Shown here: in pieces, positions 1-64,000 of the stretch
How the letters are laid out: each line of letters opens with the position of its first letter
How positions within the stretch are numbered: the stretch's first letter is position 1
Assembly: GCA_021735655.1 (NCBI GenBank)
Contig: JAIPGM010000001.1
Location: forward strand, 256,001-320,000
Length of the DNA stretch: 64,000 nucleotides
Source of the DNA: Candidatus Omnitrophota bacterium
GTDB lineage: Bacteria > Omnitrophota > Gorgyraeia > Duberdicusellales > 4484-171
Direction: 5' to 3'
Notes under the pieces: model-generated
Told to the model about the DNA's origin: nothing
Databases searched by the model: none
Seen by the model: only the letters and a program-made list of their open reading frames with translations
Translations under genes and position numbers: made by a program

Positions 1-640
1 GATAAGCAAAGAAATGAAGAAACGAAATATTAAAATTGAGTGGTCTTGTAGATCTAGGGTAGACGTAGTCGATGAGGATATAATTAAAGAGGCTAAATCT
101 ATAGGATGTAGACAGATATTGTTTGGGATAGAGTCGGCAGACCAACAAGTGCTACAAGGAATCCAAAAAAAAATAAGCATTGAAAAAGTTAAGGACAGCA
201 TTAAGCTTTGCAGGAAATACAATATTTTAACTATGGGTTTTTTCATGATCGGAAACCCCGGAGAAACCAGGGATAGCATAAATAGATCAATTAAATTCGC
301 AAAAGATCTAGGCTTGGATTTTGTGCAGTTTTGCAGGGCAATTGCTAAACCTAATTCAGGATTAAACGAGATACTGAAAAGTAAGACTGGTAAGGATTAT
401 TGGAGCGACTATATGCTTGGTAAGGAAAAGGAACGAAGGATGTTAACTCCTTGGGTTGACCTATCCCAAGAGGAGATAGAATATTATACAGTTAAAGCCT
501 ACCGTAGTTTTTACTTTCGACCTGTGCATATTCTCAAGATTACCTTAAAAGTAAAATCTTTTTCTGAATTTGTTAAGTATCTCCGGGTTGGATTACGGAT
601 GCTTTTTGGAAATAAAAAAGAATATGACCTTAAAAGATAA
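1..640 (+). CDS. B12-binding radical SAM protein, C-terminal part (5' end outside window)
   Basis: Reading frame is open from position 1 (no stop before the Met at 14). C-terminal motifs typical of class B rSAM enzymes: FGIESADQQVL, FMIGNPGETRDSI, LTPWVDLSQEEIEYY. Confidence 0.6.
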   Translation, partial: ISKEMKKRNIKIEWSCRSRVDVVDEDIIKEAKSIGCRQILFGIESADQQVLQGIQKKISIEKVKDSIKLCRKYNILTMGFFMIGNPGETRDSINRSIKFAKDLGLDFVQFCRAIAKPNSGLNEILKSKTGKDYWSDYMLGKEKERRMLTPWVDLSQEEIEYYTVKAYRSFYFRPVHILKITLKVKSFSEFVKYLRVGLRMLFGNKKEYDLKR

Positions 641-1616
641 ACTTCATTCTTTCAATTGTATGTTTAAAGTAAGGTTTTTAAAAAAAAGAATACCTTTGGC
701 GGTCCGTCTTCAGGTTACAAATCGCTGTACATTACAATGTAAATATTGCAATCTTTGGAACACAAAAACTGAAGAATTCACCAAAGAAGAAATATTTAGT
801 CTTATCGATCAATTAGCCGTTTTGGGGGCTAAAAGAATTTCTTTTAGTGGCGGAGAGCCGTTGCTAAGAAAAGATATAGGTGAGATCATAAGCTATTGCC
901 GAGAAAAAAGTATTTATCCTGAAATGAATTCCAATGGCACATTAGTGCCTGAAAGAGTAGATGAAATTAGTAACTTAGATTTTCTAAAATTGAGTCTAGA
1001 CGGGCCAAAAGAAATACACGATTTATTACGGGGCAAAGGTTCCTATGGACAGGTTCTAGCGGCTGCTGATTCTGTTTCTAAGAAGGGGATGAATTTTGGT
1101 TTTGCCACGACTTTAACAAAGTATAATATAGATCATCTTGATTTTCTTCTTGCTATAGCAGAAAAGTACAATACGATAGTGGCTTTTCAGCCTTTAAAGC
1201 AACTCTATCGAGGGATAAGTGACATTTCTAATTTAGCGCCATCTCAGGATAAATTTAAAAAGGCTATTGATAAGCTTATCCAAACTAAGAAATCCGGTAA
1301 TAGGCATATGCGTAATTCCCTTCGCGGACTTAAGCATATTTATAATTGGCCAAAATATAAAAAACTTAGATGCTGGTCGGGGCGGCTTTTTTGTATTATT
1401 AATGCCGATGGTGAGCTATTTCCTTGCGATAGAATTAATTATAATTCTCCGCTCCCGAATTGTAAAAAACAGGCCTTAAAGTTAGCTTTAGATCAGTTAC
1501 CTCAAGCGCATTGTTCGGGATGCGGTTTTTGTGGCTCTTTAGAGCTAAATTATCTTATGAATTTTAAACTCGATATTATTTCTTCGATAAGAAAGATATT
1601 AGATAAACAAGAATAA
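624..1616 (+). CDS. radical SAM/SPASM-domain protein, paralog A1
   Basis: KKRIPLAV..TNRCTLQCKYC (CxxxCxxC), FSGGEPLLRKDI, C-terminal Cys cluster (C..PCD...CSGCGFC). Start moved to ATG 624 (MTLKDK...) by alignment with paralog N-termini; the ORF track begins at 570. Confidence 0.8.
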   Translation: MTLKDKLHSFNCMFKVRFLKKRIPLAVRLQVTNRCTLQCKYCNLWNTKTEEFTKEEIFSLIDQLAVLGAKRISFSGGEPLLRKDIGEIISYCREKSIYPEMNSNGTLVPERVDEISNLDFLKLSLDGPKEIHDLLRGKGSYGQVLAAADSVSKKGMNFGFATTLTKYNIDHLDFLLAIAEKYNTIVAFQPLKQLYRGISDISNLAPSQDKFKKAIDKLIQTKKSGNRHMRNSLRGLKHIYNWPKYKKLRCWSGRLFCIINADGELFPCDRINYNSPLPNCKKQALKLALDQLPQAHCSGCGFCGSLELNYLMNFKLDIISSIRKILDKQE

Positions 1617-1626
1617 AGAAGGTTAT

Positions 1627-2916
1627 ATGGTTCAAAATAATTCTGGAAAGTGCTTAAAATTTATATACTCTAGCATAGCGTGTGTAATCGTTAGTTGTAT
1701 ATTATTTGTAACTTTAGAGGTAGGGGCTAGGTATTTATTTCCCAATAATGATCGACTTCAAGAGATACTTCGTGTTTTAGAGCAAGATTCAATACTTTTT
1801 TGGCGCCAGAGGGAAAATTTAGATACAGAATTTCAAAAGACAGGCCTAAAGACAAATTTTATCGGCTTAAGGGACGAGGTTCAGAATTTCGGCAAAAAAG
1901 CAAATCTGGTTAGGGTTATTTGCTTGGGTGCATCGCCGACATTTGGATGGGCAGTGGAAGGTGAAGACTCTTATCCCGACCAGCTAGAAAATATGCTTAA
2001 TCATAACCCCAAAGGCAAAAAAATTTACGAGGTCATAAATGCCGGAGTCATCGGATATAGTTCTTATCAGGGGTTATTATTTTTAAAAAATGAATTGCTC
2101 AGGTTTGATCCGGATATTATTACCATAGCTTATGGAGTTAATGATATGGACAAGCACAGATTCTATCGGAGCAATGGCAAAATGGATAAGGAATTGTATC
2201 CTAAGAATAGGAGCTCAGTTTTTCTGGAGAACATTTTTAATAATAGTAAATTAGTTAGAGTGTGCAGGGATTTTGTTTTATATCTTAAAGGTTACAGGAA
2301 AGATTTTTCAGGAATTAAAGGAAGTACTTTTTCTGATAGCGTAAGAGTATCGCCTCAAGATTATAAAAATAATCTCGATGAGATTTTAAAGATAGCTAAG
2401 AAGAAAGGAATAAAAATCATATTCATTAAAATGCCCATGGACCTATCTTTACCGGAACCAATATCAGACCAAAAAAAACTTAAAGCTGAGGAGTATTTAT
2501 CAATCGGACTAAAGCTCATTAAGGCGAGAGCTATAGACCAAGCGATTGCAAATCTTAAAAAGGCAGCTATAAATAATCCTTATTCAAGCGAAGTTTTTTA
2601 CTATTTAGGAATGTGTTATGAATTAGAAAAAGATTCCCTATCGGCAAAAGATTATTTTTTGAAAGCGAAGGAGGCTCAAGCCTATCAGCATAGGAAAGAT
2701 ATCCAAATTTATCAAGATCTCATGCAGCAATTAGCTGATACTAAAAATATACCTTGCCTGGATGCGATGCGTGCGGTTGTTGGAAGTAATAATAAGAGTT
2801 TTTTTAAAACACCAATCCACCCCAATGCTTCAGGTCATAAAATTATTGCCGGGCTATTATATGATGCTTTAACTGATAATGATTACTTATTAAACGATGA
2901 GGAAAATAGGAGGTAA
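1627..2916 (+). CDS. SGNH/GDSL-like hydrolase with N-terminal TM anchor and C-terminal TPR repeats
   Basis: N-terminal hydrophobic helix. Block I-like VICLGASPTFG, block III-like AYGVNDMD, block V-like HPNASGHKI. TPR-like LGMCYELEKDSLSAKDYFLKAKEA. Confidence 0.5.
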   Translation: MVQNNSGKCLKFIYSSIACVIVSCILFVTLEVGARYLFPNNDRLQEILRVLEQDSILFWRQRENLDTEFQKTGLKTNFIGLRDEVQNFGKKANLVRVICLGASPTFGWAVEGEDSYPDQLENMLNHNPKGKKIYEVINAGVIGYSSYQGLLFLKNELLRFDPDIITIAYGVNDMDKHRFYRSNGKMDKELYPKNRSSVFLENIFNNSKLVRVCRDFVLYLKGYRKDFSGIKGSTFSDSVRVSPQDYKNNLDEILKIAKKKGIKIIFIKMPMDLSLPEPISDQKKLKAEEYLSIGLKLIKARAIDQAIANLKKAAINNPYSSEVFYYLGMCYELEKDSLSAKDYFLKAKEAQAYQHRKDIQIYQDLMQQLADTKNIPCLDAMRAVVGSNNKSFFKTPIHPNASGHKIIAGLLYDALTDNDYLLNDEENRR

Positions 2917-2918
2917 TC

Positions 2919-4196
2919 GTGGATAAAAATAATACTCATAATACATCTAAGAAGACCAAATATCGTTTAAGGGCAAAAGTTTGCATAAGTTTGTTTAGTC
3001 TGTTTTTTTCTTTAATCGTACTGGAGGTAGTTTTAAGAATTATTGGGCATGTTTATTTTTCATCGCGACCAACGGCAGATGAAATATTTGCAGAATTCCA
3101 AAATAAACAAGGCGAAAGAGTAATTTTGTGTATTGGTGATTCTTACACAGTTGGGGCTAACGTAGGAGAGAAAAACGCCTGGCCTAGTAAATTGCAGATT
3201 ATGCTGAATGAGGGGTATGGTGAAGGTAAATTTCACGTTGTTAATAGCGGTGTATGCGAGATCAATTCTGCTCAGGTTCTAGAGATATTACCTCGCTACA
3301 TAGAACGTTACAAACCTGAGATAATTATTTTTTTGGTTGGAGTTGCTAACCAATTCAATTTTATTGGATTCGACAGGGAAGCAGAAACCTATTTGAAATT
3401 GCCTAACTTTGTTTATAAGCTCAGAACTTACAAGATGTTAAGGATTGTAGCTTTAAATATTCGGCAAAAGATTTTTAAAGATAGTTTCGAGCAAGATAGT
3501 ACTTTTGCTACTCAAGCATCGCTATCAAAGCGTCAATTGAGTAAAGCTCTTAATCCAGACGAGCACATATTTGCAGAAATAGCAGATGCTGATTATGACT
3601 TAATTGAGCACCTAAGGGCGGCAGGTGAGCACGATAAAGCTTCTGATTTGTTTAGAAAATCGGTGTTGGTCATTGACCCTAATTCAGAATTGTTTGCTTA
3701 TTATGGTCCTGAATTTATACTTGATATATATGACGATATGTATAATAGCAAAACCTTGAGTGTGGATGAGGTGCTTTCTGATTTTAGAAAAAATCTAGAA
3801 AGTAACCCTAGTCTGAAAGATGATAAGGCGTTCATGGACTATTATTCGTATTTACAAAGTATAGATAAATTCTATAAAGCAAAAAGAATTGAGCAGCAGC
3901 TGATAAATGATTTGGATAAGATTATTAGTGTGTGTCGAGACAATAATGTCAGAATTGTTATCCAAAATTACCCTTACCCTTATCCAATGATTGACAAGGT
4001 CATAGCCGATGTAGCTCTCAAATATTCTTTAACTTTAGTCGATCAAGGCAGAATTTTTAGTAGGTTAATTGCTAGGAATAAAAGAGAGATTTATTTTCAA
4101 GATGATCTTCATTGCACCCCTTTGGGGTACCGGATTATGGCAGAAAACATATATAATGTTTTTAAGCAAGAGGATATCGGCAAAATAGAACCATAG
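2919..4196 (+). CDS. SGNH/GDSL hydrolase-family protein, membrane anchored
   Basis: GTG start preceded by AGGAGG. N-terminal TM helix. Block I ILCIGDSYTVGANVG. C-terminal DDLHCTPLGYRI (DxxH block V). Confidence 0.55.
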   Translation: MDKNNTHNTSKKTKYRLRAKVCISLFSLFFSLIVLEVVLRIIGHVYFSSRPTADEIFAEFQNKQGERVILCIGDSYTVGANVGEKNAWPSKLQIMLNEGYGEGKFHVVNSGVCEINSAQVLEILPRYIERYKPEIIIFLVGVANQFNFIGFDREAETYLKLPNFVYKLRTYKMLRIVALNIRQKIFKDSFEQDSTFATQASLSKRQLSKALNPDEHIFAEIADADYDLIEHLRAAGEHDKASDLFRKSVLVIDPNSELFAYYGPEFILDIYDDMYNSKTLSVDEVLSDFRKNLESNPSLKDDKAFMDYYSYLQSIDKFYKAKRIEQQLINDLDKIISVCRDNNVRIVIQNYPYPYPMIDKVIADVALKYSLTLVDQGRIFSRLIARNKREIYFQDDLHCTPLGYRIMAENIYNVFKQEDIGKIEP

Positions 4197-4208
4197 GGAG
4201 GTTAACAA

Positions 4209-4388
4209 ATGAAAAGAAAAACTAGTTTTAAACAGAATAAAGAGATTCTGTGGCAAATATTCTTTTTGATTAAAGAAAATAAGAAATGGTGGTTACTGCC
4301 TATATTTTTAGTATTAGTAATTTTAGGTTTATTTGTCAGCTTGACAGGAAATCAATCTATTTTGCCTGCAGTTTACGCTTTATTTTAA
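4209..4388 (+). CDS. small membrane protein (59 aa), DUF5989-like
   Basis: ORF just below the track cutoff: MKRKTSFKQNKEILWQIFFLIKENKKWWLLPIFLVLVILGLFVSLTGNQSILPAVYALF. It has the KKWWL..P single-TM pattern I recall for the DUF5989 family. GGAGG lies upstream. Confidence 0.45.
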   Translation: MKRKTSFKQNKEILWQIFFLIKENKKWWLLPIFLVLVILGLFVSLTGNQSILPAVYALF

Positions 4389-4403
4389 TATTACTGAAAT
4401 AAA

Positions 4404-4592
4404 ATGGCAACATTATTAAGAAAAGTTATTGCTTCTGTTGTTTGTTCTATAGCATTGCTATTGCCGCATAGACTTAGAATTATCTATTGCGAGATACTTG
4501 GCTGGTCGATGCAATTAATCTTTTGGGCTTATATTTCTATACTTAAATTTATAATAAAGTCACTTAAAGTGGGTAAAATTAAAACGCAATGA
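4404..4592 (+). CDS. small hydrophobic protein (62 aa), translationally coupled to the downstream PP-loop ATPase
   Basis: ORF whose stop overlaps the next start (ATGA at 4589-4592). Strongly hydrophobic. No recognisable domain. Confidence 0.3.
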   Translation: MATLLRKVIASVVCSIALLLPHRLRIIYCEILGWSMQLIFWAYISILKFIIKSLKVGKIKTQ

Positions 4593-5425
4593 AAGAGCTT
4601 GTTATTTTATACTCTGGCGGAACAGATTCAACCTGTGCCGCAGCTTTAATGGCTAAAGAGTTTGATAAGATCCATTTATTATCTTATACACGTTTTGGTG
4701 TATTTTCGATAGAAAATTCTAAAAAAAATGTCGAAAGGCTTGTAGAAAAATTCGGTAAAGATAAGTTTATTCATAAAATAATCGATGTAGATAAAATATT
4801 TCGAAAGGTATCGTATTCTAACTACATGCATAATCTTAGAAAACATAAGTTTGTTATGCTTACGATGTGTGGTTTGTGTAAAATAACTTTGCATATTCGT
4901 TCTTTAATGTATTGCTTAGACAATGATATAAAGTATGTGTGTGATGGTGTGGATAAAAGCATGGTTTTATTCCCAACCCACATGAGGGAGGTAGTTGGCT
5001 TAATCAAAGATATGTATTTTCGTTACGGAATTATCTATTCGTTGCCAGTATATGAATGTGGCACCCCTAGAAAAATAGGATATTTTGATAAATATAAATT
5101 AGATTTAAACATTTCAGAGCCAGATAATTTCGCTGTTGATTCTGAGTCGAACAATCCTACAACTGGTGAAATATTGCATAAAATGGGCATTTTTCCTTCG
5201 GATAATATTAAAGGAACAAAGCTTGATCATCAGATGCAGTATAGATGTTTTCAATTTATATTAACTTATATATTAGCACTTTGGTATTATTTGCCAAAAG
5301 ATGGTTATGAAAAATATAAGGATGTGTGTATAGAATTCTATAAAGAAAAGATAAATTATTTTTACCCTTTGTTAGATGAATATTTTAATAAAAAAGAAAG
5401 CAGTAGCCTAGCTAGATTGCGATAA
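4589..5425 (+). CDS. PP-loop ATP pyrophosphatase (adenine-nucleotide alpha-hydrolase superfamily)
   Basis: N-terminal SGGTDST PP-loop (SGGxDS), as in QueC/LarE/asparagine-synthetase-type enzymes. Cys cluster CGLCKITLH...C. Confidence 0.6.
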   Translation: MKELVILYSGGTDSTCAAALMAKEFDKIHLLSYTRFGVFSIENSKKNVERLVEKFGKDKFIHKIIDVDKIFRKVSYSNYMHNLRKHKFVMLTMCGLCKITLHIRSLMYCLDNDIKYVCDGVDKSMVLFPTHMREVVGLIKDMYFRYGIIYSLPVYECGTPRKIGYFDKYKLDLNISEPDNFAVDSESNNPTTGEILHKMGIFPSDNIKGTKLDHQMQYRCFQFILTYILALWYYLPKDGYEKYKDVCIEFYKEKINYFYPLLDEYFNKKESSSLARLR

Positions 5426-5486
5426 AATTTAAAAATAACGAGCCAGTGTGCAGAATTTGCTAAGGATAATAATTTAAATTAAGCCG

Positions 5487-6464
5487 ATGAAAAATATTGA
5501 GAAAGTAAGATTAGCTTGCGCTTTACTGAGAATAAAATTATTGAAAAAAAGAATACCTTTGATAGTTAGCTGGTCGTTAACCTATAGGTGTAATCATAAA
5601 TGTTTATATTGTGGCATTTGGGAAAAAACTTCGGATGAATTAAGCAACGAACAAATTTTTTCACTTATCGACCAAATGGCGGCGGCAGGGACTCAACGGA
5701 TACATTTTACCGGTGGTGAGCCCTTATTAAGAGATGATATCGATAAGATTCTGATTTATTGTAAAAAAAAGGGAATAAGTACTGCATTGAATTCTAATGG
5801 GTTTTTGATTCCTGAAAAAATAAAATCCCTTATTAATCTCGACTTATTGTCGTTAAGCTTAGATGGGCCAGAAGCGGTGCATGATTCCATCAGAGGTAAG
5901 GGCTCTTACCAACAAGTAATGGGAGCGATAGAGGCAGCTAAGAAAAATAATATAAAAATAAAAATAATAACCGTATTGTCAAAGTTAAATCTAGGCCATA
6001 TTGATTTTATTTTGCATAAAGCGCAGGAATTGAAGATTCCGGTTACTTTCCAACCGACGACGATTTCGGTGCTTGAGGGAAGTAAGCCTAACTCCATTGC
6101 CGCTATCAAAGAAGAGTATAATCAAGCAGTTAGCTATTTAATAAAAGAAAAAAGAAAAAACAAATATATAGGTAATTCTTGTTCAGGATTAAAACATCTT
6201 TATGATTGGCCATCACCGTCAAAAATTTCCTGTGTAAATAGTCGCATTATTTGTCGTCTTGAACCTGATGGCCGTCTTTATGGATGCAATGATTATAAAA
6301 ATAAAGGCCTTGCGGTAGATTGCATAACCCTTGGCTTTAAAAAAGCTTTTGATAGCCTTGTGCCTTTTGCTTGTGATGAATGCTGGTGCGCTTCACTTGT
6401 AGAATTAAACTGTTTATTTGCCATAAAATTAGATACTGTTTTTAGTATTATCAAGTTAATTTAA
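5487..6464 (+). CDS. radical SAM/SPASM-domain protein, paralog A2
   Basis: KKRIPLIVSWSLTYRCNHKCLYC, FTGGEPLLRDDI, LSLDGPEAVHDSIRGKGSY, C-terminal CxxC/CWC cluster. Confidence 0.8.
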   Translation: MKNIEKVRLACALLRIKLLKKRIPLIVSWSLTYRCNHKCLYCGIWEKTSDELSNEQIFSLIDQMAAAGTQRIHFTGGEPLLRDDIDKILIYCKKKGISTALNSNGFLIPEKIKSLINLDLLSLSLDGPEAVHDSIRGKGSYQQVMGAIEAAKKNNIKIKIITVLSKLNLGHIDFILHKAQELKIPVTFQPTTISVLEGSKPNSIAAIKEEYNQAVSYLIKEKRKNKYIGNSCSGLKHLYDWPSPSKISCVNSRIICRLEPDGRLYGCNDYKNKGLAVDCITLGFKKAFDSLVPFACDECWCASLVELNCLFAIKLDTVFSIIKLI

Positions 6465-6473
6465 TGATATGAA

Positions 6474-7463
6474 ATGAAAAAAGCCGAACTATTAGCTGCT
6501 TATAATTTGTCAAAGGCAAAATTTTTTAGGAAGAAAATTCCTTTAGTGGTCGGATGGTCTGTTACTAATAGATGTAACTGGCACTGTGCTTATTGTACGC
6601 GATGGAGTGATCATTCAGAAGAGCTAGATACAAAACAGATTTATTCTATTTTGGACGAATTATTTCAGATGGGCACCTATAGTATTAATTTTACTGGGGG
6701 TGAACCATTGATAAGAGATGATATAGATAGAATAGTTTATTATGCAAAAAGAAAAGGCATCAACGTAACCATTAGCAGTAACGGTTCGTTAGTATCCCAA
6801 AAGATTAAAGAGATTCGTAAAGCTAACCCCCTTATTATTATAAGCTATGATGGGCCGCAAGATGTGCATGGTAGGCAGAGGCAAAAAGATTCTTATCAAT
6901 CTGTGTTGGATGCGATCGAGGCAGCAAAAAAATGTAATATTTTTGTAAAACTTCATACAGTCTTGACTAGGCATAATATAGAGCATGTTGATTCTATATT
7001 AGATTTTGCCAAAAAGTTGGACCTAACTGTGAATTTTGCTGTTGTCGAGTTCACTCCTTTTAGTAAAGAAGAAGCAGTTAAGACTTTATTGCCACCAAAA
7101 GATAAGTATAAATCAGCACTTAAATATCTCATATTTGAAAAAAGAAAAGGTAATAGTAGCGTTAGTAATTCACTTAGTGGTTTGCAATACCTTGAGCAGT
7201 GGCCTGAGTATAGAAAAATAAATTGCTGTGCTGGAAGAATTTACTGTCGGATTGAGTCCAATGGTGATGTTTTTCCTTGTGGCAATTTAATTTTTAAAAG
7301 CAAACCTCGTAACTGTTTAGAATTAGGATTTAAAAATGCTTTCGAGAATATTGAATTTAATGATTGTAAATCCTGTTGGTGTGATACCAGAATTGAGTTG
7401 AATCGTATATATTCTTTTAATTTAGGAGCTATTTTAGAGGTAAAAAGAACTTATAAATTATAA
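6474..7463 (+). CDS. radical SAM/SPASM-domain protein, paralog A3
   Basis: KKIPLVVGWSVTNRCNWHCAYC, FTGGEPLIRDDI, C-terminal C..PCG...CKSCWC. Confidence 0.8.
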   Translation: MKKAELLAAYNLSKAKFFRKKIPLVVGWSVTNRCNWHCAYCTRWSDHSEELDTKQIYSILDELFQMGTYSINFTGGEPLIRDDIDRIVYYAKRKGINVTISSNGSLVSQKIKEIRKANPLIIISYDGPQDVHGRQRQKDSYQSVLDAIEAAKKCNIFVKLHTVLTRHNIEHVDSILDFAKKLDLTVNFAVVEFTPFSKEEAVKTLLPPKDKYKSALKYLIFEKRKGNSSVSNSLSGLQYLEQWPEYRKINCCAGRIYCRIESNGDVFPCGNLIFKSKPRNCLELGFKNAFENIEFNDCKSCWCDTRIELNRIYSFNLGAILEVKRTYKL

Positions 7464-7466
7464 TAT

Positions 7467-8846
7467 ATGAAACAGATTGAAACCGAAGTGCTTATTCTTG
7501 GTGGCGGGTTGAGCGGGCTAATAGCCGCAGAGCTTTTATCTAAAGAAAGAAAAAAAATATTTATTTTAGAAAAAGAGTCTGTATCCGGTGGTTTAGCAAC
7601 GACAGTTCAATTCGAGGGCTTTAAGTTTGATATCGGAGGGCATAGAGTTTGTTTTAATAAGTCAGAGAATATAAATTATTTTAAAGATATCCTTGGTGAA
7701 AAAAAGTTTTTATTTTTGAAGAGAAAAAGCAAGATCATGTTTAACGATAGATATGTAAATTACCCCTTGAGCATCGGTACCGCATTTAATGTAAAAAAAA
7801 TGCATTTATTAAAAATAGCTTTTGATAGGCTTGGTGTGTATTTAAAAAGACAAAATAACTTGACTCCAGATAATTTTGAAGATTGGATAAAGATACATTA
7901 CGGGAAAACATTGTACAATATGTTTTTCAAGGAATATACAGAGAAAGTCTGGGGCAGGCCGTGTGGCGAGCTTTCTTCTAGCTTGGGGATAAGGAGAATG
8001 GGTAGTAAAAAACTATCAAAATTAACTAAATGTATTTCTAGGGGTGACGATGCTTTCAGGGAAAGCGCCCGCTCTTTTTATTACCCTCAAGAAGGAATGG
8101 AGGCGTTAATTAATGCTTTCGAGCAAAAATTAGGTACTAGTTGTAATATTCACAAAAATGTTCGAATCGGAAAAATTACCAGGTCTAACGGAGGGCTGAG
8201 CTGTTTATTGGCCAGCTCTAAAGGAGAACCTTACAAGATAAATTTTAAATATATCTTTTCTTCAATACCGCTTACAGAGCTTTTTAAAGCATTATCTATT
8301 GATGGGTTAACTTTGCCTCACAATTTAGAAAAAGGAATACAATATAGAAGTTTAGTTTTGGTAAGTATGATTGTTAATAAGAAAAATATCTCCCGGTGGC
8401 ATTGGTGTTATTTTCCTTCCCGGAAAGTTATATTTTCAAGATTACATGAGCCAAAGTTTTGGAGTAATGGTATGGCTGTAGATGAGAACAAGACATTGAT
8501 ATGTGCAGAAGTGTTTTGTAACTACAATGATTCATGTTGGCTTATGAATGATCGTGACCTAGCAATAGCAGTAAAAGAAGGTTTAAAGATTAATAAATTA
8601 ATCGATAGTGATCAAGATGTAGGTAATTTTTGCGTAAAGAGGATAAGATATGCCTATCCGCTACCAACTTATGAGTATAAAAAATATTTATCCATAGCTA
8701 AAAAGGCACTTAGTTCTTTTAATAATCTTTTTTTAATAGGAAGGAATGGAACCCATTCTTATTTTAATATGGAAGAATGCCTCGATGATGTGAAAGAGAA
8801 GGTTAAATTTTTACATGAAAATAGCAGTAATTATCCCCGTAACTAG
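7467..8846 (+). CDS. FAD/NAD(P)-dependent oxidoreductase (amine-oxidase / UDP-galactopyranose-mutase-like fold)
   Basis: N-terminal Rossmann dinucleotide motif LILGGGLSGLIAAELL followed by LEKE. Confidence 0.55.
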   Translation: MKQIETEVLILGGGLSGLIAAELLSKERKKIFILEKESVSGGLATTVQFEGFKFDIGGHRVCFNKSENINYFKDILGEKKFLFLKRKSKIMFNDRYVNYPLSIGTAFNVKKMHLLKIAFDRLGVYLKRQNNLTPDNFEDWIKIHYGKTLYNMFFKEYTEKVWGRPCGELSSSLGIRRMGSKKLSKLTKCISRGDDAFRESARSFYYPQEGMEALINAFEQKLGTSCNIHKNVRIGKITRSNGGLSCLLASSKGEPYKINFKYIFSSIPLTELFKALSIDGLTLPHNLEKGIQYRSLVLVSMIVNKKNISRWHWCYFPSRKVIFSRLHEPKFWSNGMAVDENKTLICAEVFCNYNDSCWLMNDRDLAIAVKEGLKINKLIDSDQDVGNFCVKRIRYAYPLPTYEYKKYLSIAKKALSSFNNLFLIGRNGTHSYFNMEECLDDVKEKVKFLHENSSNYPRN

Positions 8847-9852
8847 ACCAGAGCAGGCCGCTATCTGCGTAGATGCCCTTTCAAAACAAAGTTTTCTTAA
8901 TTCTGAAATTGAAATTATCCTCATTAAAGATAAGGATCAGGTTATAGAATTAAAAAAAACTGATATAAAGATAATTATTATAGAAGAGGAAAATCCGCAC
9001 CCTGCTTTTCGGAGAAATTTAGGAGTAAAGCTAACTAATGCAAGGATATTGGCTTTTTTGGATGATGATACTATACCTTGCTCAGAGTGGCTTAGCGAAG
9101 CAGTTCGATACATCGAGAAAGAATCGGTAGATGGTGTTTGTGGGCCTGAATTGCAGTCGCAAAATAACTTATCACTGGGTTATACTCTGGCCGGGGCAGC
9201 TAATGAGACTTTTTTTGTAGAAGGAGTTGAGCGGATGAATGTTACTAGTGAGGGGCCAGTAAGATTTTATAATATTCGTTTATGTAATGTGATTATGAGG
9301 CGTAAAGTGTGGGAGGCCGTGGGAGGATTCAATGAAATAGCTAATTATCACATTGATGATATCGAGTTTTTTTATTTGGCTTGTAACAAAAAGTACAGGT
9401 TCCATTATATACCGAAGATGCTAGTTCACCATCGGCCAGAACCATTTCCTTTTAGATACCTAAAAAAGAAGTTTAACGAGCGGTTCTATACGGGCATGAA
9501 TGCTATGATGTTTAGGGAGATTTATTCATTGATTCCTCAGATATGGTTTGTATATTTACTATATCCGATCATAATTCTTATTTTTTTATTATTTTTTAGT
9601 AATAGCATGTATATCATGCCATTTTTAGCAATTTATTTTGGGCTAATTTTGTGGTTTTCCTACCCTTGGTTTCGGAAAAATAAAAAGATTTTTATTCTTT
9701 TGCCGATAGTATTTATATCGACGCATATAGTTGAGCTAATAGGTTTTTTAGCAGGTACTTTTTATTTTTTTGTTAACAGAAATTATGGGGATGTAACCGT
9801 TAGGATTAAACAGGGAAGATTAGAAAAATGCTCCGAAAGTTTGACGTTATAA
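8815..9852 (+). CDS. family-2 glycosyltransferase with C-terminal multi-TM domain (cassette copy 1)
   Basis: MKIAVIIPVTRP, LAFLDDDT (DxD-like), VGGFNE motif shared with the GT2 at 21075. Hydrophobic C-terminal third. Confidence 0.6.
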   Translation: MKIAVIIPVTRPEQAAICVDALSKQSFLNSEIEIILIKDKDQVIELKKTDIKIIIIEEENPHPAFRRNLGVKLTNARILAFLDDDTIPCSEWLSEAVRYIEKESVDGVCGPELQSQNNLSLGYTLAGAANETFFVEGVERMNVTSEGPVRFYNIRLCNVIMRRKVWEAVGGFNEIANYHIDDIEFFYLACNKKYRFHYIPKMLVHHRPEPFPFRYLKKKFNERFYTGMNAMMFREIYSLIPQIWFVYLLYPIIILIFLLFFSNSMYIMPFLAIYFGLILWFSYPWFRKNKKIFILLPIVFISTHIVELIGFLAGTFYFFVNRNYGDVTVRIKQGRLEKCSESLTL

Positions 9853-10904
9853 AATTTATTAAGGGATACTCTAAAAAAAGTCCGCCTACTTATGTTGTTT
9901 TTTTTGTCACTGCTCGATGCAATTTAAAATGCAAAATGTGTTTTTATTGGAAACGCATAGAGAATGCCAAGGCGGAGGAAGAGCTAAATTTAAATGAAAT
10001 AGAAGCTATATCTCGGTCTTTTGATTGGATTATGAATCTTGCTATTTCTGGCGGAGAACCTTTCTTGCGTGACGATCTTGACCAAATTTGTTTTATTTTT
10101 TATAAAAACAATCACTTGCGATTTATGAATATTCCTACAAATGGAAGTTTTCCGGCAAAAATAAGTTTGATGACTGAAAAAATATTGCGACTATGCAAAA
10201 AGTCTACGGTTACAATTGAATTATCTATAGATGGCATCGGAGAAGCTCATGATCATATCAGAGGGGTAGGAGGAAGCTTTGATAAACTTGAAGATACATA
10301 TTGGAGGCTATCAAAGCTAAAGAAAAGGTATGGTAATCTACGATTGGCGGCAGCAACAACTTTTTCTTATTACAACCAAAACCAGCTTAAGGAGATCATT
10401 TCGTATATAAAGCAGAAAAATTTTTTAGATGATTTTACTATATCAACGGTTCATGGTAATCCTAGGGATCCTATGGCGAAGAGTTTCGGGTTAGATAAGT
10501 ATACCGAGGCTATGAATTTACTTTATAAAGATAAATTATGTAGCAAAAAGGCTTTTGAAAGAGGGCTTCGTGCTTTAAGAAAATCAGTCACTCAAGAAGT
10601 TGTTAACGTGATAAAATATGGAAGGTTAAGGTCTCCTTGTACAGCAGGGAATAAAATAATTGTCATAGATGAAACGGGGAATGTTTTTCCTTGTGAGCCA
10701 ATTAGCGAAAGAATAGGCAGCCTTCGTGATGATGGTTATGATATAAAAAAAATAATTTACTCTAAAAAAAGATACGATTTTGAGAAAAAATACAAAATAA
10801 ATTCTGAGTGTAGCTGTAATTGGGAGTGCGCCATCCTTAATAATGTAATTTATAATCCGAAAAATTTGCCATATTTGATTAGAAATTGGTTTATTGGTTG
10901 TTAA
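9828..10904 (+). CDS. radical SAM protein with Cys-rich C-terminal (SPASM/twitch-like) extension, paralog B1
   Basis: FFVTARCNLKCKMCFYW (CxxxCxxC), SGGEPFLRDD, C-terminal FPCEP...CSCNWEC. Confidence 0.75.
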   Translation: MLRKFDVIKFIKGYSKKSPPTYVVFFVTARCNLKCKMCFYWKRIENAKAEEELNLNEIEAISRSFDWIMNLAISGGEPFLRDDLDQICFIFYKNNHLRFMNIPTNGSFPAKISLMTEKILRLCKKSTVTIELSIDGIGEAHDHIRGVGGSFDKLEDTYWRLSKLKKRYGNLRLAAATTFSYYNQNQLKEIISYIKQKNFLDDFTISTVHGNPRDPMAKSFGLDKYTEAMNLLYKDKLCSKKAFERGLRALRKSVTQEVVNVIKYGRLRSPCTAGNKIIVIDETGNVFPCEPISERIGSLRDDGYDIKKIIYSKKRYDFEKKYKINSECSCNWECAILNNVIYNPKNLPYLIRNWFIGC

Positions 10905-10939
10905 TATATTATAATTAATCTATTCATTTTGGAGTGTTG

Positions 10940-11764
10940 ATGCAAGTTGAAAGTGGGCTGAACGCGATAAGTATAGATGTAGAAGAGTGGTACCAAACAA
11001 CGCTTATCAATGGAAATAATTTTAGTAACACAGAATCTACAAGTTTATTAAAAAATATAGATGAGATATTGTCACTTTTTGAGGAGTGTAACACGAAAGC
11101 TACTTTTTTTATTGTAGGATCAGTAGTTAAGCAATATCCTGATATTGTTAGAATGATAGCTGAGCGAGGTCATGAGTTGGCCAGCCATGGTTATTTCCAT
11201 AAATTAGTTTATAGAATGTCTAAGCAGGAGTTCTCTCGTGACCTTGCCCTTTCGTTAGATGTTTTAAGAGAGAGTGCACAGACGAATATTTTAGGATATC
11301 GTGCCCCGACTTGGTCAATTATTAATGATGCTCATTGGGCGGTAGATATTCTTCAGGCGGCAGGATTAAGGTATGATTCAAGTATTTATCCTTTTAGTTT
11401 TAATTTGATAAAATCTCGAAAATTAGAAAGGTTTCCATATAAAATTAATGATAATTTTATTGAATTTCCGCCCTCTACATTCAAATTTTTGAATTACAAC
11501 TTACCTTTTTGTGGAGGCATGTTTTTACGTAATTTTCCGCTTAGTTTTATCAAGAATAAAATTATTGAGATAAACGCAAAAGGCCATCCGGCCATGGTCT
11601 ATCTACACTCTTGGGAGTTTGATAGTCAGGCAGCTAAGTTCAAAATTCCTAATTGGAAAAGATTGATTCAATATAGTAATATAGGCAGCGTGAAAGGAAA
11701 GCTATTAGAACTTTTGCAAAGCTTTAAATTTACTTCAATAAAAGAAGTTTTACAGCTTAGGTAA
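10940..11764 (+). CDS. polysaccharide deacetylase-family protein (DUF3473-type)
   Basis: N-terminal AISIDVEEWYQ signature of EPS-locus polysaccharide deacetylases, HGYFH. ATG 10940 with GGAG 5 nt upstream preferred over the track GTG start at 10934. Confidence 0.6.
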   Translation: MQVESGLNAISIDVEEWYQTTLINGNNFSNTESTSLLKNIDEILSLFEECNTKATFFIVGSVVKQYPDIVRMIAERGHELASHGYFHKLVYRMSKQEFSRDLALSLDVLRESAQTNILGYRAPTWSIINDAHWAVDILQAAGLRYDSSIYPFSFNLIKSRKLERFPYKINDNFIEFPPSTFKFLNYNLPFCGGMFLRNFPLSFIKNKIIEINAKGHPAMVYLHSWEFDSQAAKFKIPNWKRLIQYSNIGSVKGKLLELLQSFKFTSIKEVLQLR

Positions 11765-11864
11765 TGTAGCATTAAAAGAAGCGTTTGAATCTTTTTTGCT
11801 TATTTTTTAAAGATGGATTTATGATTATTATTTTTTAAATGTTCACTACTTAGAAAGTATTATT

Positions 11865-13559
11865 ATGATGATTACTCGCAGTCGATTTACAAATTTTATT
11901 TTCTATTTAATTATTTTTTTTGTAGTCTTGCTAGCATGTTTATTTATATTTAATAATATAGCGAAGTTTTCCTATTTAACTTATGATAATGAAGAGAGTG
12001 AGAAAGTGTTGCCAGCATTGGTTATTTATCAGGATTTTCGCTCAGGCGACTTAATTTCCTTTCTCAAGCATACATTCGACCAATCAGTGTACCCTTTTTT
12101 AAATTCCTGGTTTCTAGGCTTATATTATTGTATTTTTGGAGTTAGCATAATTAGTTCTCGGGTTTATAGTTTAATTTGTTACTTTTTTTTCCTTATTGTT
12201 TTATATTTTCTCGGTAGAAAAATATGCAAAAGACCTAGCGCTATTTCAGGTTTGATTCCTTGTTTTTTTGCTTTAACTAGTAGCATAGTGCTTATTTATG
12301 CAGCTAAGAGCACTCTTGAATTACCTTACTTATTTGTAGCCTATTGTACATTTGCTTTGTATCTAAATACAATAAACAAGCCCAGTCGCAATAAATTAAT
12401 CGCAGTGAGTTGTTTGATGGCTGCTGGTTTTTTGATCGAGTATGGCTATGGAATTCTAATGGTAATTACGCTTTTAGCAACTCATTTAATAAATAATGGT
12501 TTCAAAGTCAAAAGTATTATAAACAAATCGGTTGCTTATCTCTTTGGACCTTTCATTGTTCTTTCAATTATATGGCTAAGTTTTCCTTTTCGCTTCGTAG
12601 GCTATGTTAGTAAGATTCCTTTTACCGCTTCTTCTTACCTAAAAATTAAACTGCCCTATAAACTTGCTGGACTTTTATATTTGCCAACCTCAGATGTATC
12701 GCACTATAAGATGTTTAGTTGGGAAAATGCTGTTTATTATTTTAAAATAATTAGTAATCAATTTTCAATTTCGCTTATTGTTGCTTTGCTGCTTCTTGTA
12801 TTTTTTTCAGTTTCTTTTCGTGATATAAAAAATAAGAGAACTAATGTTTTTTTGATATATTTTGTTGTTACAATGATATTAGCTTTCCTTTACCCGATTA
12901 AATCTCATCGATACATAATATCAGCTGTTCCCTGCCTTTGGCTTTTAGCCGGTTATCAGATTAATAATTTAATACTTAAGGCAAAAAAGATGTCGCTTGC
13001 TTATAGATATTTCCTTAATCTATTCGTTGTTTTATTTGTATTTTTACATGTTCCAAGCGTGGTTAATCTATACAAGAATTATCCGCAACGCTTATCATGG
13101 GAATATGAGTCTAAAAAAGATCATTTAGAAGTTTACAATTTCATTCTTTCACATATAGATGTTAATAAAAAAGTAGTTGAAGTTGGGTTCCGTGATCCTC
13201 TTTTGATACAAGGACTTACTTGGCATATTCTTGCTAGGCCTTCCAATAAAGATATAAGCTATGATGACTTAAAATTAAGATCTGTTCCTCTCTGGAATTT
13301 AGCAGACGATAGGTTGTATGATGCTAAACATTTAGTTGCGTCTTTACGAGAATATTTGGATGAAAAGGAAGTTGATTATATTGTTTTTACAGAATGGTTA
13401 GGTGATTCGACAGAACATGGAGACCTTCGATATCAGAAAGTTTTGGCTGTCTGCCGAGAGTTATTGAATAATCAAGATTGCTACAAGATAGTAAGGAAAA
13501 AATTATTTAAAGATATCCAAACCGAGGTAGCTATTTACAAAGCAAATAGTTTTTATTAA
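11865..13559 (+). CDS. polytopic membrane protein, GT-C-fold glycosyltransferase-like (ArnT/PMT-like)
   Basis: More than 10 predicted TM helices in the first ~400 aa. Acidic first loop YDNEESE. Soluble C-terminal domain. Confidence 0.45.
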   Translation: MMITRSRFTNFIFYLIIFFVVLLACLFIFNNIAKFSYLTYDNEESEKVLPALVIYQDFRSGDLISFLKHTFDQSVYPFLNSWFLGLYYCIFGVSIISSRVYSLICYFFFLIVLYFLGRKICKRPSAISGLIPCFFALTSSIVLIYAAKSTLELPYLFVAYCTFALYLNTINKPSRNKLIAVSCLMAAGFLIEYGYGILMVITLLATHLINNGFKVKSIINKSVAYLFGPFIVLSIIWLSFPFRFVGYVSKIPFTASSYLKIKLPYKLAGLLYLPTSDVSHYKMFSWENAVYYFKIISNQFSISLIVALLLLVFFSVSFRDIKNKRTNVFLIYFVVTMILAFLYPIKSHRYIISAVPCLWLLAGYQINNLILKAKKMSLAYRYFLNLFVVLFVFLHVPSVVNLYKNYPQRLSWEYESKKDHLEVYNFILSHIDVNKKVVEVGFRDPLLIQGLTWHILARPSNKDISYDDLKLRSVPLWNLADDRLYDAKHLVASLREYLDEKEVDYIVFTEWLGDSTEHGDLRYQKVLAVCRELLNNQDCYKIVRKKLFKDIQTEVAIYKANSFY

Positions 13560-13569
13560 GATTGTAATT

Positions 13570-14586
13570 ATGAAAAAATTAAAAATATTGTTATCTAAAT
13601 ATGCGTCATTGCTGAGGGCGACATTTTATAGCCGGAGATTACCTAACGCCTTTAAATCTTTGCTTTCTTATATGTTTCGAAGGCCTAAGGCGTGGGGTTT
13701 GCCGCCAATTGTCCAGATAGAACCGACCACTAATTGCAATCTGAAATGTGCCCTGTGCCTTACTGGTAGAGGTCAATTAAAGAGGCTTAAAGGAGATATG
13801 TCTTTTGATTTTTTTAAAGAAATAATAAACCAGCTGGAAGATATCATAATTTACTTAGTTATGTATAATTTAGGCGAACCTTTATTAAATAAAGAAATAT
13901 TCAAAATGATAGAGTATGCAAAGATGAAGAAGATTTTTATTAGACTCAGTACCAATGGTGCATTTTTGAGCAAGCAAGACATAGAGAATTTAGTTAGATT
14001 TAAAGTAGACGAGGTGATTATTTCTCTTGATTGTGCAAATTCAGAGATATACGAAAAGTATAAGGGGAGTGATGGTTTCAAAAAAGTTATTGAAAATACA
14101 GGTTTGCTAATTAAACAGCGGGGAGACAACTTGAAGCCTTTCGTTGATTTGCAAGTTTTAGCCATGAGAGGTATTGAGAGGGACATTATTCATTTTAAGG
14201 AATTAGCACGGAATCTGGGGGTTGATCGGGCCTTAATCAAGAAGTTGCGTGTTAACTTTCCAGGAATTCCTTCAGATGAAAGTTTTTTGCCTAAAAATTC
14301 AAGATATGTTCGAAAAGCATATCGAAAAAAAACTTACAAAAGCAATAATTGCTATAAACTGTGGTTATCAACGCTTATTTTGTGGGATGGGGTGGTTGTT
14401 CCTTGTTGTTTTGATATGGAGGGGCATTATTCTTTAGGAAGTATATTGCAGGTGGAATTGAAGCAAATTTGGAATAGCGATAAGTATAAATTATTTCGAA
14501 AGAATGCATCGAAGGGTGCGGGTAAAACATCTTTGTGCAAAGATTGCAGTTTGGGTTGTTTATCGGGGGATTTATCGCTTTTGTGA
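13570..14586 (+). CDS. radical SAM/SPASM-domain protein, type C
   Basis: IEPTTNCNLKCALCLTG (CxxxCxxC). C-terminal VVPCCFD...CKDCSLGC. Confidence 0.75.
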   Translation: MKKLKILLSKYASLLRATFYSRRLPNAFKSLLSYMFRRPKAWGLPPIVQIEPTTNCNLKCALCLTGRGQLKRLKGDMSFDFFKEIINQLEDIIIYLVMYNLGEPLLNKEIFKMIEYAKMKKIFIRLSTNGAFLSKQDIENLVRFKVDEVIISLDCANSEIYEKYKGSDGFKKVIENTGLLIKQRGDNLKPFVDLQVLAMRGIERDIIHFKELARNLGVDRALIKKLRVNFPGIPSDESFLPKNSRYVRKAYRKKTYKSNNCYKLWLSTLILWDGVVVPCCFDMEGHYSLGSILQVELKQIWNSDKYKLFRKNASKGAGKTSLCKDCSLGCLSGDLSLL

Positions 14587-14608
14587 TAGCAGAATTAATT
14601 GAATATTT

Positions 14609-15466
14609 ATGAAAAAAGTTATAATCAATGCTGATGATTTTGGGTTAACTGAAGGAATTAATAAAGGAATAATAGAAGCACATAAGAAAGGGGCAGTGAC
14701 TAGTGCATCATTAATGACAAATATGCCATCATTTTATGATGCTATAAGGTTAGCTAAAGATAATCCTGGTTTGGGTGTGGGGGTTCATCTTAATATTGTG
14801 CGCGGTGAGCCGGTTCTTCCTTTAGGGAACGTTAGAACGCTTGTTGATAAAGAAGGTTTTTTCCTGCGAAATATTTTTAAAATTATAGCAGGCATATATC
14901 AGAATAAAATAGATTTGATTGAGCTTGAGTCGGAATGGGTTGCTCAGATTGAGAGAGCTTTAGAAAATGGAATGTCAGTTACTCATCTAGATAGCGAAAA
15001 GCATCTGCATTTGATAGGGCCAGCTTTAAAGATTCTTAAAGTGTTGGCAAAACGCTATAAGATATCAAAAATAAGAGCGATTAATGAGCCTATGTATTTT
15101 AATAAGATATTTTCGAACCCTTTTTGCATTTTTAGAAAATGTTTTTATAAAACACTAGTTGTTAATTTGTTATCAAACCAAATGCAGGGCTTAAGATCTA
15201 CTGATTATTTTTACGGTTCTTACGAAGCAGGCAATATGATTTTAGAAAAATATCAAAATTTGTTTTCTTGCCTAGAGGATGGTCTTACTGAAATAATGTG
15301 TCATCCAGGCTATATCATCGGAGAGCAAGAGCGTACTTTACTTAATTATAATAGATATTCGCTAATCGGTAAACGCGAACGCGAATTGCAGGCATTGATT
15401 AATCCAAAGTTCAGCGAATTAGTGAAGCAATTCAATATAAGTTTAGTTAGTTATAAGGATGTATAA
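14609..15466 (+). CDS. ChbG/HpnK (YdjC-like) carbohydrate deacetylase-family protein
   Basis: N-terminus MKKVIINADDFGLTEGINKGIIEAHKKGAVTSASLM matches the YdjC family signature. Confidence 0.7.
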   Translation: MKKVIINADDFGLTEGINKGIIEAHKKGAVTSASLMTNMPSFYDAIRLAKDNPGLGVGVHLNIVRGEPVLPLGNVRTLVDKEGFFLRNIFKIIAGIYQNKIDLIELESEWVAQIERALENGMSVTHLDSEKHLHLIGPALKILKVLAKRYKISKIRAINEPMYFNKIFSNPFCIFRKCFYKTLVVNLLSNQMQGLRSTDYFYGSYEAGNMILEKYQNLFSCLEDGLTEIMCHPGYIIGEQERTLLNYNRYSLIGKRERELQALINPKFSELVKQFNISLVSYKDV

Positions 15467-15478
15467 GTTAAAGGCGGC

Positions 15479-16219
15479 ATGATAAAAGATATTTCTGTAA
15501 TTATACCTTTGCATAATGAATCCAAGAATATAATGATTCTTTATGACAAGTTAAAAAAGGAATTAGAGCGCTTGAGTAGGGATTATGAGATTATTTTTGT
15601 GGATGATGGGTCCGACGACGATACCTTCAGAATATTAACTGATATTTACGAGAAGGATACCTCAGTAAACATTATTAGTTTTGATAGAAATTATGGCCAA
15701 ACCGCCGGTTTGGCCGCAGGATTTAAGTTTGCAAAGGGAAATATTATTATTACCATGGACGGAGACTTGCAGCATGATCCAGAGGATATTCATAAGTTTA
15801 TCGATAAAATTCAGGACGGTTACGATATGGTAGGTGGGTGGAAAGTTAAAAGATCCGATAACTTTTTTACAAGAAGGCTGCCATCTTTAATTGTAAATAG
15901 AGTAATTTCTTTTTTATTTAAGGTAAAGATGCACGAAGTAAGTTCAACTTATAAGGCTTACAAGAAAGACGTGGTCAAAAATATATTTTTGTACGGTGGT
16001 TTGCATCGTTTTATCCCTTTACTTATTGAAAGCAATTGTTCAGTGTGCGAGGTAGAGATAAGGCACAATAAAAGGCTTTATGGCAAGTCCCATTACAATA
16101 TCGGCAGGGTAGGGAGTGTTATTCACGATTTAGTAATGTTATTGTGGGCGCGTGGTGATAAAAGCTCTAAGCCAAAAAAGCTTGTTTATTCAATAAAAGA
16201 CATGAAATATCATAAGTAA
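15479..16219 (+). CDS. family-2 glycosyltransferase, polyprenyl-phosphate sugar synthase-like (Dpm1/ArnC-like)
   Basis: VIIPLHNESKNI, FVDDGSDDDT, MDGDLQHDPEDI (DxD and QxxD motifs). Confidence 0.7.
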   Translation: MIKDISVIIPLHNESKNIMILYDKLKKELERLSRDYEIIFVDDGSDDDTFRILTDIYEKDTSVNIISFDRNYGQTAGLAAGFKFAKGNIIITMDGDLQHDPEDIHKFIDKIQDGYDMVGGWKVKRSDNFFTRRLPSLIVNRVISFLFKVKMHEVSSTYKAYKKDVVKNIFLYGGLHRFIPLLIESNCSVCEVEIRHNKRLYGKSHYNIGRVGSVIHDLVMLLWARGDKSSKPKKLVYSIKDMKYHK

Positions 16220-16229
16220 ATATATCATT

Positions 16230-17837
16230 ATGACTACAGCGCGATATTCAAAAAATACAGAAAGACTTTTGTTGGGTATTTTGGCGGTGATTTCTCTTTT
16301 GGTTACTTTATATTGCCAGTACCCTTTGTTGACAAATAAATATGCGATTAACGATGATGTGCGCCAAGAAATCTACTTTTATAGTAATTACAATAATAGT
16401 AATCTTTTTCGGAACGATCCAATAACTGATTATTACCGAAGTTGGAATCCTTCGGGATTAAATACATTTTATTATTTTGCAAGCCTGTTTCATGATCCGA
16501 TAGGGGTTACAAAAATATTACCTTTTTTTCTTTGTGTGTTTTCGGCGCTTTACATGTTCGGGATAGGTAAGATATTGAAAGGTAATCTTTGTGGATTCTT
16601 AAGCGGCCTTTTGTTTATTTCTTTAGCCTGGAGCAGAGAGGCTTTTGAAGTTTTTGGTACCGGCAATGGAGAAGATTTTGCGGTAGTTTTCTGTGTGATG
16701 TTTTTGTATTATCTATTGAAAAAAGATTTACTTAAGTCTAGTATAACTTTGATTTTGCTTTCACTTTTCCACCCGTCCTTACTTCTAATTTGTCTATTGA
16801 CTCAATTTTTAGTTTTGATTATAGATTGCCTGAAACATAATAAATCAGCCTCAAAGAAACTATTGGGTTTTATGATAACCTTAATAATAATATTTTTAAT
16901 ATTGTGGCCAAAATATTTATCTGGTCAAATAAAGCTTACTAAATTAAAAGAGATGAAGGCCATGGAGGAGTTTTATCCCGGAGGGAGAAAACCACTTTTT
17001 TTTGAGTCTAGTTATGAACGCTGGACTAACTACGAGAGTGGTTTGGCAATAGATTATCCTTTGAGATGGTTGTTTGGGGTCGCTTCGATCGCCCTCCTTG
17101 TTCTCAGAAAGAAAATTTTGAAGGTTATGCCACCGCAGCTGTTTTATTTTATATTTATTTCTTTTGTATTGTTTGGGATCGCAAATTTATTCATGTATTC
17201 GCTATACGGTCCTTCAAGATATGTTAGATATCCGTTACCTTTATTTTTAATTTTTATTATAACCTTAGGTGTTAGTGAGATTACACAAAAGATAAAGGTG
17301 TCAGCAGGCAGGATAGCACTTATAACAGGGTTTATCGCCTTGATTGGTTTATCCTTTGCGCCTAAGCTACATGCTCATTATGTCGTAGCTCCCTATCCCG
17401 GCCTTTATAGGTTTTTATCAACGCTTCCTGAAAGTAGTCTTATTGCCGGACACCCGGTTTTAATGGATGATGTGCCTACTTTTGCCAAAAGAATAGTGTT
17501 TATTAGTCAAGAAACCTCTATGCCTTATTACGCTAATTTTTATCCTTTCATTAAGAAGCGCACCTATGATTTTTTCCGGGCCTATTATTCTAATGATTTG
17601 CGAGAAATTGATGATTTTTTTAAAAAGTATAATATAACCCACATGGTTGTCCAAAAAAGTAATTTTTCCGAGGACTACATAAAAAGATCTCAATTTTATT
17701 TTAATCCTTTTAATGCTTACGTTGAAGATATTATAAAGAATAGAAAGAAATTTGCCTTAATGGACGTCCCTCAAGATAGCAGATTGTTTGAGACCGAAGA
17801 TGTTTTTGTGATCGCAAAGGATAGCCTTGTTTTCTAA
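16230..17837 (+). CDS. polytopic membrane protein, GT-C-like
   Basis: Many TM helices. Acidic loop INDDVRQE after TM1. C-terminal soluble domain. Confidence 0.4.
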   Translation: MTTARYSKNTERLLLGILAVISLLVTLYCQYPLLTNKYAINDDVRQEIYFYSNYNNSNLFRNDPITDYYRSWNPSGLNTFYYFASLFHDPIGVTKILPFFLCVFSALYMFGIGKILKGNLCGFLSGLLFISLAWSREAFEVFGTGNGEDFAVVFCVMFLYYLLKKDLLKSSITLILLSLFHPSLLLICLLTQFLVLIIDCLKHNKSASKKLLGFMITLIIIFLILWPKYLSGQIKLTKLKEMKAMEEFYPGGRKPLFFESSYERWTNYESGLAIDYPLRWLFGVASIALLVLRKKILKVMPPQLFYFIFISFVLFGIANLFMYSLYGPSRYVRYPLPLFLIFIITLGVSEITQKIKVSAGRIALITGFIALIGLSFAPKLHAHYVVAPYPGLYRFLSTLPESSLIAGHPVLMDDVPTFAKRIVFISQETSMPYYANFYPFIKKRTYDFFRAYYSNDLREIDDFFKKYNITHMVVQKSNFSEDYIKRSQFYFNPFNAYVEDIIKNRKKFALMDVPQDSRLFETEDVFVIAKDSLVF

Positions 17838-17854
17838 AGGAGTTTACGCTAGCC

Positions 17855-19072
17855 ATGTTTATAAAAGCTATACCACCGCATAGGATAGCCGTTACATATA
17901 AAGAAATGTTAAAGCTATTAAGCCTTTTTTTCCAGAGGAAGCTTATGGAGGGCGATTCTATTGAGGAATTTGAACAGAGGTTTGCTGAATATATCGGAAC
18001 CGAATCGGCCTGTGCTGTTTCCTCGGGAAGATACGGATTGAAATTGATACTAGAGTCTTTAGGGCTAAAAAAAGGCGATGAAATAATTATCCCGGCTTAT
18101 ACTTTTTATGTTGTTCCCGAAGTGGTCAAAAAGGCGGGGTTTGTCCCGGTGTTCGTGGACATAAACGCTAATGATTATAATATAGATACCCGATGTATAG
18201 AAGAGAAAATTACCGAAAAGACAAAAGTTATCATTGCGGTACACCTTTTCGGAAAACCTTGCGAATTGGATAGAATATCAGAGATTGCTAAAAAGCATGG
18301 TTTGTTCGTGATTGAAGATTGTGCACAGTCAATTGGCGCTGAATATCGAAATAAAAAAGTCGGATCTTTCGGTAATTGTGCCTATTTCAGTTTTGAAACA
18401 GTAAAACCTTTTCATACTTTCGGCGGAGGAATGATAGTAACTAGTAACAAATCATTACATCAAAAGTTAAAAAAAGCTACGCAGGTATGTTCTTACCCGA
18501 AGTATTCGGGAGTTGCTAAGAAGATATTTTTTACCATTATGGAATCAATGTTAACCAGCTATTTTTTGTTCACAATTTTTATATACCCACTTTTTTTCCT
18601 GGCCATGATTTTTGGTAAAGATCTTAAGAAAGTCGCCAAGCGGACAAAGGGAAAATTTAAGTTGCTTCAGACAAGGTATACTAATTTTCAGGCTTCAATA
18701 GGAATTCTTAAATTTGGAGCCTTAGATTTTCAACTTGAAAGAATGATTATGAATGTAAAGCTTCTAAATGAAAGATTAGATCAAAGTATAGCCACTCAGA
18801 ATTTAGACGACCATACTAAGCCTATATTTTATTACTTTGTTGTTAAAAGCAAAAATAGGAAGAATTTTTCTAATGTTTTATTCCGTAAGGGGATAATCGG
18901 GACTACTAATATGGCACAAAATTGCTGTAAGGATAGTTCTCTCGGCGATTATTATCCGGTTGCCCGGGAAGCGGATGCCGATCTTTTTCAAATACCGGTA
19001 TACAGTAATTTTTCTTTAAAAGACATTGAGCGTTTGTCTAGCATTCTAAATAGGTATTTTAAACAAGAATAG
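17855..19072 (+). CDS. DegT/DnrJ/EryC1/StrS-family PLP-dependent sugar aminotransferase
   Basis: DCAQSIGAEY, FSFETVKPF (PLP-lysine region), overall family length and architecture. Confidence 0.65.
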   Translation: MFIKAIPPHRIAVTYKEMLKLLSLFFQRKLMEGDSIEEFEQRFAEYIGTESACAVSSGRYGLKLILESLGLKKGDEIIIPAYTFYVVPEVVKKAGFVPVFVDINANDYNIDTRCIEEKITEKTKVIIAVHLFGKPCELDRISEIAKKHGLFVIEDCAQSIGAEYRNKKVGSFGNCAYFSFETVKPFHTFGGGMIVTSNKSLHQKLKKATQVCSYPKYSGVAKKIFFTIMESMLTSYFLFTIFIYPLFFLAMIFGKDLKKVAKRTKGKFKLLQTRYTNFQASIGILKFGALDFQLERMIMNVKLLNERLDQSIATQNLDDHTKPIFYYFVVKSKNRKNFSNVLFRKGIIGTTNMAQNCCKDSSLGDYYPVAREADADLFQIPVYSNFSLKDIERLSSILNRYFKQE

Positions 19073-19077
19073 CGAAA

Positions 19078-20058
19078 ATGAAGTCGTATAAAAAATTATT
19101 GGTTGGCGGTGCTATACTCGGAAAAATATTGTTGAAGAAAAGGACACCACTTCTGGTTAGTTGGGTAATCACCGAGAGGTGTAATTATCGTTGTAAATAT
19201 TGCAGTATTTGGAATAAAAAAGTAAGAGATTTAGATTATCAGAATGTTTGCGCTGTCATTGATAAATTATCGAAATGGGGAACTAAAGCTATAGCTTTCA
19301 TTGGAGGCGAACCGCTTTTGCGTGATGATATAGGAAAGATTTTAAAGTATTGTTATCAGAAAGGAATATATACCAAGTTAACCACCAATGGTTCTTTAAT
19401 TTCTAAAAAGCTAGACCAGATTAAAGACGTCGGGTCTGTTAAGTTGAGTTTTGACGGCCCCAAAGAGGTACATGATTCAAACCGCCAGTCGGGTTCTTAT
19501 GAGCATGCTATCGGCGCTGCAGAGCTGCTAAAGAAATCCAAGATTAAAGTGATCTTTAATTGTGTTATTTCTAAAACGAATGTGGAAAGGCTTGATTACG
19601 TATTGTTAATTGCCGCTAAGCTCGGTATCAGAGTTACTTTCCAACCTTTGGAGTTTCGCAATGATCAGGATTTCATATTCGACAATATGCCTTCGGAAGC
19701 TAAATATAAAAAAGCCATAAATAGGCTTATATATGAAAAGAAAAGAGGAAATAGGTACATTGCTAATTCGCTGCCCGGCTTACGATATTTGTATAATTGG
19801 CCCCATGGCAAAGAGTTAAAGTGCTGGGCCGGAACGCTTCATTTTAGGATAGGTCCTCAAGGCAGTTTTTCTGCTTGTGACAGGATTCCTGACGGCTACT
19901 TACCGTTTGATATTTTGAAAGGAGATTTTAAGTCAGCCCTTAAGGGTATGCGGCCCCCCAACTGTAGCCAAGGTTGCTGGCGGAACACAACCATTGAGTT
20001 AAATTATCTTTTATCTCTGCATCCTTTGGCGATATTAAATGCGGTTAATGTCTTTTAA
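19078..20058 (+). CDS. radical SAM/SPASM-domain protein, paralog A4
   Basis: KKRTPLLVSWVITERCNYRCKYC, FIGGEPLLRDDI, FDGPKEVHDS, C-terminal CSQGCW. Confidence 0.8.
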   Translation: MKSYKKLLVGGAILGKILLKKRTPLLVSWVITERCNYRCKYCSIWNKKVRDLDYQNVCAVIDKLSKWGTKAIAFIGGEPLLRDDIGKILKYCYQKGIYTKLTTNGSLISKKLDQIKDVGSVKLSFDGPKEVHDSNRQSGSYEHAIGAAELLKKSKIKVIFNCVISKTNVERLDYVLLIAAKLGIRVTFQPLEFRNDQDFIFDNMPSEAKYKKAINRLIYEKKRGNRYIANSLPGLRYLYNWPHGKELKCWAGTLHFRIGPQGSFSACDRIPDGYLPFDILKGDFKSALKGMRPPNCSQGCWRNTTIELNYLLSLHPLAILNAVNVF

Positions 20059-21049
20059 ATGGGTAATGAAATTAATAAATAAAATAGCTTCTCTTAAATC
20101 TATCCTAAAGGCTAAATGCTTTTCTTACCGGATTCCTTTAATAGTAAGTTGGCATTTGGTTAATCGATGCAATCGAAAATGTAAATATTGTTATCGATGG
20201 AGCACCGTTGAGAAAGAACTATCCAGCGATGAGGTTTTTTGCGTAATCGATGTATTGTCTCAAATGGGCAACCAGGTGATAATATTTAGCGGCGGAGAGC
20301 CTTTACTTAGGGATGATATAGGTAAAATCATAGATTATAGTCAGGCTAAGGGTATCTTTACGGGGTTGACCTCTAACGGTGATTTAGTCCCAGAAAGAAT
20401 AAATGAGATTAAGGGATTGGATATGCTAAAGATAAGTTTCGATGGTCCGAAAGATGTACATGATTTTTTAAGGGGTAAAGGGTCATATGACAATGTTATG
20501 GTGGCCATTGAAACGGCAAAAAAATACAACATCAAGGTTAAGTTCAATACTACTTTAACTAAATATAATATAGAATATATAGATTTCATTTTGGAAAAGG
20601 CAAAGCAATTAAATGTAAAAGTAAAATTTCAACCGGTTAGCCATGTGCACTCAGCCGGAAAAGACATTCGCGATTTTTTTCCCGAGATTAAAGAGTATAA
20701 ACAGGCGGTTCAAAGGTTGATCGACTCAAAAAGGACTAATAAATTTATTATTAATTCGATTGCTAGCCTTAACTATCTTAGTACTTGGCCGCACCCTCTA
20801 AAATTAAAATGTTATGCCGGAAAATTAATCTGTTGCATCACAGCTAATGGAAAAGTTTGGCCTTGTTCAGCGGCGCGTGAGGAATCTTATCATTTGAACT
20901 GTTTAGACCCAAAATTTAAAAAGATGTTTGCTCGAGGGTTGGCTATGCCATTTTGTCAGGGCTGTTGGTGCTCAAGTACTTTGGAACTAAATTGCCTGAT
21001 GAAGTTTAACCTTAATACAATTTTAAACATTAGAAGATTATTTGATTGA
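20039..21049 (+). CDS. radical SAM/SPASM-domain protein, paralog A5
   Basis: YRIPLIVSWHLVNRCNRKCKYC, FSGGEPLLRDDI, FDGPKDVHDFLRGKGSY, CQGCWC. True start may be ATG 20048 or 20066. Confidence 0.8.
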   Translation: MRLMSFKWVMKLINKIASLKSILKAKCFSYRIPLIVSWHLVNRCNRKCKYCYRWSTVEKELSSDEVFCVIDVLSQMGNQVIIFSGGEPLLRDDIGKIIDYSQAKGIFTGLTSNGDLVPERINEIKGLDMLKISFDGPKDVHDFLRGKGSYDNVMVAIETAKKYNIKVKFNTTLTKYNIEYIDFILEKAKQLNVKVKFQPVSHVHSAGKDIRDFFPEIKEYKQAVQRLIDSKRTNKFIINSIASLNYLSTWPHPLKLKCYAGKLICCITANGKVWPCSAAREESYHLNCLDPKFKKMFARGLAMPFCQGCWCSSTLELNCLMKFNLNTILNIRRLFD

Positions 21050-21074
21050 TATCTGATAATTTCTAAACTAGAAT

Positions 21075-22058
21075 ATGGATATTTCAGTAATAATTCCATC
21101 GTATCGACCAGCTGACATAAAAGAATGTTTGAAATCTATTTTTGAATCTGATCTTAGGCCTTGTGAGATTATCTTGGTAGATGATTGTTCAACTCTTGAT
21201 TATTTCAGAGAAATAGATAGTTTTTGCCAGATAATTAAGTTGAAAGAACACGTCGGTCCGGCCAAAGCCAGAAATATTGGTGCTTGTCAAGCAAAAGGGG
21301 ATATTTTTTGTTTCATTGATTCCGATGTTAAAATATTTAGCAATACCTTGAGATTAATAAGTGATTCATTTCAATCTTTACCAGAAATTGCTGCCGTTCA
21401 AACTGCATGCACAGAATATTGTAGATTCACGAATTTTGCAAGCCAATATCATAATTTATACCTATATTTTCACATTGAAGCAATCAGGTGTAAATATATT
21501 AGGACTTTCATCGGAAATTGTTTTGCAGTAAAAAAAGAAGACTTTGTTTCGGTAGGAGGGTTTAATGAAAATATTAAAAATGCAAGCGTCGAGGATGGTG
21601 ATTTTGGTATGCGACTGTCTGAGCAGGAAAGAATAATATATCTAAATAAAAACATTAAAATTGAGCACAGAAGTTATATTAAATTACGAGGCGTACTAAA
21701 AAGAATGTTTATTCAATCCCAAGATAAAGTGTATACTTTAATGAAAAATAAAAGTTTATTTAAATTTTCTCCGGATAAAACTCCTCACTCGAAGGAAAAA
21801 ATATTTTCAGTATTATTGTCGCCTTTGTTGCTGATCAGTTCCATTATTTTAATTTTTGCTCCAAAAACGTATGTAATTTTTCTCTCAGCCTTATTGCTAT
21901 ATTTATTGTCTAGCAGGCAGTTTATCTATTTTACCTTGAAATCCAAAGGGATAATGTTTGCAATTAAAGCTGCTGTTTTTTATTACCTTAATTGCTTAGT
22001 TGCTTTCGTTGGCATAACCTGGGGTGTAATCAAGTTTGGGGGGGGTAATATTATCTAA
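21075..22058 (+). CDS. family-2 glycosyltransferase with C-terminal TM domain (cassette copy 2)
   Basis: MDISVIIPSYRP, FIDSDV, VGGFNEN. Hydrophobic C-terminus. A G8 tract lies in the last codons. Confidence 0.65.
   Translation: MDISVIIPSYRPADIKECLKSIFESDLRPCEIILVDDCSTLDYFREIDSFCQIIKLKEHVGPAKARNIGACQAKGDIFCFIDSDVKIFSNTLRLISDSFQSLPEIAAVQTACTEYCRFTNFASQYHNLYLYFHIEAIRCKYIRTFIGNCFAVKKEDFVSVGGFNENIKNASVEDGDFGMRLSEQERIIYLNKNIKIEHRSYIKLRGVLKRMFIQSQDKVYTLMKNKSLFKFSPDKTPHSKEKIFSVLLSPLLLISSIILIFAPKTYVIFLSALLLYLLSSRQFIYFTLKSKGIMFAIKAAVFYYLNCLVAFVGITWGVIKFGGGNII
22038..22045. repeat. G8 homopolymer in the last codons of the GT2 gene
   Basis: Counted directly: 8 consecutive G encoding GGG, 7 codons before the stop. 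Confidence 0.9.
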
Positions 22059-23164
22059 TGCAGTATATTAAACAAATTTTTAAACTGATTAATAAGAAAA
22101 GTGTGAATCCAGAATATGTTACATTTTTTATTACTAATAAATGCAATGCAAAGTGTAAGCACTGCTTATATTGGTCTAGCCTTAATTCAGACGAAAACGA
22201 ATTGTCTTGTGAGGAGGTTAAAAAGATATCGCAAAATATGGGCAACTTTATATTTTTACTTATCACCGGCGGTGAGCCATTCATGAGAGAAGATATTTCA
22301 GAGATTGCTCGTATTTTTTATGAGAATAACAACATTAAAAAACTTTCCCTAGTGACCAATGGCTATTTTACTGATAAAATAATTGGACATACTAAGGAAA
22401 TATTAAGAAGGTGTCCAAAATTACAGTTGAACCTAAGTATTTCCTTGGATGGCATTGGCAAAAGGCACGATGAAATTAGAGGCCTAGAGGGTATTTTTCA
22501 AAGAGCAATTAATACCATTGGCAATCTAAAAAAAGTTCAGAATTCTTATCCGAAATTATCTATTTCAACCGTTTGCTCATTTTCAGTTTTAAATCAAAAC
22601 GATATTTTTGATATTTATCATTACGCAAGGGATGTTCTTAAACTTGATTCATTTAATTGTCCTTTAGTTCGCGGTAATTTAAAAGACAACTCAATAAAAT
22701 CAAGTGATATAGCTATATACAAAAAGCTTTCAGAGGTTGTGAGAGCTGATGTTGTCAGCGGTAAATTAAAAGGGGCCAGCGATCATTTTATATCTAATGT
22801 AATATCTGCGGCTAAATTTATTGCGACAGATTTAAGCGTAAAGACTTTTGAGGCTGACAAATATATAACTCCCTGTTATGCCGGTAAAATAAATGTAGTT
22901 ATTTACCCTGACGGAGGGGTGTTTCCTTGTGAATTGCGAAAGGAAAAGTTGGGAGATTTAAGGACGGCGAATTATGATTTTAAAAAAATATGGTTTTCAA
23001 AAAAATCAAAAAGAGTTCTTGAGAAAATAAAAGAAACTAAATGCCATTGTTTTCATGGTTGTAATATGTTACCTAATGTTTTATATAATTCTCGATATAT
23101 ACCTAAGATGACTGTGAATTATATAAATGTATTATTAAAGAGATCAGGCAATAACTACAATTGA
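22058..23164 (+). CDS. radical SAM protein with Cys-rich C-terminal extension, paralog B2
   Basis: FFITNKCNAKCKHCLYW, TGGEPFMREDI, FPCELR...CHCFHGC. Start overlaps the GT2 stop. Confidence 0.75.
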   Translation: MQYIKQIFKLINKKSVNPEYVTFFITNKCNAKCKHCLYWSSLNSDENELSCEEVKKISQNMGNFIFLLITGGEPFMREDISEIARIFYENNNIKKLSLVTNGYFTDKIIGHTKEILRRCPKLQLNLSISLDGIGKRHDEIRGLEGIFQRAINTIGNLKKVQNSYPKLSISTVCSFSVLNQNDIFDIYHYARDVLKLDSFNCPLVRGNLKDNSIKSSDIAIYKKLSEVVRADVVSGKLKGASDHFISNVISAAKFIATDLSVKTFEADKYITPCYAGKINVVIYPDGGVFPCELRKEKLGDLRTANYDFKKIWFSKKSKRVLEKIKETKCHCFHGCNMLPNVLYNSRYIPKMTVNYINVLLKRSGNNYN

Positions 23165-23165
23165 T

Positions 23166-24107
23166 ATGTTGACTAAAATTAACCTTCAAAAAATAAAATC
23201 TTTTACGATATCTATTGTTACGATAATTATTTTCGTTGTATTGTTTTCTAAGATAAATATTTATCAATTTGCCGAGCATCTCAAAGAGGCAAATCTATTT
23301 TTTTTATTATTAGGAGTCGGTATATTTATATTTACCGAATTATTTATTTCTTCTGTTCAGTGGGTAGAAATACTTCGACAGCTCAATTGCCATATTAGCT
23401 TGAAGGAAGCAATGTTTATAAGGATTGGAAGTATTCCGGCAAAATCGATGTTGCCATTTCGAAGCGGAGAGTTGTTAAGAGCTTTTTATCTTAAAAAACA
23501 GAAGCAATTTCCAGTTTCTTTGGGGGTTGGTTCTTTACTCTTTCAGCTCATAATTAATCTTTTAGTTTTAATTAGCATTATGTCGTCTGCTTACATTTAT
23601 TTTTTTAAATTAGATAACATTATTTTTTTCTCATTAATCTTAGCATTTCTATTCATTTTTTGTATATTATCATTTAAATTTATAAATAAGTTTATTCTTT
23701 ATTTGGCTAAAAAAGTAAATTTTCAATTTTATGAGTCTCTAAAGGCTTTATTCAATATTCACAGGAATTTTAAATTAAAAAGTTTAGTGGTGATACTTTT
23801 TTATTCGGTTATTATGTGGGTCGGTGAATTGTTTATATTTATTTTTATATTTAAGACAGTCGGTTTAGATATACCACTATACGCGATACTTATATTTGTA
23901 CCTTGGACAATCATAATAAGTAATATCCCCATAACCATTTCGGGTTTAGGGACAAGGGAGGCTAGCATAGTTTTACTTTTTTTACAATTTGGCTCACCTG
24001 AAAAATTATTGAGCAGTGGAGTGCTTATGTCATTTATCCAATTTGTTTTACCATTAACATTCAGTTTGTTATTCCTTAGAAAGTTTTTGAAAAAGATTAT
24101 GGTCTGA
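23166..24107 (+). CDS. UPF0104 / lysylphosphatidylglycerol-synthase-TM-domain (flippase-like) membrane protein
   Basis: 8+ TM helices. Conserved LPFRSGELLRAFYL-type segment. Confidence 0.5.
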   Translation: MLTKINLQKIKSFTISIVTIIIFVVLFSKINIYQFAEHLKEANLFFLLLGVGIFIFTELFISSVQWVEILRQLNCHISLKEAMFIRIGSIPAKSMLPFRSGELLRAFYLKKQKQFPVSLGVGSLLFQLIINLLVLISIMSSAYIYFFKLDNIIFFSLILAFLFIFCILSFKFINKFILYLAKKVNFQFYESLKALFNIHRNFKLKSLVVILFYSVIMWVGELFIFIFIFKTVGLDIPLYAILIFVPWTIIISNIPITISGLGTREASIVLLFLQFGSPEKLLSSGVLMSFIQFVLPLTFSLLFLRKFLKKIMV

Positions 24108-24238
24108 TTAATATTTTATGGTTTCTAGGAGAGTTTTTAAAGGTTAGTAATGCGGAAATATTTGGCTAGATAAATAATTTATTATTTTTGAGCGGCAAAA
24201 AAAGATATATAGCATTAAGGTAGCAAAATGAGTATACG

Positions 24239-24982
24239 ATGAGCAAGATAATAGCAATTATCCCTACTTACAATGAGGCTGGGAATATTTTACCTTTGTT
24301 AGGTAAACTTTTTTCTCTGGCAAGTAATATTTCTGTTTTGATAGTGGATGATAGCTCGCCTGACGGGACATCTCAAATAGTAATAAAGTTGCAAAGAGAA
24401 TATCCTAAGCTACATTTAATAACTCGGGCATGTCGTCAAGGCTTGGGCAGTGCTTATATAGAGGGGTTTAAATATGCCCTAAAGAAAGGTTACGATATAA
24501 TAATTCAAATGGACGCAGATTTATCTCACGCTCCGCGTGAGGTGTTAAAGATGATCGCTTTAATTGAGAGGTATGATCTAGTTATTGGCAGCAGATATAT
24601 TAAGGGTGGAGGAGTCTACGATTGGTCATATCCGAGAGTTTTGTTGAGCCGCTGGGCAAATATTTTTTCAAAAATATTGCTTAGGACGCAGGTCTATGAC
24701 TTAACCAGCGGATTCAAATGCTTGCGAAAGAATGTATTGGAAGAAATAGATTTCCAAACTATATCTTCCAGAGGGTATGCTTTCCAGATTGAAATGGTTT
24801 TTAGAGCTTTAAGGAAAGGCTTTAAGGTAATTGAGCATCCAATTATCTTTCAAGGAAGAAGATATGATAAGTCTAAAATGTCTTTGCCGATTGTCATAGA
24901 GGCTTTTATTAGAGTTTTGTGTTTGTTTTTTAATCGATTCTCCAGGGGGCGCAATACAGGATCAAATATTATCAATAAATAA
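24239..24982 (+). CDS. family-2 glycosyltransferase, dolichyl/polyprenyl-phosphate hexosyltransferase-like
   Basis: IIAIIPTYNEAGNI, VDDSSPDGT, QMDADLSHAPRE. Confidence 0.7.
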   Translation: MSKIIAIIPTYNEAGNILPLLGKLFSLASNISVLIVDDSSPDGTSQIVIKLQREYPKLHLITRACRQGLGSAYIEGFKYALKKGYDIIIQMDADLSHAPREVLKMIALIERYDLVIGSRYIKGGGVYDWSYPRVLLSRWANIFSKILLRTQVYDLTSGFKCLRKNVLEEIDFQTISSRGYAFQIEMVFRALRKGFKVIEHPIIFQGRRYDKSKMSLPIVIEAFIRVLCLFFNRFSRGRNTGSNIINK

Positions 24983-25133
24983 AGGCCTTTCGACTTAAAG
25001 GTTAGGGAAATTTTTTAAGAAATACGATTAAAAAAGTATTTGATTCTATATAGAATATGATAAAATTAAGGGATAAAGAAGTGTGTTTTTATATTAGATG
25101 CACAATTTACAATGCTAAAGGGAGGTGTCCAAA

Positions 25134-25886
25134 ATGATTAGGACCATGGAAACTTTATGTTTTGCGGCTTTGATTTTTGCAATAACATTTGCTTTTACTC
25201 CATTAGCTTTAGCTTATGATTTAAGTAAGTATTACCCTTTAAATGAAGGTGATAGTTGGGAGTATTTAACAAGCGGAATAGGCTACGTTGAGGGTGGAGC
25301 AGATAAGGCAGAATTTTCCGATATGATTGAAGTAGATAAAATAGAATCAAAAGAATCTATTTCCGGTAAAAGGACCATGGTAAAGGTTTCGGGAGCCTTA
25401 GAGGAAAAAGAATGTTTGGCTGTAGACTCAGAAGGACTAAAACTGTACAAGTTAATAGATGGTCCAGGTGGTTATGATATATTTACCCCGCCGTTCATGC
25501 AGTTGGCAAATCTTGCAGTTGGAGAGAGTAAAACTTTCTTAAGCAATGCAATCGGGTATGGTGATCGCTCAAGTGAAGGAGCCAGACTGAATACAAATAC
25601 GATAACATTGGAATCAGTGGAAAGAGTAGAAGTTCCCGCAGGATTATTTGATGATTGCCTTAAATTTACGTCGACGGGTGAAAGAGCCTACGCAGATGGC
25701 AATTATGAAAATATTGAGTCTACCGTTTGGCTTGCTTTAGGGGTAGGTGTAGTTAAGGCTGATTATATTTATATCGAACATGATTTTTCTTCAGGCGAGG
25801 ATAGTACTACTACCAACAAGCGAAATTTGGTTTCAGCAAAGGTAAATGGTCAACAAATCGGAACTCCAAAGGAAAGTCAAGAATAA
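25134..25886 (+). CDS. secreted hypothetical protein (signal peptide)
   Basis: ATG 25134 with AAGGGAGG 9 nt upstream. Signal-peptide-like N-terminus with AYD cleavage-like site. Confidence 0.4.
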   Translation: MIRTMETLCFAALIFAITFAFTPLALAYDLSKYYPLNEGDSWEYLTSGIGYVEGGADKAEFSDMIEVDKIESKESISGKRTMVKVSGALEEKECLAVDSEGLKLYKLIDGPGGYDIFTPPFMQLANLAVGESKTFLSNAIGYGDRSSEGARLNTNTITLESVERVEVPAGLFDDCLKFTSTGERAYADGNYENIESTVWLALGVGVVKADYIYIEHDFSSGEDSTTTNKRNLVSAKVNGQQIGTPKESQE

Positions 25887-25899
25887 TAAGGCCAGCGTG

Positions 25900-25934
25900 C
25901 AAGTTTTAGCTAATGAAACTTGATAATTTTTTTA
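25900..25934 (+). terminator. rho-independent terminator after the secreted-protein gene
   Basis: Stem CAAGTTT / AAACTTG with a 9-nt loop, followed by ATAATTTTTTT. Confidence 0.5.
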
Positions 25935-25986
25935 TTGCAGTTTCATAAATCCTTCTATACGATTCAAATTCAATATTACAATTTAT

Positions 25987-25995
25987 GGGGGGGGG
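25987..25995. repeat. G9 homopolymer, intergenic, about 120 bp upstream of the GT4 gene
   Basis: Counted directly: 9 consecutive G in an AT-rich intergenic region. Confidence 0.9.
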
Positions 25996-26116
25996 TTAAT
26001 CCGATCAACATGTGAAGTTCCTCATGAATTGCAGTCTTATCAAAATACGCATAAACATAAAATACGAATTAATAAAGATGTTAAGCTATATATAGTTGAT
26101 AGTTGTAGGGCGAAAA

Positions 26117-27220
26117 ATGAAAAAAATTCTGGTTTTTAACGCTGGAGCTTATATCTACGGAGCAGAAAGAGGGTTAATTAATTTTATTAGAACTTTGTCT
26201 GATAAATTTGAAATAACGGTAGTCTTGCCTTCCCAAGGCCCCCTTTCTAAAAAAATCGAAAAATTAAATGTATCTTTAAAAATATTTCCGATACCGATCC
26301 TTAAAATCTCGCTTTCACCGCTATATTATATTTTTTTTCCTTTTCATTTTATTTTTTCCGTTATTTATTTTAGCATTTATGCAATCCGCAAAGATATTGA
26401 AATAATTTGTAGTAATTCTTTACTTTTAGTTTTTCCGGCTATTGTTGCTAAATTTACCAAAAAAAGACATATCTGGTATTTAAGAGAGTTTCTGCCTTCT
26501 AGTTTTTTGAATAAAGCTCTAGGGGCATTCATTATCAGATTTTCAAACCAAATAATATGTCAATCTCAAGCTATTAGGGAAGCCTTGCTTGGCAAAGAAA
26601 GGGGCATTATTATTTATGAACCTTTAAATGCTACGGACTATAAAATCTACAAATCAGATCTTGCAAGAAGTGAGCTAAATATCCCTATAAAATCAACGGT
26701 TATTTCAATAATTTCTCGAGTGCATCCTTCTAAGGGACAGTATGAATTTATAGTTGATATTAAAAGGACATTAAAGAAAAATCCCAACATCCTTTTGGTT
26801 ATCGCCGGTGATATATCGCCGAACAATTTAAGAAATCGTTTATATAAAGCAAAAATAGAAAAATTGATAGAGGGGGATACTCTAAAAAATGTAGTCCTTT
26901 TAGGTTTTAGAGATGATGTTGATAGGATACTTTCTTTAAGCAATATTTGCGTTTTTCCTTTTAAAAGAAAAGAACCGTTTGGAATTTCTGTAGCTGAAAG
27001 TTTAACTTTTGGTAAAATAACTTTTTTTCCTCAGGTTGGAGGTCTAAAAGAAGTACGTGATATCTTTGGTCGGGGAAACGATTTTAGTATAGATAGGATT
27101 TGTGAGATAGCCTCAAACTTTGAACCAGCACGAGTAGAAAAGCTCCAAGAATTATATATCCCTGAAGAGCTTTCTATCGCGACATACAAAAATAAACTTA
27201 TTCCTATTTTTGAAAATTAA
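26117..27220 (+). CDS. family-4 (GT-B) glycosyltransferase
   Basis: C-terminal EPFGISVAE (EX7E motif), GT-B-like layout. ATG at 26117 chosen; the track starts at TTG 26096. Confidence 0.6.
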   Translation: MKKILVFNAGAYIYGAERGLINFIRTLSDKFEITVVLPSQGPLSKKIEKLNVSLKIFPIPILKISLSPLYYIFFPFHFIFSVIYFSIYAIRKDIEIICSNSLLLVFPAIVAKFTKKRHIWYLREFLPSSFLNKALGAFIIRFSNQIICQSQAIREALLGKERGIIIYEPLNATDYKIYKSDLARSELNIPIKSTVISIISRVHPSKGQYEFIVDIKRTLKKNPNILLVIAGDISPNNLRNRLYKAKIEKLIEGDTLKNVVLLGFRDDVDRILSLSNICVFPFKRKEPFGISVAESLTFGKITFFPQVGGLKEVRDIFGRGNDFSIDRICEIASNFEPARVEKLQELYIPEELSIATYKNKLIPIFEN

Positions 27221-28348
27221 ATGAAGCCGTTTAAAAAAAAGATACTTTTTATTATTACCCACCTTGAATTGGGAGGAGCTCAGGGTCAGTTGCTTTTGCT
27301 TGTAAAAAATCTAGATAGAAACAAGTACTCACTGTATTTATCTTCCGGAGACCAGGGCTATCTCAAGGAAGAATTTTTAAAACTCCCATATTTACATATA
27401 AAATTAATTCCGGAGTTGATAAGAAATATTAATCCTTTCTACGATTTTATTGCTTTTTTGAAATTATATTTCTATATCAAAAAAAATAAATTCGATATAG
27501 TTCATACTAATTCCCCTAAAGCTTCTATTTTGGGAAGATGGGCGGCTTATCTGGCAGGCGTAAAAGGTATTATTTACACTGTACACGGTTGGCCTTTTCA
27601 TAAATTCATGAATCCGATAGTGCATTATTTATATATTTTAATTGAAAAAGTGACCGCCAAGATTACAAAAAAGATAATAGTTGTTTCTGAAGCAGACCTT
27701 AGAACAGGAATAGAGAATGAAATCGCCGATAAAAATAGAATTTTTCTTGTTCATTATGGCATAGAAATAGATAAGTTTAATAAGGTGTATGATCAAAGAA
27801 GCGAAATTTTTCCTGGTAATACTGTTTTTACAATCTCTTCGTTTAAGCCTCAAAAGGATATTTTTAATTTTTTGAAATTAGCAAAAATGCTTCTTGATAG
27901 AAATCCTCAGTTGAATTTTATCATAGCCGGAGACGGACCTTTGCGTAAGAGAGTGGAGAAAAGGATAGAGTTACTAGGGCTAAGCGGTAAGGTGCACCTA
28001 AAGGGCTGGTCTGACGATGTTTCTCTTTTATTTAAAATGGCATCGTTGTTTGTGCTCACTTCTTTATGGGAAGGTCTACCAGTGTCTTTGATTGAAGCGG
28101 TTGTATCAGGAGTTCCGGTGGTAGTCACTAATACCGGTGGCATTTTCGATATAGTGAAAAGCGGCAATCAGGGGGTGGTCGTCAATCCAACCAATATTTT
28201 AGAAATAGAGAGCGCTTGTTGGGAAATATTGAAAAACTATGATAATTGGAGTACAATTGTCAGGAATGGCCGGAAAAAGTTAAATTTAAAATATTGGTCT
28301 TTTGCTAGAACGCTGAGAGAAATAGAAAATATTTATGCTACTATTTAA
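27221..28348 (+). CDS. family-4 (GT-B) glycosyltransferase
   Basis: N-terminal LGGAQ, C-terminal EGLPVSLIEAVVSGVPVVVTNTGG (EX7E). Confidence 0.75.
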   Translation: MKPFKKKILFIITHLELGGAQGQLLLLVKNLDRNKYSLYLSSGDQGYLKEEFLKLPYLHIKLIPELIRNINPFYDFIAFLKLYFYIKKNKFDIVHTNSPKASILGRWAAYLAGVKGIIYTVHGWPFHKFMNPIVHYLYILIEKVTAKITKKIIVVSEADLRTGIENEIADKNRIFLVHYGIEIDKFNKVYDQRSEIFPGNTVFTISSFKPQKDIFNFLKLAKMLLDRNPQLNFIIAGDGPLRKRVEKRIELLGLSGKVHLKGWSDDVSLLFKMASLFVLTSLWEGLPVSLIEAVVSGVPVVVTNTGGIFDIVKSGNQGVVVNPTNILEIESACWEILKNYDNWSTIVRNGRKKLNLKYWSFARTLREIENIYATI

Positions 28349-29339
28349 GTTGATAGAGCTGTTAGCGCTTTTCTTTTTTGCTTTTACGCTCAGTATATTT
28401 TTTCTTGCTATTTCAAGAAAGCTATCTTTAAAACACAATCTTTTTATCAGAGATAGAAATATACCTTATATTGGGGGGGTTAGTTTTTCTCTGGTTTTTA
28501 TCATTTGCCTTATTTTATTTTCTTTTATTAAAGCTAAAGTTGTGCCTTTTCAGTTTATTTGGATAATTACCTTTTCATTTATATTGTTGTTGGTTGAGTG
28601 GATAGACGATTTGAAGGATTTAAAGCTTAAGGCCAGAGTCCTGATTCAAATCATTTTTGTATTTTTATTTCTCCTTTACGGAAAGCAAATCCAGATTTAT
28701 TTTTTACCAAACTGGGCTAATTATCTTATTTCTTTTTTATGGATAGTAGGGATAACCAATGCTTTTAATCATCTTGATGTCGCTGATGGGCTATGTGCAG
28801 GTATAGCTTTGATTGTTAGCTTGGCATGTTTAGTGATAGCTTTAAAGACTGGAAGCTTTTTATTGTTTGTTTTTGTTGCTCTTTTTGGGGTTCTTTTGGC
28901 TTTTCTTTTGTTTAATTTCCCTCCGGCTAAAATATTCATGGGTAATGCTGGAAGTCACTTTTTAGGCTTCTTGTTTGCAACCTTAAGCATTTATGGAGAC
29001 TATGCCAGCTTCGATAATATTTTAGCCATTTTTTTGCCCCTGTTGGTTCTAGGATTGCCGATTGTTGACACATTTTATCTCATTGTGGTGCGTGCTAGTA
29101 AGAAAATCTCTCCTTTACGGAAAAGTGATGATCACATCATTTTACGTTATTTGTTAAAGGGCTATTCTTACAAGCGGTCTTTGGCAAGTATTTATTTTTT
29201 AACTGCGGTTTGGTGTTTAAGTGCAATTCTTTTATTGAATGGTCCAGGCCTATGGTGTTTAATTTTTCTGATTATTGCCTTTTTGGGAACAATTCTTATG
29301 ATCATTAAGGCTAATGTCAGTAAATTTTCTAGTTGTTAG
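28335..29339 (+). CDS. MraY/WecA-family polyprenyl-phosphate sugar-1-phosphate transferase (initiating transferase)
   Basis: Signature NAFNHLDVADGL. About 10 TM helices. Confidence 0.75.
   Translation: MLLFKLIELLALFFFAFTLSIFFLAISRKLSLKHNLFIRDRNIPYIGGVSFSLVFIICLILFSFIKAKVVPFQFIWIITFSFILLLVEWIDDLKDLKLKARVLIQIIFVFLFLLYGKQIQIYFLPNWANYLISFLWIVGITNAFNHLDVADGLCAGIALIVSLACLVIALKTGSFLLFVFVALFGVLLAFLLFNFPPAKIFMGNAGSHFLGFLFATLSIYGDYASFDNILAIFLPLLVLGLPIVDTFYLIVVRASKKISPLRKSDDHIILRYLLKGYSYKRSLASIYFLTAVWCLSAILLLNGPGLWCLIFLIIAFLGTILMIIKANVSKFSSC
28473..28479. repeat. G7 homopolymer inside the WecA/MraY-family gene (codons 47-49)
   Basis: Counted directly: ATT GGG GGG GTT encodes I-G-G-V. Confidence 0.9.
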
Positions 29340-30524
29340 TCCGAGGATTATCCACCAGAGAAAAGCTACTTGAGGAATAAAGAAAGAGAAATCGACAATA
29401 TTATGCAGGAGAAACGACAACCCAGCTGCGAATATAGCTAATGATAGTAATGTGTTTTTCGAAGCTATAAGTATTTTTAAGTTCATTCTTACATAATTAA
29501 AAACTATCACTAGCCAGCTTAAAATTCCTATCATTCCAAGCTCACCCCAAATTTGAAGATAAGAGTTGTGGCTATAGCGAGACCCGGGCAAATAAAAATT
29601 GCCTAAACCGACGCCGACAAAAGGGTGTTGTTTGATTATTTCAGTTGTTCCGCGCCAGTAAGCGACTCTTTGGTGAATAGAAAAAAAGGGGTTGGTTATT
29701 TTTTCCGGATTGTTCAGACGTAGATAAAAAACAATTATTGATAATAAGCCGATTACAAGAATAGCGGTAATGCTTTTTTTGTTTATTTTTTTACGCCAAA
29801 ATAGTAGAAAAGGCAACAGACTAAGCAAGGATAACCATCCGCCGATAGATTTAGTAAAGAAGAAGGCAATAAAAGAAATAAGGACGCAAAAAAAGGCCAG
29901 GTATTTATCAAATACCCATTTAGCTTCTTCTTTTTTTTGTAAAAGTAGGCCAAGGCTGATGAAGATTAGTATTATTAGATAACCGGCTAAAAGATTGGGG
30001 TTAATGAAAGGGGCCAAGGCTCTTGATTGCGATAATAGCTCTTTTACAAAATAGTTATTAAATAATGCCCAAAGGCTGTAAATGGCCACAAAGCAGCAAC
30101 TCAGGAGGAGTGTTTTTATCAGAACTATTTGATTGTTTTTTGGGGTAAGCTTAGCGAAGTAAAATAATAACAGAATGATAAAAAAGTCATAAACTTTATT
30201 TAGATTTGATACAAGATCAGAAACAAACAGTGCTGAACCAAATAGGTTTAAGAAAAAAACTATGATTATTAAGTTAAAAAAACTTTTCTTGATATTTTTT
30301 CGGAAGATAAAAATATATAAAAGGCTAGAGCAAAAAATTACAAAATTAACTGTTGAATCAAGCATCCTAGAGCCAAATATCGGCAGAAGCGGGTAAAGGA
30401 AAATACAGCTAACTATAATTTTCCATATTGCTGACTGTAGTTTTAATTTCTGTTTTTCAGTCAGAGGCCTGAGCGGTGAATTAAGTTTATTCGCTATTGA
30501 TTTGGTTAAAGTAATTATTGGCAT
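29259..30524 (-). CDS. O-antigen ligase / Wzy_C-family polytopic membrane protein (ligase, polymerase or O-oligosaccharyltransferase)
   Basis: About 12 TM helices. Periplasmic loop RVAYWRGTTEIIKQHPFVGVGLGNFY resembles the Wzy_C/WaaL motif. Confidence 0.5.
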   Translation of the reverse strand: MPIITLTKSIANKLNSPLRPLTEKQKLKLQSAIWKIIVSCIFLYPLLPIFGSRMLDSTVNFVIFCSSLLYIFIFRKNIKKSFFNLIIIVFFLNLFGSALFVSDLVSNLNKVYDFFIILLLFYFAKLTPKNNQIVLIKTLLLSCCFVAIYSLWALFNNYFVKELLSQSRALAPFINPNLLAGYLIILIFISLGLLLQKKEEAKWVFDKYLAFFCVLISFIAFFFTKSIGGWLSLLSLLPFLLFWRKKINKKSITAILVIGLLSIIVFYLRLNNPEKITNPFFSIHQRVAYWRGTTEIIKQHPFVGVGLGNFYLPGSRYSHNSYLQIWGELGMIGILSWLVIVFNYVRMNLKILIASKNTLLSLAIFAAGLSFLLHNIVDFSFFIPQVAFLWWIILGLTTRKFTDISLNDHKNCSQKGNNQKN

Positions 30525-30612
30525 ATTTTTTAGGTTTGTTACTATTATAACTAGAATTTGACATATAGTAAAAAGATTTATATACTTTAAAGGTAGATTT
30601 AAAAGGTAAAAC

Positions 30613-31899
30613 GTGAAAAAATTATTTTTAACTATAATTATTTTCGGGCTGTTATTTTTGATATCTAGCTATCTCGAAGCTGCTATCTCTTATCGGTCGA
30701 GTAAGGTTTTTTTTGAGGGAAAACAGCTTTTAGTAGCTAAACCTGATAGTCAGGGTCGATATAGCCAGGCTTCTCCCTTTATAATCAAAGGAGTTACCTG
30801 GTCTCCGGAGACAGCCGCTCCTGATTTTGGTCCTAACCCAATATGCCCAAACGAAACTGTAGAATATGGTTTTTTCTTTGATTGGGCCGGCCGTATACCT
30901 CAGGGGCATGAGATTTTTGTTTATTGGAAGGAGCGGCAGTTTGTTAAGCATTACTTAACTGATGTTCCGCTGATGAGGAAGATGAATTTAAATACAGTTA
31001 GGGTTTATAGTTCCTTCGGCGATGATTTTAGAGAGGGCCGTAAGGTTTTAGATGAGTTATTCGATAATGGGATTATGATTATTATGAATGTAGCAATGTC
31101 TAAAGTTGACATTGATAACCAGAAGTATTTAAAAGTAGTCGAAGCTTACAAAGATCATCCGGCAATTCTTTTTTGGGCGATCGGTAACGAGTGGAATCTT
31201 GACTATAATAAATATTGGGGTTATGAAACAGTAGAAGCAGCAGCCCAAGCTACAAACCAGGTAGCTAAAGCAATAAAGCAAGTTGATCCAGATCATCCGG
31301 TGACCTCAGTTTTGGGTGATCGTTTTAGTGATTGCGATTTTGAAGATTCGGTAAGCCACATACTTGATATTTGTTTAGAGATAGATGTTTGGGGTTTTAA
31401 TGTTTACCGGGGAAAAAGCTTTAGAGATTTTTTTTCACAAGTTGAGAGCTTAACTGAAAGACCTTTTTATATCTCTGAGTTTGGAACCGACTCTTTTCGT
31501 ACTACTAAATTCAAGGTGGTTGATGAGCATCAGGCTGACAACTGCAAAGGTTGGGAGCATGAGGCTTTACAGGCAAAGTTTGTTTTAGGCCTTTGGCGGG
31601 AGATAGAAAGTAATCTTTCGGGAATTCATTCCGATAAGCAGTGTTTAGGCGGCCTGGTCCATGAGTTTAATGATTCGCTTTGGAAGGTTGGCTCTTATCA
31701 TGTAGGTTTAGGAGGTTTAGTTGACTATTACTCCGAAGAAAGATCTAGTTTTAGAACTTATAATACCGAAGGGTTTTATCTTCCTGGGGGTCACCCTGAT
31801 GATGTGGCTAACGAGGAGTATTTCGGTATAGTTAACGCTGAACGCAAGCCTAAAGAAATATTCTTTAAATTGCAGGAATATTACGCTAAGTTAAAGTGA
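30613..31899 (+). CDS. secreted clan GH-A (GH5-like TIM-barrel) glycoside hydrolase
   Basis: Signal peptide. AIGNEWNL (NE acid/base) and YISEFGTD (Glu nucleophile) motifs. GTG start after AAAAGG. Confidence 0.45.
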   Translation: MKKLFLTIIIFGLLFLISSYLEAAISYRSSKVFFEGKQLLVAKPDSQGRYSQASPFIIKGVTWSPETAAPDFGPNPICPNETVEYGFFFDWAGRIPQGHEIFVYWKERQFVKHYLTDVPLMRKMNLNTVRVYSSFGDDFREGRKVLDELFDNGIMIIMNVAMSKVDIDNQKYLKVVEAYKDHPAILFWAIGNEWNLDYNKYWGYETVEAAAQATNQVAKAIKQVDPDHPVTSVLGDRFSDCDFEDSVSHILDICLEIDVWGFNVYRGKSFRDFFSQVESLTERPFYISEFGTDSFRTTKFKVVDEHQADNCKGWEHEALQAKFVLGLWREIESNLSGIHSDKQCLGGLVHEFNDSLWKVGSYHVGLGGLVDYYSEERSSFRTYNTEGFYLPGGHPDDVANEEYFGIVNAERKPKEIFFKLQEYYAKLK

Positions 31900-31900
31900 T

Positions 31901-31929
31901 TTGACATATCAAGGTATATTCTATATAAT
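31901..31929 (+). promoter_or_regulatory. sigma70-type promoter upstream of lysS: TTGACA-N17-TATAAT
   Basis: TTGACA 31901-31906, 17-nt spacer, TATAAT 31924-31929, 9 nt before ATG 31939. Confidence 0.6.
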
Positions 31930-31938
31930 CAATACATC

Positions 31939-33354
31939 ATGGAATTGAATGAAAAACTAGAGAAAATAAGCGAAGAGTTTGGTAACCCCTTCTTGGAGAC
32001 GAGCTTTCCTAAGTCTTTGACTATTAAAGAGATACTAGATGGATTTGAGGAGGAAAAAGAAGTCCTGGTTGCCGGAAGATTAATTTCTAAGCGTGAGCAC
32101 GGAAAAAGCGGCTTTGCTCATTTGAGCGATCATACCGGAAGGATCCAGTTTTATGCTCAGGCTAATAAATTAGGGGATGTTTATAAGCTTTATAAGGAAA
32201 TGGATATCGGCGATATTGTCGGAATCCGCGGCAAGTTTTTTGTTACTCGGACCGGTGAGCAAACGGTTTTAATCGATGAATTAAAACTCCTAGCTAAGGC
32301 TCTTCGGCCAATGCCTGAGAAGTGGCATGGCTTAAAAGATGTTGAAGTAAGGTATCGTCAGCGCTATTTAGATTTAATTGCTAACTCTCAGGTTCGTGAT
32401 GTTTTTATAAAACGTTCTCAGATAATTTCTTTAATCAGAGAGTTTTTAAATCAGTTAAAGTTTATTGAGGTTGAGACACCGATGCTTCACACGGTAGCCG
32501 GAGGAGCAGCCGGTAGACCGTTTATGACCCATCATAATGCAACTGATGCTGATGTTTATTTGCGGATTGCTCCTGAGCTTTATTTGAAGCGGCTTTTAGT
32601 TGGTGGGCTTGAAAAGGTTTATGAGTTGAATCGAAGCTTTCGGAATGAAGGAACTTCAACCCGGCATAATCCGGAATTTACTATGCTTGAAGCCTATTCT
32701 TGTTATCAGAACTATGAATATATGATGAAGCTTTGCGAAGATTTGTTTTCTTATTTAGCTAAAGAAATAAACGGCAGCTGTGAGATTGAATATCAGGGGC
32801 AAAGGTTAGATTTAACTCCTCCTTGGCAGAGGATTTCTTTTGCTGAACTTTTTAAAAAAGAGTTTGATGTCGAATCTAGTGATTCTCAGAAGGAAATGTT
32901 TGATAAAATTAGTAAGAAATTAAAATTAGCAAAGGGTTTGAGTCGTTCTCAAATCCTGAATATAACTGAGGAGTTGATTGAGAAAAACTATCCTAAGGAT
33001 AAACCAGCCTTCATTGTTGATTTTTTTACTTGGACTTCGCCTTTGGCTAAGCGCAAAAGGGATAACCCAAACTTAGTTGAGCGGTTTGAACTTTTTGTTG
33101 CTGGACTTGAAGTTGCCAATGCTTACTCTGAGCTCAATGACCCGATTGACCAGAGAGCACGTTTTAAAAAGCAACTAGAGACTGAAGATGAGCTTCCAAA
33201 GAAAATTGATGATGATTTTGTTTTAAGTTTAGAATACGGAATGCCTCCAGCTACTGGCTTGGGAATCGGCATTGATAGGCTAGTTATGATTCTTCTCAAC
33301 CAACCCTCGATAAGAGACGTGATTCTTTTTCCGCTGCTTAAACCTTTAGGTTAA
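31939..33354 (+). CDS. lysS: lysine--tRNA ligase (class II)
   Basis: Class II motifs FRNEGTSTRHNPEFTMLEAY. C-terminal GLGIGIDRLVM. Confidence 0.9.
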   Translation: MELNEKLEKISEEFGNPFLETSFPKSLTIKEILDGFEEEKEVLVAGRLISKREHGKSGFAHLSDHTGRIQFYAQANKLGDVYKLYKEMDIGDIVGIRGKFFVTRTGEQTVLIDELKLLAKALRPMPEKWHGLKDVEVRYRQRYLDLIANSQVRDVFIKRSQIISLIREFLNQLKFIEVETPMLHTVAGGAAGRPFMTHHNATDADVYLRIAPELYLKRLLVGGLEKVYELNRSFRNEGTSTRHNPEFTMLEAYSCYQNYEYMMKLCEDLFSYLAKEINGSCEIEYQGQRLDLTPPWQRISFAELFKKEFDVESSDSQKEMFDKISKKLKLAKGLSRSQILNITEELIEKNYPKDKPAFIVDFFTWTSPLAKRKRDNPNLVERFELFVAGLEVANAYSELNDPIDQRARFKKQLETEDELPKKIDDDFVLSLEYGMPPATGLGIGIDRLVMILLNQPSIRDVILFPLLKPLG

Positions 33355-34511
33355 TGTTAACCGAAATTTATTTAGCTAGACGTTATATTTTTAGGGGTCG
33401 CACTCGACACATCTCTTTTATTGGTATCATTTCTTGTTTAGGAGTTGCTGTCGGGGTCGCCGCTTTGATTATCGCCTTTTCAATTGTAAATGGAATTGAT
33501 GGCGGTTTGATGAAACGAATCATGCGTTTTCAGGATCACTTGACCGTTGATAGTTTCGATCAAGAAAGTCTGCTGGCGGTTAAACAAGATCTAGAAAACT
33601 GGGATGAGGTCGAGACAGCTCAAATTTCAGTTAATACTCAAGTTTTTGCTAAATTTGGTGAAACAATAATGCCTTTAGCTGTAAGAGGGGTGGACTTTTC
33701 TGACCCTAAAGCTAAAGAGGAATTTTCTCAATATATAAAGAAAGAGTTTGCCCAAGAGGGTTTTTTCATCGGCCAAGGCTTAAGCCAGCAGTTCTTTATC
33801 GATAAAAAAATAGAGTTTTACCCTTTAGAGAAAAACCTTAAACTTAAAAGCAGCAAGGTTAGAGGGGTCTTCAAAGTAGGCTTATACGATATTGATAATT
33901 ATTATTTGATTACTGATTTAAAGAAAGCAAAGTCTCTTTCGGCTAATTATTCTTTATTCTTAGGGGTAAAACTCAAAAATCCCTACTTGGCTGATCAAAT
34001 TAAGGAAAGGCTGTTAAATAAATATTCCAACAAGTTGTTGGTTAACAGCTGGATTGAGTCAAACTCAGCTCTTTTTGCTACCTTAAAACTAGAAAAGTTA
34101 GCCTTATTTATTATTTTAGGTTTAATTATTTTGGTAGCTTCGTTTAACATATTCTCGGCGCTGACAGTTAAGGTAGTTGAGAAGACCAAAGATATTGGAA
34201 TTTTAAGGTCTTTAGGTTTCAGAAGAAGAAGCATCCGAACTATTTTTACCCTTGGCGGTTTAATGATTGGCTCAACCGGGGTAGTTTTGGGGTCTTTGCT
34301 CGGAGTTGGTACTTGTCTTGTGTTTGAGAAGTATCCTTTTGTTAAAATTCCGGCTGACATTTTTGGCACTGATTACTTGCCGTTGGTAGTTGACTATAAA
34401 GACGTATTAGCAATTGCTATCGTCGGTTTGATTATTTCTTTTATCTCTAGTTTTTTGCCGGCTTATCGAGCGAGTAAGCTTAATATTTGTGAGGCGCTTA
34501 GATATGAATGA
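33354..34511 (+). CDS. FtsX-like ABC transporter permease (LolC/LolE-like)
   Basis: N-terminal TM, large periplasmic domain, C-terminal FtsX-type 3-TM bundle. Followed by an ATPase. Confidence 0.6.
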   Translation: MLTEIYLARRYIFRGRTRHISFIGIISCLGVAVGVAALIIAFSIVNGIDGGLMKRIMRFQDHLTVDSFDQESLLAVKQDLENWDEVETAQISVNTQVFAKFGETIMPLAVRGVDFSDPKAKEEFSQYIKKEFAQEGFFIGQGLSQQFFIDKKIEFYPLEKNLKLKSSKVRGVFKVGLYDIDNYYLITDLKKAKSLSANYSLFLGVKLKNPYLADQIKERLLNKYSNKLLVNSWIESNSALFATLKLEKLALFIILGLIILVASFNIFSALTVKVVEKTKDIGILRSLGFRRRSIRTIFTLGGLMIGSTGVVLGSLLGVGTCLVFEKYPFVKIPADIFGTDYLPLVVDYKDVLAIAIVGLIISFISSFLPAYRASKLNICEALRYE

Positions 34512-35172
34512 GTTGATAGAATTAAAATCTGTAAACAAAACTTATAACAACGGTATGCCTTTTGCGGCTCTTTGTGATATATCTTTATCAATAGCTAAAC
34601 AAGACTATTTGGCAATAACCGGTCCTTCGGGAGCCGGAAAATCAACCTTGCTTCATATTATCGGCGGCCTTGAACTTCCGACTAGCGGTGAGGTATTTTT
34701 TCAAGAAAAGCAAATATCTAAGCTCAACGATCGCGATCTTTGCCTTTGGCGTAATAAAACCGTGGGTTTTGTTTTTCAGTTTTATCATTTAATCGAAGAG
34801 CTGAATGTATTGGAAAATGTAGCAATTGCCGTATTTGGTCAGATGCAAAAATACTCTTTCAAAAAAGCTAAGGAGTTGTTAAAATATTTAGGACTTGAAA
34901 AAAGAGTTGAGGCTTTTCCATCGCAACTTAGCGGTGGCGAAAAACAAAGGGTAGCTATTGCTCGAGCTTTGGTCAATGACCCTCAGGTGCTTTTTTGTGA
35001 CGAACCGACTGGTAATCTTGATAAGGAGTCACAAGAGAGAGTGGTTAGTTTGCTTTCGAATTTAAATAGGAGCAAGAAAAAAACAATAGTTTTAGTGACC
35101 CATAATCAGGAGCTAGCTAGACAGGCAAAAAAAGTTTTAGTTATTGAAGACGGAAAAATAAACGGAGGGTGA
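34504..35172 (+). CDS. lolD: ABC transporter ATP-binding protein (LolD-like)
   Basis: Walker A GPSGAGKST, signature LSGGEKQRVAIARAL. Start ATG 34504 overlaps the upstream stop. Confidence 0.55.
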   Translation: MNELIELKSVNKTYNNGMPFAALCDISLSIAKQDYLAITGPSGAGKSTLLHIIGGLELPTSGEVFFQEKQISKLNDRDLCLWRNKTVGFVFQFYHLIEELNVLENVAIAVFGQMQKYSFKKAKELLKYLGLEKRVEAFPSQLSGGEKQRVAIARALVNDPQVLFCDEPTGNLDKESQERVVSLLSNLNRSKKKTIVLVTHNQELARQAKKVLVIEDGKINGG

Positions 35173-35174
35173 GC

Positions 35175-36050
35175 ATGAAAGTTTATCTTAACCGAGAGTT
35201 AGTTGAGAAAAAAGACGCAAAGGTTTCAGTATTTGATCATGGATATCTTTACGGTGATGGAGTTTTTGAGGGAATAAGAACCTACGACTGTTTGGTTTTT
35301 AAACTGAAAGAGCATGTCGACCGATTGTATGAGTCTGCTCATTCAATTATGCTAAATATCTCTTTCACTAAAAAACAGATGGTGGAAGCAATTATAAAAA
35401 CGCTTAAGGCGAATAAACTTAAAGATGGTTATATCAGGGTAGTTGTTTCCCGTGGTGAAGGCGATTTAGGTCTTGATCCGCGAAAATGTAAGGGCAATGA
35501 AACATTAGTTATTATTACTGATAAGATTACTCTTTATCCTAAACAGCTATATCAAAAAGGGATGGAGATAATAACTGTTCCTACGGTACGTAATATTCCG
35601 GAAGCTTTAAATCCACAGATTAAGTCGCTTAACTATTTGAATAATATCTTAGCCAAGATTGAAGCGATCAACTCCGGTTATCAAGAGGCTTTGATGCTTG
35701 ATCATCTCGGCTATGTAGCTGAATGTACTGGTGACAATATATTTATGGTTAAGAAGGGTAAGCTCTATACGCCACCTCAATGTATGGGTACTCTTCGGGG
35801 GATCACCCGCGATGCAGTACTTGATATTGCTAAGAAGTTAAAACTTTCTACCAATGAGCACGTTTTAACCCGGCATGAACTCTATCTATCCGATGAATGT
35901 TTTTTAACTGGAACTGCAGCCGAAATCGTTCCGGTAGTAAAGGTAGACGGTAGGAGGATCGGCACTGGCATTCCGGGTAAATTTACTAAAAAAATAATGC
36001 AGGAGTTTAGGAATTTAACTAAAACTTCAGGTGTAAGGTATAAGTTGTAG
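35175..36050 (+). CDS. ilvE: branched-chain amino acid aminotransferase (fold type IV)
   Basis: VFDHGYLYGDGVFEGIRTY and class IV aminotransferase layout. GGAGGG lies upstream. Confidence 0.75.
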   Translation: MKVYLNRELVEKKDAKVSVFDHGYLYGDGVFEGIRTYDCLVFKLKEHVDRLYESAHSIMLNISFTKKQMVEAIIKTLKANKLKDGYIRVVVSRGEGDLGLDPRKCKGNETLVIITDKITLYPKQLYQKGMEIITVPTVRNIPEALNPQIKSLNYLNNILAKIEAINSGYQEALMLDHLGYVAECTGDNIFMVKKGKLYTPPQCMGTLRGITRDAVLDIAKKLKLSTNEHVLTRHELYLSDECFLTGTAAEIVPVVKVDGRRIGTGIPGKFTKKIMQEFRNLTKTSGVRYKL

Positions 36051-36062
36051 GAAAATAAAGCT

Positions 36063-36548
36063 ATGCTTTGTGATATTTGCCATAAAAACATTGCTACAGT
36101 TCATCTTACCGAGATTATTAATGATAAGGTAGCTGAGATGCATATTTGCCAGGCTTGTGCTCAGAATAAGTCTGAAGGTCTTGCTCAGCAGCCGAATATT
36201 TCTGATTTTGTTGGCGGTCTGGTAAATGCTGATTTGACTAAAAAAGATAATCGAGCCTTAAAATGCCCGGCCTGCGGTTTTAACTATAATGATTTTAAGA
36301 AAAAAGGGAGGCTGGGCTGTGGCCGGTGTTATACAGCTTTTAGAAGACAGTTACTTCCTTTGCTTAAGAAGATTCACGGAGCAATCCGCCATACTGGTAA
36401 AATTCCTTTAGATGTTAAGAGACCGGTTTCTTCAGAAGTAAAGTTAAGAGAGTTAAATGATCAGCTAGAGCGGGCGATCCAGCTGGAGGAATACGAAGCG
36501 GCAGCAAAAATTAGAGATAAACTTAAGAAGTTGGATAAAAACAAGTAG
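36063..36548 (+). CDS. mcsA: protein-arginine kinase activator McsA (four CxxC plus UVR domain)
   Basis: CDIC..CQAC..CPAC..CGRC. C-terminal UVR motif LEEYEAAAKIRDKL. Confidence 0.7.
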   Translation: MLCDICHKNIATVHLTEIINDKVAEMHICQACAQNKSEGLAQQPNISDFVGGLVNADLTKKDNRALKCPACGFNYNDFKKKGRLGCGRCYTAFRRQLLPLLKKIHGAIRHTGKIPLDVKRPVSSEVKLRELNDQLERAIQLEEYEAAAKIRDKLKKLDKNK

Positions 36549-36559
36549 TAATTTAAATA

Positions 36560-37627
36560 ATGTTTAGGAATTTTCTCGATAACAAAGATAGTTGGTTGAG
36601 CAAGAAGGGTCCGGAATCGGAGATCGTTTTCTCATCGCGCATCCGTCTGGCTCGTAACATTGACGGAATTCCTTTTCCTTCTAAAGCTACAATTGCTCAA
36701 CGGGAGGAAGTATTCAAGTCAGCCAAGGAAGCCTATCCGCATATTAAAAGATTCAAGAATAGTTTTTTTGTTAACATGGATGACCTCGGAGAGCTAGATA
36801 GTCACTTTCTTCTTGAGCGGCACTTAATTGCTCAAGAGCACTTAGTCCAGGCTTCACACCGAGGACTTATTATGTCTAAGGATGAGGAGATTTCAATCAT
36901 GGTAAATGAGGAAGATCACTTCCGGATGCAGGTAATTACCTCTGGTTTTGATCTGAAGAAATGCTGGGATATTCTTGATAATATCGATAATGATTTGAGT
37001 AAAAAAATATCTTTCTCTTTTTTGCCCGATGTAGGCTATCTAACTGCTTGTCCGACTAATGTTGGAACCGCACTTAGAGCGTCATGTATGTTGCATCTCC
37101 CAGCATTAATCCTTACCAAACGGATCAATAAGATTTTAGAGCTTTTGGCCCGGATATCTTTTACTACTCGGGGTTTGTTTGGTGAAGGCACGCAAGCTTT
37201 AGGAAATTTTTTTCAGATTTCCAACCAAGTGAGTTTAGGTTTAAGCGAGGAAGAGCTAATCGACAATTTGATCAGTGTAGTTAACCAGGTCAAAAATCAC
37301 GAAATCGGTGCTCGCAATATTTTGATTAAGAAGTACAAAAAGAATCTAGAGGATAATGTCTGGCGGGCTTTAGGAATTTTAAGAAATGCTCGTTTGATTA
37401 ATAGCAAAGAAGCCCTGAGTCATCTTTCTATCTTGTCATTAGGCCTAGATTTAGGTATAATTAAAGATGTAGATTTTTCAAAGTGTAAGACTGGCAAGAA
37501 GTTGTTGCGTAACTTATTTATTATGATTCAACCGGCTCATTTACAAAAAATTGAAGGCCGGACTTTAAAAGAAAAAGAACGTGATTCAATTAGAGCCGAT
37601 ATTTTAAGAGAAAGGTTAGGAGGATAA
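36560..37627 (+). CDS. mcsB: protein arginine kinase McsB (ATP:guanido phosphotransferase)
   Basis: CPTNVGTALR active-site motif. About 355 aa. Confidence 0.8.
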   Translation: MFRNFLDNKDSWLSKKGPESEIVFSSRIRLARNIDGIPFPSKATIAQREEVFKSAKEAYPHIKRFKNSFFVNMDDLGELDSHFLLERHLIAQEHLVQASHRGLIMSKDEEISIMVNEEDHFRMQVITSGFDLKKCWDILDNIDNDLSKKISFSFLPDVGYLTACPTNVGTALRASCMLHLPALILTKRINKILELLARISFTTRGLFGEGTQALGNFFQISNQVSLGLSEEELIDNLISVVNQVKNHEIGARNILIKKYKKNLEDNVWRALGILRNARLINSKEALSHLSILSLGLDLGIIKDVDFSKCKTGKKLLRNLFIMIQPAHLQKIEGRTLKEKERDSIRADILRERLGG

Positions 37628-37631
37628 TAAA

Positions 37632-40076
37632 ATGTTTAATCGTTTTACTGAAAGAGCAAGAAAAGTTTTAGTTTTGGCAAAAGAAGAGGCCCGTCGTTTT
37701 AATCACGATTATATTGGCACTGAGCATATCCTTCTAGGATTGATTCGCGAAGGCGAAGGGGTAGCCTGTGCGGTTTTGCAAAATTTAGGCGTTGATTTAG
37801 AACGTTTACGTATTGAAATTGAAAAGTTGATTTCTACCGGAAGTGTATCCTCGGTGTTGGGAGATATTCCTTTTACCCCTCGCGCTAAAAAGGCTTTAGA
37901 ACTGTCGGCTGAGGAGGCTAGGAATTTAGGTCATAATTATATTGGAACCGAACATATACTTTTAGGTTTACTTCGTGAAGAAGAAGGCATTGCCTCACAG
38001 GTTTTAATTTCTTTAGGGGCGGATTTAAAAAGAATAAAAAATGAGATTTCTGCTCTTTTAGGCGGAGCAACACAAACTCAAAATCAGAATACTAATCAAA
38101 GTTCGTCGAAAACGCCGGCTTTGGATTCTTTTGGTCGTGACTTAACTAAGCTAACTCGTGATGGAAAGCTTGACCCAGTTATCGGAAGAAAAACCCAAAT
38201 TGAAAGAGTGATCCAAATTTTATCCCGAAGAACAAAAAATAACCCGGTGCTTTTAGGTGAAGCCGGAGTTGGTAAGACAGCGATTGTTGAGGGTTTAGCC
38301 CAGGACATTATTAAAGGTGATGTTCCCGAGGTTTTGCGGGGAAAACGAATAATAGTTTTAGACTTGGCTTTAATGATTGCCGGAACCAAGTATCGCGGTC
38401 AGTTTGAGGAAAGAATAAAAGCGGTAATGGAGGAGATAAAGCGTTCTAAAGATGTAATTATCTTTATCGATGAGCTCCATACTTTAGTTGGTGCCGGTGC
38501 CGCCGAAGGAGCGATTGATGCTTCTAATATTTTAAAACCAGCCTTAAGCCGCGGCGAAATCCAATGCATTGGAGCAACTACTCTTGATGAATATAGAAAA
38601 CATATTGAGAAAGATGCTGCTCTTGAGCGGAGATTTCAGTCAATATATGTTGAACCCAATAGCGTTGAGGAAACTATTCAGATTTTAGAAGGTTTGCGTG
38701 ATAAGTACGAAGCTCATCATCGGGTTAAATTTACCGACGAGTCATTATCGGCTGCGGCAAAACTGTCTGATCGTTATGTTTCGGGAAGATTTTTGCCGGA
38801 TAAAGCTATCGATTTAATTGATGAGTCGGGTGCCCGATCAAGATTGAATGTATTAACCGCACCTTCAGAAATAAAGGAACTAGAGGAGAGAATTTCTAAT
38901 ATTATTATTGAAAAAGAAGCGCTTATTAAGCAACAGGATTTCGAAAAGGCTGCTCGTCTTCGTGATGAAGAAAAAACTTTGCGCCTTAAGTTGGAGGTTT
39001 TAAGAAAAGAATGGAGTAAGAAAAGAGATCAGATTACTCCTGAGGTTGGATATGAAGAAATTGCTCGGCTAGTAGCTAGCATTACTGGTGTGCCGATCTA
39101 TCGTTTAGAGGAAAAAGAATCAGAAAAACTTTTAAAGATAGAGCATGATCTACGTGAAAGAGTGGCCGGGCAAGATGAAGCAATTGATGCAATTGCTCGT
39201 TCAGTTAGAAGAGCCAGGGCTGGAATCAAAGAACCGCGTCGGCCGATTGGTTCGTTTTTGTTTATGGGCCCTACCGGGGTAGGCAAGACTTTGCTTGCTC
39301 GGGCTTTAGCTGAATATATGTTTGGTAATGAAGAAGCACTTATCCAATTGGACATGAGTGAATATATGGAAAAATTTAATGTTTCAAGGTTGCTTGGGGC
39401 TCCTCCGGGATATGTTGGTTATGAAGAGGGGGGTCAGCTTACTGAGCGCGTGAGACGTCGGCCCTATTCGGTTGTGCTTTTAGACGAAATTGAAAAAGCT
39501 CATCCTGATGTGTTTAATATACTTTTACAAATTTTAGAAGAAGGAAGATTAACTGATAGTTATGGTCGAAGAGTTGATTTTAGAAATACAATTTTGATTA
39601 TGACTTCTAATGTCGGAGCTGGAATAATCAGAAAGCGGGGCTCTTTGGGGTTTAAAGCAATTAGTGAAGATATAAGCTATGAAGAAATGAAGAATCTTCT
39701 TCTTGAAGAAGTAAAGAAGACCTTTAAGCCGGAATTTTTAAATCGTTTAGATGAGACGGTTGTTTTTAGGCCATTGAATAGAAAAGATTTGGCAAGGATA
39801 GTAGATATCGAAATAGCTTATGTTAATAGTCGAATAGCTGAGCAAGGTTTTGAAGCTATACTAAGCCCTAAAGCTAAGGATTTATTTATTGAAAAAGGGT
39901 TTGATCCGGTTTTTGGCGCAAGACCCTTAAAGAGAGTTATTCAAAGATTCCTTGAGGATCCTTTGGCTGAGGATATTATTAGAGGCAAATTTACCGAAAA
40001 GCTAAAAAAGAAGTCAGAGAGCGATAAAATAAAGATAAAAGTAATTAAAAAAGGGGGAGCTTTAGTATTTGAATGA
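37632..40076 (+). CDS. clpC: ATP-dependent Clp protease ATPase subunit ClpC
   Basis: Two Clp_N repeats, two AAA+ modules (GEAGVGKT, GPTGVGKT), UVR-like linker. Confidence 0.9.
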   Translation: MFNRFTERARKVLVLAKEEARRFNHDYIGTEHILLGLIREGEGVACAVLQNLGVDLERLRIEIEKLISTGSVSSVLGDIPFTPRAKKALELSAEEARNLGHNYIGTEHILLGLLREEEGIASQVLISLGADLKRIKNEISALLGGATQTQNQNTNQSSSKTPALDSFGRDLTKLTRDGKLDPVIGRKTQIERVIQILSRRTKNNPVLLGEAGVGKTAIVEGLAQDIIKGDVPEVLRGKRIIVLDLALMIAGTKYRGQFEERIKAVMEEIKRSKDVIIFIDELHTLVGAGAAEGAIDASNILKPALSRGEIQCIGATTLDEYRKHIEKDAALERRFQSIYVEPNSVEETIQILEGLRDKYEAHHRVKFTDESLSAAAKLSDRYVSGRFLPDKAIDLIDESGARSRLNVLTAPSEIKELEERISNIIIEKEALIKQQDFEKAARLRDEEKTLRLKLEVLRKEWSKKRDQITPEVGYEEIARLVASITGVPIYRLEEKESEKLLKIEHDLRERVAGQDEAIDAIARSVRRARAGIKEPRRPIGSFLFMGPTGVGKTLLARALAEYMFGNEEALIQLDMSEYMEKFNVSRLLGAPPGYVGYEEGGQLTERVRRRPYSVVLLDEIEKAHPDVFNILLQILEEGRLTDSYGRRVDFRNTILIMTSNVGAGIIRKRGSLGFKAISEDISYEEMKNLLLEEVKKTFKPEFLNRLDETVVFRPLNRKDLARIVDIEIAYVNSRIAEQGFEAILSPKAKDLFIEKGFDPVFGARPLKRVIQRFLEDPLAEDIIRGKFTEKLKKKSESDKIKIKVIKKGGALVFE

Positions 40077-40996
40077 AAAATTGCCTTTTTATGCTCCTCT
40101 TTTTTATTATTCTGAGTTTAATCGGAATATCTGCTTTTCCATTTTCAGAAAATTACATCGAATTTAACTTAAACAATAGAGAAATAAAATTAGTAGACTT
40201 TAACCTTGGTGATTATGCTCTAAGTGGAGATTTTTCGCTGGGCAGCTATCAAGATCAAGGTTCTTTGATTTACGAGGTTGAGGGGCGTAACGTTTCTATT
40301 GGTGCTTCGGAGGGGTCGTCTTTGACCTTCGGTGATAAAACAATACCTTGGCTTGCGCTTAAAGCAGTAAAACGGGGTGAGGTTATTTTTATCGAGCAAC
40401 TTTGTTGGCCGCAAGCTTTAATCAAAGGGAGTATTGACTTAGCTAAGTCTAATTTTTCTTTGGATATTAATACCGAGTGGGATGCGGCAAATCAGTTTTT
40501 AGAGGGGCACTTAAAAGTTTCGGCTAAGGCTTGGGGCAGTAGTAGTAATTTTTCACTCAGCGGTTTTTTAACTATTGACCAGGGGACCTATAAGGGTAGG
40601 GAGTTTGCCCATTTACGTTTAGATCTTTTGGGGAAACCACCGGTACTCAATATTACTGATTCAGAGTTTGTTATGACTGATGGTACGGTAGCAACTCTTG
40701 AAGGAGATAAAGTTCTAGATTTAAGAAATCTGTATAGCTATATACCACAAGCCGAATATCGGGCTAAAAAGGCCTTTATTGATGAGTGGCAACTCTTTTC
40801 GGAAGATGAAAGTAGGTTCGGATTAAAGAAAAGTCTTGATGAGAATATAGATGTTTCGGTTGGAACCGACAAACAAGAAGATTCAGCTTCGCCTGACACC
40901 GAGTTGCGTTACAGGATGAAAGATGATAAGTATTTGAAGCTAAAAATGCAAGAAAATAGCACCGTTATTGGTATTGAAAAGCGAAGGGATTTTTGA
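40073..40996 (+). CDS. secreted hypothetical protein
   Basis: Signal-peptide-like N-terminus. 4-nt overlaps with clpC and mlaE. Confidence 0.4.
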   Translation: MKNCLFMLLFFIILSLIGISAFPFSENYIEFNLNNREIKLVDFNLGDYALSGDFSLGSYQDQGSLIYEVEGRNVSIGASEGSSLTFGDKTIPWLALKAVKRGEVIFIEQLCWPQALIKGSIDLAKSNFSLDINTEWDAANQFLEGHLKVSAKAWGSSSNFSLSGFLTIDQGTYKGREFAHLRLDLLGKPPVLNITDSEFVMTDGTVATLEGDKVLDLRNLYSYIPQAEYRAKKAFIDEWQLFSEDESRFGLKKSLDENIDVSVGTDKQEDSASPDTELRYRMKDDKYLKLKMQENSTVIGIEKRRDF

Positions 40997-41760
40997 TGAG
41001 CCTATTGAAATCAGTTGGCCAATTATTTCATTATTTGGGTAGTTTGGGATTTTTCGCTAAAGATACCATTCGTTGGATTTTTATCAAAAAGCGCAGCTTA
41101 AGGGCAATTGGTAGAGAGATTGTCTTTATCGGTATCGATAGCCTGCCTTTGGTCTCGCTTATTTCATTTTTTCTTGGAATAATTATTGCTTTTCAGACTG
41201 CTTATCAATTAAGAGCATTTCGTTCGGAAATTCAGCTGGCAACCTTAGTCGCTCTTTCGATGGTTAGGGAGTTGGGCCCGGTTATCGGAGCATTAATCGT
41301 TGCCGCTAGAAGTGGTGCTTCAATCACTGCCGGGATTGGCTCGATGAAGATAAGTGAGCAAATAGATGCTTTAGAGACTTTCGGGGTGGATCCGATAGAT
41401 TATCTGGTTGTGCCTAAGTTTTTAGCTTTAGCAATTTGCATGCCGATTCTAATTATCTACGCTGATTGTATGGGGATAATCGGCGGTTATCTTGTCGGTA
41501 CAACTAAGTTTGGAATTAGCCTCGGTTTATATTTTAGAATGACTTTTCAAGCTTTAGGCGGCCGAGATATTATGAGCGGCTTGGTTAAGAGTTTTTCCTT
41601 TGGCAGCATTATTGCTTTTGTATCTTGTTATGAAGGATTTCGTCCTTCTTCTTCGATTGACGTATCGCGTTCAGTTACTCATTCGGTAGTGCGTTCGTTT
41701 ATCTTTATTGTTGCTTTTGATTGTGTATTAACGGCACTTTTTTACTTTACTGGAGTATGA
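40993..41760 (+). CDS. mlaE: phospholipid ABC transporter permease MlaE
   Basis: Conserved MlaE segment MVRELGPVIGALIVAARSGASITAGIGSMKISEQIDAL. Confidence 0.85.
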   Translation: MMSLLKSVGQLFHYLGSLGFFAKDTIRWIFIKKRSLRAIGREIVFIGIDSLPLVSLISFFLGIIIAFQTAYQLRAFRSEIQLATLVALSMVRELGPVIGALIVAARSGASITAGIGSMKISEQIDALETFGVDPIDYLVVPKFLALAICMPILIIYADCMGIIGGYLVGTTKFGISLGLYFRMTFQALGGRDIMSGLVKSFSFGSIIAFVSCYEGFRPSSSIDVSRSVTHSVVRSFIFIVAFDCVLTALFYFTGV

Positions 41761-42509
41761 TAAAAATAAGAGGAATAAGCAGGTCGTTTGGCGAAAAACA
41801 GATTCTAAAAGGAATCAACCTTACGGTTAATAAGGGGGAAACTTTCCTTTTGATTGGACGCAGTGGCGCCGGGAAAACTGTCCTTTTAAAGAATATTATC
41901 GGCTTGCTTCGACCGGATCATGGTACAATTTGCATTGATGATGTTGATATTACTCAGTTGAGCAAAAAGAAATTAGAAAAAGTAAGGTTAGAATTTGGTT
42001 TAGTTTTTCAAGGCAGTGCTTTGTTTGATTTTTTAAGTATCGAGGAAAATGTTGGATTTTTTCTTTATCAGCATACAACTTTGAGTAAACGGCAGATAAG
42101 AAAAAAGGTTACCGAAACATTAGCCTTGGTAGGGTTAAAGGGGATAGAAGATTCTTATCCTTATGAATTAAGTGGTGGAATGAGAAAGCGGGTTGCTATA
42201 GCTCGCTCAGTTATTTATAATCCGAAAATTATAATTTATGATGAGCCGACAACCGGAATTGACCCGATCGCTGTTGACAAGATAGTTTCTTTAATTGAAG
42301 ATCTCCATCGGCGCCTCGGGATTACCTCAGTAGTGGTAACGCATGATTTAGAAGTCGGCTTAAGGCTTGCGGATCGATTGGCTTTTCTGCTTGGTGGCAA
42401 GATAATATTTGAGGGCGATAAAGAAGATCTAAAAAATAGTAAAGACGACCGCCTTATTCAATTCTTAAAAGGGTCTTCTGGAGGCCCAATACAGGAAATG
42501 GAGGTATAA
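41757..42509 (+). CDS. mlaF: phospholipid ABC transporter ATP-binding protein MlaF
   Basis: Walker A GRSGAGKT, LSGGMRKRVAIARS. Start at the ATG overlapping the mlaE stop. Confidence 0.8.
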   Translation: MIKIRGISRSFGEKQILKGINLTVNKGETFLLIGRSGAGKTVLLKNIIGLLRPDHGTICIDDVDITQLSKKKLEKVRLEFGLVFQGSALFDFLSIEENVGFFLYQHTTLSKRQIRKKVTETLALVGLKGIEDSYPYELSGGMRKRVAIARSVIYNPKIIIYDEPTTGIDPIAVDKIVSLIEDLHRRLGITSVVVTHDLEVGLRLADRLAFLLGGKIIFEGDKEDLKNSKDDRLIQFLKGSSGGPIQEMEV

Positions 42510-42511
42510 AT

Positions 42512-43228
42512 ATGACTGTAAAAAATCTTTGGGATAGGAAGAAAAATATCGTTTACATTAAAGTGGGGAGTTTTTTCTTAGGAGCGTTGATTATAGTATT
42601 CATTACACTGATTTCCTTGAAAGAGGTAAATATTTTTAAAGGTACCTATGAAGTGACGGTTACCTTTGATTTTGCCGAAGGGTTAGCGAATGCTTCCCCG
42701 GTCCGTTTTTGCGGTGTAGACGTAGGTGAGGTAAGAACGGTAGTAGTTAAGGAGATTGGCGATAAGCCGTTGGTATTTGTTTATGCGAAGATAGAAAAAG
42801 GAGTGAATATTCCTAAAGACTCCTATTTTTTTGTAAATAGTTTAAGCTTGTTCGGTGAAAAGTATCTAGAGATCGATCCGCCGCAAAAGGTAACTGCTTA
42901 TATCCAAGAGGGTGATATTGTTGAAGGAATCTCTCCGGTTCCCTTGTTTGATATTTTTGCCAGTGCTTCCAAAACCATGAATGAGGTAAGAGCTTTTTTA
43001 AGAGAGGGCGAAATTAAACAGTCAGTTGCCAATATAGTTAATAATATTGAAGATGTTACTTTAGAAGTGAAGGGTTTACTTGAAGATATGAAGGACAAAC
43101 AAGGGACCATCGGACGCTTGCTGTATGACGATTCACTTTATCAAACAACCGAGGAGTTTATCGGAGATTTGAAGGCTCATCCTTGGAAGTTATTACATAA
43201 GCCTAAAGATCGCAAAAAAAGAAAATAG
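42512..43228 (+). CDS. mlaD: MCE-domain protein MlaD
   Basis: N-terminal TM followed by an MCE domain. Confidence 0.7.
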   Translation: MTVKNLWDRKKNIVYIKVGSFFLGALIIVFITLISLKEVNIFKGTYEVTVTFDFAEGLANASPVRFCGVDVGEVRTVVVKEIGDKPLVFVYAKIEKGVNIPKDSYFFVNSLSLFGEKYLEIDPPQKVTAYIQEGDIVEGISPVPLFDIFASASKTMNEVRAFLREGEIKQSVANIVNNIEDVTLEVKGLLEDMKDKQGTIGRLLYDDSLYQTTEEFIGDLKAHPWKLLHKPKDRKKRK

Positions 43229-43328
43229 GAAATTTTAGAAGGTAGTTAATTGATTAAAGATGCAGTCTTTATCACGTCGGTTTTAGTATTAACTACTTAC
43301 CAATTACCAATTATTCAATTATATAATC

Positions 43329-44654
43329 ATGTTTAATTGTTCCGGATGCGGGTATCAATCGGTTAAATGGTTGGGCAAATGCCCTACTTGCCAAGGCTGG
43401 GAGACTTTTGTTGAGGAGGTAAAAAAAACCTCCGGTGGCGTTAGAAAGGAGAAGCGTTTACCTCAACTTATCGGTGAAATAGATTCAAAAGAGCTATCGC
43501 GGATCGAAACCGGAATTGGGGAGTTTGATCGAATGCTCGGCGGTGGGCTTGTTCCCGGCGAGGTAGTGCTTATTGGTGGTGAGCCCGGCGTAGGCAAGTC
43601 AACTCTTTTGCTGGAAGTGGCTGCCCGTCTCACCAAAAATGGTAAGACTCTCTATGTTAGTGCTGAAGAGTCAATTGAGCAGCTAACTCTTAGAACTAAA
43701 CGTTTTCAAAGCGATACCAAAAAACTTTATATTCTTGATGAAGACAATGTTGAATATATCTATAAAGCGATTCAGGAGAATGGATTCAAATTTGTGGTAA
43801 TTGATTCGATTCAGGTAGTTTATTATCCGCAACTTGATGGTTCCAAGGGAAGCATCTCTCAGATTAGAGGCTGCACTGATTACCTTACTCAGATAGCCAA
43901 AACCTTGGGAATTGTTATTTTTATGGTTGGCCATGTTACTAAGGATGGTGCAATTGCTGGGCCTAAAGTACTTGAACATATTGTCGATTGTGTTCTTTAT
44001 TTTGAAGGTGAATCACTTTCGAATTATCGTATTTTACGGTCAATGAAGAATAGGTTTGGACCGACTGGGGATTTAGCTGTTTTTGAGATGAAATCAATTG
44101 GGTTAGCGGAGGTTAAGAAGACCACTGATATTTTTCTTCCTCATCGTGAGCAATCATTTCCGGGGAGCTGTGTTGTTTGTGTAATTGAAGGGTTGCGACC
44201 ATTGTTGATTGAGCTTCAATCTTTAGTCAGTCGGGCTTCTTTTGGAGTGGCCCGTCGAAGAAGTCTTGGTTTTGATTTCAACCGGTTTTCACTTTTGGTG
44301 GCGATTATTGAAAAACGCTTAAAATTATCTCTTTCCAGCGAAGATATTTTTTTAAATGTTGCCGGGGGCTTGAGACTTAATGACCCCGCAGCAGATTTTG
44401 GTGCAGTGATGGCAATTATATCTAGCTTTCGGGATAAGAATTTACCTCCCGAGACGCTTTTTATCGGAGAGGTAGGGCTGGCCGGTGAGCTGCGGCGTGT
44501 TTCTAACATAAATTTGCGACTGAAGGAAGCTCAAAGAGCTGATTTTAAATATTGTATAATTCCTGAGCCTAACCTAAAGGAGGTGGATAAAGGTTTTAGT
44601 TCAAGAATTAAAAGTTATGGTTGTCTAAAAGAGGCAGTGAAAGAGGTATTCTGA
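43329..44654 (+). CDS. radA: DNA repair protein RadA
   Basis: C4 zinc finger CSGCGY...CPTC, Walker A GGEPGVGKST, KNRFG motif, Lon-like C-terminus. Confidence 0.9.
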   Translation: MFNCSGCGYQSVKWLGKCPTCQGWETFVEEVKKTSGGVRKEKRLPQLIGEIDSKELSRIETGIGEFDRMLGGGLVPGEVVLIGGEPGVGKSTLLLEVAARLTKNGKTLYVSAEESIEQLTLRTKRFQSDTKKLYILDEDNVEYIYKAIQENGFKFVVIDSIQVVYYPQLDGSKGSISQIRGCTDYLTQIAKTLGIVIFMVGHVTKDGAIAGPKVLEHIVDCVLYFEGESLSNYRILRSMKNRFGPTGDLAVFEMKSIGLAEVKKTTDIFLPHREQSFPGSCVVCVIEGLRPLLIELQSLVSRASFGVARRRSLGFDFNRFSLLVAIIEKRLKLSLSSEDIFLNVAGGLRLNDPAADFGAVMAIISSFRDKNLPPETLFIGEVGLAGELRRVSNINLRLKEAQRADFKYCIIPEPNLKEVDKGFSSRIKSYGCLKEAVKEVF

Positions 44655-44712
44655 GTGAAAAAAGTATTCATTAATCAATTCTGCAAAAAGCAGACATGCT
44701 GAGGAGGTTTTT

Positions 44713-45699
44713 ATGGGTTTATTTTTTTTAAGAATCTTGTTTATTTTAATTTTTATCGGAATGGGTTATGTTCTGGGCGGAACCGATTCAATATTTTTTG
44801 CGGCAATCGGCGCTGCGGTTGGTATCGTTGTCGTTCTCTTTGAGGTGTTTGCCCGGCGAGTTTCCTTAAAAGGCTTATCTAGCGCAGTATTTGGAATAAT
44901 GCTGGGGCTTTTGTTGGCTTGGATATTTTCTGAAACCTTAAACCAATTTTCATCATCTCCAGATTTCCCTTCCCAAGTAGTTAATAATATTAGAATATTT
45001 GTCACTTTCATCTTTGTTTACTTGGGACTCACCTTAGGCCTAAAAGGCAAAGATGACTTCCATTTAATTATTCCTTATATTAAGTTTAAACGTCAAGAGT
45101 TGAAGGAAGAAATTATTGTCATGGATACTAGTGTTATTATTGACGGAAGGATACTAGATCTTGTGAAGACTAGGTTTATCGAAGCTAAGTTTTTAGTTCC
45201 TCGGTTTGTACTTAATGAACTTCATGCTTTGAGTGATTCCACTGATCATATGAAACGCCAAAAGGGGAAGCGGGGTATTGAAATTCTACATTCTTTAAAA
45301 CAAGAGCCAAACATTGACGTTGAAATATATGATAAGCCGGTAGAAGGGGTTAAAAGTGTAGATGAGAAGATTATCCGTTTGGGTCAAGAGCAAGATGCTA
45401 AGGTCATGACCACTGATTATAATTTAAACCGGATAGCTCAGTTGCAGGGCGTAGGTGTTTTAAATATCAATGATTTAGCTAATGCTTTGAAGCCAACTTT
45501 TGTTGCCGGTCAGCGTTTTCAACTCAAGTTGATAAAAGAAGGTAAGGAACAGAGCCAGGCTATAGGTTACCTAGAGGACGGAACTATGGTTGTGGTTGAG
45601 GGTGGTCGACGCTTAATCGGTAAAATTGTAACTATTGAGGTTACTTCGATTTTACAGAGTTCAAGCGGAAGAATTGTGTTTACAAAATTAGCAAAGTAG
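44713..45699 (+). CDS. membrane-anchored PIN/TRAM-domain protein (YacL-like)
   Basis: N-terminal TM helices, PIN-like IVMDTSVIIDGRI, C-terminal TRAM-like barrel. Confidence 0.6.
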   Translation: MGLFFLRILFILIFIGMGYVLGGTDSIFFAAIGAAVGIVVVLFEVFARRVSLKGLSSAVFGIMLGLLLAWIFSETLNQFSSSPDFPSQVVNNIRIFVTFIFVYLGLTLGLKGKDDFHLIIPYIKFKRQELKEEIIVMDTSVIIDGRILDLVKTRFIEAKFLVPRFVLNELHALSDSTDHMKRQKGKRGIEILHSLKQEPNIDVEIYDKPVEGVKSVDEKIIRLGQEQDAKVMTTDYNLNRIAQLQGVGVLNINDLANALKPTFVAGQRFQLKLIKEGKEQSQAIGYLEDGTMVVVEGGRRLIGKIVTIEVTSILQSSSGRIVFTKLAK

Positions 45700-45702
45700 G
45701 TA

Positions 45703-46365
45703 ATGAACCTTGGCGTAGTAATTGTTTCTGCTGGCATTGGCACGCGGCTCGGAAAGCGAGATAAGCCAATTTTAAAGTTAGGCTCGAAGCCTCTTTTTTC
45801 CCATAGCTTAGAAGTTTTTAAAAGTCTAAAACAGGTAAAGCAGATTGTTTTGGTGTTGAGAAAGAGCCATTTTCGTTTAGCTCGAAAGTTTATTCAAGAC
45901 GGCCGAGTGATTTTAGTTGAGGGTGGCGCACGGAGAAGAGATTCAGTATATAACGGTTTGTTGGCTTTAGACGGCGGTATTGATTCGGTTCTTGTCCACG
46001 ACGGAGCCAGGCCGCTGATAAGTAGAGAACTAGTAATTAAGGTAATCAAAGCACTTAAAATTAATCCGGCAGTAATTTTAGGAGTTAAAGCTACTGATAC
46101 CTTGAAGTTGACTAAAGGAAAGATTATCAAAAAGACTGTTAAGCGGGATGATTTTTATTGTGCTCAAACCCCGCAAGGTTTTAGAAAAGATTTAATAGTC
46201 GAGGCTTATAAAAAGTTTAAGTCAAAAGCAATCACCGATAGTGCCCAGGCGGTTGAGCTTTTAGGTAAGCGAGTTAAAATCGTAGAGGGGGATAGATATA
46301 ATATTAAAATAACCTATCCCCAAGATATAGCTTTAGCTGAAGCTATATATAGACTTAAGAGGTGA
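45703..46365 (+). CDS. ispD: 2-C-methyl-D-erythritol 4-phosphate cytidylyltransferase
   Basis: VIVSAGIGTRLG nucleotide-binding loop. About 220 aa. Confidence 0.8.
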   Translation: MNLGVVIVSAGIGTRLGKRDKPILKLGSKPLFSHSLEVFKSLKQVKQIVLVLRKSHFRLARKFIQDGRVILVEGGARRRDSVYNGLLALDGGIDSVLVHDGARPLISRELVIKVIKALKINPAVILGVKATDTLKLTKGKIIKKTVKRDDFYCAQTPQGFRKDLIVEAYKKFKSKAITDSAQAVELLGKRVKIVEGDRYNIKITYPQDIALAEAIYRLKR

Positions 46366-46371
46366 AAGGAT

Positions 46372-46848
46372 ATGAATGGTTATCAAGTTGGTTTGGGGTT
46401 TGATGTTCATAAATTTAGCACAAAGAAGAAAAGCTTAATTCTGGGCGGGATGAAGATTCCGGCTGCCTTTAGTCTTGAAGCAGTTTCTGATGGAGATTTA
46501 ATATTACATGCAGTAAGTGATTCGATACTTGGCGCAGCTGGTTTAGGCGACATCGGTGATTATTTTCCTCCTGAGAGCAAGCAGTCAAAGAATATCGATA
46601 GCATAGATATCACTCGCTTTGTGCTTAAAAAAATCGGCGGCAAATACAAAATTGAGAATGTTGATATTATTATCGTAGCCGATAAACCTCGTCTAGTTAA
46701 GTATAAACAGGCAATTACTAAATCTTTGAGGAAGATCCTAGTAACAGTAAATGTGAACCTAAAGATTAAATCGAAAGAGGGCCAAAACATTCTTGGTACC
46801 AAAAATGGTATGAGCTGTTTAGCTGTAGCTCTTTTGAAGGAAAAATGA
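46372..46848 (+). CDS. ispF: 2-C-methyl-D-erythritol 2,4-cyclodiphosphate synthase
   Basis: GFDVHKF and SDGD..LHA motifs. 158 aa. Confidence 0.85.
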   Translation: MNGYQVGLGFDVHKFSTKKKSLILGGMKIPAAFSLEAVSDGDLILHAVSDSILGAAGLGDIGDYFPPESKQSKNIDSIDITRFVLKKIGGKYKIENVDIIIVADKPRLVKYKQAITKSLRKILVTVNVNLKIKSKEGQNILGTKNGMSCLAVALLKEK

Positions 46849-48248
46849 GTATCAAAATATATAATTCGCTGAGCAGGAAAAAGGAAGAGTTTAAACCTTT
46901 GAGAAAAGGTAAGGTTTCAATGTATGTTTGCGGTCCGACCGTTTATGGCGAGCCGCACATCGGACACGTGCGCAGCGCCTATATATTTGATGTTATTCGA
47001 CGCTATTTTGAATCTAAAAAATACAAAGTTAAATTTGTTAGGAATGTAACCGATATTGACGATAAGATAATTAATAAGGCCAAGGAAGAATTTAAAAATG
47101 AGGATATAAATATCGCAGTTAAGAAGGTTTCAGAAAAGTATCTTAAGGCTTATCATGAATGTATAGATGAATTGGGAATAAAGAAACCTACCCATGAACC
47201 AAAGGCTACTGAATATATCAAGAAGATGATAGCTTTTATACAAAAGTTAATCAAAAAAGGCGTTGCTTATGAGTCAGGAGGAGATGTCTATTTTGATATC
47301 ACCAAGGCTATCGGCTATGGTAAATTATCTAACCAGAGCTTAGAGATGTTGGAGTCAGGATCGAAAAAAGATCAAATCGGGATTAAGCATAACCAGTTAG
47401 ATTTTGCTCTTTGGAAGAAGGCCAAACCTGATGAACGCAGTTGGAATAGTCCTTGGGGACAGGGGCGCCCGGGTTGGCATATTGAATGCTCGGTTATGAG
47501 TTCTGATATTTTAGGCAGTCAGTTTGATATCCATGGCGGAGGAATTGATCTTATTTTTCCTCATCATGAAAATGAAATCGCTCAATCTGAAGGCGCCGGC
47601 GGAAAATTTGCTAGGTATTGGATTCATAATGGTCTTTTGACAATTAATAAAGAGAAGATGGCTAAATCATTAGGCAATTTTATTACTATTAATGAGCTAG
47701 AAGATCGAGGCTACCCTCTAGATGTGCTTAAACTTTTATTTTTGCAAAGTCATTATTCACATCCGGTAGATTTTACTTGGGAAAGAATGGAGGAGTTAAA
47801 GAAAGCTTACGAAAGAATTTTGATATTGGTCGATAAGGCTAAGGGTGTCCAGAGTGGTCTTGGAGAGGAAGGTATGCTTATGTATAAACAGCAGTTTACT
47901 GAAGCGATGGATGATGATTTTAATGCCGCAAAGGCTTTAGCTGTATTATTTGATTTAGTTGCAAGGTGTAATAAACTTTTAGAAAGCGACCAGGAGAATA
48001 AACAATTCATGCTTCGCCGTGGGGTAGAACTAATAAAAGAAATGGGAGGTATTCTTGGGCTTAGCTTTAAACAGGAGATAGCTAAAGGAGTGTCGGTTGA
48101 GGAGATAGATGAGAAGGTTAAACTTAGGTCAGAGTGTAAGCAGAAGAAAAAGTTTGACCAGGCTGATTCAATCAGGAAAGACTTAGAAGCTAAAGGAATC
48201 ATTTTAGAAGACACTAAGGATGGAACAACATGGCGAAGAAAGCTTTAA
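46845..48248 (+). CDS. cysS: cysteine--tRNA ligase
   Basis: HIGH (PHIGHVRS) and KMSKS (KMAKSLGN) motifs. Zn-binding Cys. Confidence 0.9.
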   Translation: MSIKIYNSLSRKKEEFKPLRKGKVSMYVCGPTVYGEPHIGHVRSAYIFDVIRRYFESKKYKVKFVRNVTDIDDKIINKAKEEFKNEDINIAVKKVSEKYLKAYHECIDELGIKKPTHEPKATEYIKKMIAFIQKLIKKGVAYESGGDVYFDITKAIGYGKLSNQSLEMLESGSKKDQIGIKHNQLDFALWKKAKPDERSWNSPWGQGRPGWHIECSVMSSDILGSQFDIHGGGIDLIFPHHENEIAQSEGAGGKFARYWIHNGLLTINKEKMAKSLGNFITINELEDRGYPLDVLKLLFLQSHYSHPVDFTWERMEELKKAYERILILVDKAKGVQSGLGEEGMLMYKQQFTEAMDDDFNAAKALAVLFDLVARCNKLLESDQENKQFMLRRGVELIKEMGGILGLSFKQEIAKGVSVEEIDEKVKLRSECKQKKKFDQADSIRKDLEAKGIILEDTKDGTTWRRKL

Positions 48249-48862
48249 AAGCCAAGAAAAAAGCAATTTTTATTACCATTGAAGGGCTAGAAGGTTGTGG
48301 AAAAAGCAGCGTTATAAAATTTTTAAATAATTTTTTAAGGCGGAAAAAGTTTTCGGTTAAAATTTATCGTGAGCCAGGCTCAACCGCAATCGGTGAAAAG
48401 ATCCGAAAAATTCTTTTAGATAAAAAGAACAAGAAATTGTCGGCACACACAGAACTCTTGTTATATTTAGCAGCCAGAACCCAGCTCATCGAGGAGGAGT
48501 TAGAAAAAAGCCTGTTGAAATATGATTTTGTTATTTGTGATCGTTTTTTTGATTCTACTCTAGTTTACCAAGGCTTTGCTCTTGGCTTAAAGAAAGCTAC
48601 TGAACTTTCAGTTAAAATATTTTCTTTAGGAATTAAGCCGGATTTAACATTTTATCTTGATCTTCCGGCAAAAAAAGGCCTTAGTCGCTTAAAGACGCGT
48701 GATCGGATCGAGTCGCGGCCTTTAAATTTTCATAATAAGCTACGCAAAGGATTCTTACAGCTTTCAAAAAGATATCCTCGCCGGATAAAAACTATTGATG
48801 CCCGCGGAGATTTAGAAAGTATCTATAAAAAAATAAGCAGAATTTTAGTCAAGTATTGTTAA
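48230..48862 (+). CDS. tmk: thymidylate kinase
   Basis: P-loop IEGLEGCGKSS and DRF motif. Confidence 0.8.
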   Translation: MAKKALKAKKKAIFITIEGLEGCGKSSVIKFLNNFLRRKKFSVKIYREPGSTAIGEKIRKILLDKKNKKLSAHTELLLYLAARTQLIEEELEKSLLKYDFVICDRFFDSTLVYQGFALGLKKATELSVKIFSLGIKPDLTFYLDLPAKKGLSRLKTRDRIESRPLNFHNKLRKGFLQLSKRYPRRIKTIDARGDLESIYKKISRILVKYC

Positions 48863-48880
48863 TTTTTAATAGTCGCCAAA

Positions 48881-49675
48881 TTGACGCTTACGATGGACCA
48901 AAGCCAAGAGTTATTTAGTTATTTCCATACCCTTAAAAAACATTCCTGCATTGGAGTCGGCTATACTTTTATCGGAGAGGACTTTTCGCAAGTTCCCGAT
49001 ATTATAAAATTGATAAATTGTCAAGATGCAGATCGTTTTTGTAATAGTTGCTGGGATTGCAAACGGATCGACGAGGCTAATCACCCGGATTTATTGACAA
49101 TTGAGCCGCAGGGCTTAACTATAAAAATCGAAGCTATTCGTGAGGCGATTCGTTTTCTTTCTTTAAAAAGTTTTCGTCTAACACGTAAAGCTATAGTTAT
49201 AAAAGGTGCCCAAAATTTAACTCCCCAGGCTGCAGCAGCATTTCTGAAGACTTTGGAGGAGGCCCCGGACAATTCTTTCATTGCTCTTTGTATGTCAAAA
49301 TTAGACGGGGTTCCGGCAACAATTATCTCGCGTTGCCGGAAGATTTTCTTACCGTTTAGCCAAAATAGCCTAGTTTCGAGCGATCGGGAACTTATTTTTG
49401 ATCTTTTCGCCGGCCGGGATCTGTTTTTTAAGGACCGTAAGGAATTTTCTGTTTTCTTATGGGGACTAATTGCTTTGCTGCATACTGATTTATTGGTAAA
49501 AAAGGGTGGGCGAAATAATCAGTTGTCTAATTATAAGGAATGTGCGATAATTTTAAATTCTTACAGTCCGTCCCGAATCAGCAGTATTTTAGAGGATTTA
49601 TTGAAAATTTACAGTGCTCATGGTAGCGTGAATATTAATTTAGCCCTGAATTTAATAAAGGCTAAACTAAAATAA
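48881..49675 (+). CDS. holB: DNA polymerase III delta-prime subunit-like (degenerate AAA+)
   Basis: Position after tmk. AAA+-like fold without an intact Walker A. Confidence 0.45.
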   Translation: MTLTMDQSQELFSYFHTLKKHSCIGVGYTFIGEDFSQVPDIIKLINCQDADRFCNSCWDCKRIDEANHPDLLTIEPQGLTIKIEAIREAIRFLSLKSFRLTRKAIVIKGAQNLTPQAAAAFLKTLEEAPDNSFIALCMSKLDGVPATIISRCRKIFLPFSQNSLVSSDRELIFDLFAGRDLFFKDRKEFSVFLWGLIALLHTDLLVKKGGRNNQLSNYKECAIILNSYSPSRISSILEDLLKIYSAHGSVNINLALNLIKAKLK

Positions 49676-49685
49676 GGAAAAGATA

Positions 49686-50480
49686 ATGAAAGTTGCTTTA
49701 GTACGGTTGCGCGAAGCTGGACAGCTGATGACTTATAAGGTTACCGAGGACGTCAGTGTTCATGATTATGTTATTGTTGAGGCCGATCGGGGACTTGATT
49801 ATGGTGAGGTCATCGAAGTAAGTGAGGCCAACCTTTGTCCAAAAAGTGAGAGTAAGGAAAGTTCGGTCAAAAGTATTGTCCGAAAGCTAACTCCCCCAGA
49901 CAAGAAGGTGATTAAAGCAAATAGGCAGGAATCCAAAGATGCGATGCGCTTATGTGCGCGTAAAATTAGAGAGTACAAATTAGCGATGAAGTTGGTTGAC
50001 GCTGAGTATTCTTTCGATAAGAAAAAAATTGTTTTTTATTTTACTTCTGAAGGAAGAGTAGACTTTCGGGAACTAGTAAAAGAGTTAGCCAAAGTTTTTA
50101 AGATTAGAATAGAGATGCGGCAAATTGGCGTACGCGACGAAGCCAGGCTTTTTGGCGGCGTAGGACCTTGCGGTCACTCTCTTTGTTGTATCCGATTTTT
50201 GAAAAGTTTTGAGCCGGTAAGTATGAAGATGGCTAAGGCTCAGAAATTACCTTTAAGTAGTGGTAAAATTTCCGGTATTTGCGGAAGGTTAATGTGTTGT
50301 CTTTTTTATGAGTACAAGAATTATCGTGAATTATCTAAGGGATTACCTAAAGAGGGCCAAACTATCGATACTGAACAAGGAAAGGGTAAGGTAATTTCAG
50401 TAAATGTTTTAAAGCGGCTTGTCTGTGTTCAGTTTGAAGATGGCCGAACAGAAAAAATCACCTTTAAAGAAAATGAGTAA
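49686..50480 (+). CDS. PSP1-domain protein (YaaT-like)
   Basis: N-terminus resembles YaaT. Conserved position after holB. Confidence 0.6.
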   Translation: MKVALVRLREAGQLMTYKVTEDVSVHDYVIVEADRGLDYGEVIEVSEANLCPKSESKESSVKSIVRKLTPPDKKVIKANRQESKDAMRLCARKIREYKLAMKLVDAEYSFDKKKIVFYFTSEGRVDFRELVKELAKVFKIRIEMRQIGVRDEARLFGGVGPCGHSLCCIRFLKSFEPVSMKMAKAQKLPLSSGKISGICGRLMCCLFYEYKNYRELSKGLPKEGQTIDTEQGKGKVISVNVLKRLVCVQFEDGRTEKITFKENE

Positions 50481-52026
50481 GTTTTATCTTACTACCCCTA
50501 TTTATTATGTGAATTCCGAACCGCATATCGGCCACGCCTATACCAATATAATTTCTGATTGCACGGCTCGTTATCAACGCTTGAAAGGCAACCAGGTTTT
50601 CTTTTTGACTGGCACTGATGAACATGGCGAAAAAATAAAGAAGGCTGCTGAGGCTCAGCAACAAGAGGTTAAGGTTTTCATCGACAATAAGGCAGAGATA
50701 TTCAGGAAGTTGTGGGAAAAACTAAATATTTCCAATGATTTTTTTATTCGGACCACTGATGATTTCCATAAACAAGTAGTTCAGGTGGTGGTTAGTAAAT
50801 TAATTGAAAAGGGTGATATCTATAAGGCCAAATATAAGGGGTTTTATTGTACCCCTTGTGAAGGTTTTTGGACTCCGGTTCAAGTTAAGGAAGCTGGAGG
50901 TTGTCCGGACTGTAAGCGGGAGGTTCAGCTTATCGAAGAGGATAATTATTTCTTTAAACTTTCAAAATATCAGGATTGGTTAGTTAGTCATCTTAAAAAT
51001 AATCCTGGTTTTGCGCAACCCAAGAGTCGTTATAATGAGGTATCAGCATTTTTAGAAAAGAATAAGTTGGAGGATTTGTGTATTTCCCGTCCTAAAAAGC
51101 GTTTAAGTTGGGGGGTTGCTTTTCCCGGTGACGATCAATATGTAATTTATGTCTGGTTTGATGCTTTAATTAATTATATTAGTGGAGCCGGTTACAGTAT
51201 AGATCAGGAAAAATTCTCTCGACTTTGGCCAGCCGAGATTCATTTTATGGCTAAGGATATCCTACGCCACCATGCCATATTTTGGCCGATAATGCTAAAG
51301 GCTTTGGATCTTGAACTGCCTAAAGTTGTTTTTGCCCATGGTTGGTGGAAGTTTGAGGGTGAAAAAATGTCTAAATCAAGAGGGAACATCGTCAATCCTT
51401 TTGACGTTATCGAGACTTTAGCTATTTCACTCTCAGGAAGCAAAGAGATGGCCGTAGATGCTTTACGATACTTTTTGTTGCGCGAGGTACCAATAGGTTC
51501 TGACGGTACTTTTTCTTGGCCGGCTTTGTTTAATCGAACTAACTCTGATTTAGCTAATGATTTAGGTAATTTAGTCTATCGGACCTTAAATATGGCTGAA
51601 AAGTATTTTGAAGGTAAAGTTAAGCCCTCAAAGAGCAGTCTCCCTTTTGAGTTTAAGCAAAGTCTTGGTAACCTTGAGGCTAGGTATTCTGAGCTTATGG
51701 ATAGTTGTGCTTTTTCAGTTGCCCTAGAGGAAGTTTTTGGTTTTATTAGAGCCATGAATAAGTTTATCGAAGACTCAAAGCCTTGGACTCTTTGGAAAGA
51801 GAAAAAGGTTGAAGAACTTGAAAACTTTTTATATTATCTTCTTGAAGGCATTCGTATATCAGCTTTGTATTTATCTGCGGCTATGCCGAATGCGGCTAAG
51901 TCGATTTATTCTCAGTTAGGGCTAACTCAGGGTGAATTTTCTTTAGCTTCAGCTAAATGGGGCACTCAGAAAGAATTCAAAATAAAAAAAGAAAAACCGC
52001 TTTTTCCACGCATTGATGCTGATTGA
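50473..52026 (+). CDS. metG: methionine--tRNA ligase (short form)
   Basis: HIGH (PHIGHAYT), KMSKS, zinc knuckle CTPCEG...CPDC. Start ATG 50473 overlaps the upstream stop. Confidence 0.9.
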   Translation: MSKFYLTTPIYYVNSEPHIGHAYTNIISDCTARYQRLKGNQVFFLTGTDEHGEKIKKAAEAQQQEVKVFIDNKAEIFRKLWEKLNISNDFFIRTTDDFHKQVVQVVVSKLIEKGDIYKAKYKGFYCTPCEGFWTPVQVKEAGGCPDCKREVQLIEEDNYFFKLSKYQDWLVSHLKNNPGFAQPKSRYNEVSAFLEKNKLEDLCISRPKKRLSWGVAFPGDDQYVIYVWFDALINYISGAGYSIDQEKFSRLWPAEIHFMAKDILRHHAIFWPIMLKALDLELPKVVFAHGWWKFEGEKMSKSRGNIVNPFDVIETLAISLSGSKEMAVDALRYFLLREVPIGSDGTFSWPALFNRTNSDLANDLGNLVYRTLNMAEKYFEGKVKPSKSSLPFEFKQSLGNLEARYSELMDSCAFSVALEEVFGFIRAMNKFIEDSKPWTLWKEKKVEELENFLYYLLEGIRISALYLSAAMPNAAKSIYSQLGLTQGEFSLASAKWGTQKEFKIKKEKPLFPRIDAD

Positions 52027-52804
52027 TTCTCATTGTCACCTCAATAACCTTTCAGAAATAACCAGAAAAGAAATTCTGGATACTTCAAGAAATGACTTTC
52101 AATATTGCTTTATCGATTCGAGTATAGACCTGAATAGTTCTTTAGCTTCTAGTCGATTGTCGGCGAGTTGCGACCATGTCTATACATCATTAGGTTTTCA
52201 TCCCTTATCGGGAGAGAGCTTTGATCATCAAACACCAAAAGCTTACGGAAATCTAATTAAAAATAATGATAAAGTTATTGCTGTCGGTGAAATCGGTCTT
52301 GACTACAAAGCGACTATATCAACCAAAAAACAGGAAGAAATTTTTAAGACTTTTATTAAAATTGCTAAAGATAATAATTTGCCGATAACTATACATAATC
52401 GTATTAATCCTTTAGGAGATAAGTTAAATGAGCCTCAACGGGTATTGGATATATTGGATGAATTTTATCAAACTTACGAAATGGTGATATTCCATTGTTT
52501 TTCTCATTCGGTCCAAATTTTAGAAAGAATTATTAAGAAGATGGGTTTTGTCTCTTTTTCTTTGAATATTTTGCGTAAGAGTAATAAAATACTTAGATCT
52601 TTAGAGAAATGCCCTTTAGAAAATATTTTGTTTGAGACCGATTCTCCTTATATGAGAATAAAAGATACCAATTCCACGCCTTTAGATATAGGTAAAGTCT
52701 ACGATCGGGCAGCTCAAATAAAAGGTGTGGCGAGGGATGAATTAGAAAAACAAGTTTTTTTAAATGCCAGAAAGGCATTTTCATTTAACCCCGGAGGCAA
52801 ATGA
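52013..52804 (+). CDS. tatD: TatD-family metal-dependent hydrolase
   Basis: MLIDSHCHL N-terminus. Conserved metG-tatD arrangement. Confidence 0.75.
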   Translation: MMLIDSHCHLNNLSEITRKEILDTSRNDFQYCFIDSSIDLNSSLASSRLSASCDHVYTSLGFHPLSGESFDHQTPKAYGNLIKNNDKVIAVGEIGLDYKATISTKKQEEIFKTFIKIAKDNNLPITIHNRINPLGDKLNEPQRVLDILDEFYQTYEMVIFHCFSHSVQILERIIKKMGFVSFSLNILRKSNKILRSLEKCPLENILFETDSPYMRIKDTNSTPLDIGKVYDRAAQIKGVARDELEKQVFLNARKAFSFNPGGK

Positions 52805-53841
52805 TGACTTCGCTAAGATTTAAAAATAATCGTTTGTTTTATCTTGACCAGACTCAGCTGCCGCTAAAAGAGCTTTGGCGAGAGTGCCGGAGGCTAGAAG
52901 ATGGCTTTTTGGCAATTAAACTCTTGCGAGTCAGAGGAGCTCCGTTGATTGGAGTCTTTGCGGCTTATTGTGTTGCAATTCATCTTAACAACCTTTCAAA
53001 GTCCAAAGATGTTTTTTTGAGGCAATTTAAAAAGTCTTTGAAAGATTTAGAGGCTTGTCGGCCGACAGCAGTTAATCTTTCCTGGGCCCTTAATCGCCTC
53101 AGGAAGGCAGCCAATAAGGTTAGCGGGCAAAGTATTTCAGTCATTAAAAGGGAAGTATTAAATGAGGCTAAGGCAATTCATAAACAGGATGTTTTGTTGT
53201 GTAAACAAATGGCTGATTGCGGTTTAAAGCTAATTAAAAAAGGTGATCAGATTCTAACTCATTGTAATACCGGATTTCTTGCTACTTCAGGACAAGGTAC
53301 AGCCTTAGCGGTGATTTATCAGGCTGCGAAAAAGTATAATAATAAAATAGTTGTATATGCTGATGAGACTCGACCGCTACTACAAGGTTCACGCCTCAGC
53401 GCTTGGGAACTAATAAAGAAAAAAGTACCTTCTTATGTTATCTGCGATAACATGGCCGCTTCACTTATGGCTAAAGGCAAGATAGATAAAGTTTTCCTTG
53501 GGGCTGACCGCATTTCAGCCAACGGTGATGTAGCTAATAAAATTGGTACTTATAATGTTGCGGTTATTGCTAATTACCATAAAGTACCTTTCTATGTGGT
53601 TGCACCATTTTCTACTTTTGATTTATCATTAAAAAGCGGTGCTTCTATTCCGATTGAGGAACGAAAGCCTGATGAAGTACGTAAGGTGGTAAGCAAAGTT
53701 TATATAGCGCCAAAGCAGGCTAAAGTTTGTAATCCGGCCTTTGATGTAACTCCGAGTAGGCTGATTACAGCTATTGTTAGCGATAAAGGGATTATCTATC
53801 CGCCGTTTAGAAAGAATATTAAAAAGGTGTTGTGTCGATGA
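52801..53841 (+). CDS. mtnA: eIF-2B/MtnA-family sugar-phosphate isomerase
   Basis: Overall similarity to the eIF-2B alpha/beta/delta and MtnA family; conserved Cys/Asp region. Confidence 0.55.
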   Translation: MMTSLRFKNNRLFYLDQTQLPLKELWRECRRLEDGFLAIKLLRVRGAPLIGVFAAYCVAIHLNNLSKSKDVFLRQFKKSLKDLEACRPTAVNLSWALNRLRKAANKVSGQSISVIKREVLNEAKAIHKQDVLLCKQMADCGLKLIKKGDQILTHCNTGFLATSGQGTALAVIYQAAKKYNNKIVVYADETRPLLQGSRLSAWELIKKKVPSYVICDNMAASLMAKGKIDKVFLGADRISANGDVANKIGTYNVAVIANYHKVPFYVVAPFSTFDLSLKSGASIPIEERKPDEVRKVVSKVYIAPKQAKVCNPAFDVTPSRLITAIVSDKGIIYPPFRKNIKKVLCR

Positions 53842-54686
53842 AGGAATTAGCTTGGATTGATTACTTGAGACAAATAGTTCCCAAGAGCCGGGAAGTTTTA
53901 ATCGGCATCGGCGATGACTGTGCTCAAGTTAAATCCAGAAGCGATAAGTTATTACTTAAGAGCGATTTATTTATTGAGAATATTCATTTTAAGTTAGGAA
54001 AGACAGGGTTTAAAACAATCGGTTTGCGGGCAGTAGCAAGAGTGCTTTCAGATTTTGCTGCTTGTGGAGGAGTTCCAAAATTTATCGGTATTTCAATAGG
54101 CATTCCCAGCTATTTAAAAATTAGCGACGTAAAGAAGATATTGGGAGCAGTTTTAATTCAGGCTAAGAAATATAAATTCTCTTTAGTTGGTGGTGATACT
54201 GCTAAAAGTGCAAAATTATTTTTAGATGTTTGGGGGTTAGGTGTAGCCCCTAAATTTATCTCAAGAGACGGCGCAAAGGTTGGAGATTATATTTTTATTA
54301 CTGGAAAGTTAGGTACAAATAGGTTAAATGAGCCTTTTGAGCCAAGGCTTAAGGAGGCCCAATATTTAGCTAAGAATTTTAGATTAAATTCGATGATCGA
54401 TATATCCGATGGTTTTATTGTAGATCTTTATCGAGTTTTGACTTTAAGTAAAAAAGGTGCTTGTCTTAATAAAGAGGCTATACCTGCCGTCAACGGGAAA
54501 GCTGATTTTTATCGCGGAGAAGACTATGAATTGATTTTTACTGTAGATAAGGCTGAGAAGAAGCTTAAAACTTTGGAAAAGAAATTCTACTGTGTTGGTA
54601 GGGTGAAATCTAAGCAGTTTGGGTATAAAATTGAGAAAAACAATAAGTTATATAATTTATCGCCGAACGGTTACTTGCATTTTTAA
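53832..54686 (+). CDS. thiL: thiamine-monophosphate kinase
   Basis: AIR-synthase-related fold. IGDDCAQV N-terminal motif. Confidence 0.7.
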   Translation: MSMKELAWIDYLRQIVPKSREVLIGIGDDCAQVKSRSDKLLLKSDLFIENIHFKLGKTGFKTIGLRAVARVLSDFAACGGVPKFIGISIGIPSYLKISDVKKILGAVLIQAKKYKFSLVGGDTAKSAKLFLDVWGLGVAPKFISRDGAKVGDYIFITGKLGTNRLNEPFEPRLKEAQYLAKNFRLNSMIDISDGFIVDLYRVLTLSKKGACLNKEAIPAVNGKADFYRGEDYELIFTVDKAEKKLKTLEKKFYCVGRVKSKQFGYKIEKNNKLYNLSPNGYLHF

Positions 54687-54691
54687 TTGAG

Positions 54692-55171
54692 ATGAAGTTT
54701 AATTTGACATTAAAGTTAAAGAGTTTATCGGCTACGGAAACTAAGCACTACGGTGAATTGTTTTCAAAGGCTTTGTCTGGTCGGGACCTGGTTGTATTAG
54801 TTGGAGCCTTGGGCGGCGGTAAAACTACCTTTACCAAGGGCATTCTTAAAGGTTTAGGTTATCGGGGTCGGGTTCTAAGCCCATCATTTACTTTAGTACG
54901 TGAGTATCTAACTAAAAAGTTTAAGACCTATCATGTTGATTTATATCGCTTGGATAAAAATGAGGCCTTAAACCTAGGGCTTGATGATTTTATCTATTCC
55001 GATAATAGTCTTACTTTGATTGAGTGGGGTGATAGGATAGATAAGGAATTGGATAAGTATATAGTGGTTAAGTTCTCATACTTAGCTGAAAGTTCAAGGC
55101 AGTTATTAATTTCAACGGTAGGTTATAATAAGCAGAAAATAAAAGCCATAAAAGGATTGATTAACAAATGA
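54692..55171 (+). CDS. tsaE: tRNA t6A37 biosynthesis ATPase TsaE
   Basis: P-loop GALGGGKTTF. About 159 aa. Confidence 0.8.
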   Translation: MKFNLTLKLKSLSATETKHYGELFSKALSGRDLVVLVGALGGGKTTFTKGILKGLGYRGRVLSPSFTLVREYLTKKFKTYHVDLYRLDKNEALNLGLDDFIYSDNSLTLIEWGDRIDKELDKYIVVKFSYLAESSRQLLISTVGYNKQKIKAIKGLINK

Positions 55172-55833
55172 ATTTATTAGTAGTTGATGCCAGTTCTGAG
55201 AATATCTCACTAGCTATAAAATATAAAGGAAAGCTAGTGGCTGATTTTAATCGAAAGAAACGCTTTGGGGCGTCTTTACTTATTCAGCAGATTGACAGGC
55301 AGTTAAGTAAGAATAAGCTAAGTCTAAAGTCAATGGATGCTTTTGTAGTTGGCAGTGGCCCAGGTTCTTTTACTGGCCTTCGGATATCCTTTAGCGTAAT
55401 TAAAGCCTTTATGTTGGTAACTAAAAAACCGACTATCGAGGTGGGAAGTTCTTATTCTTTAGCTTATGCTTTGAGGAATAAGTCTAGCAAAATAGCGGTT
55501 ATTTCCGATGCCCGGCGAGGTTTAATCTACGGAGTTTGTTTTAAGTCTAGATTGGGAGTTTTAAGGAAAGAGGCTAAAGAAAAACTTTACAAACTAGAGG
55601 AGTTTATCAAGAACAAAGAGGATTATCTTTTTTGTACCTATGATAAAGATCTAAGAGATCAGGTTTCCAATTTAAATAAAAAGATTGGGTTTTATGATAA
55701 AGATTTATACCCTAAGGCTCGGGATTTGCTACTTGAGGCTGAGCTGTGTTATAATCAAGGTAAGTTTACCACAATTGACAAGTTAAAGCCTTTATATCTA
55801 CATCCAAAAACATGCCAAATCCAAAAAAAATAA
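55168..55833 (+). CDS. tsaB: tRNA t6A37 biosynthesis protein TsaB
   Basis: Inactive-Kae1-like fold. Adjacent to tsaE. Confidence 0.7.
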   Translation: MNLLVVDASSENISLAIKYKGKLVADFNRKKRFGASLLIQQIDRQLSKNKLSLKSMDAFVVGSGPGSFTGLRISFSVIKAFMLVTKKPTIEVGSSYSLAYALRNKSSKIAVISDARRGLIYGVCFKSRLGVLRKEAKEKLYKLEEFIKNKEDYLFCTYDKDLRDQVSNLNKKIGFYDKDLYPKARDLLLEAELCYNQGKFTTIDKLKPLYLHPKTCQIQKK

Positions 55834-56936
55834 TTCGTCCGCTTTGGATTGAAGTTGATTTAGCGGCTTTAAGTAGTAACTTTAAAGCAATCAAAGCTTA
55901 CCTTGAGCCAAAAACTAAGATAATTGCAACTATCAAGCAGTCTGCCTATGGGCATGGTCTTGTTCCAGTAGCCAAACAGTTAAAAAAAGACGGCGTAGAT
56001 ATTTTTGGTGTTGGCAGTATTGAGGAAGCCCTGGCTTTGCGTGAGGCTGGTTTTGATTCCCCGGTGATTGTTTTAACGGCAGTCTTAAGTAATTTTTGTA
56101 ATTTATTTTTAGAACACAAGGTTATTCCGACAATAGTCGATTTAGAATTTGCTAAAAAATTAAATCGTTTGGCTAAAAAGATGGGTCGTAAAGTAGCCGT
56201 TCATGTAAAGGTTGATACCGGGATGGGTCGTTTAGGGTTTCATTATAAACAAGCTGACCAATTTGTCAGGGAGTTAGCTAAACTTAAAAATATAATTCTT
56301 GAGGGTATTTATACCCATTTCCCGGCCGCTGACAGTGACCCTGGTTTTACTCAGTATCAGATAGATGCTTTTAATGGTTTTATCGAGCAGTTAAAAACCG
56401 AAGGTATATCATTTAAATATCAACATTGCGCTAACAGTATTGGGTTATTGCGTTACAGTCACACTTATTTTAATATGGTTCGTCCCGGGCTCATTCTTTA
56501 TGGGGTTAAACCTCAGGCTGAGGTAGATATCGGAATTAAACCGGTATTAAGTTTAAAGTCAAGGATTGTCTTTATTAAACAGGTTAAAAAAGGCTCAGGA
56601 GTTAGTTACGGAAGAACCTACATAGCTAAGAATAACCGCAATATCGCTACGGTGGCGGTTGGCTACGCTGATGGTTATCCTTGGTCTTTGTCTAACAAGT
56701 CTAAAGTTTTAATTAAGGGTAAATTTTTCGAGTTAGTCGGTAGAGTTTGCATGGATCATATTATGATAGACTTAAAAGGTAGAAGCGATATTAAGGTTGG
56801 TGAAGAAGTAATTTTAATTGGTGAAAGCAAAACTAAGAAAATATTGGCTGAAGACTTAGCTGAACTGGCTCAAACTATTCCCTATGAAATTGTAAGTAGA
56901 CTTTCCGAGAGAATACCTCGAATTTACAAGAAGTAG
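55812..56936 (+). CDS. alr: alanine racemase
   Basis: PLP-lysine region ATIKQSAYGHG. C-terminal beta domain. Confidence 0.85.
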   Translation: MPNPKKIIRPLWIEVDLAALSSNFKAIKAYLEPKTKIIATIKQSAYGHGLVPVAKQLKKDGVDIFGVGSIEEALALREAGFDSPVIVLTAVLSNFCNLFLEHKVIPTIVDLEFAKKLNRLAKKMGRKVAVHVKVDTGMGRLGFHYKQADQFVRELAKLKNIILEGIYTHFPAADSDPGFTQYQIDAFNGFIEQLKTEGISFKYQHCANSIGLLRYSHTYFNMVRPGLILYGVKPQAEVDIGIKPVLSLKSRIVFIKQVKKGSGVSYGRTYIAKNNRNIATVAVGYADGYPWSLSNKSKVLIKGKFFELVGRVCMDHIMIDLKGRSDIKVGEEVILIGESKTKKILAEDLAELAQTIPYEIVSRLSERIPRIYKK

Positions 56937-56945
56937 AAATTTCTT

Positions 56946-57530
56946 TTAAGCCCCGGTGTGATAGATATAAAATGCTTCATCATTGCCAACAACTGGATGT
57001 ATGCGAAAGGTTCCATTAGTTAGAATACCATTATCAAGGGTATCGTCAATTTTCTGTAATGGTTCAGCTTTTGGTGCACAAAAAACACCTGGCGTAGGAA
57101 AGCAATGGTTAGAAATTAAAATACTAAGCTCATAAGGAGCTCCATCTGCTTCGAGATCATAACAATAAAGAGCATAAATTCCTCCCCAGGGATGCATGAC
57201 CATACTACCGTCTAAGTATGGACCGTCCCAACCTCTAATCGTTGCACCAGAGGTTGCATTAACCAAAGTAGAACTATATACCGGTACCCATTCTGTTTCA
57301 TCTACGAAACCATCGGCGGGGTCATCGTCGGGAAATTCTTCTAATGGCCATTGAGCGGTATCAGCGTAATGGGATAAGATAGCAGTCTTGGTAGCTTTAA
57401 TATCAGCTATAGCCCGAGTGACTTTAGCCTTCTCAATAGCCCTGAAAGCATTAGGAGCAATGATTGCCGCTAGAATTGCAATGATAGCAATGACTACGAT
57501 AAGTTCGATTAGAGTGAATGATTTTTTCAT
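56946..57530 (-). CDS. prepilin-type (class III signal) GspG-like pseudopilin, copy 1
   Basis: MKKSFTLIELIVVIAIIAILAAI leader with Glu+5. GWDGPY and HPWGG motifs. Two Cys pairs. Confidence 0.75.
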   Translation of the reverse strand: MKKSFTLIELIVVIAIIAILAAIIAPNAFRAIEKAKVTRAIADIKATKTAILSHYADTAQWPLEEFPDDDPADGFVDETEWVPVYSSTLVNATSGATIRGWDGPYLDGSMVMHPWGGIYALYCYDLEADGAPYELSILISNHCFPTPGVFCAPKAEPLQKIDDTLDNGILTNGTFRIHPVVGNDEAFYIYHTGA

Positions 57531-57562
57531 AAAAAATTTCCTTTTGAATAATTATATCACAA
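57400..57562. repeat. direct repeat copy 1 (5' coding end plus promoter of pseudopilin gene); period 700 bp
   Basis: 57481-57562 differs from 58181-58262 at one position; flanking ~80 bp about 75% identical. Confidence 0.85.
57551..57559 (-). promoter_or_regulatory. extended -10 element (TGATATAAT on minus strand) plus AAAGGAAA RBS for pseudopilin copy 1
   Basis: Reverse complement reads TGTGATATAATTATTCAAAAGGAAATTTTTTATG. Confidence 0.5.
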
Positions 57563-57607
57563 CAGGAAGAGGTAATTTAATAGGGTAATTTGCTGTTTGC
57601 CTAAATA

Positions 57608-58234
57608 TTATGGAGTATAGCGATCGTCATAATCCCAAAATAATATCCAGTGAATATCAGACATTGACCCTCCGGCTGATCCGCGAACATTACCGGTATT
57701 GAGCGGCCAATCTTCGTCATCATCCACCATAGTGTCTAACTTTTTAGCAGCACTCTGTGGCATTCGACAGGTACTAGGATTAATAACGCCTTCAACGTAA
57801 GGATAACAATAATTATCTATTTCTAAAACTAATTCTTCTATGCCATTTACCGGATCGCTATAATCTTGCCAACAAGTAAAAGCATATTGGCCTCCCCAAG
57901 GATGCATTCCGGGAGTCTTTTCCACATAAGGTCCATCCCAGCCTGGCCAGGTTGCTGGTGCCCAATGCAGAGTAATATTGAGAGGATTTGTGTCTAAAGG
58001 GTTTTGACCTGGTAACAAGTGCATTTGCGTACCAGTGTAGCCATCCATAACTTTACGTCCAGTATCAGCATAAAGAGCACCAACTGAGGTTTTAAGAACT
58101 CTGGAATCAGCAATTACTCTGGCAACTTTGGCTTTTTCAATGGCCTTAAAGGCATTAGGAGCGATAATTGCTGCAAGGATAGCAATGATAGCAATGACTA
58201 CGATAAGTTCGATTAGAGTGAATGATTTTTTCAT
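57608..58234 (-). CDS. prepilin-type GspG-like pseudopilin, copy 2
   Basis: First ~45 aa nearly identical to copy 1, then divergent. GWDGPY and HPWGG motifs. Confidence 0.75.
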   Translation of the reverse strand: MKKSFTLIELIVVIAIIAILAAIIAPNAFKAIEKAKVARVIADSRVLKTSVGALYADTGRKVMDGYTGTQMHLLPGQNPLDTNPLNITLHWAPATWPGWDGPYVEKTPGMHPWGGQYAFTCWQDYSDPVNGIEELVLEIDNYCYPYVEGVINPSTCRMPQSAAKKLDTMVDDDEDWPLNTGNVRGSAGGSMSDIHWILFWDYDDRYTP

Positions 58235-58262
58235 AAAAAATCTCCTTTTGAATAATTATATC
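58100..58262. repeat. direct repeat copy 2
   Basis: See copy 1. Confidence 0.85.
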
Positions 58263-58263
58263 A
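58255..58263 (-). promoter_or_regulatory. extended -10 element (TGATATAAT) plus AAAGGAGA RBS for pseudopilin copy 2
   Basis: Same element, lying inside the duplicated block. Confidence 0.5.
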
Positions 58264-58289
58264 CGATAAGATGGATTTAATAGTGTAAT

Positions 58290-59375
58290 TTACCTTATTA
58301 GGCGCAATCCGGTTACGCCGATAGTTAAAAAGAATAGTGGCGCCATCCAAGGGCTAATCATTGGCAGAATAATGCCTGATTTTCCTAAAGCAACGCTAAA
58401 TGAAGAGATAAAGTAGTAGATAAAGATAAAGATAAACCCTACCCCCAAGGAAGTAAGGCCAACCTTACGTTTTTTAATTTCTAGAGCAAAGGGTAGAATT
58501 CCGATAACTAAGAAGAAATGGGAGAAAGGCTCGACTAATTTTTGGTTATAGTGAATGATTAATTCTTTTAGTTTTTCTTGTGAGCCGATTTTTTTTAACT
58601 GATCTATTTCACGTTGTAAATCATTGAGAGGAGTGAATTCCAGGAGAATACTTTTTTTAAGTAGAAGTTCCTGAGGGTTTTCAGCTAAGGGAATAGGCTT
58701 TTTGTCCAAGTTTTGGCTGTTGATGCTTTTACCATAGCGGTCAAAGGTATTTTCTTTAACTAATGTAGCGGTCCACTGTTCATTTTTATAGTAGATAGTT
58801 TTACAGATTATTTCTTTTATAAAGTCACCTTCTTTGTCTTCTTGAAAGATTGCAACATCAGTTAAGATTTTTTCACTTGGTGAAAATTCCCGGGCAAAGA
58901 AAATCATTCCACCTGAGGAGAACTTAAAGTTTCGCTCAAGCGAAGATCCGGAGAGGTCTTTTTTTATGAAGTTTCTTTTAATTTCTTCAACTTCTCTTTG
59001 AGATTTAATCAGTACTTTTTCTTGAAGGTAGAAGGCGCCAGAGGAGACAACAATTGAAAACAAAATCAGCGGCAAAGACAGGGACATAATGCTTACTCCG
59101 GCTGAGCGCATTCCGGCAATTTCGTTACCCCGATTGAGTTCCCCTAAGGTATAAAGCATACTGATCAGGAGTGCAAAAGGGCTTACCCATTTGAAGATCC
59201 AAGGAATCATACTTAGATAATAACGCACGAGCATTAGAAATGGTATTTTTGATTTTAGGATATCGGCAAGATTACTGAAGGTATCAATGACAAAGAAAAG
59301 ACCGATAAATATGGCTAGGATAGAAATATATCCTAAAACAGCACTTTTTAAAGTATATTTATCGAGAATGCGCAT
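58290..59375 (-). CDS. lptG: LPS export ABC permease (YjgP/YjgQ family), LptG-like
   Basis: 6-TM permease with large periplasmic beta-jellyroll insert. Pairs with the upstream paralog. Confidence 0.65.
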   Translation of the reverse strand: MRILDKYTLKSAVLGYISILAIFIGLFFVIDTFSNLADILKSKIPFLMLVRYYLSMIPWIFKWVSPFALLISMLYTLGELNRGNEIAGMRSAGVSIMSLSLPLILFSIVVSSGAFYLQEKVLIKSQREVEEIKRNFIKKDLSGSSLERNFKFSSGGMIFFAREFSPSEKILTDVAIFQEDKEGDFIKEIICKTIYYKNEQWTATLVKENTFDRYGKSINSQNLDKKPIPLAENPQELLLKKSILLEFTPLNDLQREIDQLKKIGSQEKLKELIIHYNQKLVEPFSHFFLVIGILPFALEIKKRKVGLTSLGVGFIFIFIYYFISSFSVALGKSGIILPMISPWMAPLFFLTIGVTGLRLIR

Positions 59376-60447
59376 ACTTATAGATAAGAGAAACTCCTAA
59401 AAGCATAATTATAAAACTGGATAGCCAAATTCCGATCCAAGGGGTTACTATTTGACGTTCGATTAAGGCTTTACCTAGTATTGAAAGCAGGTAGTAGGTT
59501 AGTGCACCTAAACAGGCAATACCGAAGTTAATCGATTTTTCCCGGTGGCGTACAACTAGAGATACTCCGAAACCTAAGATAGTGAAGGCAATGATCGAGA
59601 AGGATAGATTTATCCTTTCGTGAAATTCAGTCAGAAAATCGGTCGTTTCTATGCCTTTTTGCCGGTATTGTTTAATCTTACTGAGTAGCTCTTCTATTCT
59701 CATGTCTGAAGGTTTCTTTTCGGTTTTAGTCGGTTTTTCTTTTTCAATCGGGATATTTTTAAAGAAGATTTTAAATTCACCACGTACATCACGTTTGCCG
59801 GCGGAGTCGATGTCATGATAATAGACATCTTCCAGTTTCATTTTTAGCACGTCTTTCTCTACGATGAACTCTCCTTGTTTAGCTACGATCATTGTGGTCG
59901 CTTTTTTATTTTCCTTATCGAGCATATAAATTATGACATTTTTTAATTTATTTTCTTGCTTATCGGATACATAGATGACATGATTTTCGAAATGCTCTAA
60001 AAAGACCCCCGGCTCAATAAAGGCCGATATATTTTTCATAAGTATTTTTTTTACATTATGGTAGCGGTAGGTAAGTTGAGGCACTACCTTATCATTTAGA
60101 ATAAATAGTAGCAATGCGAAGATTGTTCCAATAATCAGAAAAATGTGTAGTATTTTAAAAGTTGAGACCCCGGCTACTCGCATGGCAATTACTTCATTGT
60201 CGGCGATTAATCGGCCCATAGATAGGAGTACACCCATGAAGAATGCTAATGGTAGGGTGTAGCGCATGAGCGGCGGGAAGGCAAATGACAACAAAGTAAA
60301 GGCGTCTTTAATATTAACGCCTTTACGAACAATCATATCTGAGAGATCAATCAGTTTGCCCATCAACAGCACGGTGCTTAAAATAAGAAGCGAGAAGATA
60401 AAAACAGTAAAGAAATCTTTAATGATGTAGCTGCGGATTATTTTCAT
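59359..60447 (-). CDS. lptF: LPS export ABC permease (YjgP/YjgQ family), LptF-like
   Basis: Same family. Overlaps lptG by 17 nt. Confidence 0.65.
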   Translation of the reverse strand: MKIIRSYIIKDFFTVFIFSLLILSTVLLMGKLIDLSDMIVRKGVNIKDAFTLLSFAFPPLMRYTLPLAFFMGVLLSMGRLIADNEVIAMRVAGVSTFKILHIFLIIGTIFALLLFILNDKVVPQLTYRYHNVKKILMKNISAFIEPGVFLEHFENHVIYVSDKQENKLKNVIIYMLDKENKKATTMIVAKQGEFIVEKDVLKMKLEDVYYHDIDSAGKRDVRGEFKIFFKNIPIEKEKPTKTEKKPSDMRIEELLSKIKQYRQKGIETTDFLTEFHERINLSFSIIAFTILGFGVSLVVRHREKSINFGIACLGALTYYLLSILGKALIERQIVTPWIGIWLSSFIIMLLGVSLIYKYAHSR

Positions 60448-61175
60448 GATTGTTGTTTAAATTGGTTTCTTACAGTTTTGGATAAAGTTAGGGCTGTGAT
60501 TATATTGGCACCTTTTTCTTTTAGGGCTTCTGAACACGCAAAAATAGTTGATCCAGTAGTGAAGATATCATCAACTAGAATAAGATTTAGGTTTTTCACA
60601 GCGTTGCTTGCGTTAAATATTCCTTTTACATTATTTTGTCTTTTAAGCCTGGCCAGTTTTGTCTGAGAAGGCCTGAATCTCGTGACACTTATTATATCAT
60701 TTCTTAGGGGAATATTGAAATGATTTGATAGGAAGTTAGCTAAGACCTCAGCTTGGTTATAACCCCTCATTTTTAGTTTATAACGGTGCAAGGGAACGGC
60801 AGTTATGCAGTGATAGCGATAAGCAGAAAATTGGATATCTTCTAGATGCTTAATTATTAGCTGAGCTAGGAGGTCACCTAAATAATCGCAATTACGGTAT
60901 TTAAATAGCTGAATTAGCTTAGTTAAGGGCTCTTTATATTCGGTTGCACTGATTGCTCGCATATAGGGGTATAGTTTAGTTTTACATTTATTGCAGGTTA
61001 ATTTTTCTGGTTCATCTATTTTTCGTAAACAATAGCGGCAAAGAGGCGGTTTTAAGAACTTTATTTTTTTATAGCAGTCATTACAGAGCTGTCCCTGATG
61101 TATTTTTTTCTCGCAGCTAAAACAGGTTAAGGGAAAAAGTAAATTCTTGGCAGTTTTTATATACTTTTTAAGCAC
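60444..61175 (-). CDS. comF: ComF-family protein (double zinc ribbon plus phosphoribosyltransferase domain)
   Basis: N-terminal CxxC x4 (CFSCEKK...CNDC...CRYC...CNKC). PRTase motif LILVDDIFTTGST. Confidence 0.75.
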   Translation of the reverse strand: MLKKYIKTAKNLLFPLTCFSCEKKIHQGQLCNDCYKKIKFLKPPLCRYCLRKIDEPEKLTCNKCKTKLYPYMRAISATEYKEPLTKLIQLFKYRNCDYLGDLLAQLIIKHLEDIQFSAYRYHCITAVPLHRYKLKMRGYNQAEVLANFLSNHFNIPLRNDIISVTRFRPSQTKLARLKRQNNVKGIFNASNAVKNLNLILVDDIFTTGSTIFACSEALKEKGANIITALTLSKTVRNQFKQQS

Positions 61176-61279
61176 AAGGGCTATTGTATTAGCTTTTTTT
61201 TTAATTTCAATAGTTAGTTTGTTTCGTTATTTTTAGATTTGTAGTATAATATTGTTTATAGAGTAATTGAGAAGGGGGA

Positions 61280-63955
61280 TTGATGTTACTGTTTGGATTT
61301 GTTATATCTCTAATTTATTGGATTTTTTCCGCCCTGAGCGACATGCTTATTTTTGGTCAGGGAACTTTTTTTGAAAATCTTACTGCCCCTAGCTCTCAAG
61401 AATTAATTCATCGCTTGTCAGTAGTTTTAGTTCTAATAATATCCAGTGGCTACTTTAGATATTTTATCGGAAAGCGTCAGGTTATCGAGAATGAGCTTGA
61501 TCAGGAGTATTGCCTTTCTCCAATAGCTCTAAATAGGATTGGGGCTATGACCTTTGTTTTTGATCCTACCGGTAAAATTTTACGTTTTAATCAGGCTTGC
61601 GAAAAAATAACCGGTTATACATTCGGTGAAGTAAGGAATAAATCCTTTTGGAAACTCTTTTTAGAGCCGGATACTGCTGAATTGATGAGGGAGCGACTTA
61701 ATTGGATTAGTAGCAAATCGTTCCCTAGAGAGTATGAGAATATTTGGTTAGTTCGTAATCGGCAGCGTATTTTTATAAAATGGCACAACACGATGGTTTT
61801 AGACAAGGAATCAAAGCTAAAATACATTGTAAGCGTTGGCACAGATATAACCGAATACCAGCAAAAACAAAATATATTCAGGGGTTTTAATCGACAATAT
61901 CAGGGGCTAATTGATAATATTGGTATCGGCATTTCGGTTGTCTCTCCGGATTTATCGATTGCTTATAAAAATCGCCAATACAAAGAATGGTTTCCCAAAG
62001 GAGATGTTTCTAGCCAATCGGTCAGCCATGATATTCTTAGTAATTTTTCTTCTCAAAATTGCGGCAAGTGTCCGAGTTGTAAAGTTTTGTCTGATGGCGT
62101 GGCTCATGAAGCAATGATTGAGGTTGACGCTTTAGGTAAAAGGATGGTTTATAAAGTTTCTGCATCGGCAGTTATTGACACTGAAGGTAAAATCGTTGGT
62201 GCGATAGAAACAATTCAGGATTTTACAAAAATTAATCATCAGGAAGTCGAAATAAGACGCAGCTACCTTGCTCAGGCAGTAATTAATTCTCTTTTACGTT
62301 TTTCTTTAGAGAATATTACTCTTGAGGGTTTTTTAAAATGTGCCCCGGGCATTATTGTATCTACCCCTTGGCTTAGTTCAAAATCCAAGGTGGCGATTTA
62401 CTTAGTTGGAGATGAACCGGAAGTCTTAGTCTTGAGAGCTCAGGTTAATTTTTCTAAAGAAGAGATCCCGGGTATAAAGCGTTTTGCTTTTGGTGAGCAT
62501 ATTGCTGGTCGAGCTGCCCAGTTGGCAAGACCACAATTTTCAGCCCATATTCAGGAAGGTAATGAGATCGGAATTAAAAATGGCGGAATTAACGCCCATT
62601 ATTGTTTGCCGATCATCTACTCAGGGGCAGTTTTGGGGGTAATAGATATATATATGGAAGATGGCCATATCCAGAGTAAACAGGAGGAAGAGTTTTTATC
62701 GGCCATTGCTAATACTTTAGCTGGAGTAATCCATCGTAAAGAAGTCGAGGAACGATTAGGCAAGACAAATGATTGTTTTGTGAGCTTGGGAATAGACCCG
62801 GTTGCTAATATTCAGAGCTTTGTTGCTTTAAGCGGCGAAATCCTTGAAGTTGATACGATGTTTTATCAGCAATTTAATCCAGATACAAATTCTTTTGAGA
62901 TTCTCGGTGAGTATAATAGCTCTGGTAGCTATAAGCCGTTAGTAAAATATTATAAGAGTGCTTGTCATGAGACTATGAGAGCTGAAGGCGAGATATTAGT
63001 TAAAGATGTATCAGAAATTTCTCAATCGACAAAAAATTCTAAACTTCATACTTTTGTTGGCCAGGCAGTTAGGTGCGGAGGTAGCTATGTTGGCTTGCTG
63101 AGTGGTTTCTACAGGGACTATTTTAGACTTAGGGAAGATGATCGCAAGTTCTTAGGGGTTATTGCCTCAGCCATCGGCGTTGAGGAGGAACGTATAAAGT
63201 CGAAGCGGCATCTTGATGTTGCTTATGATAGATTAAAAGAGGCTCAACATGAGCTCGTTCAGTCTGAAAAGCTAGCGGCTTTGGGACGATTTTCTTCGGG
63301 TATGGCCCATGAGGTAAAGAATCCTTTGGGTATTATTTTGGGAGGTATTGAGTTTTTAGAAAAAAAACTAGTTAAAGCAGACAAAGATGAAAGGTTAGCT
63401 ATTAAAAAAATTAAAGAGTCTACTCTGCGGGCCGACAGCGTAGTACGTAATCTTCTTAAATTTGCAATGCCTTCGGAAATAAAAACCGAAAAACTTAATC
63501 CAGTTGATTTGATTAACGATACCCTCACGTTAGTTAAGTATCGGATTTCTTTAATTAATGTTAAAATTGATACTGATTTTACTAAAGAAGATATTTTCGT
63601 TTCCGGAGACAAAAACCAGCTACAGCAAGTTTTATTTAATTTAATAATGAATGCCGTCGATGCTGTAGCTAAGGGTTCGATTATTAAGATAAAAACTTTA
63701 AAAGTCTCGGCTGGTTATTTAGCCTATCCAGCCTGCGTTATTGAAATAAACGACACCGGCCAAGGTATATCTGAAGATAATTTATCTAAGCTGTTTGAGC
63801 CTTTTTTTACTACAAAGCGTGATAAGAAGGGGACTGGTCTAGGGTTATCAATTTCTAAAATAATAGTTGAGAACCATAAGGGTAAGTTAACTATTGATAG
63901 TGAGTTTGGGAAGGGGACTATGGCGAGAGTTATTCTGCCGATAGCCGCTGGATAG
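61280..63955 (+). CDS. multi-PAS/GAF sensor histidine kinase
   Basis: N-terminal TM helices, PAS-like repeats, H-box GMAHEVKNPL, N-box LIMNAVDA, G1 DTGQGI, G2 GTGLGLSISK. Confidence 0.85.
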   Translation: MMLLFGFVISLIYWIFSALSDMLIFGQGTFFENLTAPSSQELIHRLSVVLVLIISSGYFRYFIGKRQVIENELDQEYCLSPIALNRIGAMTFVFDPTGKILRFNQACEKITGYTFGEVRNKSFWKLFLEPDTAELMRERLNWISSKSFPREYENIWLVRNRQRIFIKWHNTMVLDKESKLKYIVSVGTDITEYQQKQNIFRGFNRQYQGLIDNIGIGISVVSPDLSIAYKNRQYKEWFPKGDVSSQSVSHDILSNFSSQNCGKCPSCKVLSDGVAHEAMIEVDALGKRMVYKVSASAVIDTEGKIVGAIETIQDFTKINHQEVEIRRSYLAQAVINSLLRFSLENITLEGFLKCAPGIIVSTPWLSSKSKVAIYLVGDEPEVLVLRAQVNFSKEEIPGIKRFAFGEHIAGRAAQLARPQFSAHIQEGNEIGIKNGGINAHYCLPIIYSGAVLGVIDIYMEDGHIQSKQEEEFLSAIANTLAGVIHRKEVEERLGKTNDCFVSLGIDPVANIQSFVALSGEILEVDTMFYQQFNPDTNSFEILGEYNSSGSYKPLVKYYKSACHETMRAEGEILVKDVSEISQSTKNSKLHTFVGQAVRCGGSYVGLLSGFYRDYFRLREDDRKFLGVIASAIGVEEERIKSKRHLDVAYDRLKEAQHELVQSEKLAALGRFSSGMAHEVKNPLGIILGGIEFLEKKLVKADKDERLAIKKIKESTLRADSVVRNLLKFAMPSEIKTEKLNPVDLINDTLTLVKYRISLINVKIDTDFTKEDIFVSGDKNQLQQVLFNLIMNAVDAVAKGSIIKIKTLKVSAGYLAYPACVIEINDTGQGISEDNLSKLFEPFFTTKRDKKGTGLGLSISKIIVENHKGKLTIDSEFGKGTMARVILPIAAG

Positions 63956-64000
63956 GGTTGACATCTTTTAATAAAGGTGTATTATTTTTTTAGGGAGGTT

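Follow-up and report, generated by a model that had tools for sequence, protein, structure and literature searches.

The gene order A, A, GT2, B, which occurs twice in the middle of a putative envelope glycan gene array of an uncultured Omnitrophota bacterium, probably reflects the juxtaposition of two independent module types, a reading to which we assign a probability of roughly 60%. One is a pair of a family-2 glycosyltransferase (GT2) and a B-type radical SAM (rSAM) enzyme, the other a set of A-type twitch/SPASM rSAM enzymes. The initial annotation, a segmentally duplicated four-gene cassette, is not supported in view of the A and B phylogeny, the lack of DNA similarity and the separate occurrence of the modules. 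The window, i.e. the whole stretch of DNA analysed, comprises 64,000 nucleotides. The array covers at least 30 kb of its plus strand: the 29 genes between 14 and 29339 share one orientation, are separated by no more than 209 nt and include nine rSAM genes of four types. Coordinates and domain families as first annotated were borne out by the ORF listing and Pfam, with the ORFs on the plus strand. The genes considered here are:

14..640, +, A0, C-terminal part of a B12-binding (class B) rSAM gene, cut at the window edge (Pfam Radical_SAM, profile positions 77-166)
660..1616, +, A1, A-type twitch/SPASM rSAM of 318 aa (Pfam; public-record start, ORF opens at 570), identical to P0065
1627-2916 and 2919-4196, +, two SGNH/GDSL-like genes (Pfam Lipase_GDSL_2), syntenic in L096 and L001
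4589..5425, +, PP-loop ATPase-like gene (DUF7411/QueC-like, weak Pfam matches)
5487..6464, +, A2, A-type rSAM (Pfam 1.7e-30)
6474..7463, +, A3, A-type rSAM (Pfam 3.8e-27)
7467..8846, +, flavoprotein, amine-oxidase/UDP-galactopyranose-mutase-like, PRK07208-like (Pfam Amino_oxidase, NAD_binding_8, GLF)
8815..9852, +, GT2a, family-2 glycosyltransferase with C-terminal hydrophobic tail, partner of B1 (Pfam Glycos_transf_2)
9828..10904, +, B1, B-type rSAM with SPASM/twitch-like C-terminus (Pfam Radical_SAM and SPASM), overlapping GT2a by 25 nt
10934..11764, +, polysaccharide deacetylase with DUF3473 (Pfam; NCBIfam XrtA-system polysaccharide deacetylase, 240 bits, cut-off 276)
11865..13559, +, GT-C type membrane glycosyltransferase of the ArnT-like fold family (Pfam PMT_2 5e-9; several TM segments)
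13570..14586, +, C, a third rSAM/SPASM type (Pfam SPASM 5.7e-16 and Radical_SAM), syntenic in L096 and L006
14609..15466, +, YdjC-family carbohydrate deacetylase, HpnK/ChbG-like (Pfam YdjC 3e-64; NCBIfam HpnK, 178 bits, cut-off 232.6)
15479..16219, +, GT2s1, ArnC/GtrB-like polyprenyl-phosphate glycosyltransferase catalytic domain (PDB ArnC 1e-36, GtrB 1e-28; NCBIfam ArnC, 150 bits, below cut-off)
16230..17837, +, unk535, membrane protein, TM scan giving about 10 hydrophobic segments
17855..19072, +, DegT/ArnB/PseC-type sugar aminotransferase (Pfam 1e-72; NCBIfam)
19078..20058, +, A4, the most divergent A-type rSAM, lacking some C-terminal Cys in the alignment (Pfam)
20066..21049, +, A5, A-type rSAM (Pfam Radical_SAM; public-record start, ORF opens at 20039)
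21075..22058, +, GT2b, family-2 glycosyltransferase with C-terminal hydrophobic tail, partner of B2 (Pfam PF00535 5e-20, GT21 3e-9)
22058..23164, +, B2, B-type rSAM/SPASM (Pfam Radical_SAM and SPASM), overlapping GT2b by 1 nt
23166..24107, +, PF03706 "flippase-like" membrane protein, 1 nt past B2 (Pfam 1e-38; NCBIfam TIGR00374, above cut-off)
24239..24982, +, GT2s2, second small polyprenyl-phosphate-type GT2 (Pfam 1.5e-29; NCBIfam PpgS/AglJ/dolichyl-P hexose transferase-like, all below cut-off)

The array resembles an Arn-like, lipid-carrier-dependent pathway for a cell-envelope glycan or glycolipid. It includes the ArnC-like GT2s1, DegT, deacetylases, PMT_2 and a flippase-like protein, which favour the mechanism outlined below. 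A full-length ortholog of A0 with B12-binding and Radical_SAM domains is encoded in L096 (3302-4714, 61% identity), as is an ortholog of the PP-loop gene (60%), of which L098 has a homolog. Pfam and NCBIfam searches with unk535 gave no match. Orthologs of this protein (40-56%) adjoin A genes in L001, L095, L096, L097 and L098, and unk535 travels with A genes and DegT; the order DegT then A4 is likewise found in L001.

GT2a and GT2b each overlap the B gene that follows. The overlaps ascribed to the whole cassette hold for these GT2/B junctions (-25 nt, -1 nt) but not for the A/A junctions, which are gaps of +9 nt and +7 nt, the latter measured from the public-record A5 start. The motifs FF.T..CN.KCK.C.YW and PCE were recovered at matching positions in both B proteins, and VGGFNE as well as the hydrophobic C-terminal tail (about aa 236-316 and 241-319) in both GT2s; VGGFNE is a weak marker, given that 10 of the further 25 GT2b-like ORFs in the fetched loci carry GGF[DN]E as well. 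Protein identity amounts to 36% for B1/B2 and 19-26% for GT2a/GT2b. The two glycosyltransferases are mutual best full-length matches among the GT2s of the window and were aligned by hhalign across 297 columns, tail included, at 99% probability, and matched solved GT2s (TarS, PglI, GalT1) only weakly and N-terminally. As had been proposed, their kinship exceeds the bare GT-A core, but it is deep. B1 and B2 belong to separate orthogroups (294/300 and 250/300 bootstraps) and were sisters in 0/300. GT2a orthologs are located immediately 5′ of B1 orthologs (47-62%) in L092 (55%) and L093 (37%), and GT2b orthologs (41-52%) immediately 5′ of B2 orthologs in L006-L008. Judged by these relationships, the window holds two anciently diverged GT2-B versions, each with its own orthologous pair elsewhere.

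A GT2 of about 330 aa is encoded directly upstream of every close B ortholog (L006, L007, L008, L092, L093, L096), mostly with overlap. Among all 91 B-like genes of the fetched loci a GT2a/b-like gene lies directly upstream of 26 and only downstream of nine; for the remaining 56, which are mostly distant (≤31% identity), no GT2a/b neighbour was detectable by BLAST. The B-like genes with such a neighbour come from more than 10 phyla, with Nanoarchaeota, Iainarchaeia and Patescibacteria among them, and the hydrophobic tail is kept in 24 of 27 partner GT2s. Distances of GT2 and B are correlated (r=0.85, Mantel p ~2e-4), which partly reflects shared genome phylogeny. Furthermore, 35 of 137 top cluster representatives are GT2-to-B fusions, one GT2-TM-rSAM polypeptide, with the tail between the domains in 32 of the 35. 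Because of the conserved overlap, the co-inheritance and the 35 fusion representatives, the sequences strongly support the tailed GT2 and the B-type rSAM/SPASM enzyme as an old, translationally coupled and co-inherited two-gene unit, in agreement with the initial annotation of a B enzyme and a membrane GT2 forming a unit. This predicted unit occurs in many phyla of both Bacteria and Archaea, often as a single polypeptide of GT-A, TM tail and rSAM-SPASM.

The unit has recurring accessory partners, the flavoprotein in copy 1 and the PF03706 flippase-like protein in copy 2. The flavoprotein scored 257 bits, below cut-off, with NCBIfam PRK07208, and its closest solved sequences are eukaryote-type UGMs (9e-15). 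An ortholog in L098 (44%) does not adjoin GT2-B, and flavoprotein-GT2-B or flavoprotein-B neighbourhoods were found again in L013, L057 and L071. One of these arrangements, flavoprotein-GT2-B, is from a Planctomycetota locus, and flavoprotein-PF03706-B from L071, a Gemmatimonadaceae locus. A fusion of B to PF03706 is known as well (P0142).

The A-type enzymes show a different distribution, the family being found mainly in Omnitrophota. A1-A5 are 35-46% identical to one another, and bootstrap support for grouping each of them with an ortholog from another genome (47-64% identity) was 298-300 of 300; on these trees they are five old orthogroups. A1 forms its own orthogroup with orthologs from L038, L095, L096 and L097 (47-63%). 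A2 (L001 53%, L096 61%; orthogroup support 300/300) always immediately precedes A3 (L001 55%, L096 64%), and both are neighbours in all three genomes that have them. An A4 ortholog is present in L001 (51%; orthogroup support 299/300). The A genes travel with DegT, unk535-type multi-TM protein, SGNH and PP-loop genes, GT2-B being present or absent, in the roughly seven independent contexts of our sample. On the related Omnitrophota contig L001 the order is A2′-A3′-unk-DegT-A4′-GDSL-A5′ and GT2(TM)-B is absent; other arrangements occur in L095, L097 and L098. A2′-A3′-GT2-B is present in L096; L001 has the A block without GT2(TM)-B, and in L008 the GT2-B pair stands alone among housekeeping genes, without A genes, which are also lacking next to GT2-B in L092 and L093.

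The same order in both copies (A, A, [FAD], GT2+TM, B), with the FAD gene as the sole difference, was confirmed. Finding both GT2-B units after an A-A tandem has p ~0.001 under random gene order, a naive null in which each GT2-B pair counted as one unit and one intervening gene was allowed. Given this improbable order and its conservation for copy 1 in L096, an A pair and the following GT2-B may be functionally linked, which the two-module reading does not explain. A functional cassette could have been assembled twice by operon logic instead of common descent, the A-A tandem making a tailored nucleotide-sugar donor for the GT2-B unit immediately 3′. The non-random order, the tight gene spacing and the A fold, which is closest to BlsE, viperin and MoaA, enzymes acting on nucleoside- or nucleotide-linked substrates, are consistent with such an assembly. 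We nevertheless regard it as rather unlikely, as all four A orthologs occur in L001 without GT2-B and unrelated genes precede the GT2b-B2 orthologs in L006-L008.

Block duplication of an ancestral A-alpha, A-beta, GT2, B segment, with later FAD insertion into copy 1 and each cassette installing one modified sugar, would likewise account for the shared order, its retention in L096 and the mutual best match of GT2a and GT2b, but is improbable. No significant match was obtained by blastn of 5487-10904 against 19078-23164, and B1 and B2 never grouped as sisters. The A paralogs do not form two corresponding pairs: A2/A4 and A3/A5 appeared in only 7/300 and 16/300 bootstraps (2%, 5%), and in the hhalign profile-profile ranking A2-A5, A3-A5, A4-A5 and A2-A3 score above A2-A4 and A3-A4, which are among the lowest. 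The common A motif KKRIPL.V.W..T.RCN..C.YC is present in its strict form in A2 only and in relaxed form in A2-A4, while A1 and A5 deviate. Each GT2-B copy adjoins radical enzymes of another family, which argues against a duplicated four-gene cassette, as do the modules found apart and the range of GT2-B over Bacteria and Archaea compared to the A family. In L096, identity drops sharply from 57-64% in the flanking genes to 39-42% in GT2 and B, which fits an exchangeable module. The neighbour-joining trees (300 bootstraps) support the deep A1-A5 nodes poorly (best clade 35%) and do not strictly contradict a paired topology; for a duplication of the cassette in very ancient times they offer no support, though no strict refutation either.

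SPASM rSAMs can also mature a peptide that a GT2 then glycosylates, as MftC and MftF do for mycofactocin and as in glycocins. Such a RiPP-like or cofactor system is very improbable here: family scores are far below the cut-offs (110 vs 265; 78 vs 280), and the rSAM motif begins near residue 28, leaving no RRE-sized N-terminal extension. Neither a precursor-like ORF, the sole sizeable gap holding a DUF5989 membrane peptide, nor MftA, B, D or E was found. Moreover, the context consists entirely of glycan and lipid-carrier enzymes, and the fusion partners are a membrane GT2 and a flippase-like domain. Equally remote is a B enzyme that puts a post-translational modification on its partner GT2, as anSME does on sulfatases: tight pairing, co-inheritance, fusions and anSME among the top structural matches would suit it. 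The one observation directly against it is that L092 has two additional B1-like genes (50%, 47%) without a GT2 immediately 5′; besides, we know of no case in which an enzyme stays fused for good to the protein it modifies.

Returning to the two-module reading, our best guess for the role of GT2-B is radical tailoring of a membrane-anchored sugar, and the putative installation of one modified sugar by the unit is plausible. The GT2 would reside in the inner membrane, its catalytic domain facing the cytoplasm, and transfer a sugar to an acceptor anchored in the membrane, either a lipid or a glycan linked to polyprenyl. By means of a 5′-deoxyadenosyl radical, the B enzyme attached or fused to the GT2 may then modify this sugar or the donor on the cytoplasmic side, with oxidation, epimerisation, decarboxylation and ring contraction as candidate reactions. 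PF03706 could flip the product, and the GT-C enzymes (PMT_2, unk535) would transfer it outside. The A enzymes, with BlsE as best structural match, most likely tailor nucleotide-sugars.

The deacetylase at 10934..11764 is similar in kind to ArnD. BtrN works with BtrS, and A4 would tailor a nucleotide-sugar together with DegT in the same manner. HpnI/K/J and Cds provide precedents for the modification of lipid head groups by a glycosyltransferase together with an rSAM enzyme (PMC13459092).

The 29 genes between positions 14 and 29339 are all encoded on the plus strand, with intergenic gaps of no more than 209 nt, and housekeeping genes start past ~30.5 kb, after a Wzy_C gene on the minus strand. 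The genes of the glycan locus referred to by name are listed here.

Named genes of the glycan locus
14–640, plus strand: A0, B12-binding radical SAM (rSAM) gene, cut by the window edge
from 660, plus strand: A1, A-type twitch/SPASM rSAM
from 5487, plus strand: A2, A-type
from 6474, plus strand: A3, A-type
7467–8846, plus strand: flavoprotein (FAD) gene
8815–9852, plus strand: GT2a, GT2 with transmembrane (TM) tail
9828–10904, plus strand: B1, B-type rSAM/SPASM
13570–14586, plus strand: C, third type of rSAM/SPASM
15479–16219, plus strand: GT2s1, small GT2
16230–17837, plus strand: unk535, multi-TM protein
from 19078, plus strand: A4, A-type
from 20066, plus strand: A5, A-type
21075–22058, plus strand: GT2b, GT2 with TM tail
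22058–23164, plus strand: B2, B-type rSAM/SPASM

The initial annotation had read 5487–23164 as a segmentally duplicated four-gene cassette (A, A, GT2, B) with the FAD gene inserted into the first copy. Pfam bears out its gene calls, namely Radical_SAM for the A-type genes at 5487, 6474, 19078 and 20039, Radical_SAM plus SPASM for the B-type genes at 9828 and 22058, GT2 at 8815 and 21075 and a flavoprotein at 7467. The VGGFNE motif and the hydrophobic tail are present in both GT2a and GT2b, and the motifs described for the B proteins in both B1 and B2; the motif attributed to the A genes holds in its strict form for A2 and for no other A gene. The paralog sets are colinear (A, A, (FAD), GT2, B versus A, A, GT2, B), and both GT2-B units follow an A-A tandem, for which p is ~0.001 under random order if each pair is counted as one unit. 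Thus, the repeated A-A-GT2-B order is real.

GC skew is positive in all 2-kb bins of the window (1–64000), where nearly all genes are on the plus strand, and GC content is lower in the glycan locus (0.30–0.37) than in the housekeeping part (0.36–0.39). The only sizeable gap in the operon (4209–4592) holds two small membrane ORFs. The first, of 59 aa (4209–4388), belongs to DUF5989 (3e-14); the other, of 62 aa, gave no match and shares 4 nt with the PP-loop gene. A scan for promoters and terminators gave counts no higher than chance level. Further downstream (36560–40076) an ATP:guanido phosphotransferase gene is followed after 4 nt by a gene for a Clp-type AAA+ ATPase (Clp_N, two AAA modules and a UVR motif). 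Judged by domains, this putative pair resembles a McsB/ClpC-type pair, which is better known from Gram-positive bacteria.

Segmental duplication of the cassette is not supported, as the A paralogs do not form two corresponding pairs and B1 and B2 are never sisters. Comparison of the two copies by blastn gave no significant match, which rules out a recent DNA duplication or an assembly artefact. In an all-against-all BLASTP the proteins A1–A5 share 35–46% identity, the best pairs being A2-A5, A3-A5, A2-A3 and A1-A4. Divergence across the copies is not uniform, with identities of 36–40% for A2/A4 and A3/A4 (40% and 36% by BLASTP, respectively), 36% for B1-B2 and 19–26% for GT2a-GT2b (26% local, 19% global). 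Furthermore, orthologs of A5, B1 and B2 in other metagenomes (50–64%, 47–62% and 45–55% identity, respectively) are closer than the paralog within the window.

In a bootstrapped neighbour-joining (NJ) tree of the A family (124 sequences, 300 replicates), every A gene of the window grouped with a named foreign ortholog to the exclusion of the other window A genes in 298–300 of 300 replicates. The pairings expected from duplication were rarely recovered ({A2,A4} in 7/300, {A3,A5} in 16/300), and hhalign profile-profile scores are consistent with this, A2-A4 and A3-A4 being among the lowest. Other induced clades compete at 104/300 ({A4,A5}), 101/300 ({A1,A5}) and 55/300 ({A2,A3}), so that the deep order of A1–A5 is not resolved by this method. 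B1 and B2 fall into separate orthogroups (294/300 and 250/300) and were sisters in 0/300 replicates. For the A pairs, this outcome is the one that the initial annotation itself had set as refutation. Its claim that the two GT2s are related beyond the fold stands (hhalign 99%, 297 columns); each is the best match of the other, and theirs is the sole full-length match among the four GT2s of the window.

The leading alternative to two independent modules is that a functional cassette arose twice, put together each time from paralogs that do not correspond. The position of both GT2-B units just after an A-A tandem speaks for it, and we consider it rather improbable. In other genomes the cassette is not a unit: the order A2'-A3'-GT2-B (primes denote orthologs) was found only in locus L096, A genes occur without GT2-B in L001, and GT2-B occurs without A-A in L006–8, L092 and L093. 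For the annotation of rSAM-rich glycan loci it follows that repeated gene order does not necessarily imply duplication.

Gene order in the window and in related loci of other genomes
Window 13570–17837 (plus strand), L006 13159–17432, L096 14766–18273: C-YdjC-GT2s1-unk535 module, without YdjC in L096
L096 (~60% aa identity): A0'-A1'-GDSL-GDSL-PPloop-A2'-A3'-GT2-B-deacetylase-C'-GT2s1'-unk535'-DegT', then contig end
L001: GDSL-A2'-A3'-unk535'-DegT'-A4'-GDSL-A5', without GT2(TM)-B
L095, L097: A1'-B12 rSAM-unk-A5'-unk535'
L098: A-A-B12 rSAM-unk535'-B12 rSAM-flavoprotein-epimerase-A-PPloop-A, the flavoprotein 44% identical to that of the window

As the contexts in L096, L001, L095, L097 and L098 indicate, the A, DegT, unk535, SGNH and PP-loop genes form a recurring, shuffled block, centred on Omnitrophota and independent of GT2-B. 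The order in L096 is that of the window minus the flavoprotein, PMT_2 and YdjC genes, which are the three extra genes of the window at the GT2-B slot. GT2 and B of L096 (11643–13798, against 8815–10904 in the window) show 39–42% identity versus 57–64% in the flanks, and the deacetylase 24%; these values suggest that the locus is variable at the GT2-B slot, whose content looks exchangeable. The protein unk535 (535 aa) contains ~10 hydrophobic segments and matches nothing in Pfam or NCBIfam. Its orthologs (40–56% identity) always adjoin A-type rSAM and DegT genes (L001, L095–L098), and it may represent an undescribed GT-C-like transferase. A second conserved module is formed by the C rSAM/SPASM, a YdjC deacetylase, the ArnC-like small GT2 and unk535. 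Class B (B12-binding) rSAM genes are plentiful around the A-type and B-type genes, with up to 4–6 per 20-kb locus (window 14–640, L016, L024, L040, L080, L092, L094, L098), and A0 is paired with A1 in the window as in L096 and L038.

The view of GT2 and B as a unit is strongly supported by adjacency, distance correlation and fusions, and extends far past this genome. The GT2(TM)-rSAM/SPASM unit is not a curated family; we define it by a tailed GT2 of ~330 aa whose gene directly precedes that of a B-type rSAM or is fused with it, an arrangement found in both GT2a-B1 and GT2b-B2. All close B orthologs examined have a GT2 of 326–356 aa directly upstream, overlapping in most cases. Pairs of the B2 type occur in L006, L007 and L008 (GT2 41–52% identical to GT2b), those of the B1 type in L092 (55% to GT2a) and L093 (37%), and in L008 the pair stands alone amid translation and fatty-acid genes. 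In a survey of 80 loci, with one genome per species, B relatives were found in Omnitrophota, Planctomycetota, Chloroflexota, Acidobacteriota, Gemmatimonadota, Binatia, Elusimicrobia, Clostridia, Patescibacteria, Nanoarchaeota, Iainarchaeia and others. A gene similar to GT2a/b lies directly upstream of 26 of the 91 B-like genes in the fetched loci, and only downstream of 9/91. For 27 adjacent pairs the distance matrices of GT2 and B are correlated (r=0.85, Mantel p ~2e-4), which indicates that both are co-inherited, although the value partly stems from shared phylogeny. The hydrophobic tail is kept in 24 of these 27 partner GT2s.

When the fused protein P0300 was run with phmmer against 1.84 billion representatives, 137 of the best 150 matches were new representatives. 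GT2-to-B fusions make up 35 of these, invariably in the order GT2 then B, and in 32 of the 35 the GT-A domain is still linked to the rSAM domain through the hydrophobic tail; six fusions were confirmed by Pfam. In protein P0142 a B domain is fused to PF03706, and a gene of this family begins 1 nt after B2 in the window. A flavoprotein-GT2-B triad occurs in one Planctomycetota locus and flavoprotein-PF03706-B in one Gemmatimonadaceae locus. According to these three cases, flavoprotein and PF03706 are recurrent accessories, and the FAD gene is no mere insertion into the first copy.

In L092 a gene with DUF362 and 4Fe-4S ferredoxin domains (3202–4326) directly follows the pair orthologous to GT2a-B1, and its product could be a dedicated electron donor; two further B1-like paralogs of this locus have no GT2 directly upstream. 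A pattern scan of JGI metagenomes for B1 relatives gave only 3 loci. In the public record B1 (P0241, 'hypothetical protein K9L86_00550', 322 aa) starts 36 codons downstream, which cuts off the first two Cys residues of its CX3CX2C rSAM motif. As the longer ORF aligns from residue 1 with B2 and the orthologs, the annotated start is probably wrong, and genome annotation based on the short form loses the radical SAM motif.

None of the A, B, GT2a/b or flavoprotein sequences reached an NCBIfam equivalog cut-off. The A and B proteins belong to the rSAM superfamily (PF04055, 50–107 bits, gathering 29.5; CX3CX2C and GGEP in alignments). For SPASM (PF13186, cut-off 21.5) B2 scored 28.2 and B1 19.6, which is below. 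Five Cys residues are invariant in the B C-terminus (C273, C291, C329, C331, C335), and the A proteins have four there that vary little or not at all (C249, C267, C297, C300), A4 lacking others. GT2a and GT2b are GT2 proteins (PF00535, 46.5 and 72.5 bits, cut-off 23.3) with GT21-type signals. Their description as ArnC/GtrB-type polyprenyl-phosphate transferases is unsupported and suits the small GT2s, GT2s1 being ArnC/GtrB-like (1e-36). YdjC resembles HpnK/ChbG, the deacetylase is of XrtA type (NCBIfam), and the PF03706 protein is 'flippase-like', above its cut-off.

A mycofactocin/RiPP system was rejected as unlikely: scores stay below cut-off, the alignment shows no N-terminal extension before CX3CX2C, and no candidate precursor ORF was found nearby, the small ORF at 4209–4388 being DUF5989. 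Viperin-type defence genes can be dismissed, with core matches only, below cut-off and in the wrong context (NF038283, 74–88 bits versus 180; PADLOC pVip matches mostly spanning only profile positions 2–155 of 262; a Cys-rich C-terminus in place of the NTP-binding extension of viperin).

A more far-reaching reading, to which we assign a probability of only about 0.3, is that GT-A domain, TM tail and rSAM-SPASM domain, split or fused, constitute an undescribed, widespread class of bifunctional membrane enzymes. These would glycosylate a lipid-anchored acceptor and radically rearrange the sugar in place, yielding acid- or hydrolase-resistant envelope glycoconjugates, while A1–A5 would catalyse the successive radical steps of a pathway of their own, leading to an unusual amino sugar. 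The simplest candidate for the substrate is a sugar anchored in the membrane, on the inner leaflet, because rSAM and GT-A domains need the cytoplasm and the fusions tether both to one tail. Rearrangements might include ring contraction to a cyclitol or carbasugar, formation of C-C or ether bonds, and NAD-free oxidation, and the class would be found in both Bacteria and Archaea, CPR and DPANN lineages among them. The neighbouring genes (aminotransferase, polyprenyl-phosphate GT2s, deacetylases, flippase-like protein, GT-C transferases) would provide a lipid-carrier route of Arn type. For the A enzymes, the similarity to BlsE and the coupling to DegT make tailoring of nucleotide-sugars the best guess.

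If the GT2-rSAM unit works in this way, two of the largest enzyme superfamilies are joined in one uncharacterised membrane machine, common in uncultured lineages of unknown envelope. Clean targets for heterologous expression are available in the fusions and in the pair of L008, which is minimal and stands alone. Literature searches found no publication on the unit, and those on Omnitrophota rSAM/GT, PF03706 plus rSAM, undecaprenyl plus SPASM, nucleotide sugar plus twitch and LPS plus SPASM returned nothing relevant.

Several known systems share parts of this arrangement. BlsE and BtrN (the latter with the aminotransferase BtrS) are twitch rSAM enzymes acting on carbohydrates, but identity is only 15–17%, and the peptide- or protein-acting SkfB, anSME and SuiB score nearly equally. 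MftC/MftF likewise combines an rSAM/SPASM enzyme with a GT2 carrying C-terminal TM segments, and these are the top NCBIfam matches for A3 and for GT2a/GT2b. However, MftC reaches 83–110 bits versus 265 and MftF 65–78 versus 280, the window lacks a precursor, chaperone, MftD and MftE, and the context is glycan biosynthesis. As in Glf/GlfT, where a UDP-galactopyranose mutase (UGM) gene stands beside a GT2 galactofuranosyltransferase, the flavoprotein gene overlaps the start of GT2a, and the nearest solved sequences of its product are UGMs (9e-15 over ~320 aa). In contrast to Glf, it scores 50 bits for TIGR00031 (cut-off 303.75), and the B-adjacent flavoproteins of other phyla give no GLF signal.

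Similarity to Arn comprises a DegT aminotransferase, an ArnC-like GT2 (PDB 1e-36), a member of the polysaccharide-deacetylase family, a PMT_2 GT-C and a flippase-like protein, and the order GT2a-B1-deacetylase-PMT_2 mirrors ArnC-ArnD-ArnT. Nevertheless, scores remain below the equivalog cut-offs (ArnC model 150 bits versus 529, ArnB model 143 versus 631), GT2a and GT2b are not ArnC-like, and Arn contains nothing equivalent to the rSAM enzymes. No ArnA-type dehydrogenase/decarboxylase (SDR) was found between 1 and 30.5 kb.

HpnJ is an rSAM enzyme of the B12-domain type and not a SPASM protein. In the HpnI/HpnK/HpnJ pathway, which leads from bacteriohopanetetrol via glucosamine to a cyclitol ether, a sugar is placed on a membrane lipid by a glycosyltransferase and trimmed by the YdjC-type deacetylase HpnK. 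This pathway and calditol synthase (Cds), the only relevant precedents in a review of lipid-modifying rSAM enzymes, let an rSAM enzyme follow the glycosyltransferase on a lipid-bound sugar; the rSAM steps of HpnJ and Cds are proposed ring contractions of still unproven mechanism (PMC13459092). Besides its GT2(TM)-rSAM pairs, the window has a separate rSAM(C)-YdjC-GT2 trio, in which HpnK is the best NCBIfam match of YdjC, although with 178 bits versus a cut-off of 232.6. None of GT2a/b, A, B or C reached the HpnI, HpnJ or HpnH models, no core genes for hopanoids or GDGT were found in the annotated parts of the window, and the locus does not constitute a hopanoid side-chain pathway (HpnI/J/K, shc context). 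By domain types, the C-YdjC-small GT2-unk535 module is closer to HpnJ/HpnK/HpnI than the flagged cassette. Compared with these systems, the locus is a glycan locus with tailoring enzymes, of a known kind, which holds an uncharacterised, widespread GT2-TM-rSAM unit.

Follow-up and report, generated by a model that had tools for sequence, protein, structure and literature searches.

The locus described here raises the question whether a run of nine guanines in an AT-rich bacterial genome, located in the sole gap upstream of a glycan-initiation operon, is a slippage-prone element that tunes this operon, or whether it is a rare homopolymer without any effect on expression. The source of the DNA is a singleton metagenome-assembled genome (MAG) of a Candidatus Omnitrophota bacterium, in which the locus lies on a 341-kb contig. 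Our analysis covered a 64-kb stretch of this contig, which we call the window and which has a GC content of 35.8%. The reading that we tentatively favor, though we would put it somewhat below an even chance, is that the tract would be prone to slippage and would tune the operon from a position upstream of the promoter or in the leader, by analogy with known poly-G switches that lie in such positions. The tract and its surroundings comprise the following features, in the order of their coordinates.

25125-25886, forward strand: upstream gene for a 253-aa hypothetical protein, whose translation has a signal-peptide-like N-terminal segment

25887-26116, forward strand: non-coding gap of 230 bp (31% GC) that separates the gene for a secreted hypothetical protein from the first GT4 gene

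25900-25933, forward strand: weak AT-rich hairpin of 7 bp (caagttt/aaacttg, 25900-25922), followed by ATAA (4 nt) and T7

25987-25995, forward strand: G9 tract (C9 on the reverse strand)

26011-26026, no strand assigned: CRP/FNR-like half-palindrome TGTGA-N6-TCATG, found by eye, with 8/10 matches to TGTGA-N6-TCACA

26117-27220, forward strand: GT4 glycosyltransferase 1, 367 aa, first gene of the operon (PF00534/PF13692/PF13439; 100% identical to MCF7907372.1)

27221-28348, forward strand: GT4 glycosyltransferase 2, 375 aa (Pfam PF00534/PF13439; MCF7907373.1), the start of which abuts the stop of the first GT4 gene

28335-29339, forward strand: WecA/MraY-family polyprenyl-phosphate HexNAc-1-phosphate transferase, 334 aa (PF00953; weak match to TIGR02380; MCF7907374.1)

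29259-30524, reverse strand: convergent Wzy_C (O-antigen ligase/polymerase-like) gene (PF04932)

The ATG at 26117 is supported as the start of the first GT4 gene by the database protein MCF7907372.1, which is identical over the full length of 367 aa. Since the three forward-strand genes abut or overlap, wecA overlapping the second GT4 gene by 14 nt, it is reasonable to regard them as an operon. The GT4-GT4-WecA gene content that had been assigned to it in the initial annotation is confirmed by the Pfam matches (PF00534/PF13439 and PF00953). The same four-gene module (GT4, GT4, WecA and the convergent Wzy_C gene) is also present in three other Omnitrophota contigs, L003, L004 and L006, and this recurrence identifies it as a conserved envelope-glycan module, which is probably core. 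The 3′ ends of wecA and the Wzy_C gene overlap by 81 bp (29259-29339). The corresponding overlaps in L006 and L003 are 30 and 4 bp, respectively. The presence of LptF/LptG genes at 58290-60447 in the window indicates that the organism is a diderm with LPS.

Upstream of the operon, from 570 to approximately 25000, lies a big glycosyltransferase cluster that is interleaved with many radical SAM enzymes. This region (570-24982) is unusually dense. It contains at least eight radical SAM genes, several of them with SPASM domains, and their partners are GT2 glycosyltransferases, a PMT_2/ArnT-like transferase, YdjC, a DegT aminotransferase and a polysaccharide deacetylase, as well as GDSL lipases, an amine oxidase/GLF-like flavoprotein and an LPG_synthase_TM protein. 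The gene set suggests heavily modified glycan or lipid chemistry. Within it, a 392-bp “intergenic” stretch (4197-4588) carries a 59-aa ORF (4209-4388) that matches DUF5989, a small membrane protein family (E=3e-14), and that falls below the cut-offs of 60 and 100 aa used in the ORF listings.

Two further groups of genes in the window deserve mention. The segment 36063-44654 carries mcsA-like (UVR), mcsB (ATP:guanido phosphotransferase), clpC and radA genes, with MlaE and others between clpC and radA. The arrangement mcsA-mcsB-clpC-radA is typical of Firmicutes, where it is known as the class III heat-shock operon. Furthermore, two tandem paralogous type IV pilin/pseudopilin-like genes with an N_methyl motif are located on the reverse strand (56946-57530 and 57608-58234), and their upstream regions (57531-57607 and 58235-58289) are nearly identical (aaaaaatYtccttttgaataattatatcac...).

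The tract itself consists of exactly nine Gs, read from the sequence, in the context aatttatGGGGGGGGGttaatcc and, with longer flanks, caatattacaatttatGGGGGGGGGttaatccgatcaacatg. Its end is 121 bp away from the ATG of the first operon gene, in agreement with the roughly 120 bp given in the initial annotation, whose coordinates for the tract and length for the gap likewise hold. The same is true of its claim that this is the longest G run. G/C runs of at least six in the window are a G8 at 22038-22045, the G9, a G7 at 28473-28479, one G6 each at 39428 and 51110, and one C6. All the others are thus shorter, which makes G9 the longest G/C run in the window, where homopolymers of equal length are limited to one A9 and one T9. 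With nine Gs, the tract lies in the length range of hypermutable repeats (uninterrupted poly-G/C of at least 7-8); in Campylobacter, the cut-off that is accepted for phase-variable tracts, as used by PhasomeIt, is G≥7 (PMC6321876).

The explanation that competes best with a regulatory role is that the tract is neutral. According to this explanation, it arose by chance or by slippage drift, it may vary without an effect on expression, and its clustering with the G8 and G7 runs is coincidental. We consider this a quite real possibility, if one short of an even chance. In its favor, Markov models of order 1-5 that were trained on the window give a probability of 0.05-0.18 (i.e., 5-18%) for the occurrence of any G≥9, and a similar tract is expected in roughly one window per ten to twenty. 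Chance values of this kind are post hoc, because the tract was picked for being the longest run in the window, and this selection too speaks for neutrality. Other estimates point in the opposite direction. The run-length spectrum from G1 to G9 (7614, 2133, 363, 107, 18, 2, 1, 1 and 1) has a flat tail, whereas a decay of about 0.11-0.17 per step would be expected. In 177 kb of related Omnitrophota loci with a GC content of 30-42%, there are 111 G/C runs of length 5, 15 of length 6 and 5 of length 7, but none of 8 or more, and extrapolation from these loci yields approximately 0.05 runs of at least nine per 64 kb. For the 1.8 kb of intergenic DNA (G = 0.18), the expected number of G≥9 tracts is only 3e-4 to 3e-3. 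It also argues against neutrality that long G tracts are mutationally unstable and usually purged, and poly-G/C tracts are under-represented in prokaryotes generally (PMC2831843). On balance, G9 moderately exceeds chance, yet it is unusual rather than decisive.

With respect to the strand, the G>C skew on the forward strand is strong over the whole window (13523 G versus 9393 C), and 55 of the 61 ORFs, and hence almost all genes, are on this strand. Together, these two properties fit a leading-strand segment. Of the G/C runs of at least six in the window, which number six, five are Gs on the forward strand.

Two other tracts come into play when the locus is regarded as a whole.

22038-22045, forward strand: G8, 13 nt upstream of the stop codon of a GT2 gene (21075-22058) and 12 nt upstream of the ATG with which an overlapping radical SAM/SPASM gene (22058-23164) begins

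28473-28479, forward strand: G7 in wecA, codons 47-49 of 334, ATT GGG GGG GTT (I G G V)

All three of the longest G tracts in the window (G8, G9 and G7) thus lie within 6.4 kb of one glycan locus, for which p is approximately 0.03 with three random points, and this counts against neutrality. The G7 occupies bases 139-145 of the 1005 bases of wecA, within the first ~15% of the ORF, and a shift in either direction truncates the protein, since G8 leads to a stop at 49 aa and G6 to a stop at 76 aa. It therefore has the geometry of a translational switch, that is, a tract in the 5′ part of an ORF in which a change of +1 or −1 truncates the product. The Gly-Gly that it encodes is conserved in WecA, and in all related loci inspected (12/12) it is encoded by interrupted codons such as GGC GGT or GGA GGA. 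As GGG makes up 17% of the Gly codons here, the probability of GGG GGG is about 0.03, and this unusual codon choice also argues against a neutral origin. A length of seven is the lower limit of mutability (PMC6321876). Judged by its position and codons, the wecA G7 is a candidate for a translational on/off tract and shares its operon with G9.

The G8 is of a different kind. A shift of +1 or −1 alters only the last 3-8 residues of the GT2 protein and has almost no coding consequence. A role as a switch that fuses GT2 to the radical SAM protein was rejected, because both frameshifts stop within a few codons. The G8 could serve as a G-rich Shine-Dalgarno-like element for the downstream radical SAM/SPASM gene. 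That it sits where frameshifts are nearly harmless is what one would expect of tolerated rather than selected tracts, and thus supports the neutral explanation.

Length variants of the tract were sought among relatives. GT4-1, GT4-2, WecA and LysRS are exact matches to MCF7907372, MCF7907373, MCF7907374 and MCF7907377, respectively, and each of these four proteins is the sole member of its 90% identity cluster, with the next-best GT4 homolog being 56% identical. Exact-protein look-ups with GT4-1, GT4-2 and the upstream GT2 found no contigs, and a metagenome-wide scan for the flanks of the tract in combination with any G-run length found nothing. A genome scan returned only a relative with 49% identity, which has no gap upstream of its GT4 gene. 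The comparison set therefore consisted of homologs at 52-56% identity (L003-L006) and 15 metagenome loci, and 13 related loci include the GT4 start. None of these 13 loci (44-56% identity) has a G/C run of at least seven upstream of the orthologous GT4 gene, and a tract that recurs at homologous loci, as in a homology group, was thus not found, though with relatives that are only 44-56% identical this is a weak test. In most of the related loci, a GT2 gene abuts the GT4 gene and there is no gap. With no tract in these loci and no gap in most of them, the hypothetical gene, the gap and the tract appear to be specific to this lineage. The lack of conservation in any relative favors a neutral tract; across such distances, it is weak evidence against a function.

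What else does the gap contain? The upstream protein of 253 aa gives little guidance, as its sole domain signal is a sub-threshold DUF3108-like hit, and a comparison with NCBIfam gave no hit. The terminator that the initial annotation had placed behind this gene is the weakest of its statements. The hairpin and the T run exist, but the structure was not called by a terminator scan, and its local fold of −10.4 kcal/mol (z = −0.76) is no better than that of shuffled sequences. Transcription of the upstream gene may read through into the gap. An Rfam search of 25000-27000 gave no match at E≤10, and the fold of the whole gap as compared to shuffles (z = +0.32) gave no indication of a structured RNA, which is in line with a neutral tract. 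A leader starting at the tract is less structured than shuffles (z = +2.51). A 12-bp imperfect hairpin (25979-25990/26020-26031) that includes the first four Gs was considered and found insignificant (z = −0.82). A known structured RNA (riboswitch, sRNA or leader) was accordingly not found in the gap, there being neither an Rfam match nor a significant fold.

Coding readings fared no better. Mini-ORFs in the gap are all 36 aa or shorter. Translation from the ATG next to G9 gives MGGG followed by a stop, the peptides that would result from other tract lengths (9 to 50 aa) are without support, and the same applies to a 31-aa ORF with a TTG start that spans the tract. The direct and inverted repeats around the tract (D1-D4 and I2) were judged to be chance matches, because they are short, imperfect and present in two copies. 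The CRP/FNR-like motif sits 15 nt downstream of G9. By our own calculation, a match of this quality arises by chance in about 10% of gaps of 230 bp, and it is probably a chance match.

The position of the tract relative to the promoter of the operon is central to any regulatory interpretation. We scanned exhaustively for −35/−10 hexamer pairs with at least 7/12 matches and spacers of 15-19 nt, requiring A2 and T6 of the −10 hexamer. No pair was found that has G9 in its spacer. This contradicts the promoter-spacer position assumed in the initial annotation, and the spacer version of its idea is therefore rejected. The promoter-like sites in the gap place the tract elsewhere.

25977-25982, forward strand: −10-like TACAAT with a poor −35 (8/12), for which the predicted start at ~25989 would lie inside the tract and the tract at −2 to +6

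26037-26063, forward strand: promoter-like TTATCA-15-TAAAAT (9/12, noise level), with the tract at −83 to −75

26069-26096, forward strand: promoter-like TTAATA-16-TATAGT (9/12, noise level), with the tract at −116 to −108

TTGCAG-17-TACGAT, from the hexamer-pair scan: promoter-like, for which the tract would be at +17 to +25

The best two σ70-like sites thus sit 40-100 bp downstream of the tract. The one at 26069-26096 adjoins the start codon, with a leader of ~14 nt that carries an AGGG Shine-Dalgarno-like motif. A consensus scan of the gap found one promoter site, namely this one, versus 2.2 expected in shuffles, and sites with 9/12 matches are also numerous within coding sequence. None of the sites in the gap is thus a convincing promoter. 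Around TTGCA at 26029, inspection by eye for a σ54 −24/−12 motif (TGGCAC-N5-TTGC) revealed none. With these candidate positions, the tract may act from a place ahead of the promoter, at the point where transcription starts or within a leader. That it lies outside every plausible promoter spacer is at the same time a point in favor of neutrality.

The site at 25977-25982 allows for another explanation. If transcription started inside the G run, RNA polymerase could slip on the nine Gs, such that the operon would become sensitive to nucleotide pools or to tract length; such reiterative transcription is known at B. subtilis pyrG and E. coli pyrBI. We regard this as improbable for the present locus. 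The hexamer agrees with TATAAT in 5/6 positions and ends 5 nt before the tract, and transcripts from it would have a leader of 130 nt with unusually little structure (z = +2.5). There is also the precedent of the Treponema pallidum tpr genes, which start 4 nt downstream of poly-G (PMC7864442). However, the site has neither a usable −35 (2-3/6 matches) nor an extended −10 TG, and −10-like hexamers are frequent by chance in AT-rich DNA such as this, with 41 promoter-like sites in 6.9 kb. Furthermore, the few leaders that can be inferred in the window are short (~14-45 nt), and downstream of the tract there is no attenuator or terminator structure on which a poly-G RNA could act.

It is more improbable still that the tract, or its exact length, is an artifact of sequencing or assembly, such as a long-read homopolymer miscall or the poly-G noise of two-color Illumina chemistry. 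The concern arises because the genome was assembled from a metagenome, and homopolymer lengths are generally taken to be the least reliable feature of such assemblies (see also PMC8808543). Against it stands the location of the tract in mid-contig between unique flanking sequences. The coding G8 and G7 are in frame and give full-length alignable proteins, which argues that homopolymers were called accurately in this assembly, and two-color artifacts are, as is generally known, long terminal poly-G stretches rather than an internal G9.

We give next to no credence to the model in which the tract lies within the −35/−10 spacer of the operon and its length sets the spacing, as in Neisseria porA or T. 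pallidum tp0126 (precedents described in PMC7864442), since nothing speaks for it apart from the fact that the tract lies somewhere in the gap ahead of the operon, while it is contradicted for σ70-type promoters by the scan, the hexamers that flank the tract (TTTATG/TTATGG upstream; TTAATC, TCCGAT and CAACAT downstream) do not have the A2/T6 that are conserved in −10 elements, and the organism uses the canonical consensus. The latter follows from a near-consensus σ70 promoter, TTGACA-17-TATACT, with 11/12 matches at 30558-30586. This promoter occupies the divergent gap that separates the Wzy_C gene from a glycoside-hydrolase-like gene at 30613. In Neisseria meningitidis, the poly-G of porA is in the spacer and a poly-C of opc lies over the −35 (PMC7864442). 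What the present locus shares with porA and opc is a G/C homopolymer within the promoter region of a gene for a surface component, but it differs from them in that a placement within the spacer or over the −35 was looked for and not found. The probability that these five readings leave over belongs to explanations that we did not consider.

We thus return to a tract that tunes the operon from outside the spacer. G9 is a genuine and apparently lineage-specific simple-sequence repeat, located in the regulatory gap of a conserved glycan-initiation operon, and as such it is a plausible, though unproven, phase-variation candidate of a known kind. Long tracts near surface-structure genes are often phase-variable. 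In the mechanism we propose, G9 would be prone to slipped-strand mispairing, such that its length would shift between G8, G9 and G10 within the population. A change in length would then bring about a graded, heritable and reversible shift in transcription of the operon. Since no plausible spacer contains the tract, the effect would not come about via −35/−10 spacing. It would instead be exerted from ahead of the core promoter, from the point where the transcript begins or from the leader, in a mode of action like that of the poly-G tracts of Moraxella uspA1 and the T. pallidum tpr genes. Combined with the wecA G7 as a translational on/off tract, G9 would turn the surface glycan into a contingency trait. 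Such a switch is favored by the co-occurrence of G8 and G9 here as opposed to the lack of G/C runs of eight or more among the relatives, and by the clustering of the three longest G tracts at the glycan locus together with the GGG GGG codons of wecA. It is weakened by the near absence of coding consequences at G8, and also because control of accessory genes is the rule for classical switches, whereas this conserved module is probably core. Of this scheme, the length variability, the effect on transcription and the location of the real promoter are what we infer; the tract with its rarity and location, the functions of the genes, the rejection of a spacer position and the lineage-specific G7 are what the sequence shows.

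The closest mechanistic precedents are accordingly tracts that lie outside the spacer, namely those of uspA1 and tprL. In M. catarrhalis, uspA1 has a G(n) tract upstream of its ORF, and its expression is low at G9 and high at G10, the effect being graded rather than on/off (PMC7302503). The present locus is similar in that a homopolymer of G9/G10 size lies well upstream of the ORF and outside the −35/−10 spacer, with a surface structure encoded downstream. It differs from uspA1, for which both length variation and the effect on expression have been measured, in being known from sequence alone, and its target would be a glycan-synthesis operon of an uncultivated environmental bacterium rather than an adhesin gene. 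In T. pallidum, transcription of tprL starts 4 nt downstream of the tract, which is thus just upstream of the start and not in the spacer; G8 is active, G10 is inactive, and lengths of 7-11 occur in vivo, the tpr tracts having been assayed with reporter fusions in E. coli (PMC7864442). As at the tpr, tprL and tp0126 loci, where poly-G tracts of 7-11 nt are found upstream of surface-component genes (PMC7864442), G9 precedes genes for a surface component. The promoters of tprE/G/J combine CRP-type sites with poly-G (PMC7864442), and the CRP-like motif near G9 recalls this arrangement. For the tracts of T. pallidum, both conservation across strains and subspecies and variation in vivo are established, whereas G9 is absent from every available relative, and with a GC content of ~53% in T. 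pallidum, G tracts are commoner there. By analogy with these systems, a modulation of operon transcription by tract length would be plausible.

A further extension, which we consider unlikely but worth stating, is that G9 and the wecA G7, possibly together with the G8 at the GT2/radical-SAM junction, form a small “phasome” that would stochastically switch or tune the conserved glycan-initiation module. The presumed driver would be the pressure of phage or host on the surface glycan.

At the level of the genome pattern, the closest match is the phasome of Campylobacter. Surface-glycan genes are classic targets of poly-G/C switches, and the LOS, capsule and flagellar glycosylation loci of Campylobacter jejuni resemble the present locus in that an AT-rich genome carries several G≥7 tracts in a surface-glycan locus (PMC6321876). 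As in C. jejuni, one tract lies early in a glycosyltransferase-type ORF (here wecA), another is intergenic, and the lengths reach the PhasomeIt cut-off (PMC6321876). In Campylobacter, 77% of the tracts are intragenic, most of them are G8 or longer, and their variability is documented, whereas here a single MAG provides one intragenic tract that would switch its gene off, and this tract is only a G7.

In this context, it should be considered what the tract may mean for the Omnitrophota, members of which are often nano-sized and possibly host-dependent. A search of one literature library returned no paper linking Omnitrophota with phase variation, and homopolymer phase variation of surface glycans is to our knowledge so far known almost only from host-adapted pathogens and commensals. 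If the tract is invariant, it is a rare homopolymer of the ordinary sort, and it shows no more than that chance can produce long G runs in AT-rich intergenic DNA. If it varies and also tunes the operon, this mode of phase variation would be extended to a free-living or epibiotic candidate phylum known only from metagenomes, and the heterogeneity of populations behind such MAGs would gain a simple marker that can be scored in reads. Should the phasome hold true as well, this would be the first evidence of contingency loci based on simple-sequence repeats in uncultivated Omnitrophota.

Follow-up and report, generated by a model that had tools for sequence, protein, structure and literature searches.

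Two neighbouring pilin-like genes in a MAG of Candidatus Omnitrophota, here called A and B, raise the question of how genes that differ over most of their length come to carry an almost identical 5' end. We examined the pair within the window, that is, the whole 64-kb stretch of DNA that was analysed, and against related genes in other genomes. The tandem repeat with a 700-bp period described in an earlier note is present at this locus: the starts of genes A and B are separated by 704 bp, and the repeat is direct, on the minus strand (Table 1). The gene pair ends a comF-lptF-lptG run that lies upstream on the same strand, with 55 nt between lptG and B, and alr is convergent with the pair. No intrinsic terminator was found between the two genes or after them. 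The database entry MCF7907404.1 is 100% identical to the gene B product and MCF7907403.1 is the gene A product; both entries carry the annotation of a prepilin-type protein and derive from a Candidatus Omnitrophota MAG.

Table 1. Features of the pilin-like gene pair, in window coordinates.
Feature	Position	Strand	Basis or remark
Gene A: type IV pilin-like, 194 aa, MCF7907403.1	56946-57530	-	intact ORF
Gene B: type IV pilin-like, 208 aa, MCF7907404.1	57608-58234	-	intact ORF
5' block, copy A; putative gene-conversion tract	57478-57560	-	82/83 identity; 0/16 synonymous differences
5' block, copy B	58182-58264	-	82/83 identical to 57478-57560
SD AAGGAA of gene A	57538-57543	-	read from sequence
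SD AAGGAG of gene B; last base 58242 mismatched	58242-58247	-	read from sequence
Putative extended -10 TGATATAAT of gene A	57551-57559	-	read from sequence; family enrichment
Putative extended -10 TGATATAAT of gene B	58255-58263	-	read from sequence; family enrichment
Upstream 17-mer AAATTACCCTATTAAAT, copy A	57575-57591	-	16/17 in common with 58275-58291
Upstream 17-mer, copy B; begins within lptG stop codon	58275-58291	-	repeat search, alignment

The assignment of both products to the type IV pilin-like proteins draws on several profiles and on a structural model. Pfam PF07963 (N_methyl) scored 28.3 bits for A and 28.1 bits for B against a cut-off of 21.2, which bears out the earlier description of tandem pilin-like genes with a class III-type N-terminus, and TIGR02532 scored 22.8 and 22.5 bits against a cut-off of 16.3. 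In both proteins the leader MKKS is followed by F(+1), E(+5) and a hydrophobic alpha-1 helix, in which about 21 hydrophobic residues form alpha-1N, and then by a beta domain of the GspG/PilA kind; the motif FTLIELIVVIAIIAILAAIIAP is invariant in the family. An AF2 model of B (pLDDT 89.9, pTM 0.84) shows the pilin fold, a long N-terminal helix (residues 7-58) packed on an antiparallel beta sheet. The best Foldseek matches of this model in the PDB were all pilins, namely C. difficile PilW and PilA1, TcpA and EpsG, with probabilities of 0.8-1.0 for PilW, PilA1 and TcpA and 0.3-0.5 for EpsG, and with modest TM-scores (0.30-0.44). A profile of 34 homologs likewise matched pilins of known structure, namely geopilin, PilE, PilA and GspG (5wda), over residues 5-117.

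The narrower label of pseudopilin is not established. The GspG equivalog model TIGR01710 gave 52.5 and 37.7 bits for A and B, below its cut-off of 88.85, and neither T2SS nor T4P machinery was found within the 64-kb window, nor any other pilin-like N-terminus or GspE/PilB Walker motif. There is a real likeness to GspG (TIGR01710, PF08334; PDB 5wda, 4lw9, 3fu1) in the class III-type N-terminal segment, in the W-x-G-P-Y and PWG motifs, which align to positions 44-77 of the T2SSG profile, and in a family profile match that spans GspG residues 1-102. PF08334 (T2SSG) itself scored 21.9 bits for A, just over its cut-off of 21, and 11.7 bits for B. Unlike GspG, however, A and B are 194-208 aa long as opposed to about 140, fall below the equivalog cut-off, have no T2SS gene context, and, in the case of B, find their best structural matches in C. 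difficile PilW and PilA1. For PF22434 (PilW_C), whose cut-off is 27 bits, A reached 15 bits and B was unlisted; this domain is listed for most family members in the precomputed annotation of the database. A and B would presumably be processed by a prepilin peptidase and assembled into a filament by machinery encoded elsewhere.

The family comprises 1684 matches at E<=1e-3, nearly all named entries of which are Omnitrophota. The segment FTLIELIVVIAI..LAA..APN, A31 and EKAK are invariant in the family, and conservation reaches 90% or more at four further positions there; other conserved elements are W-GWDGPY, P-W-G-Y, two Cys and an acidic ID...DDG loop. The GWDGPY, HPWGG and Cys elements that had been singled out as common to the two diverged proteins are thus indeed shared, but they are family-wide motifs and not specific to the pair. 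The canonical type IV pilin leader is hydrophilic and ends in Gly(-1) (literature standard), whereas the MKKS leader is four residues long and has Ser at -1, and there is no start further upstream that would extend it. Among 145 family members the -1 residue is S in 71, G in 44, A in 11 and another residue in 19. A four-residue leader that ends mostly in Ser, and not in the canonical Gly, is arguably odder than the repeat itself, and so are the leaderless-type promoters of relatives and the pilin gene within a V-ATPase operon that are described below. Large, multi-copy and little described, the family is marked by tandem arrays, globular domains that diverge strongly, non-canonical leaders and consensus extended -10 promoters, often of the leaderless type. 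Published work supports an important role of type IV pili in Omnitrophota lifestyles and reports T4aP genes in most Omnitrophota (PMC10066038); on variation of these pili it is silent.

We then delimited the shared 5' end by aligning A and B in ungapped register counted from the ATG. A near-identical stretch of about 82 bp with one mismatch, as first described, was recovered: 82 of 83 bases are identical between -30 and +53. This block contains TGATATAAT, the SD, which lies 8 nt before the ATG in both genes, codons 1-17 and two bases of codon 18. Its sole mismatch is at -8, within the SD (57538 in A, 58242 in B), and the tract makes no difference to either protein; it covers about 13% of the gene and takes in promoter and leader. 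Identity does decay downstream, as had been noted, to a measured 70% over the following 81 nt and not the approximately 75% given before, and all eight differences in codons 18-29 are synonymous. Beyond these 81 nt the two genes are 40% identical, which is random for an ungapped register. A repeat search delimited a wider repeat of 166 nt with 85% identity (57402-57567 and 58106-58271). Within the 64-kb window, a 53-mer taken from the block has just two occurrences when as many as three mismatches are permitted (0.00 expected by chance), and exact matches to a 29-mer and to a 26-mer from it numbered 0 in large collections of genome contigs and metagenome contigs.

The upstream part of the block carries the likely expression signals. 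TGATATAAT is an exact TGnTATAAT and ends 20 nt before the ATG in both genes. Of 41 distinct family genes, 17 have the motif TGnTA[TA]AAT in the 110 nt that precede them, where chance would give about 0.02 per 110 nt, and upstream of family genes in other genomes the motif is enriched about 20-fold. This enrichment makes the -10 credible and gives comparative support to its assignment as an extended -10 in the earlier note; it is on this motif and its recurrence that a promoter activity of TGATATAAT is proposed. A generic sigma-70 scan for -35/-10 pairs did not call the TGATATAAT promoter of A or B, because such a scan requires a -35 and no good -35 is present: the -35 region reads CTATTAAAT in the window genes and CTATTGAAT in relatives, and 18 nt separate it from the -10 in A, 14 nt in B. 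The -35 is probably of little importance to a promoter of the extended -10 type. Further upstream, the 17-mer AAATTACCCTATTAAAT resembles the -35-region motif CTATTGAAT of the relatives, and its spacing to the -10 differs between the copies by a 4-nt indel. Copy B of this 17-mer starts in the lptG stop codon, and therefore the entire 55-nt intergenic region of B is homologous to that of A.

The relatives arrange these signals differently. In two orthologs of A (L089, L091) and two of B (L001, L003), the TGnTA[TA]AAT -10 lies 5-6 nt from the ATG, a layout of the leaderless promoter type, and a further B ortholog, L005, which lies in an ATPase operon, has no TGnTA[TA]AAT upstream. Compared with the orthologs examined, the 20-nt SD leader common to A and B appears to be a shared derived state.

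How old, then, is the split between the two genes? The A and B proteins are 44% identical overall and about 30% identical after residue 40. A is closer to proteins of other genomes, with identities of 65, 60 and 56% to P0121, P0120 and P0092, and so is B, with identities of 75, 73 and 65% to P0002, P0003 and P0004; B ranks about 97th among the matches of A. These closer relatives sit in non-syntenic contexts: L001 stands alone, L003 is part of a triplet and L091 lies beside a different pilin paralog. In loci L005-L008 the pilin gene is embedded in a V-type ATPase operon. At the codon level, we limited the comparison to codons at which A and B encode the same amino acid; synonymous differences number 0 of 16 in codons 2-17 and 13 of 19 in codons 18-37 (Fisher p=1.9e-5), and synonymous sites are near saturation from codon 18 onward. 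These comparisons show that A and B are old paralogs of different subfamilies and not the products of a fresh duplication.

We consider it probable, on the evidence of one consensus sequence, that the 83-nt block is a recent short gene-conversion tract. The pair displays silent-site identity within sharp bounds, diverged flanks and a conflicting phylogenetic signal, in that A and B each group with proteins of other genomes within the rest of the gene. The suggestion that gene conversion homogenises the 5' end fits this sharp boundary, the old paralogs and the codon divergence elsewhere. Under this model, non-reciprocal homologous recombination between direct repeats 704 bp apart would have produced the 83-nt tract, and the invariant N-terminal coding sequence, held at about 70-80% DNA identity by protein constraint, would have supplied the homology for recombination. 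Either of the two neighbours, or a third member of the family, could have served as donor; by hand count, the block differs from A orthologs and B orthologs alike at 5-7 of 39 nt. After such a conversion, A and B would have the same core promoter, leader and initiation region, and should therefore be transcribed and translated alike, the one exception to the shared signals being a single SD base (AAGGAG in B, AAGGAA in A).

The best-placed alternative, which we nevertheless regard as unlikely, is that purifying selection, without any recombination, has preserved the block as a shared element that acts in cis on regulation or on the start of translation, for instance as the target of a regulator or an sRNA that spans promoter, leader and early codons. 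The block does coincide with the -10, the SD and the start, the extended -10 is enriched across the family, and a selected cis-element specific to this lineage would look identical within one genome. We compared 36 within-genome paralog pairs, six of which are adjacent, from the MAGs JAHKAJ01 and CAZFML01. In these pairs the 39 nt that encode F5-I17 (13 codons) differ at 3-13 positions, as against 0 in the window pair, and the 42 nt upstream differ at 17-32 positions as against 1; the pattern of identity seen in the window pair was found in 0 of the 36. Other codons for the same amino acids are likewise used in L089 and L091, orthologs of A, and in L001, L003 and L005, orthologs of B. There is no general constraint at the nucleotide level, since both the orthologs and the 36 paralog pairs keep the amino acids and not the codons, and their upstream regions vary too. 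In addition, no functional boundary falls at codon 17/18, where the block has its 3' edge, and in paralogs as old as these the identity would have been regained and not retained. An RNA element as the cause of the block was rejected: folding z-scores of the two 5' regions were +0.19 and -0.04, so that no structure is predicted, and Rfam returned only a chance-level match to rli48 (E=0.8) and no RNA family.

A survey of at least 25 family loci revealed comparable tracts in other arrays. In L094, an Omnitrophota array of five pilin genes with 26-41% identity between their globular parts, an identical 5' coding run of 95 nt is common to the genes at 906 and 1508, which have unrelated upstream regions and globular domains that are 26% identical; the genes at 906 and 3848 instead share upstream regions, with only 4 differences in 42 nt. 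In L097, a 47-nt run is common to two genes. Most tandem family pairs in the survey show no such tract. Mosaic 5' identity thus recurs in Omnitrophota pilin arrays and is neither constant nor unique, and the mosaics are what occasional conversion among tandem paralogs would give. A bolder proposal is that 5'-anchored recombination is frequent in these arrays and moves blocks of promoter, leader and signal sequence between highly divergent pilin genes. We hold this to be decidedly unlikely; if true, it would alter both the choice of globular domains that are expressed and their expression levels, and would amount to promoter-swapping surface variation in putatively predatory or parasitic nanobacteria, of which the window pair, L094 and L097 would be snapshots.

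The same arrays bear on the quality of the assembly. The source is a MAG, in which reads of one copy, or of a co-occurring strain, might have built the 5' end of the other, and one base inside the block differs between the copies. Such an artefact of assembly or consensus is nonetheless very improbable: at 83 nt, the block is exceeded in length by ordinary reads and by the large k-mers used in assembly, neither ORF is interrupted or out of frame, their flanks are distinct, and similar mosaics occur in independent assemblies from other samples (L094, L097).

Pilin gene copies are also known to recombine in a programmed manner. In Neisseria, a single pilE expression locus receives variable-region sequence from silent pilS cassettes, which lack a promoter and are truncated at the 5' end. 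The window pair resembles pilE/pilS in the non-reciprocal recombination between pilin gene copies that is proposed for A and B, and differs from it in that A and B are complete genes, each with its own putative promoter, and in that the tract is the constant 5' part of the gene. Silent, promoterless partial cassettes of the pilE/pilS type do not occur within the 64-kb window, where searches by tblastn with the C-terminal domains and at the DNA level found no further or 5'-truncated copies. For these reasons the idea that the pair is a substrate for antigenic variation is unsupported by the data examined. A related possibility is that the pair belongs to a system of programmed pilin variation, antigenic or in host range, with the 5' block as a recombination anchor that joins expression signals to variable domains. 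It can point to the mosaic 5' tracts that recur in Omnitrophota arrays with very divergent globular domains, to an IS110 transposase near an A ortholog, and to the proposal that Omnitrophota live as predators or parasites with the help of type IV pili (PMC10066038). We give it very little credence, since, besides the completeness of both genes and the lack of silent or truncated cassettes in the window, there is no recombinase or inverted-repeat structure at the locus, and the tract covers the part of the gene that is constant. The repeats are direct, and therefore a crossover would only delete or duplicate gene B, while the variable domains, at about 30% amino-acid identity, are too diverged for homologous recombination. 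Two switching mechanisms were rejected: a shufflon or inversion switch, as the repeats are direct and no recombinase gene is found among the neighbours, and slipped-strand phase variation, as only T6 and A6 runs occur around the ATG.

Least probable of all is a recent tandem duplication after which all but the 5' end diverged very rapidly; the 704-bp period does take in the upstream region together with the gene, but the duplication followed by diversification that the earlier note envisaged cannot explain the block, since each gene is far closer to relatives in other genomes than to its neighbour (65-75% against 44%) and the near-saturation of synonymous sites directly after codon 17 makes a split at codon 17/18 (0/16 against 13/19) that effectively rules it out.

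With gene conversion as the preferred reading, the pair can be placed among known systems. Tandem paralogous type IV pilin genes include pilAI/pilAII of Pseudomonas stutzeri and pilA1/pilA2 of Synechocystis. Like these, A and B are adjacent complete genes on the same strand with a conserved alpha-1 segment and divergent globular domains; unlike them, A and B come from different old subfamilies, share an identical block of promoter, SD and 17 codons, and belong to a family whose leaders have four residues, the last of them mostly Ser. The tufA/tufB genes exemplify bacterial paralogs that evolve in concert through short-tract gene conversion, and the short, sharply bounded, protein-silent tract of identity in A and B is of the same kind. 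In contrast to the nearly identical tufA/tufB, A and B are otherwise 44% identical, and their tract takes in promoter and leader over about 13% of the gene. A literature search on concerted evolution of pilin paralogs yielded nothing specific.

The block is most likely the result of ordinary gene conversion, a routine evolutionary event that opens no long-standing question. Its meaning for the family lies in what would have been converted: expression signals, and not coding sequence alone, can be homogenised between old pilin paralogs, and such homogenised signals would couple the expression of A and B, whose filaments are probably central for a phylum thought to live attached to other cells.

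Mosaic 5′ segments were found in tandem arrays of the pilin-like family to which the adjacent window genes A and B belong. On both array contigs, the globular domains are 26–41% identical, while the 5′ segments are common to the genes in mosaic fashion: in L094 (Ga0180009_10002966), the genes at 906 and 1508 carry an identical 95-nt run and those at 906 and 3848 have near-identical upstream regions, and in L097 a 47-nt run is common between genes. In the window, the near-identical 83-nt block covering the 5′ regions of A and B has its sole mismatch within the Shine-Dalgarno sequence (AAGGAA in A, AAGGAG in B), so that the two genes, with initiation regions otherwise identical, may differ in translation strength.

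Features of the pilin-like family in the window and on other contigs
Feature	Location	Coordinates
Array of five tandem family genes	L094	900-4450
Array of four tandem family genes	L097	50-2700
MKKS leader, gene A	window	57519-57530
MKKS leader, gene B	window	58223-58234
Shine-Dalgarno mismatch, gene A	window	57538
Shine-Dalgarno mismatch, gene B	window	58242
Close -10	L001	~5980-6000
Close -10	L003	~5985-6000; ~5330-5350
Close -10	L013	~4880-4895
Close -10	L089	~4985-5000
Close -10 (four genes)	L094	
Family member in V-type ATPase operon	L005	6001-6606
IS110-family transposase	L089	6564-7526
IS110-family transposase	L090	4798-5760

The -10 motif TGnTA[TA]AAT is enriched ~20-fold upstream of family genes. 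In 12 of these genes, the -10 ends just 5–9 nt 5′ of the ATG, a spacing that implies leaderless mRNAs, whereas four others (A, B, L013:4013 and L014:1064) have a 20–21-nt leader with a Shine-Dalgarno sequence instead.

The leader peptide is MKKS in both window genes. Most of the family members P0001–P0149 likewise have a leader of only 4–5 residues. Among 145 of them, the residue preceding F(+1) is Ser in 71, Gly in 44 and Ala in 11, and V, T, N, F, H, C, L or Y in the remaining 19. According to a standard review, bacterial leaders span 6–26 aa, and Gly is their invariable last residue (PMC4471445); most leaders of the family are shorter, and their last residue is most often Ser. The class III signal of the family is non-canonical, which suggests a prepilin peptidase of relaxed specificity or else different processing.

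Essentially all ORFs of at least 110 aa within 1-56936 of the window lie on the + strand. The strand change falls exactly at the A/B pair, which terminates a minus-strand run, comF-lptF-lptG-B-A (56946-61175); alr is convergent, its stop only 9 nt from that of A.

Elsewhere, a V-type ATPase operon (L005; also L006, L007 and L008) contains a family gene whose product has 65% identity to B. In L005, this gene is flanked by the B- and D-subunit genes with gaps of 16 nt and 4 nt, and the arrangement is present on contigs of several independent samples. For Omnitrophota, Seymour et al. (PMC10066038) described T4aP loci that lie together with atypical F-type ATPases. Separately, the closest homolog of gene A has an IS110-family transposase ~1 kb downstream.

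Family members also occur in MAGs labelled "uncultured Planctomycetia" (L010, L011, L012, L014 and L027; CAZNWL01, CAZFML01), with up to six full-length members among the matches listed; the other named entries are Omnitrophota. Either these MAGs have been assigned to the wrong taxon, or the family reaches past Omnitrophota. Finally, family members are scattered over many non-syntenic locations, a hint that the genes are mobile.
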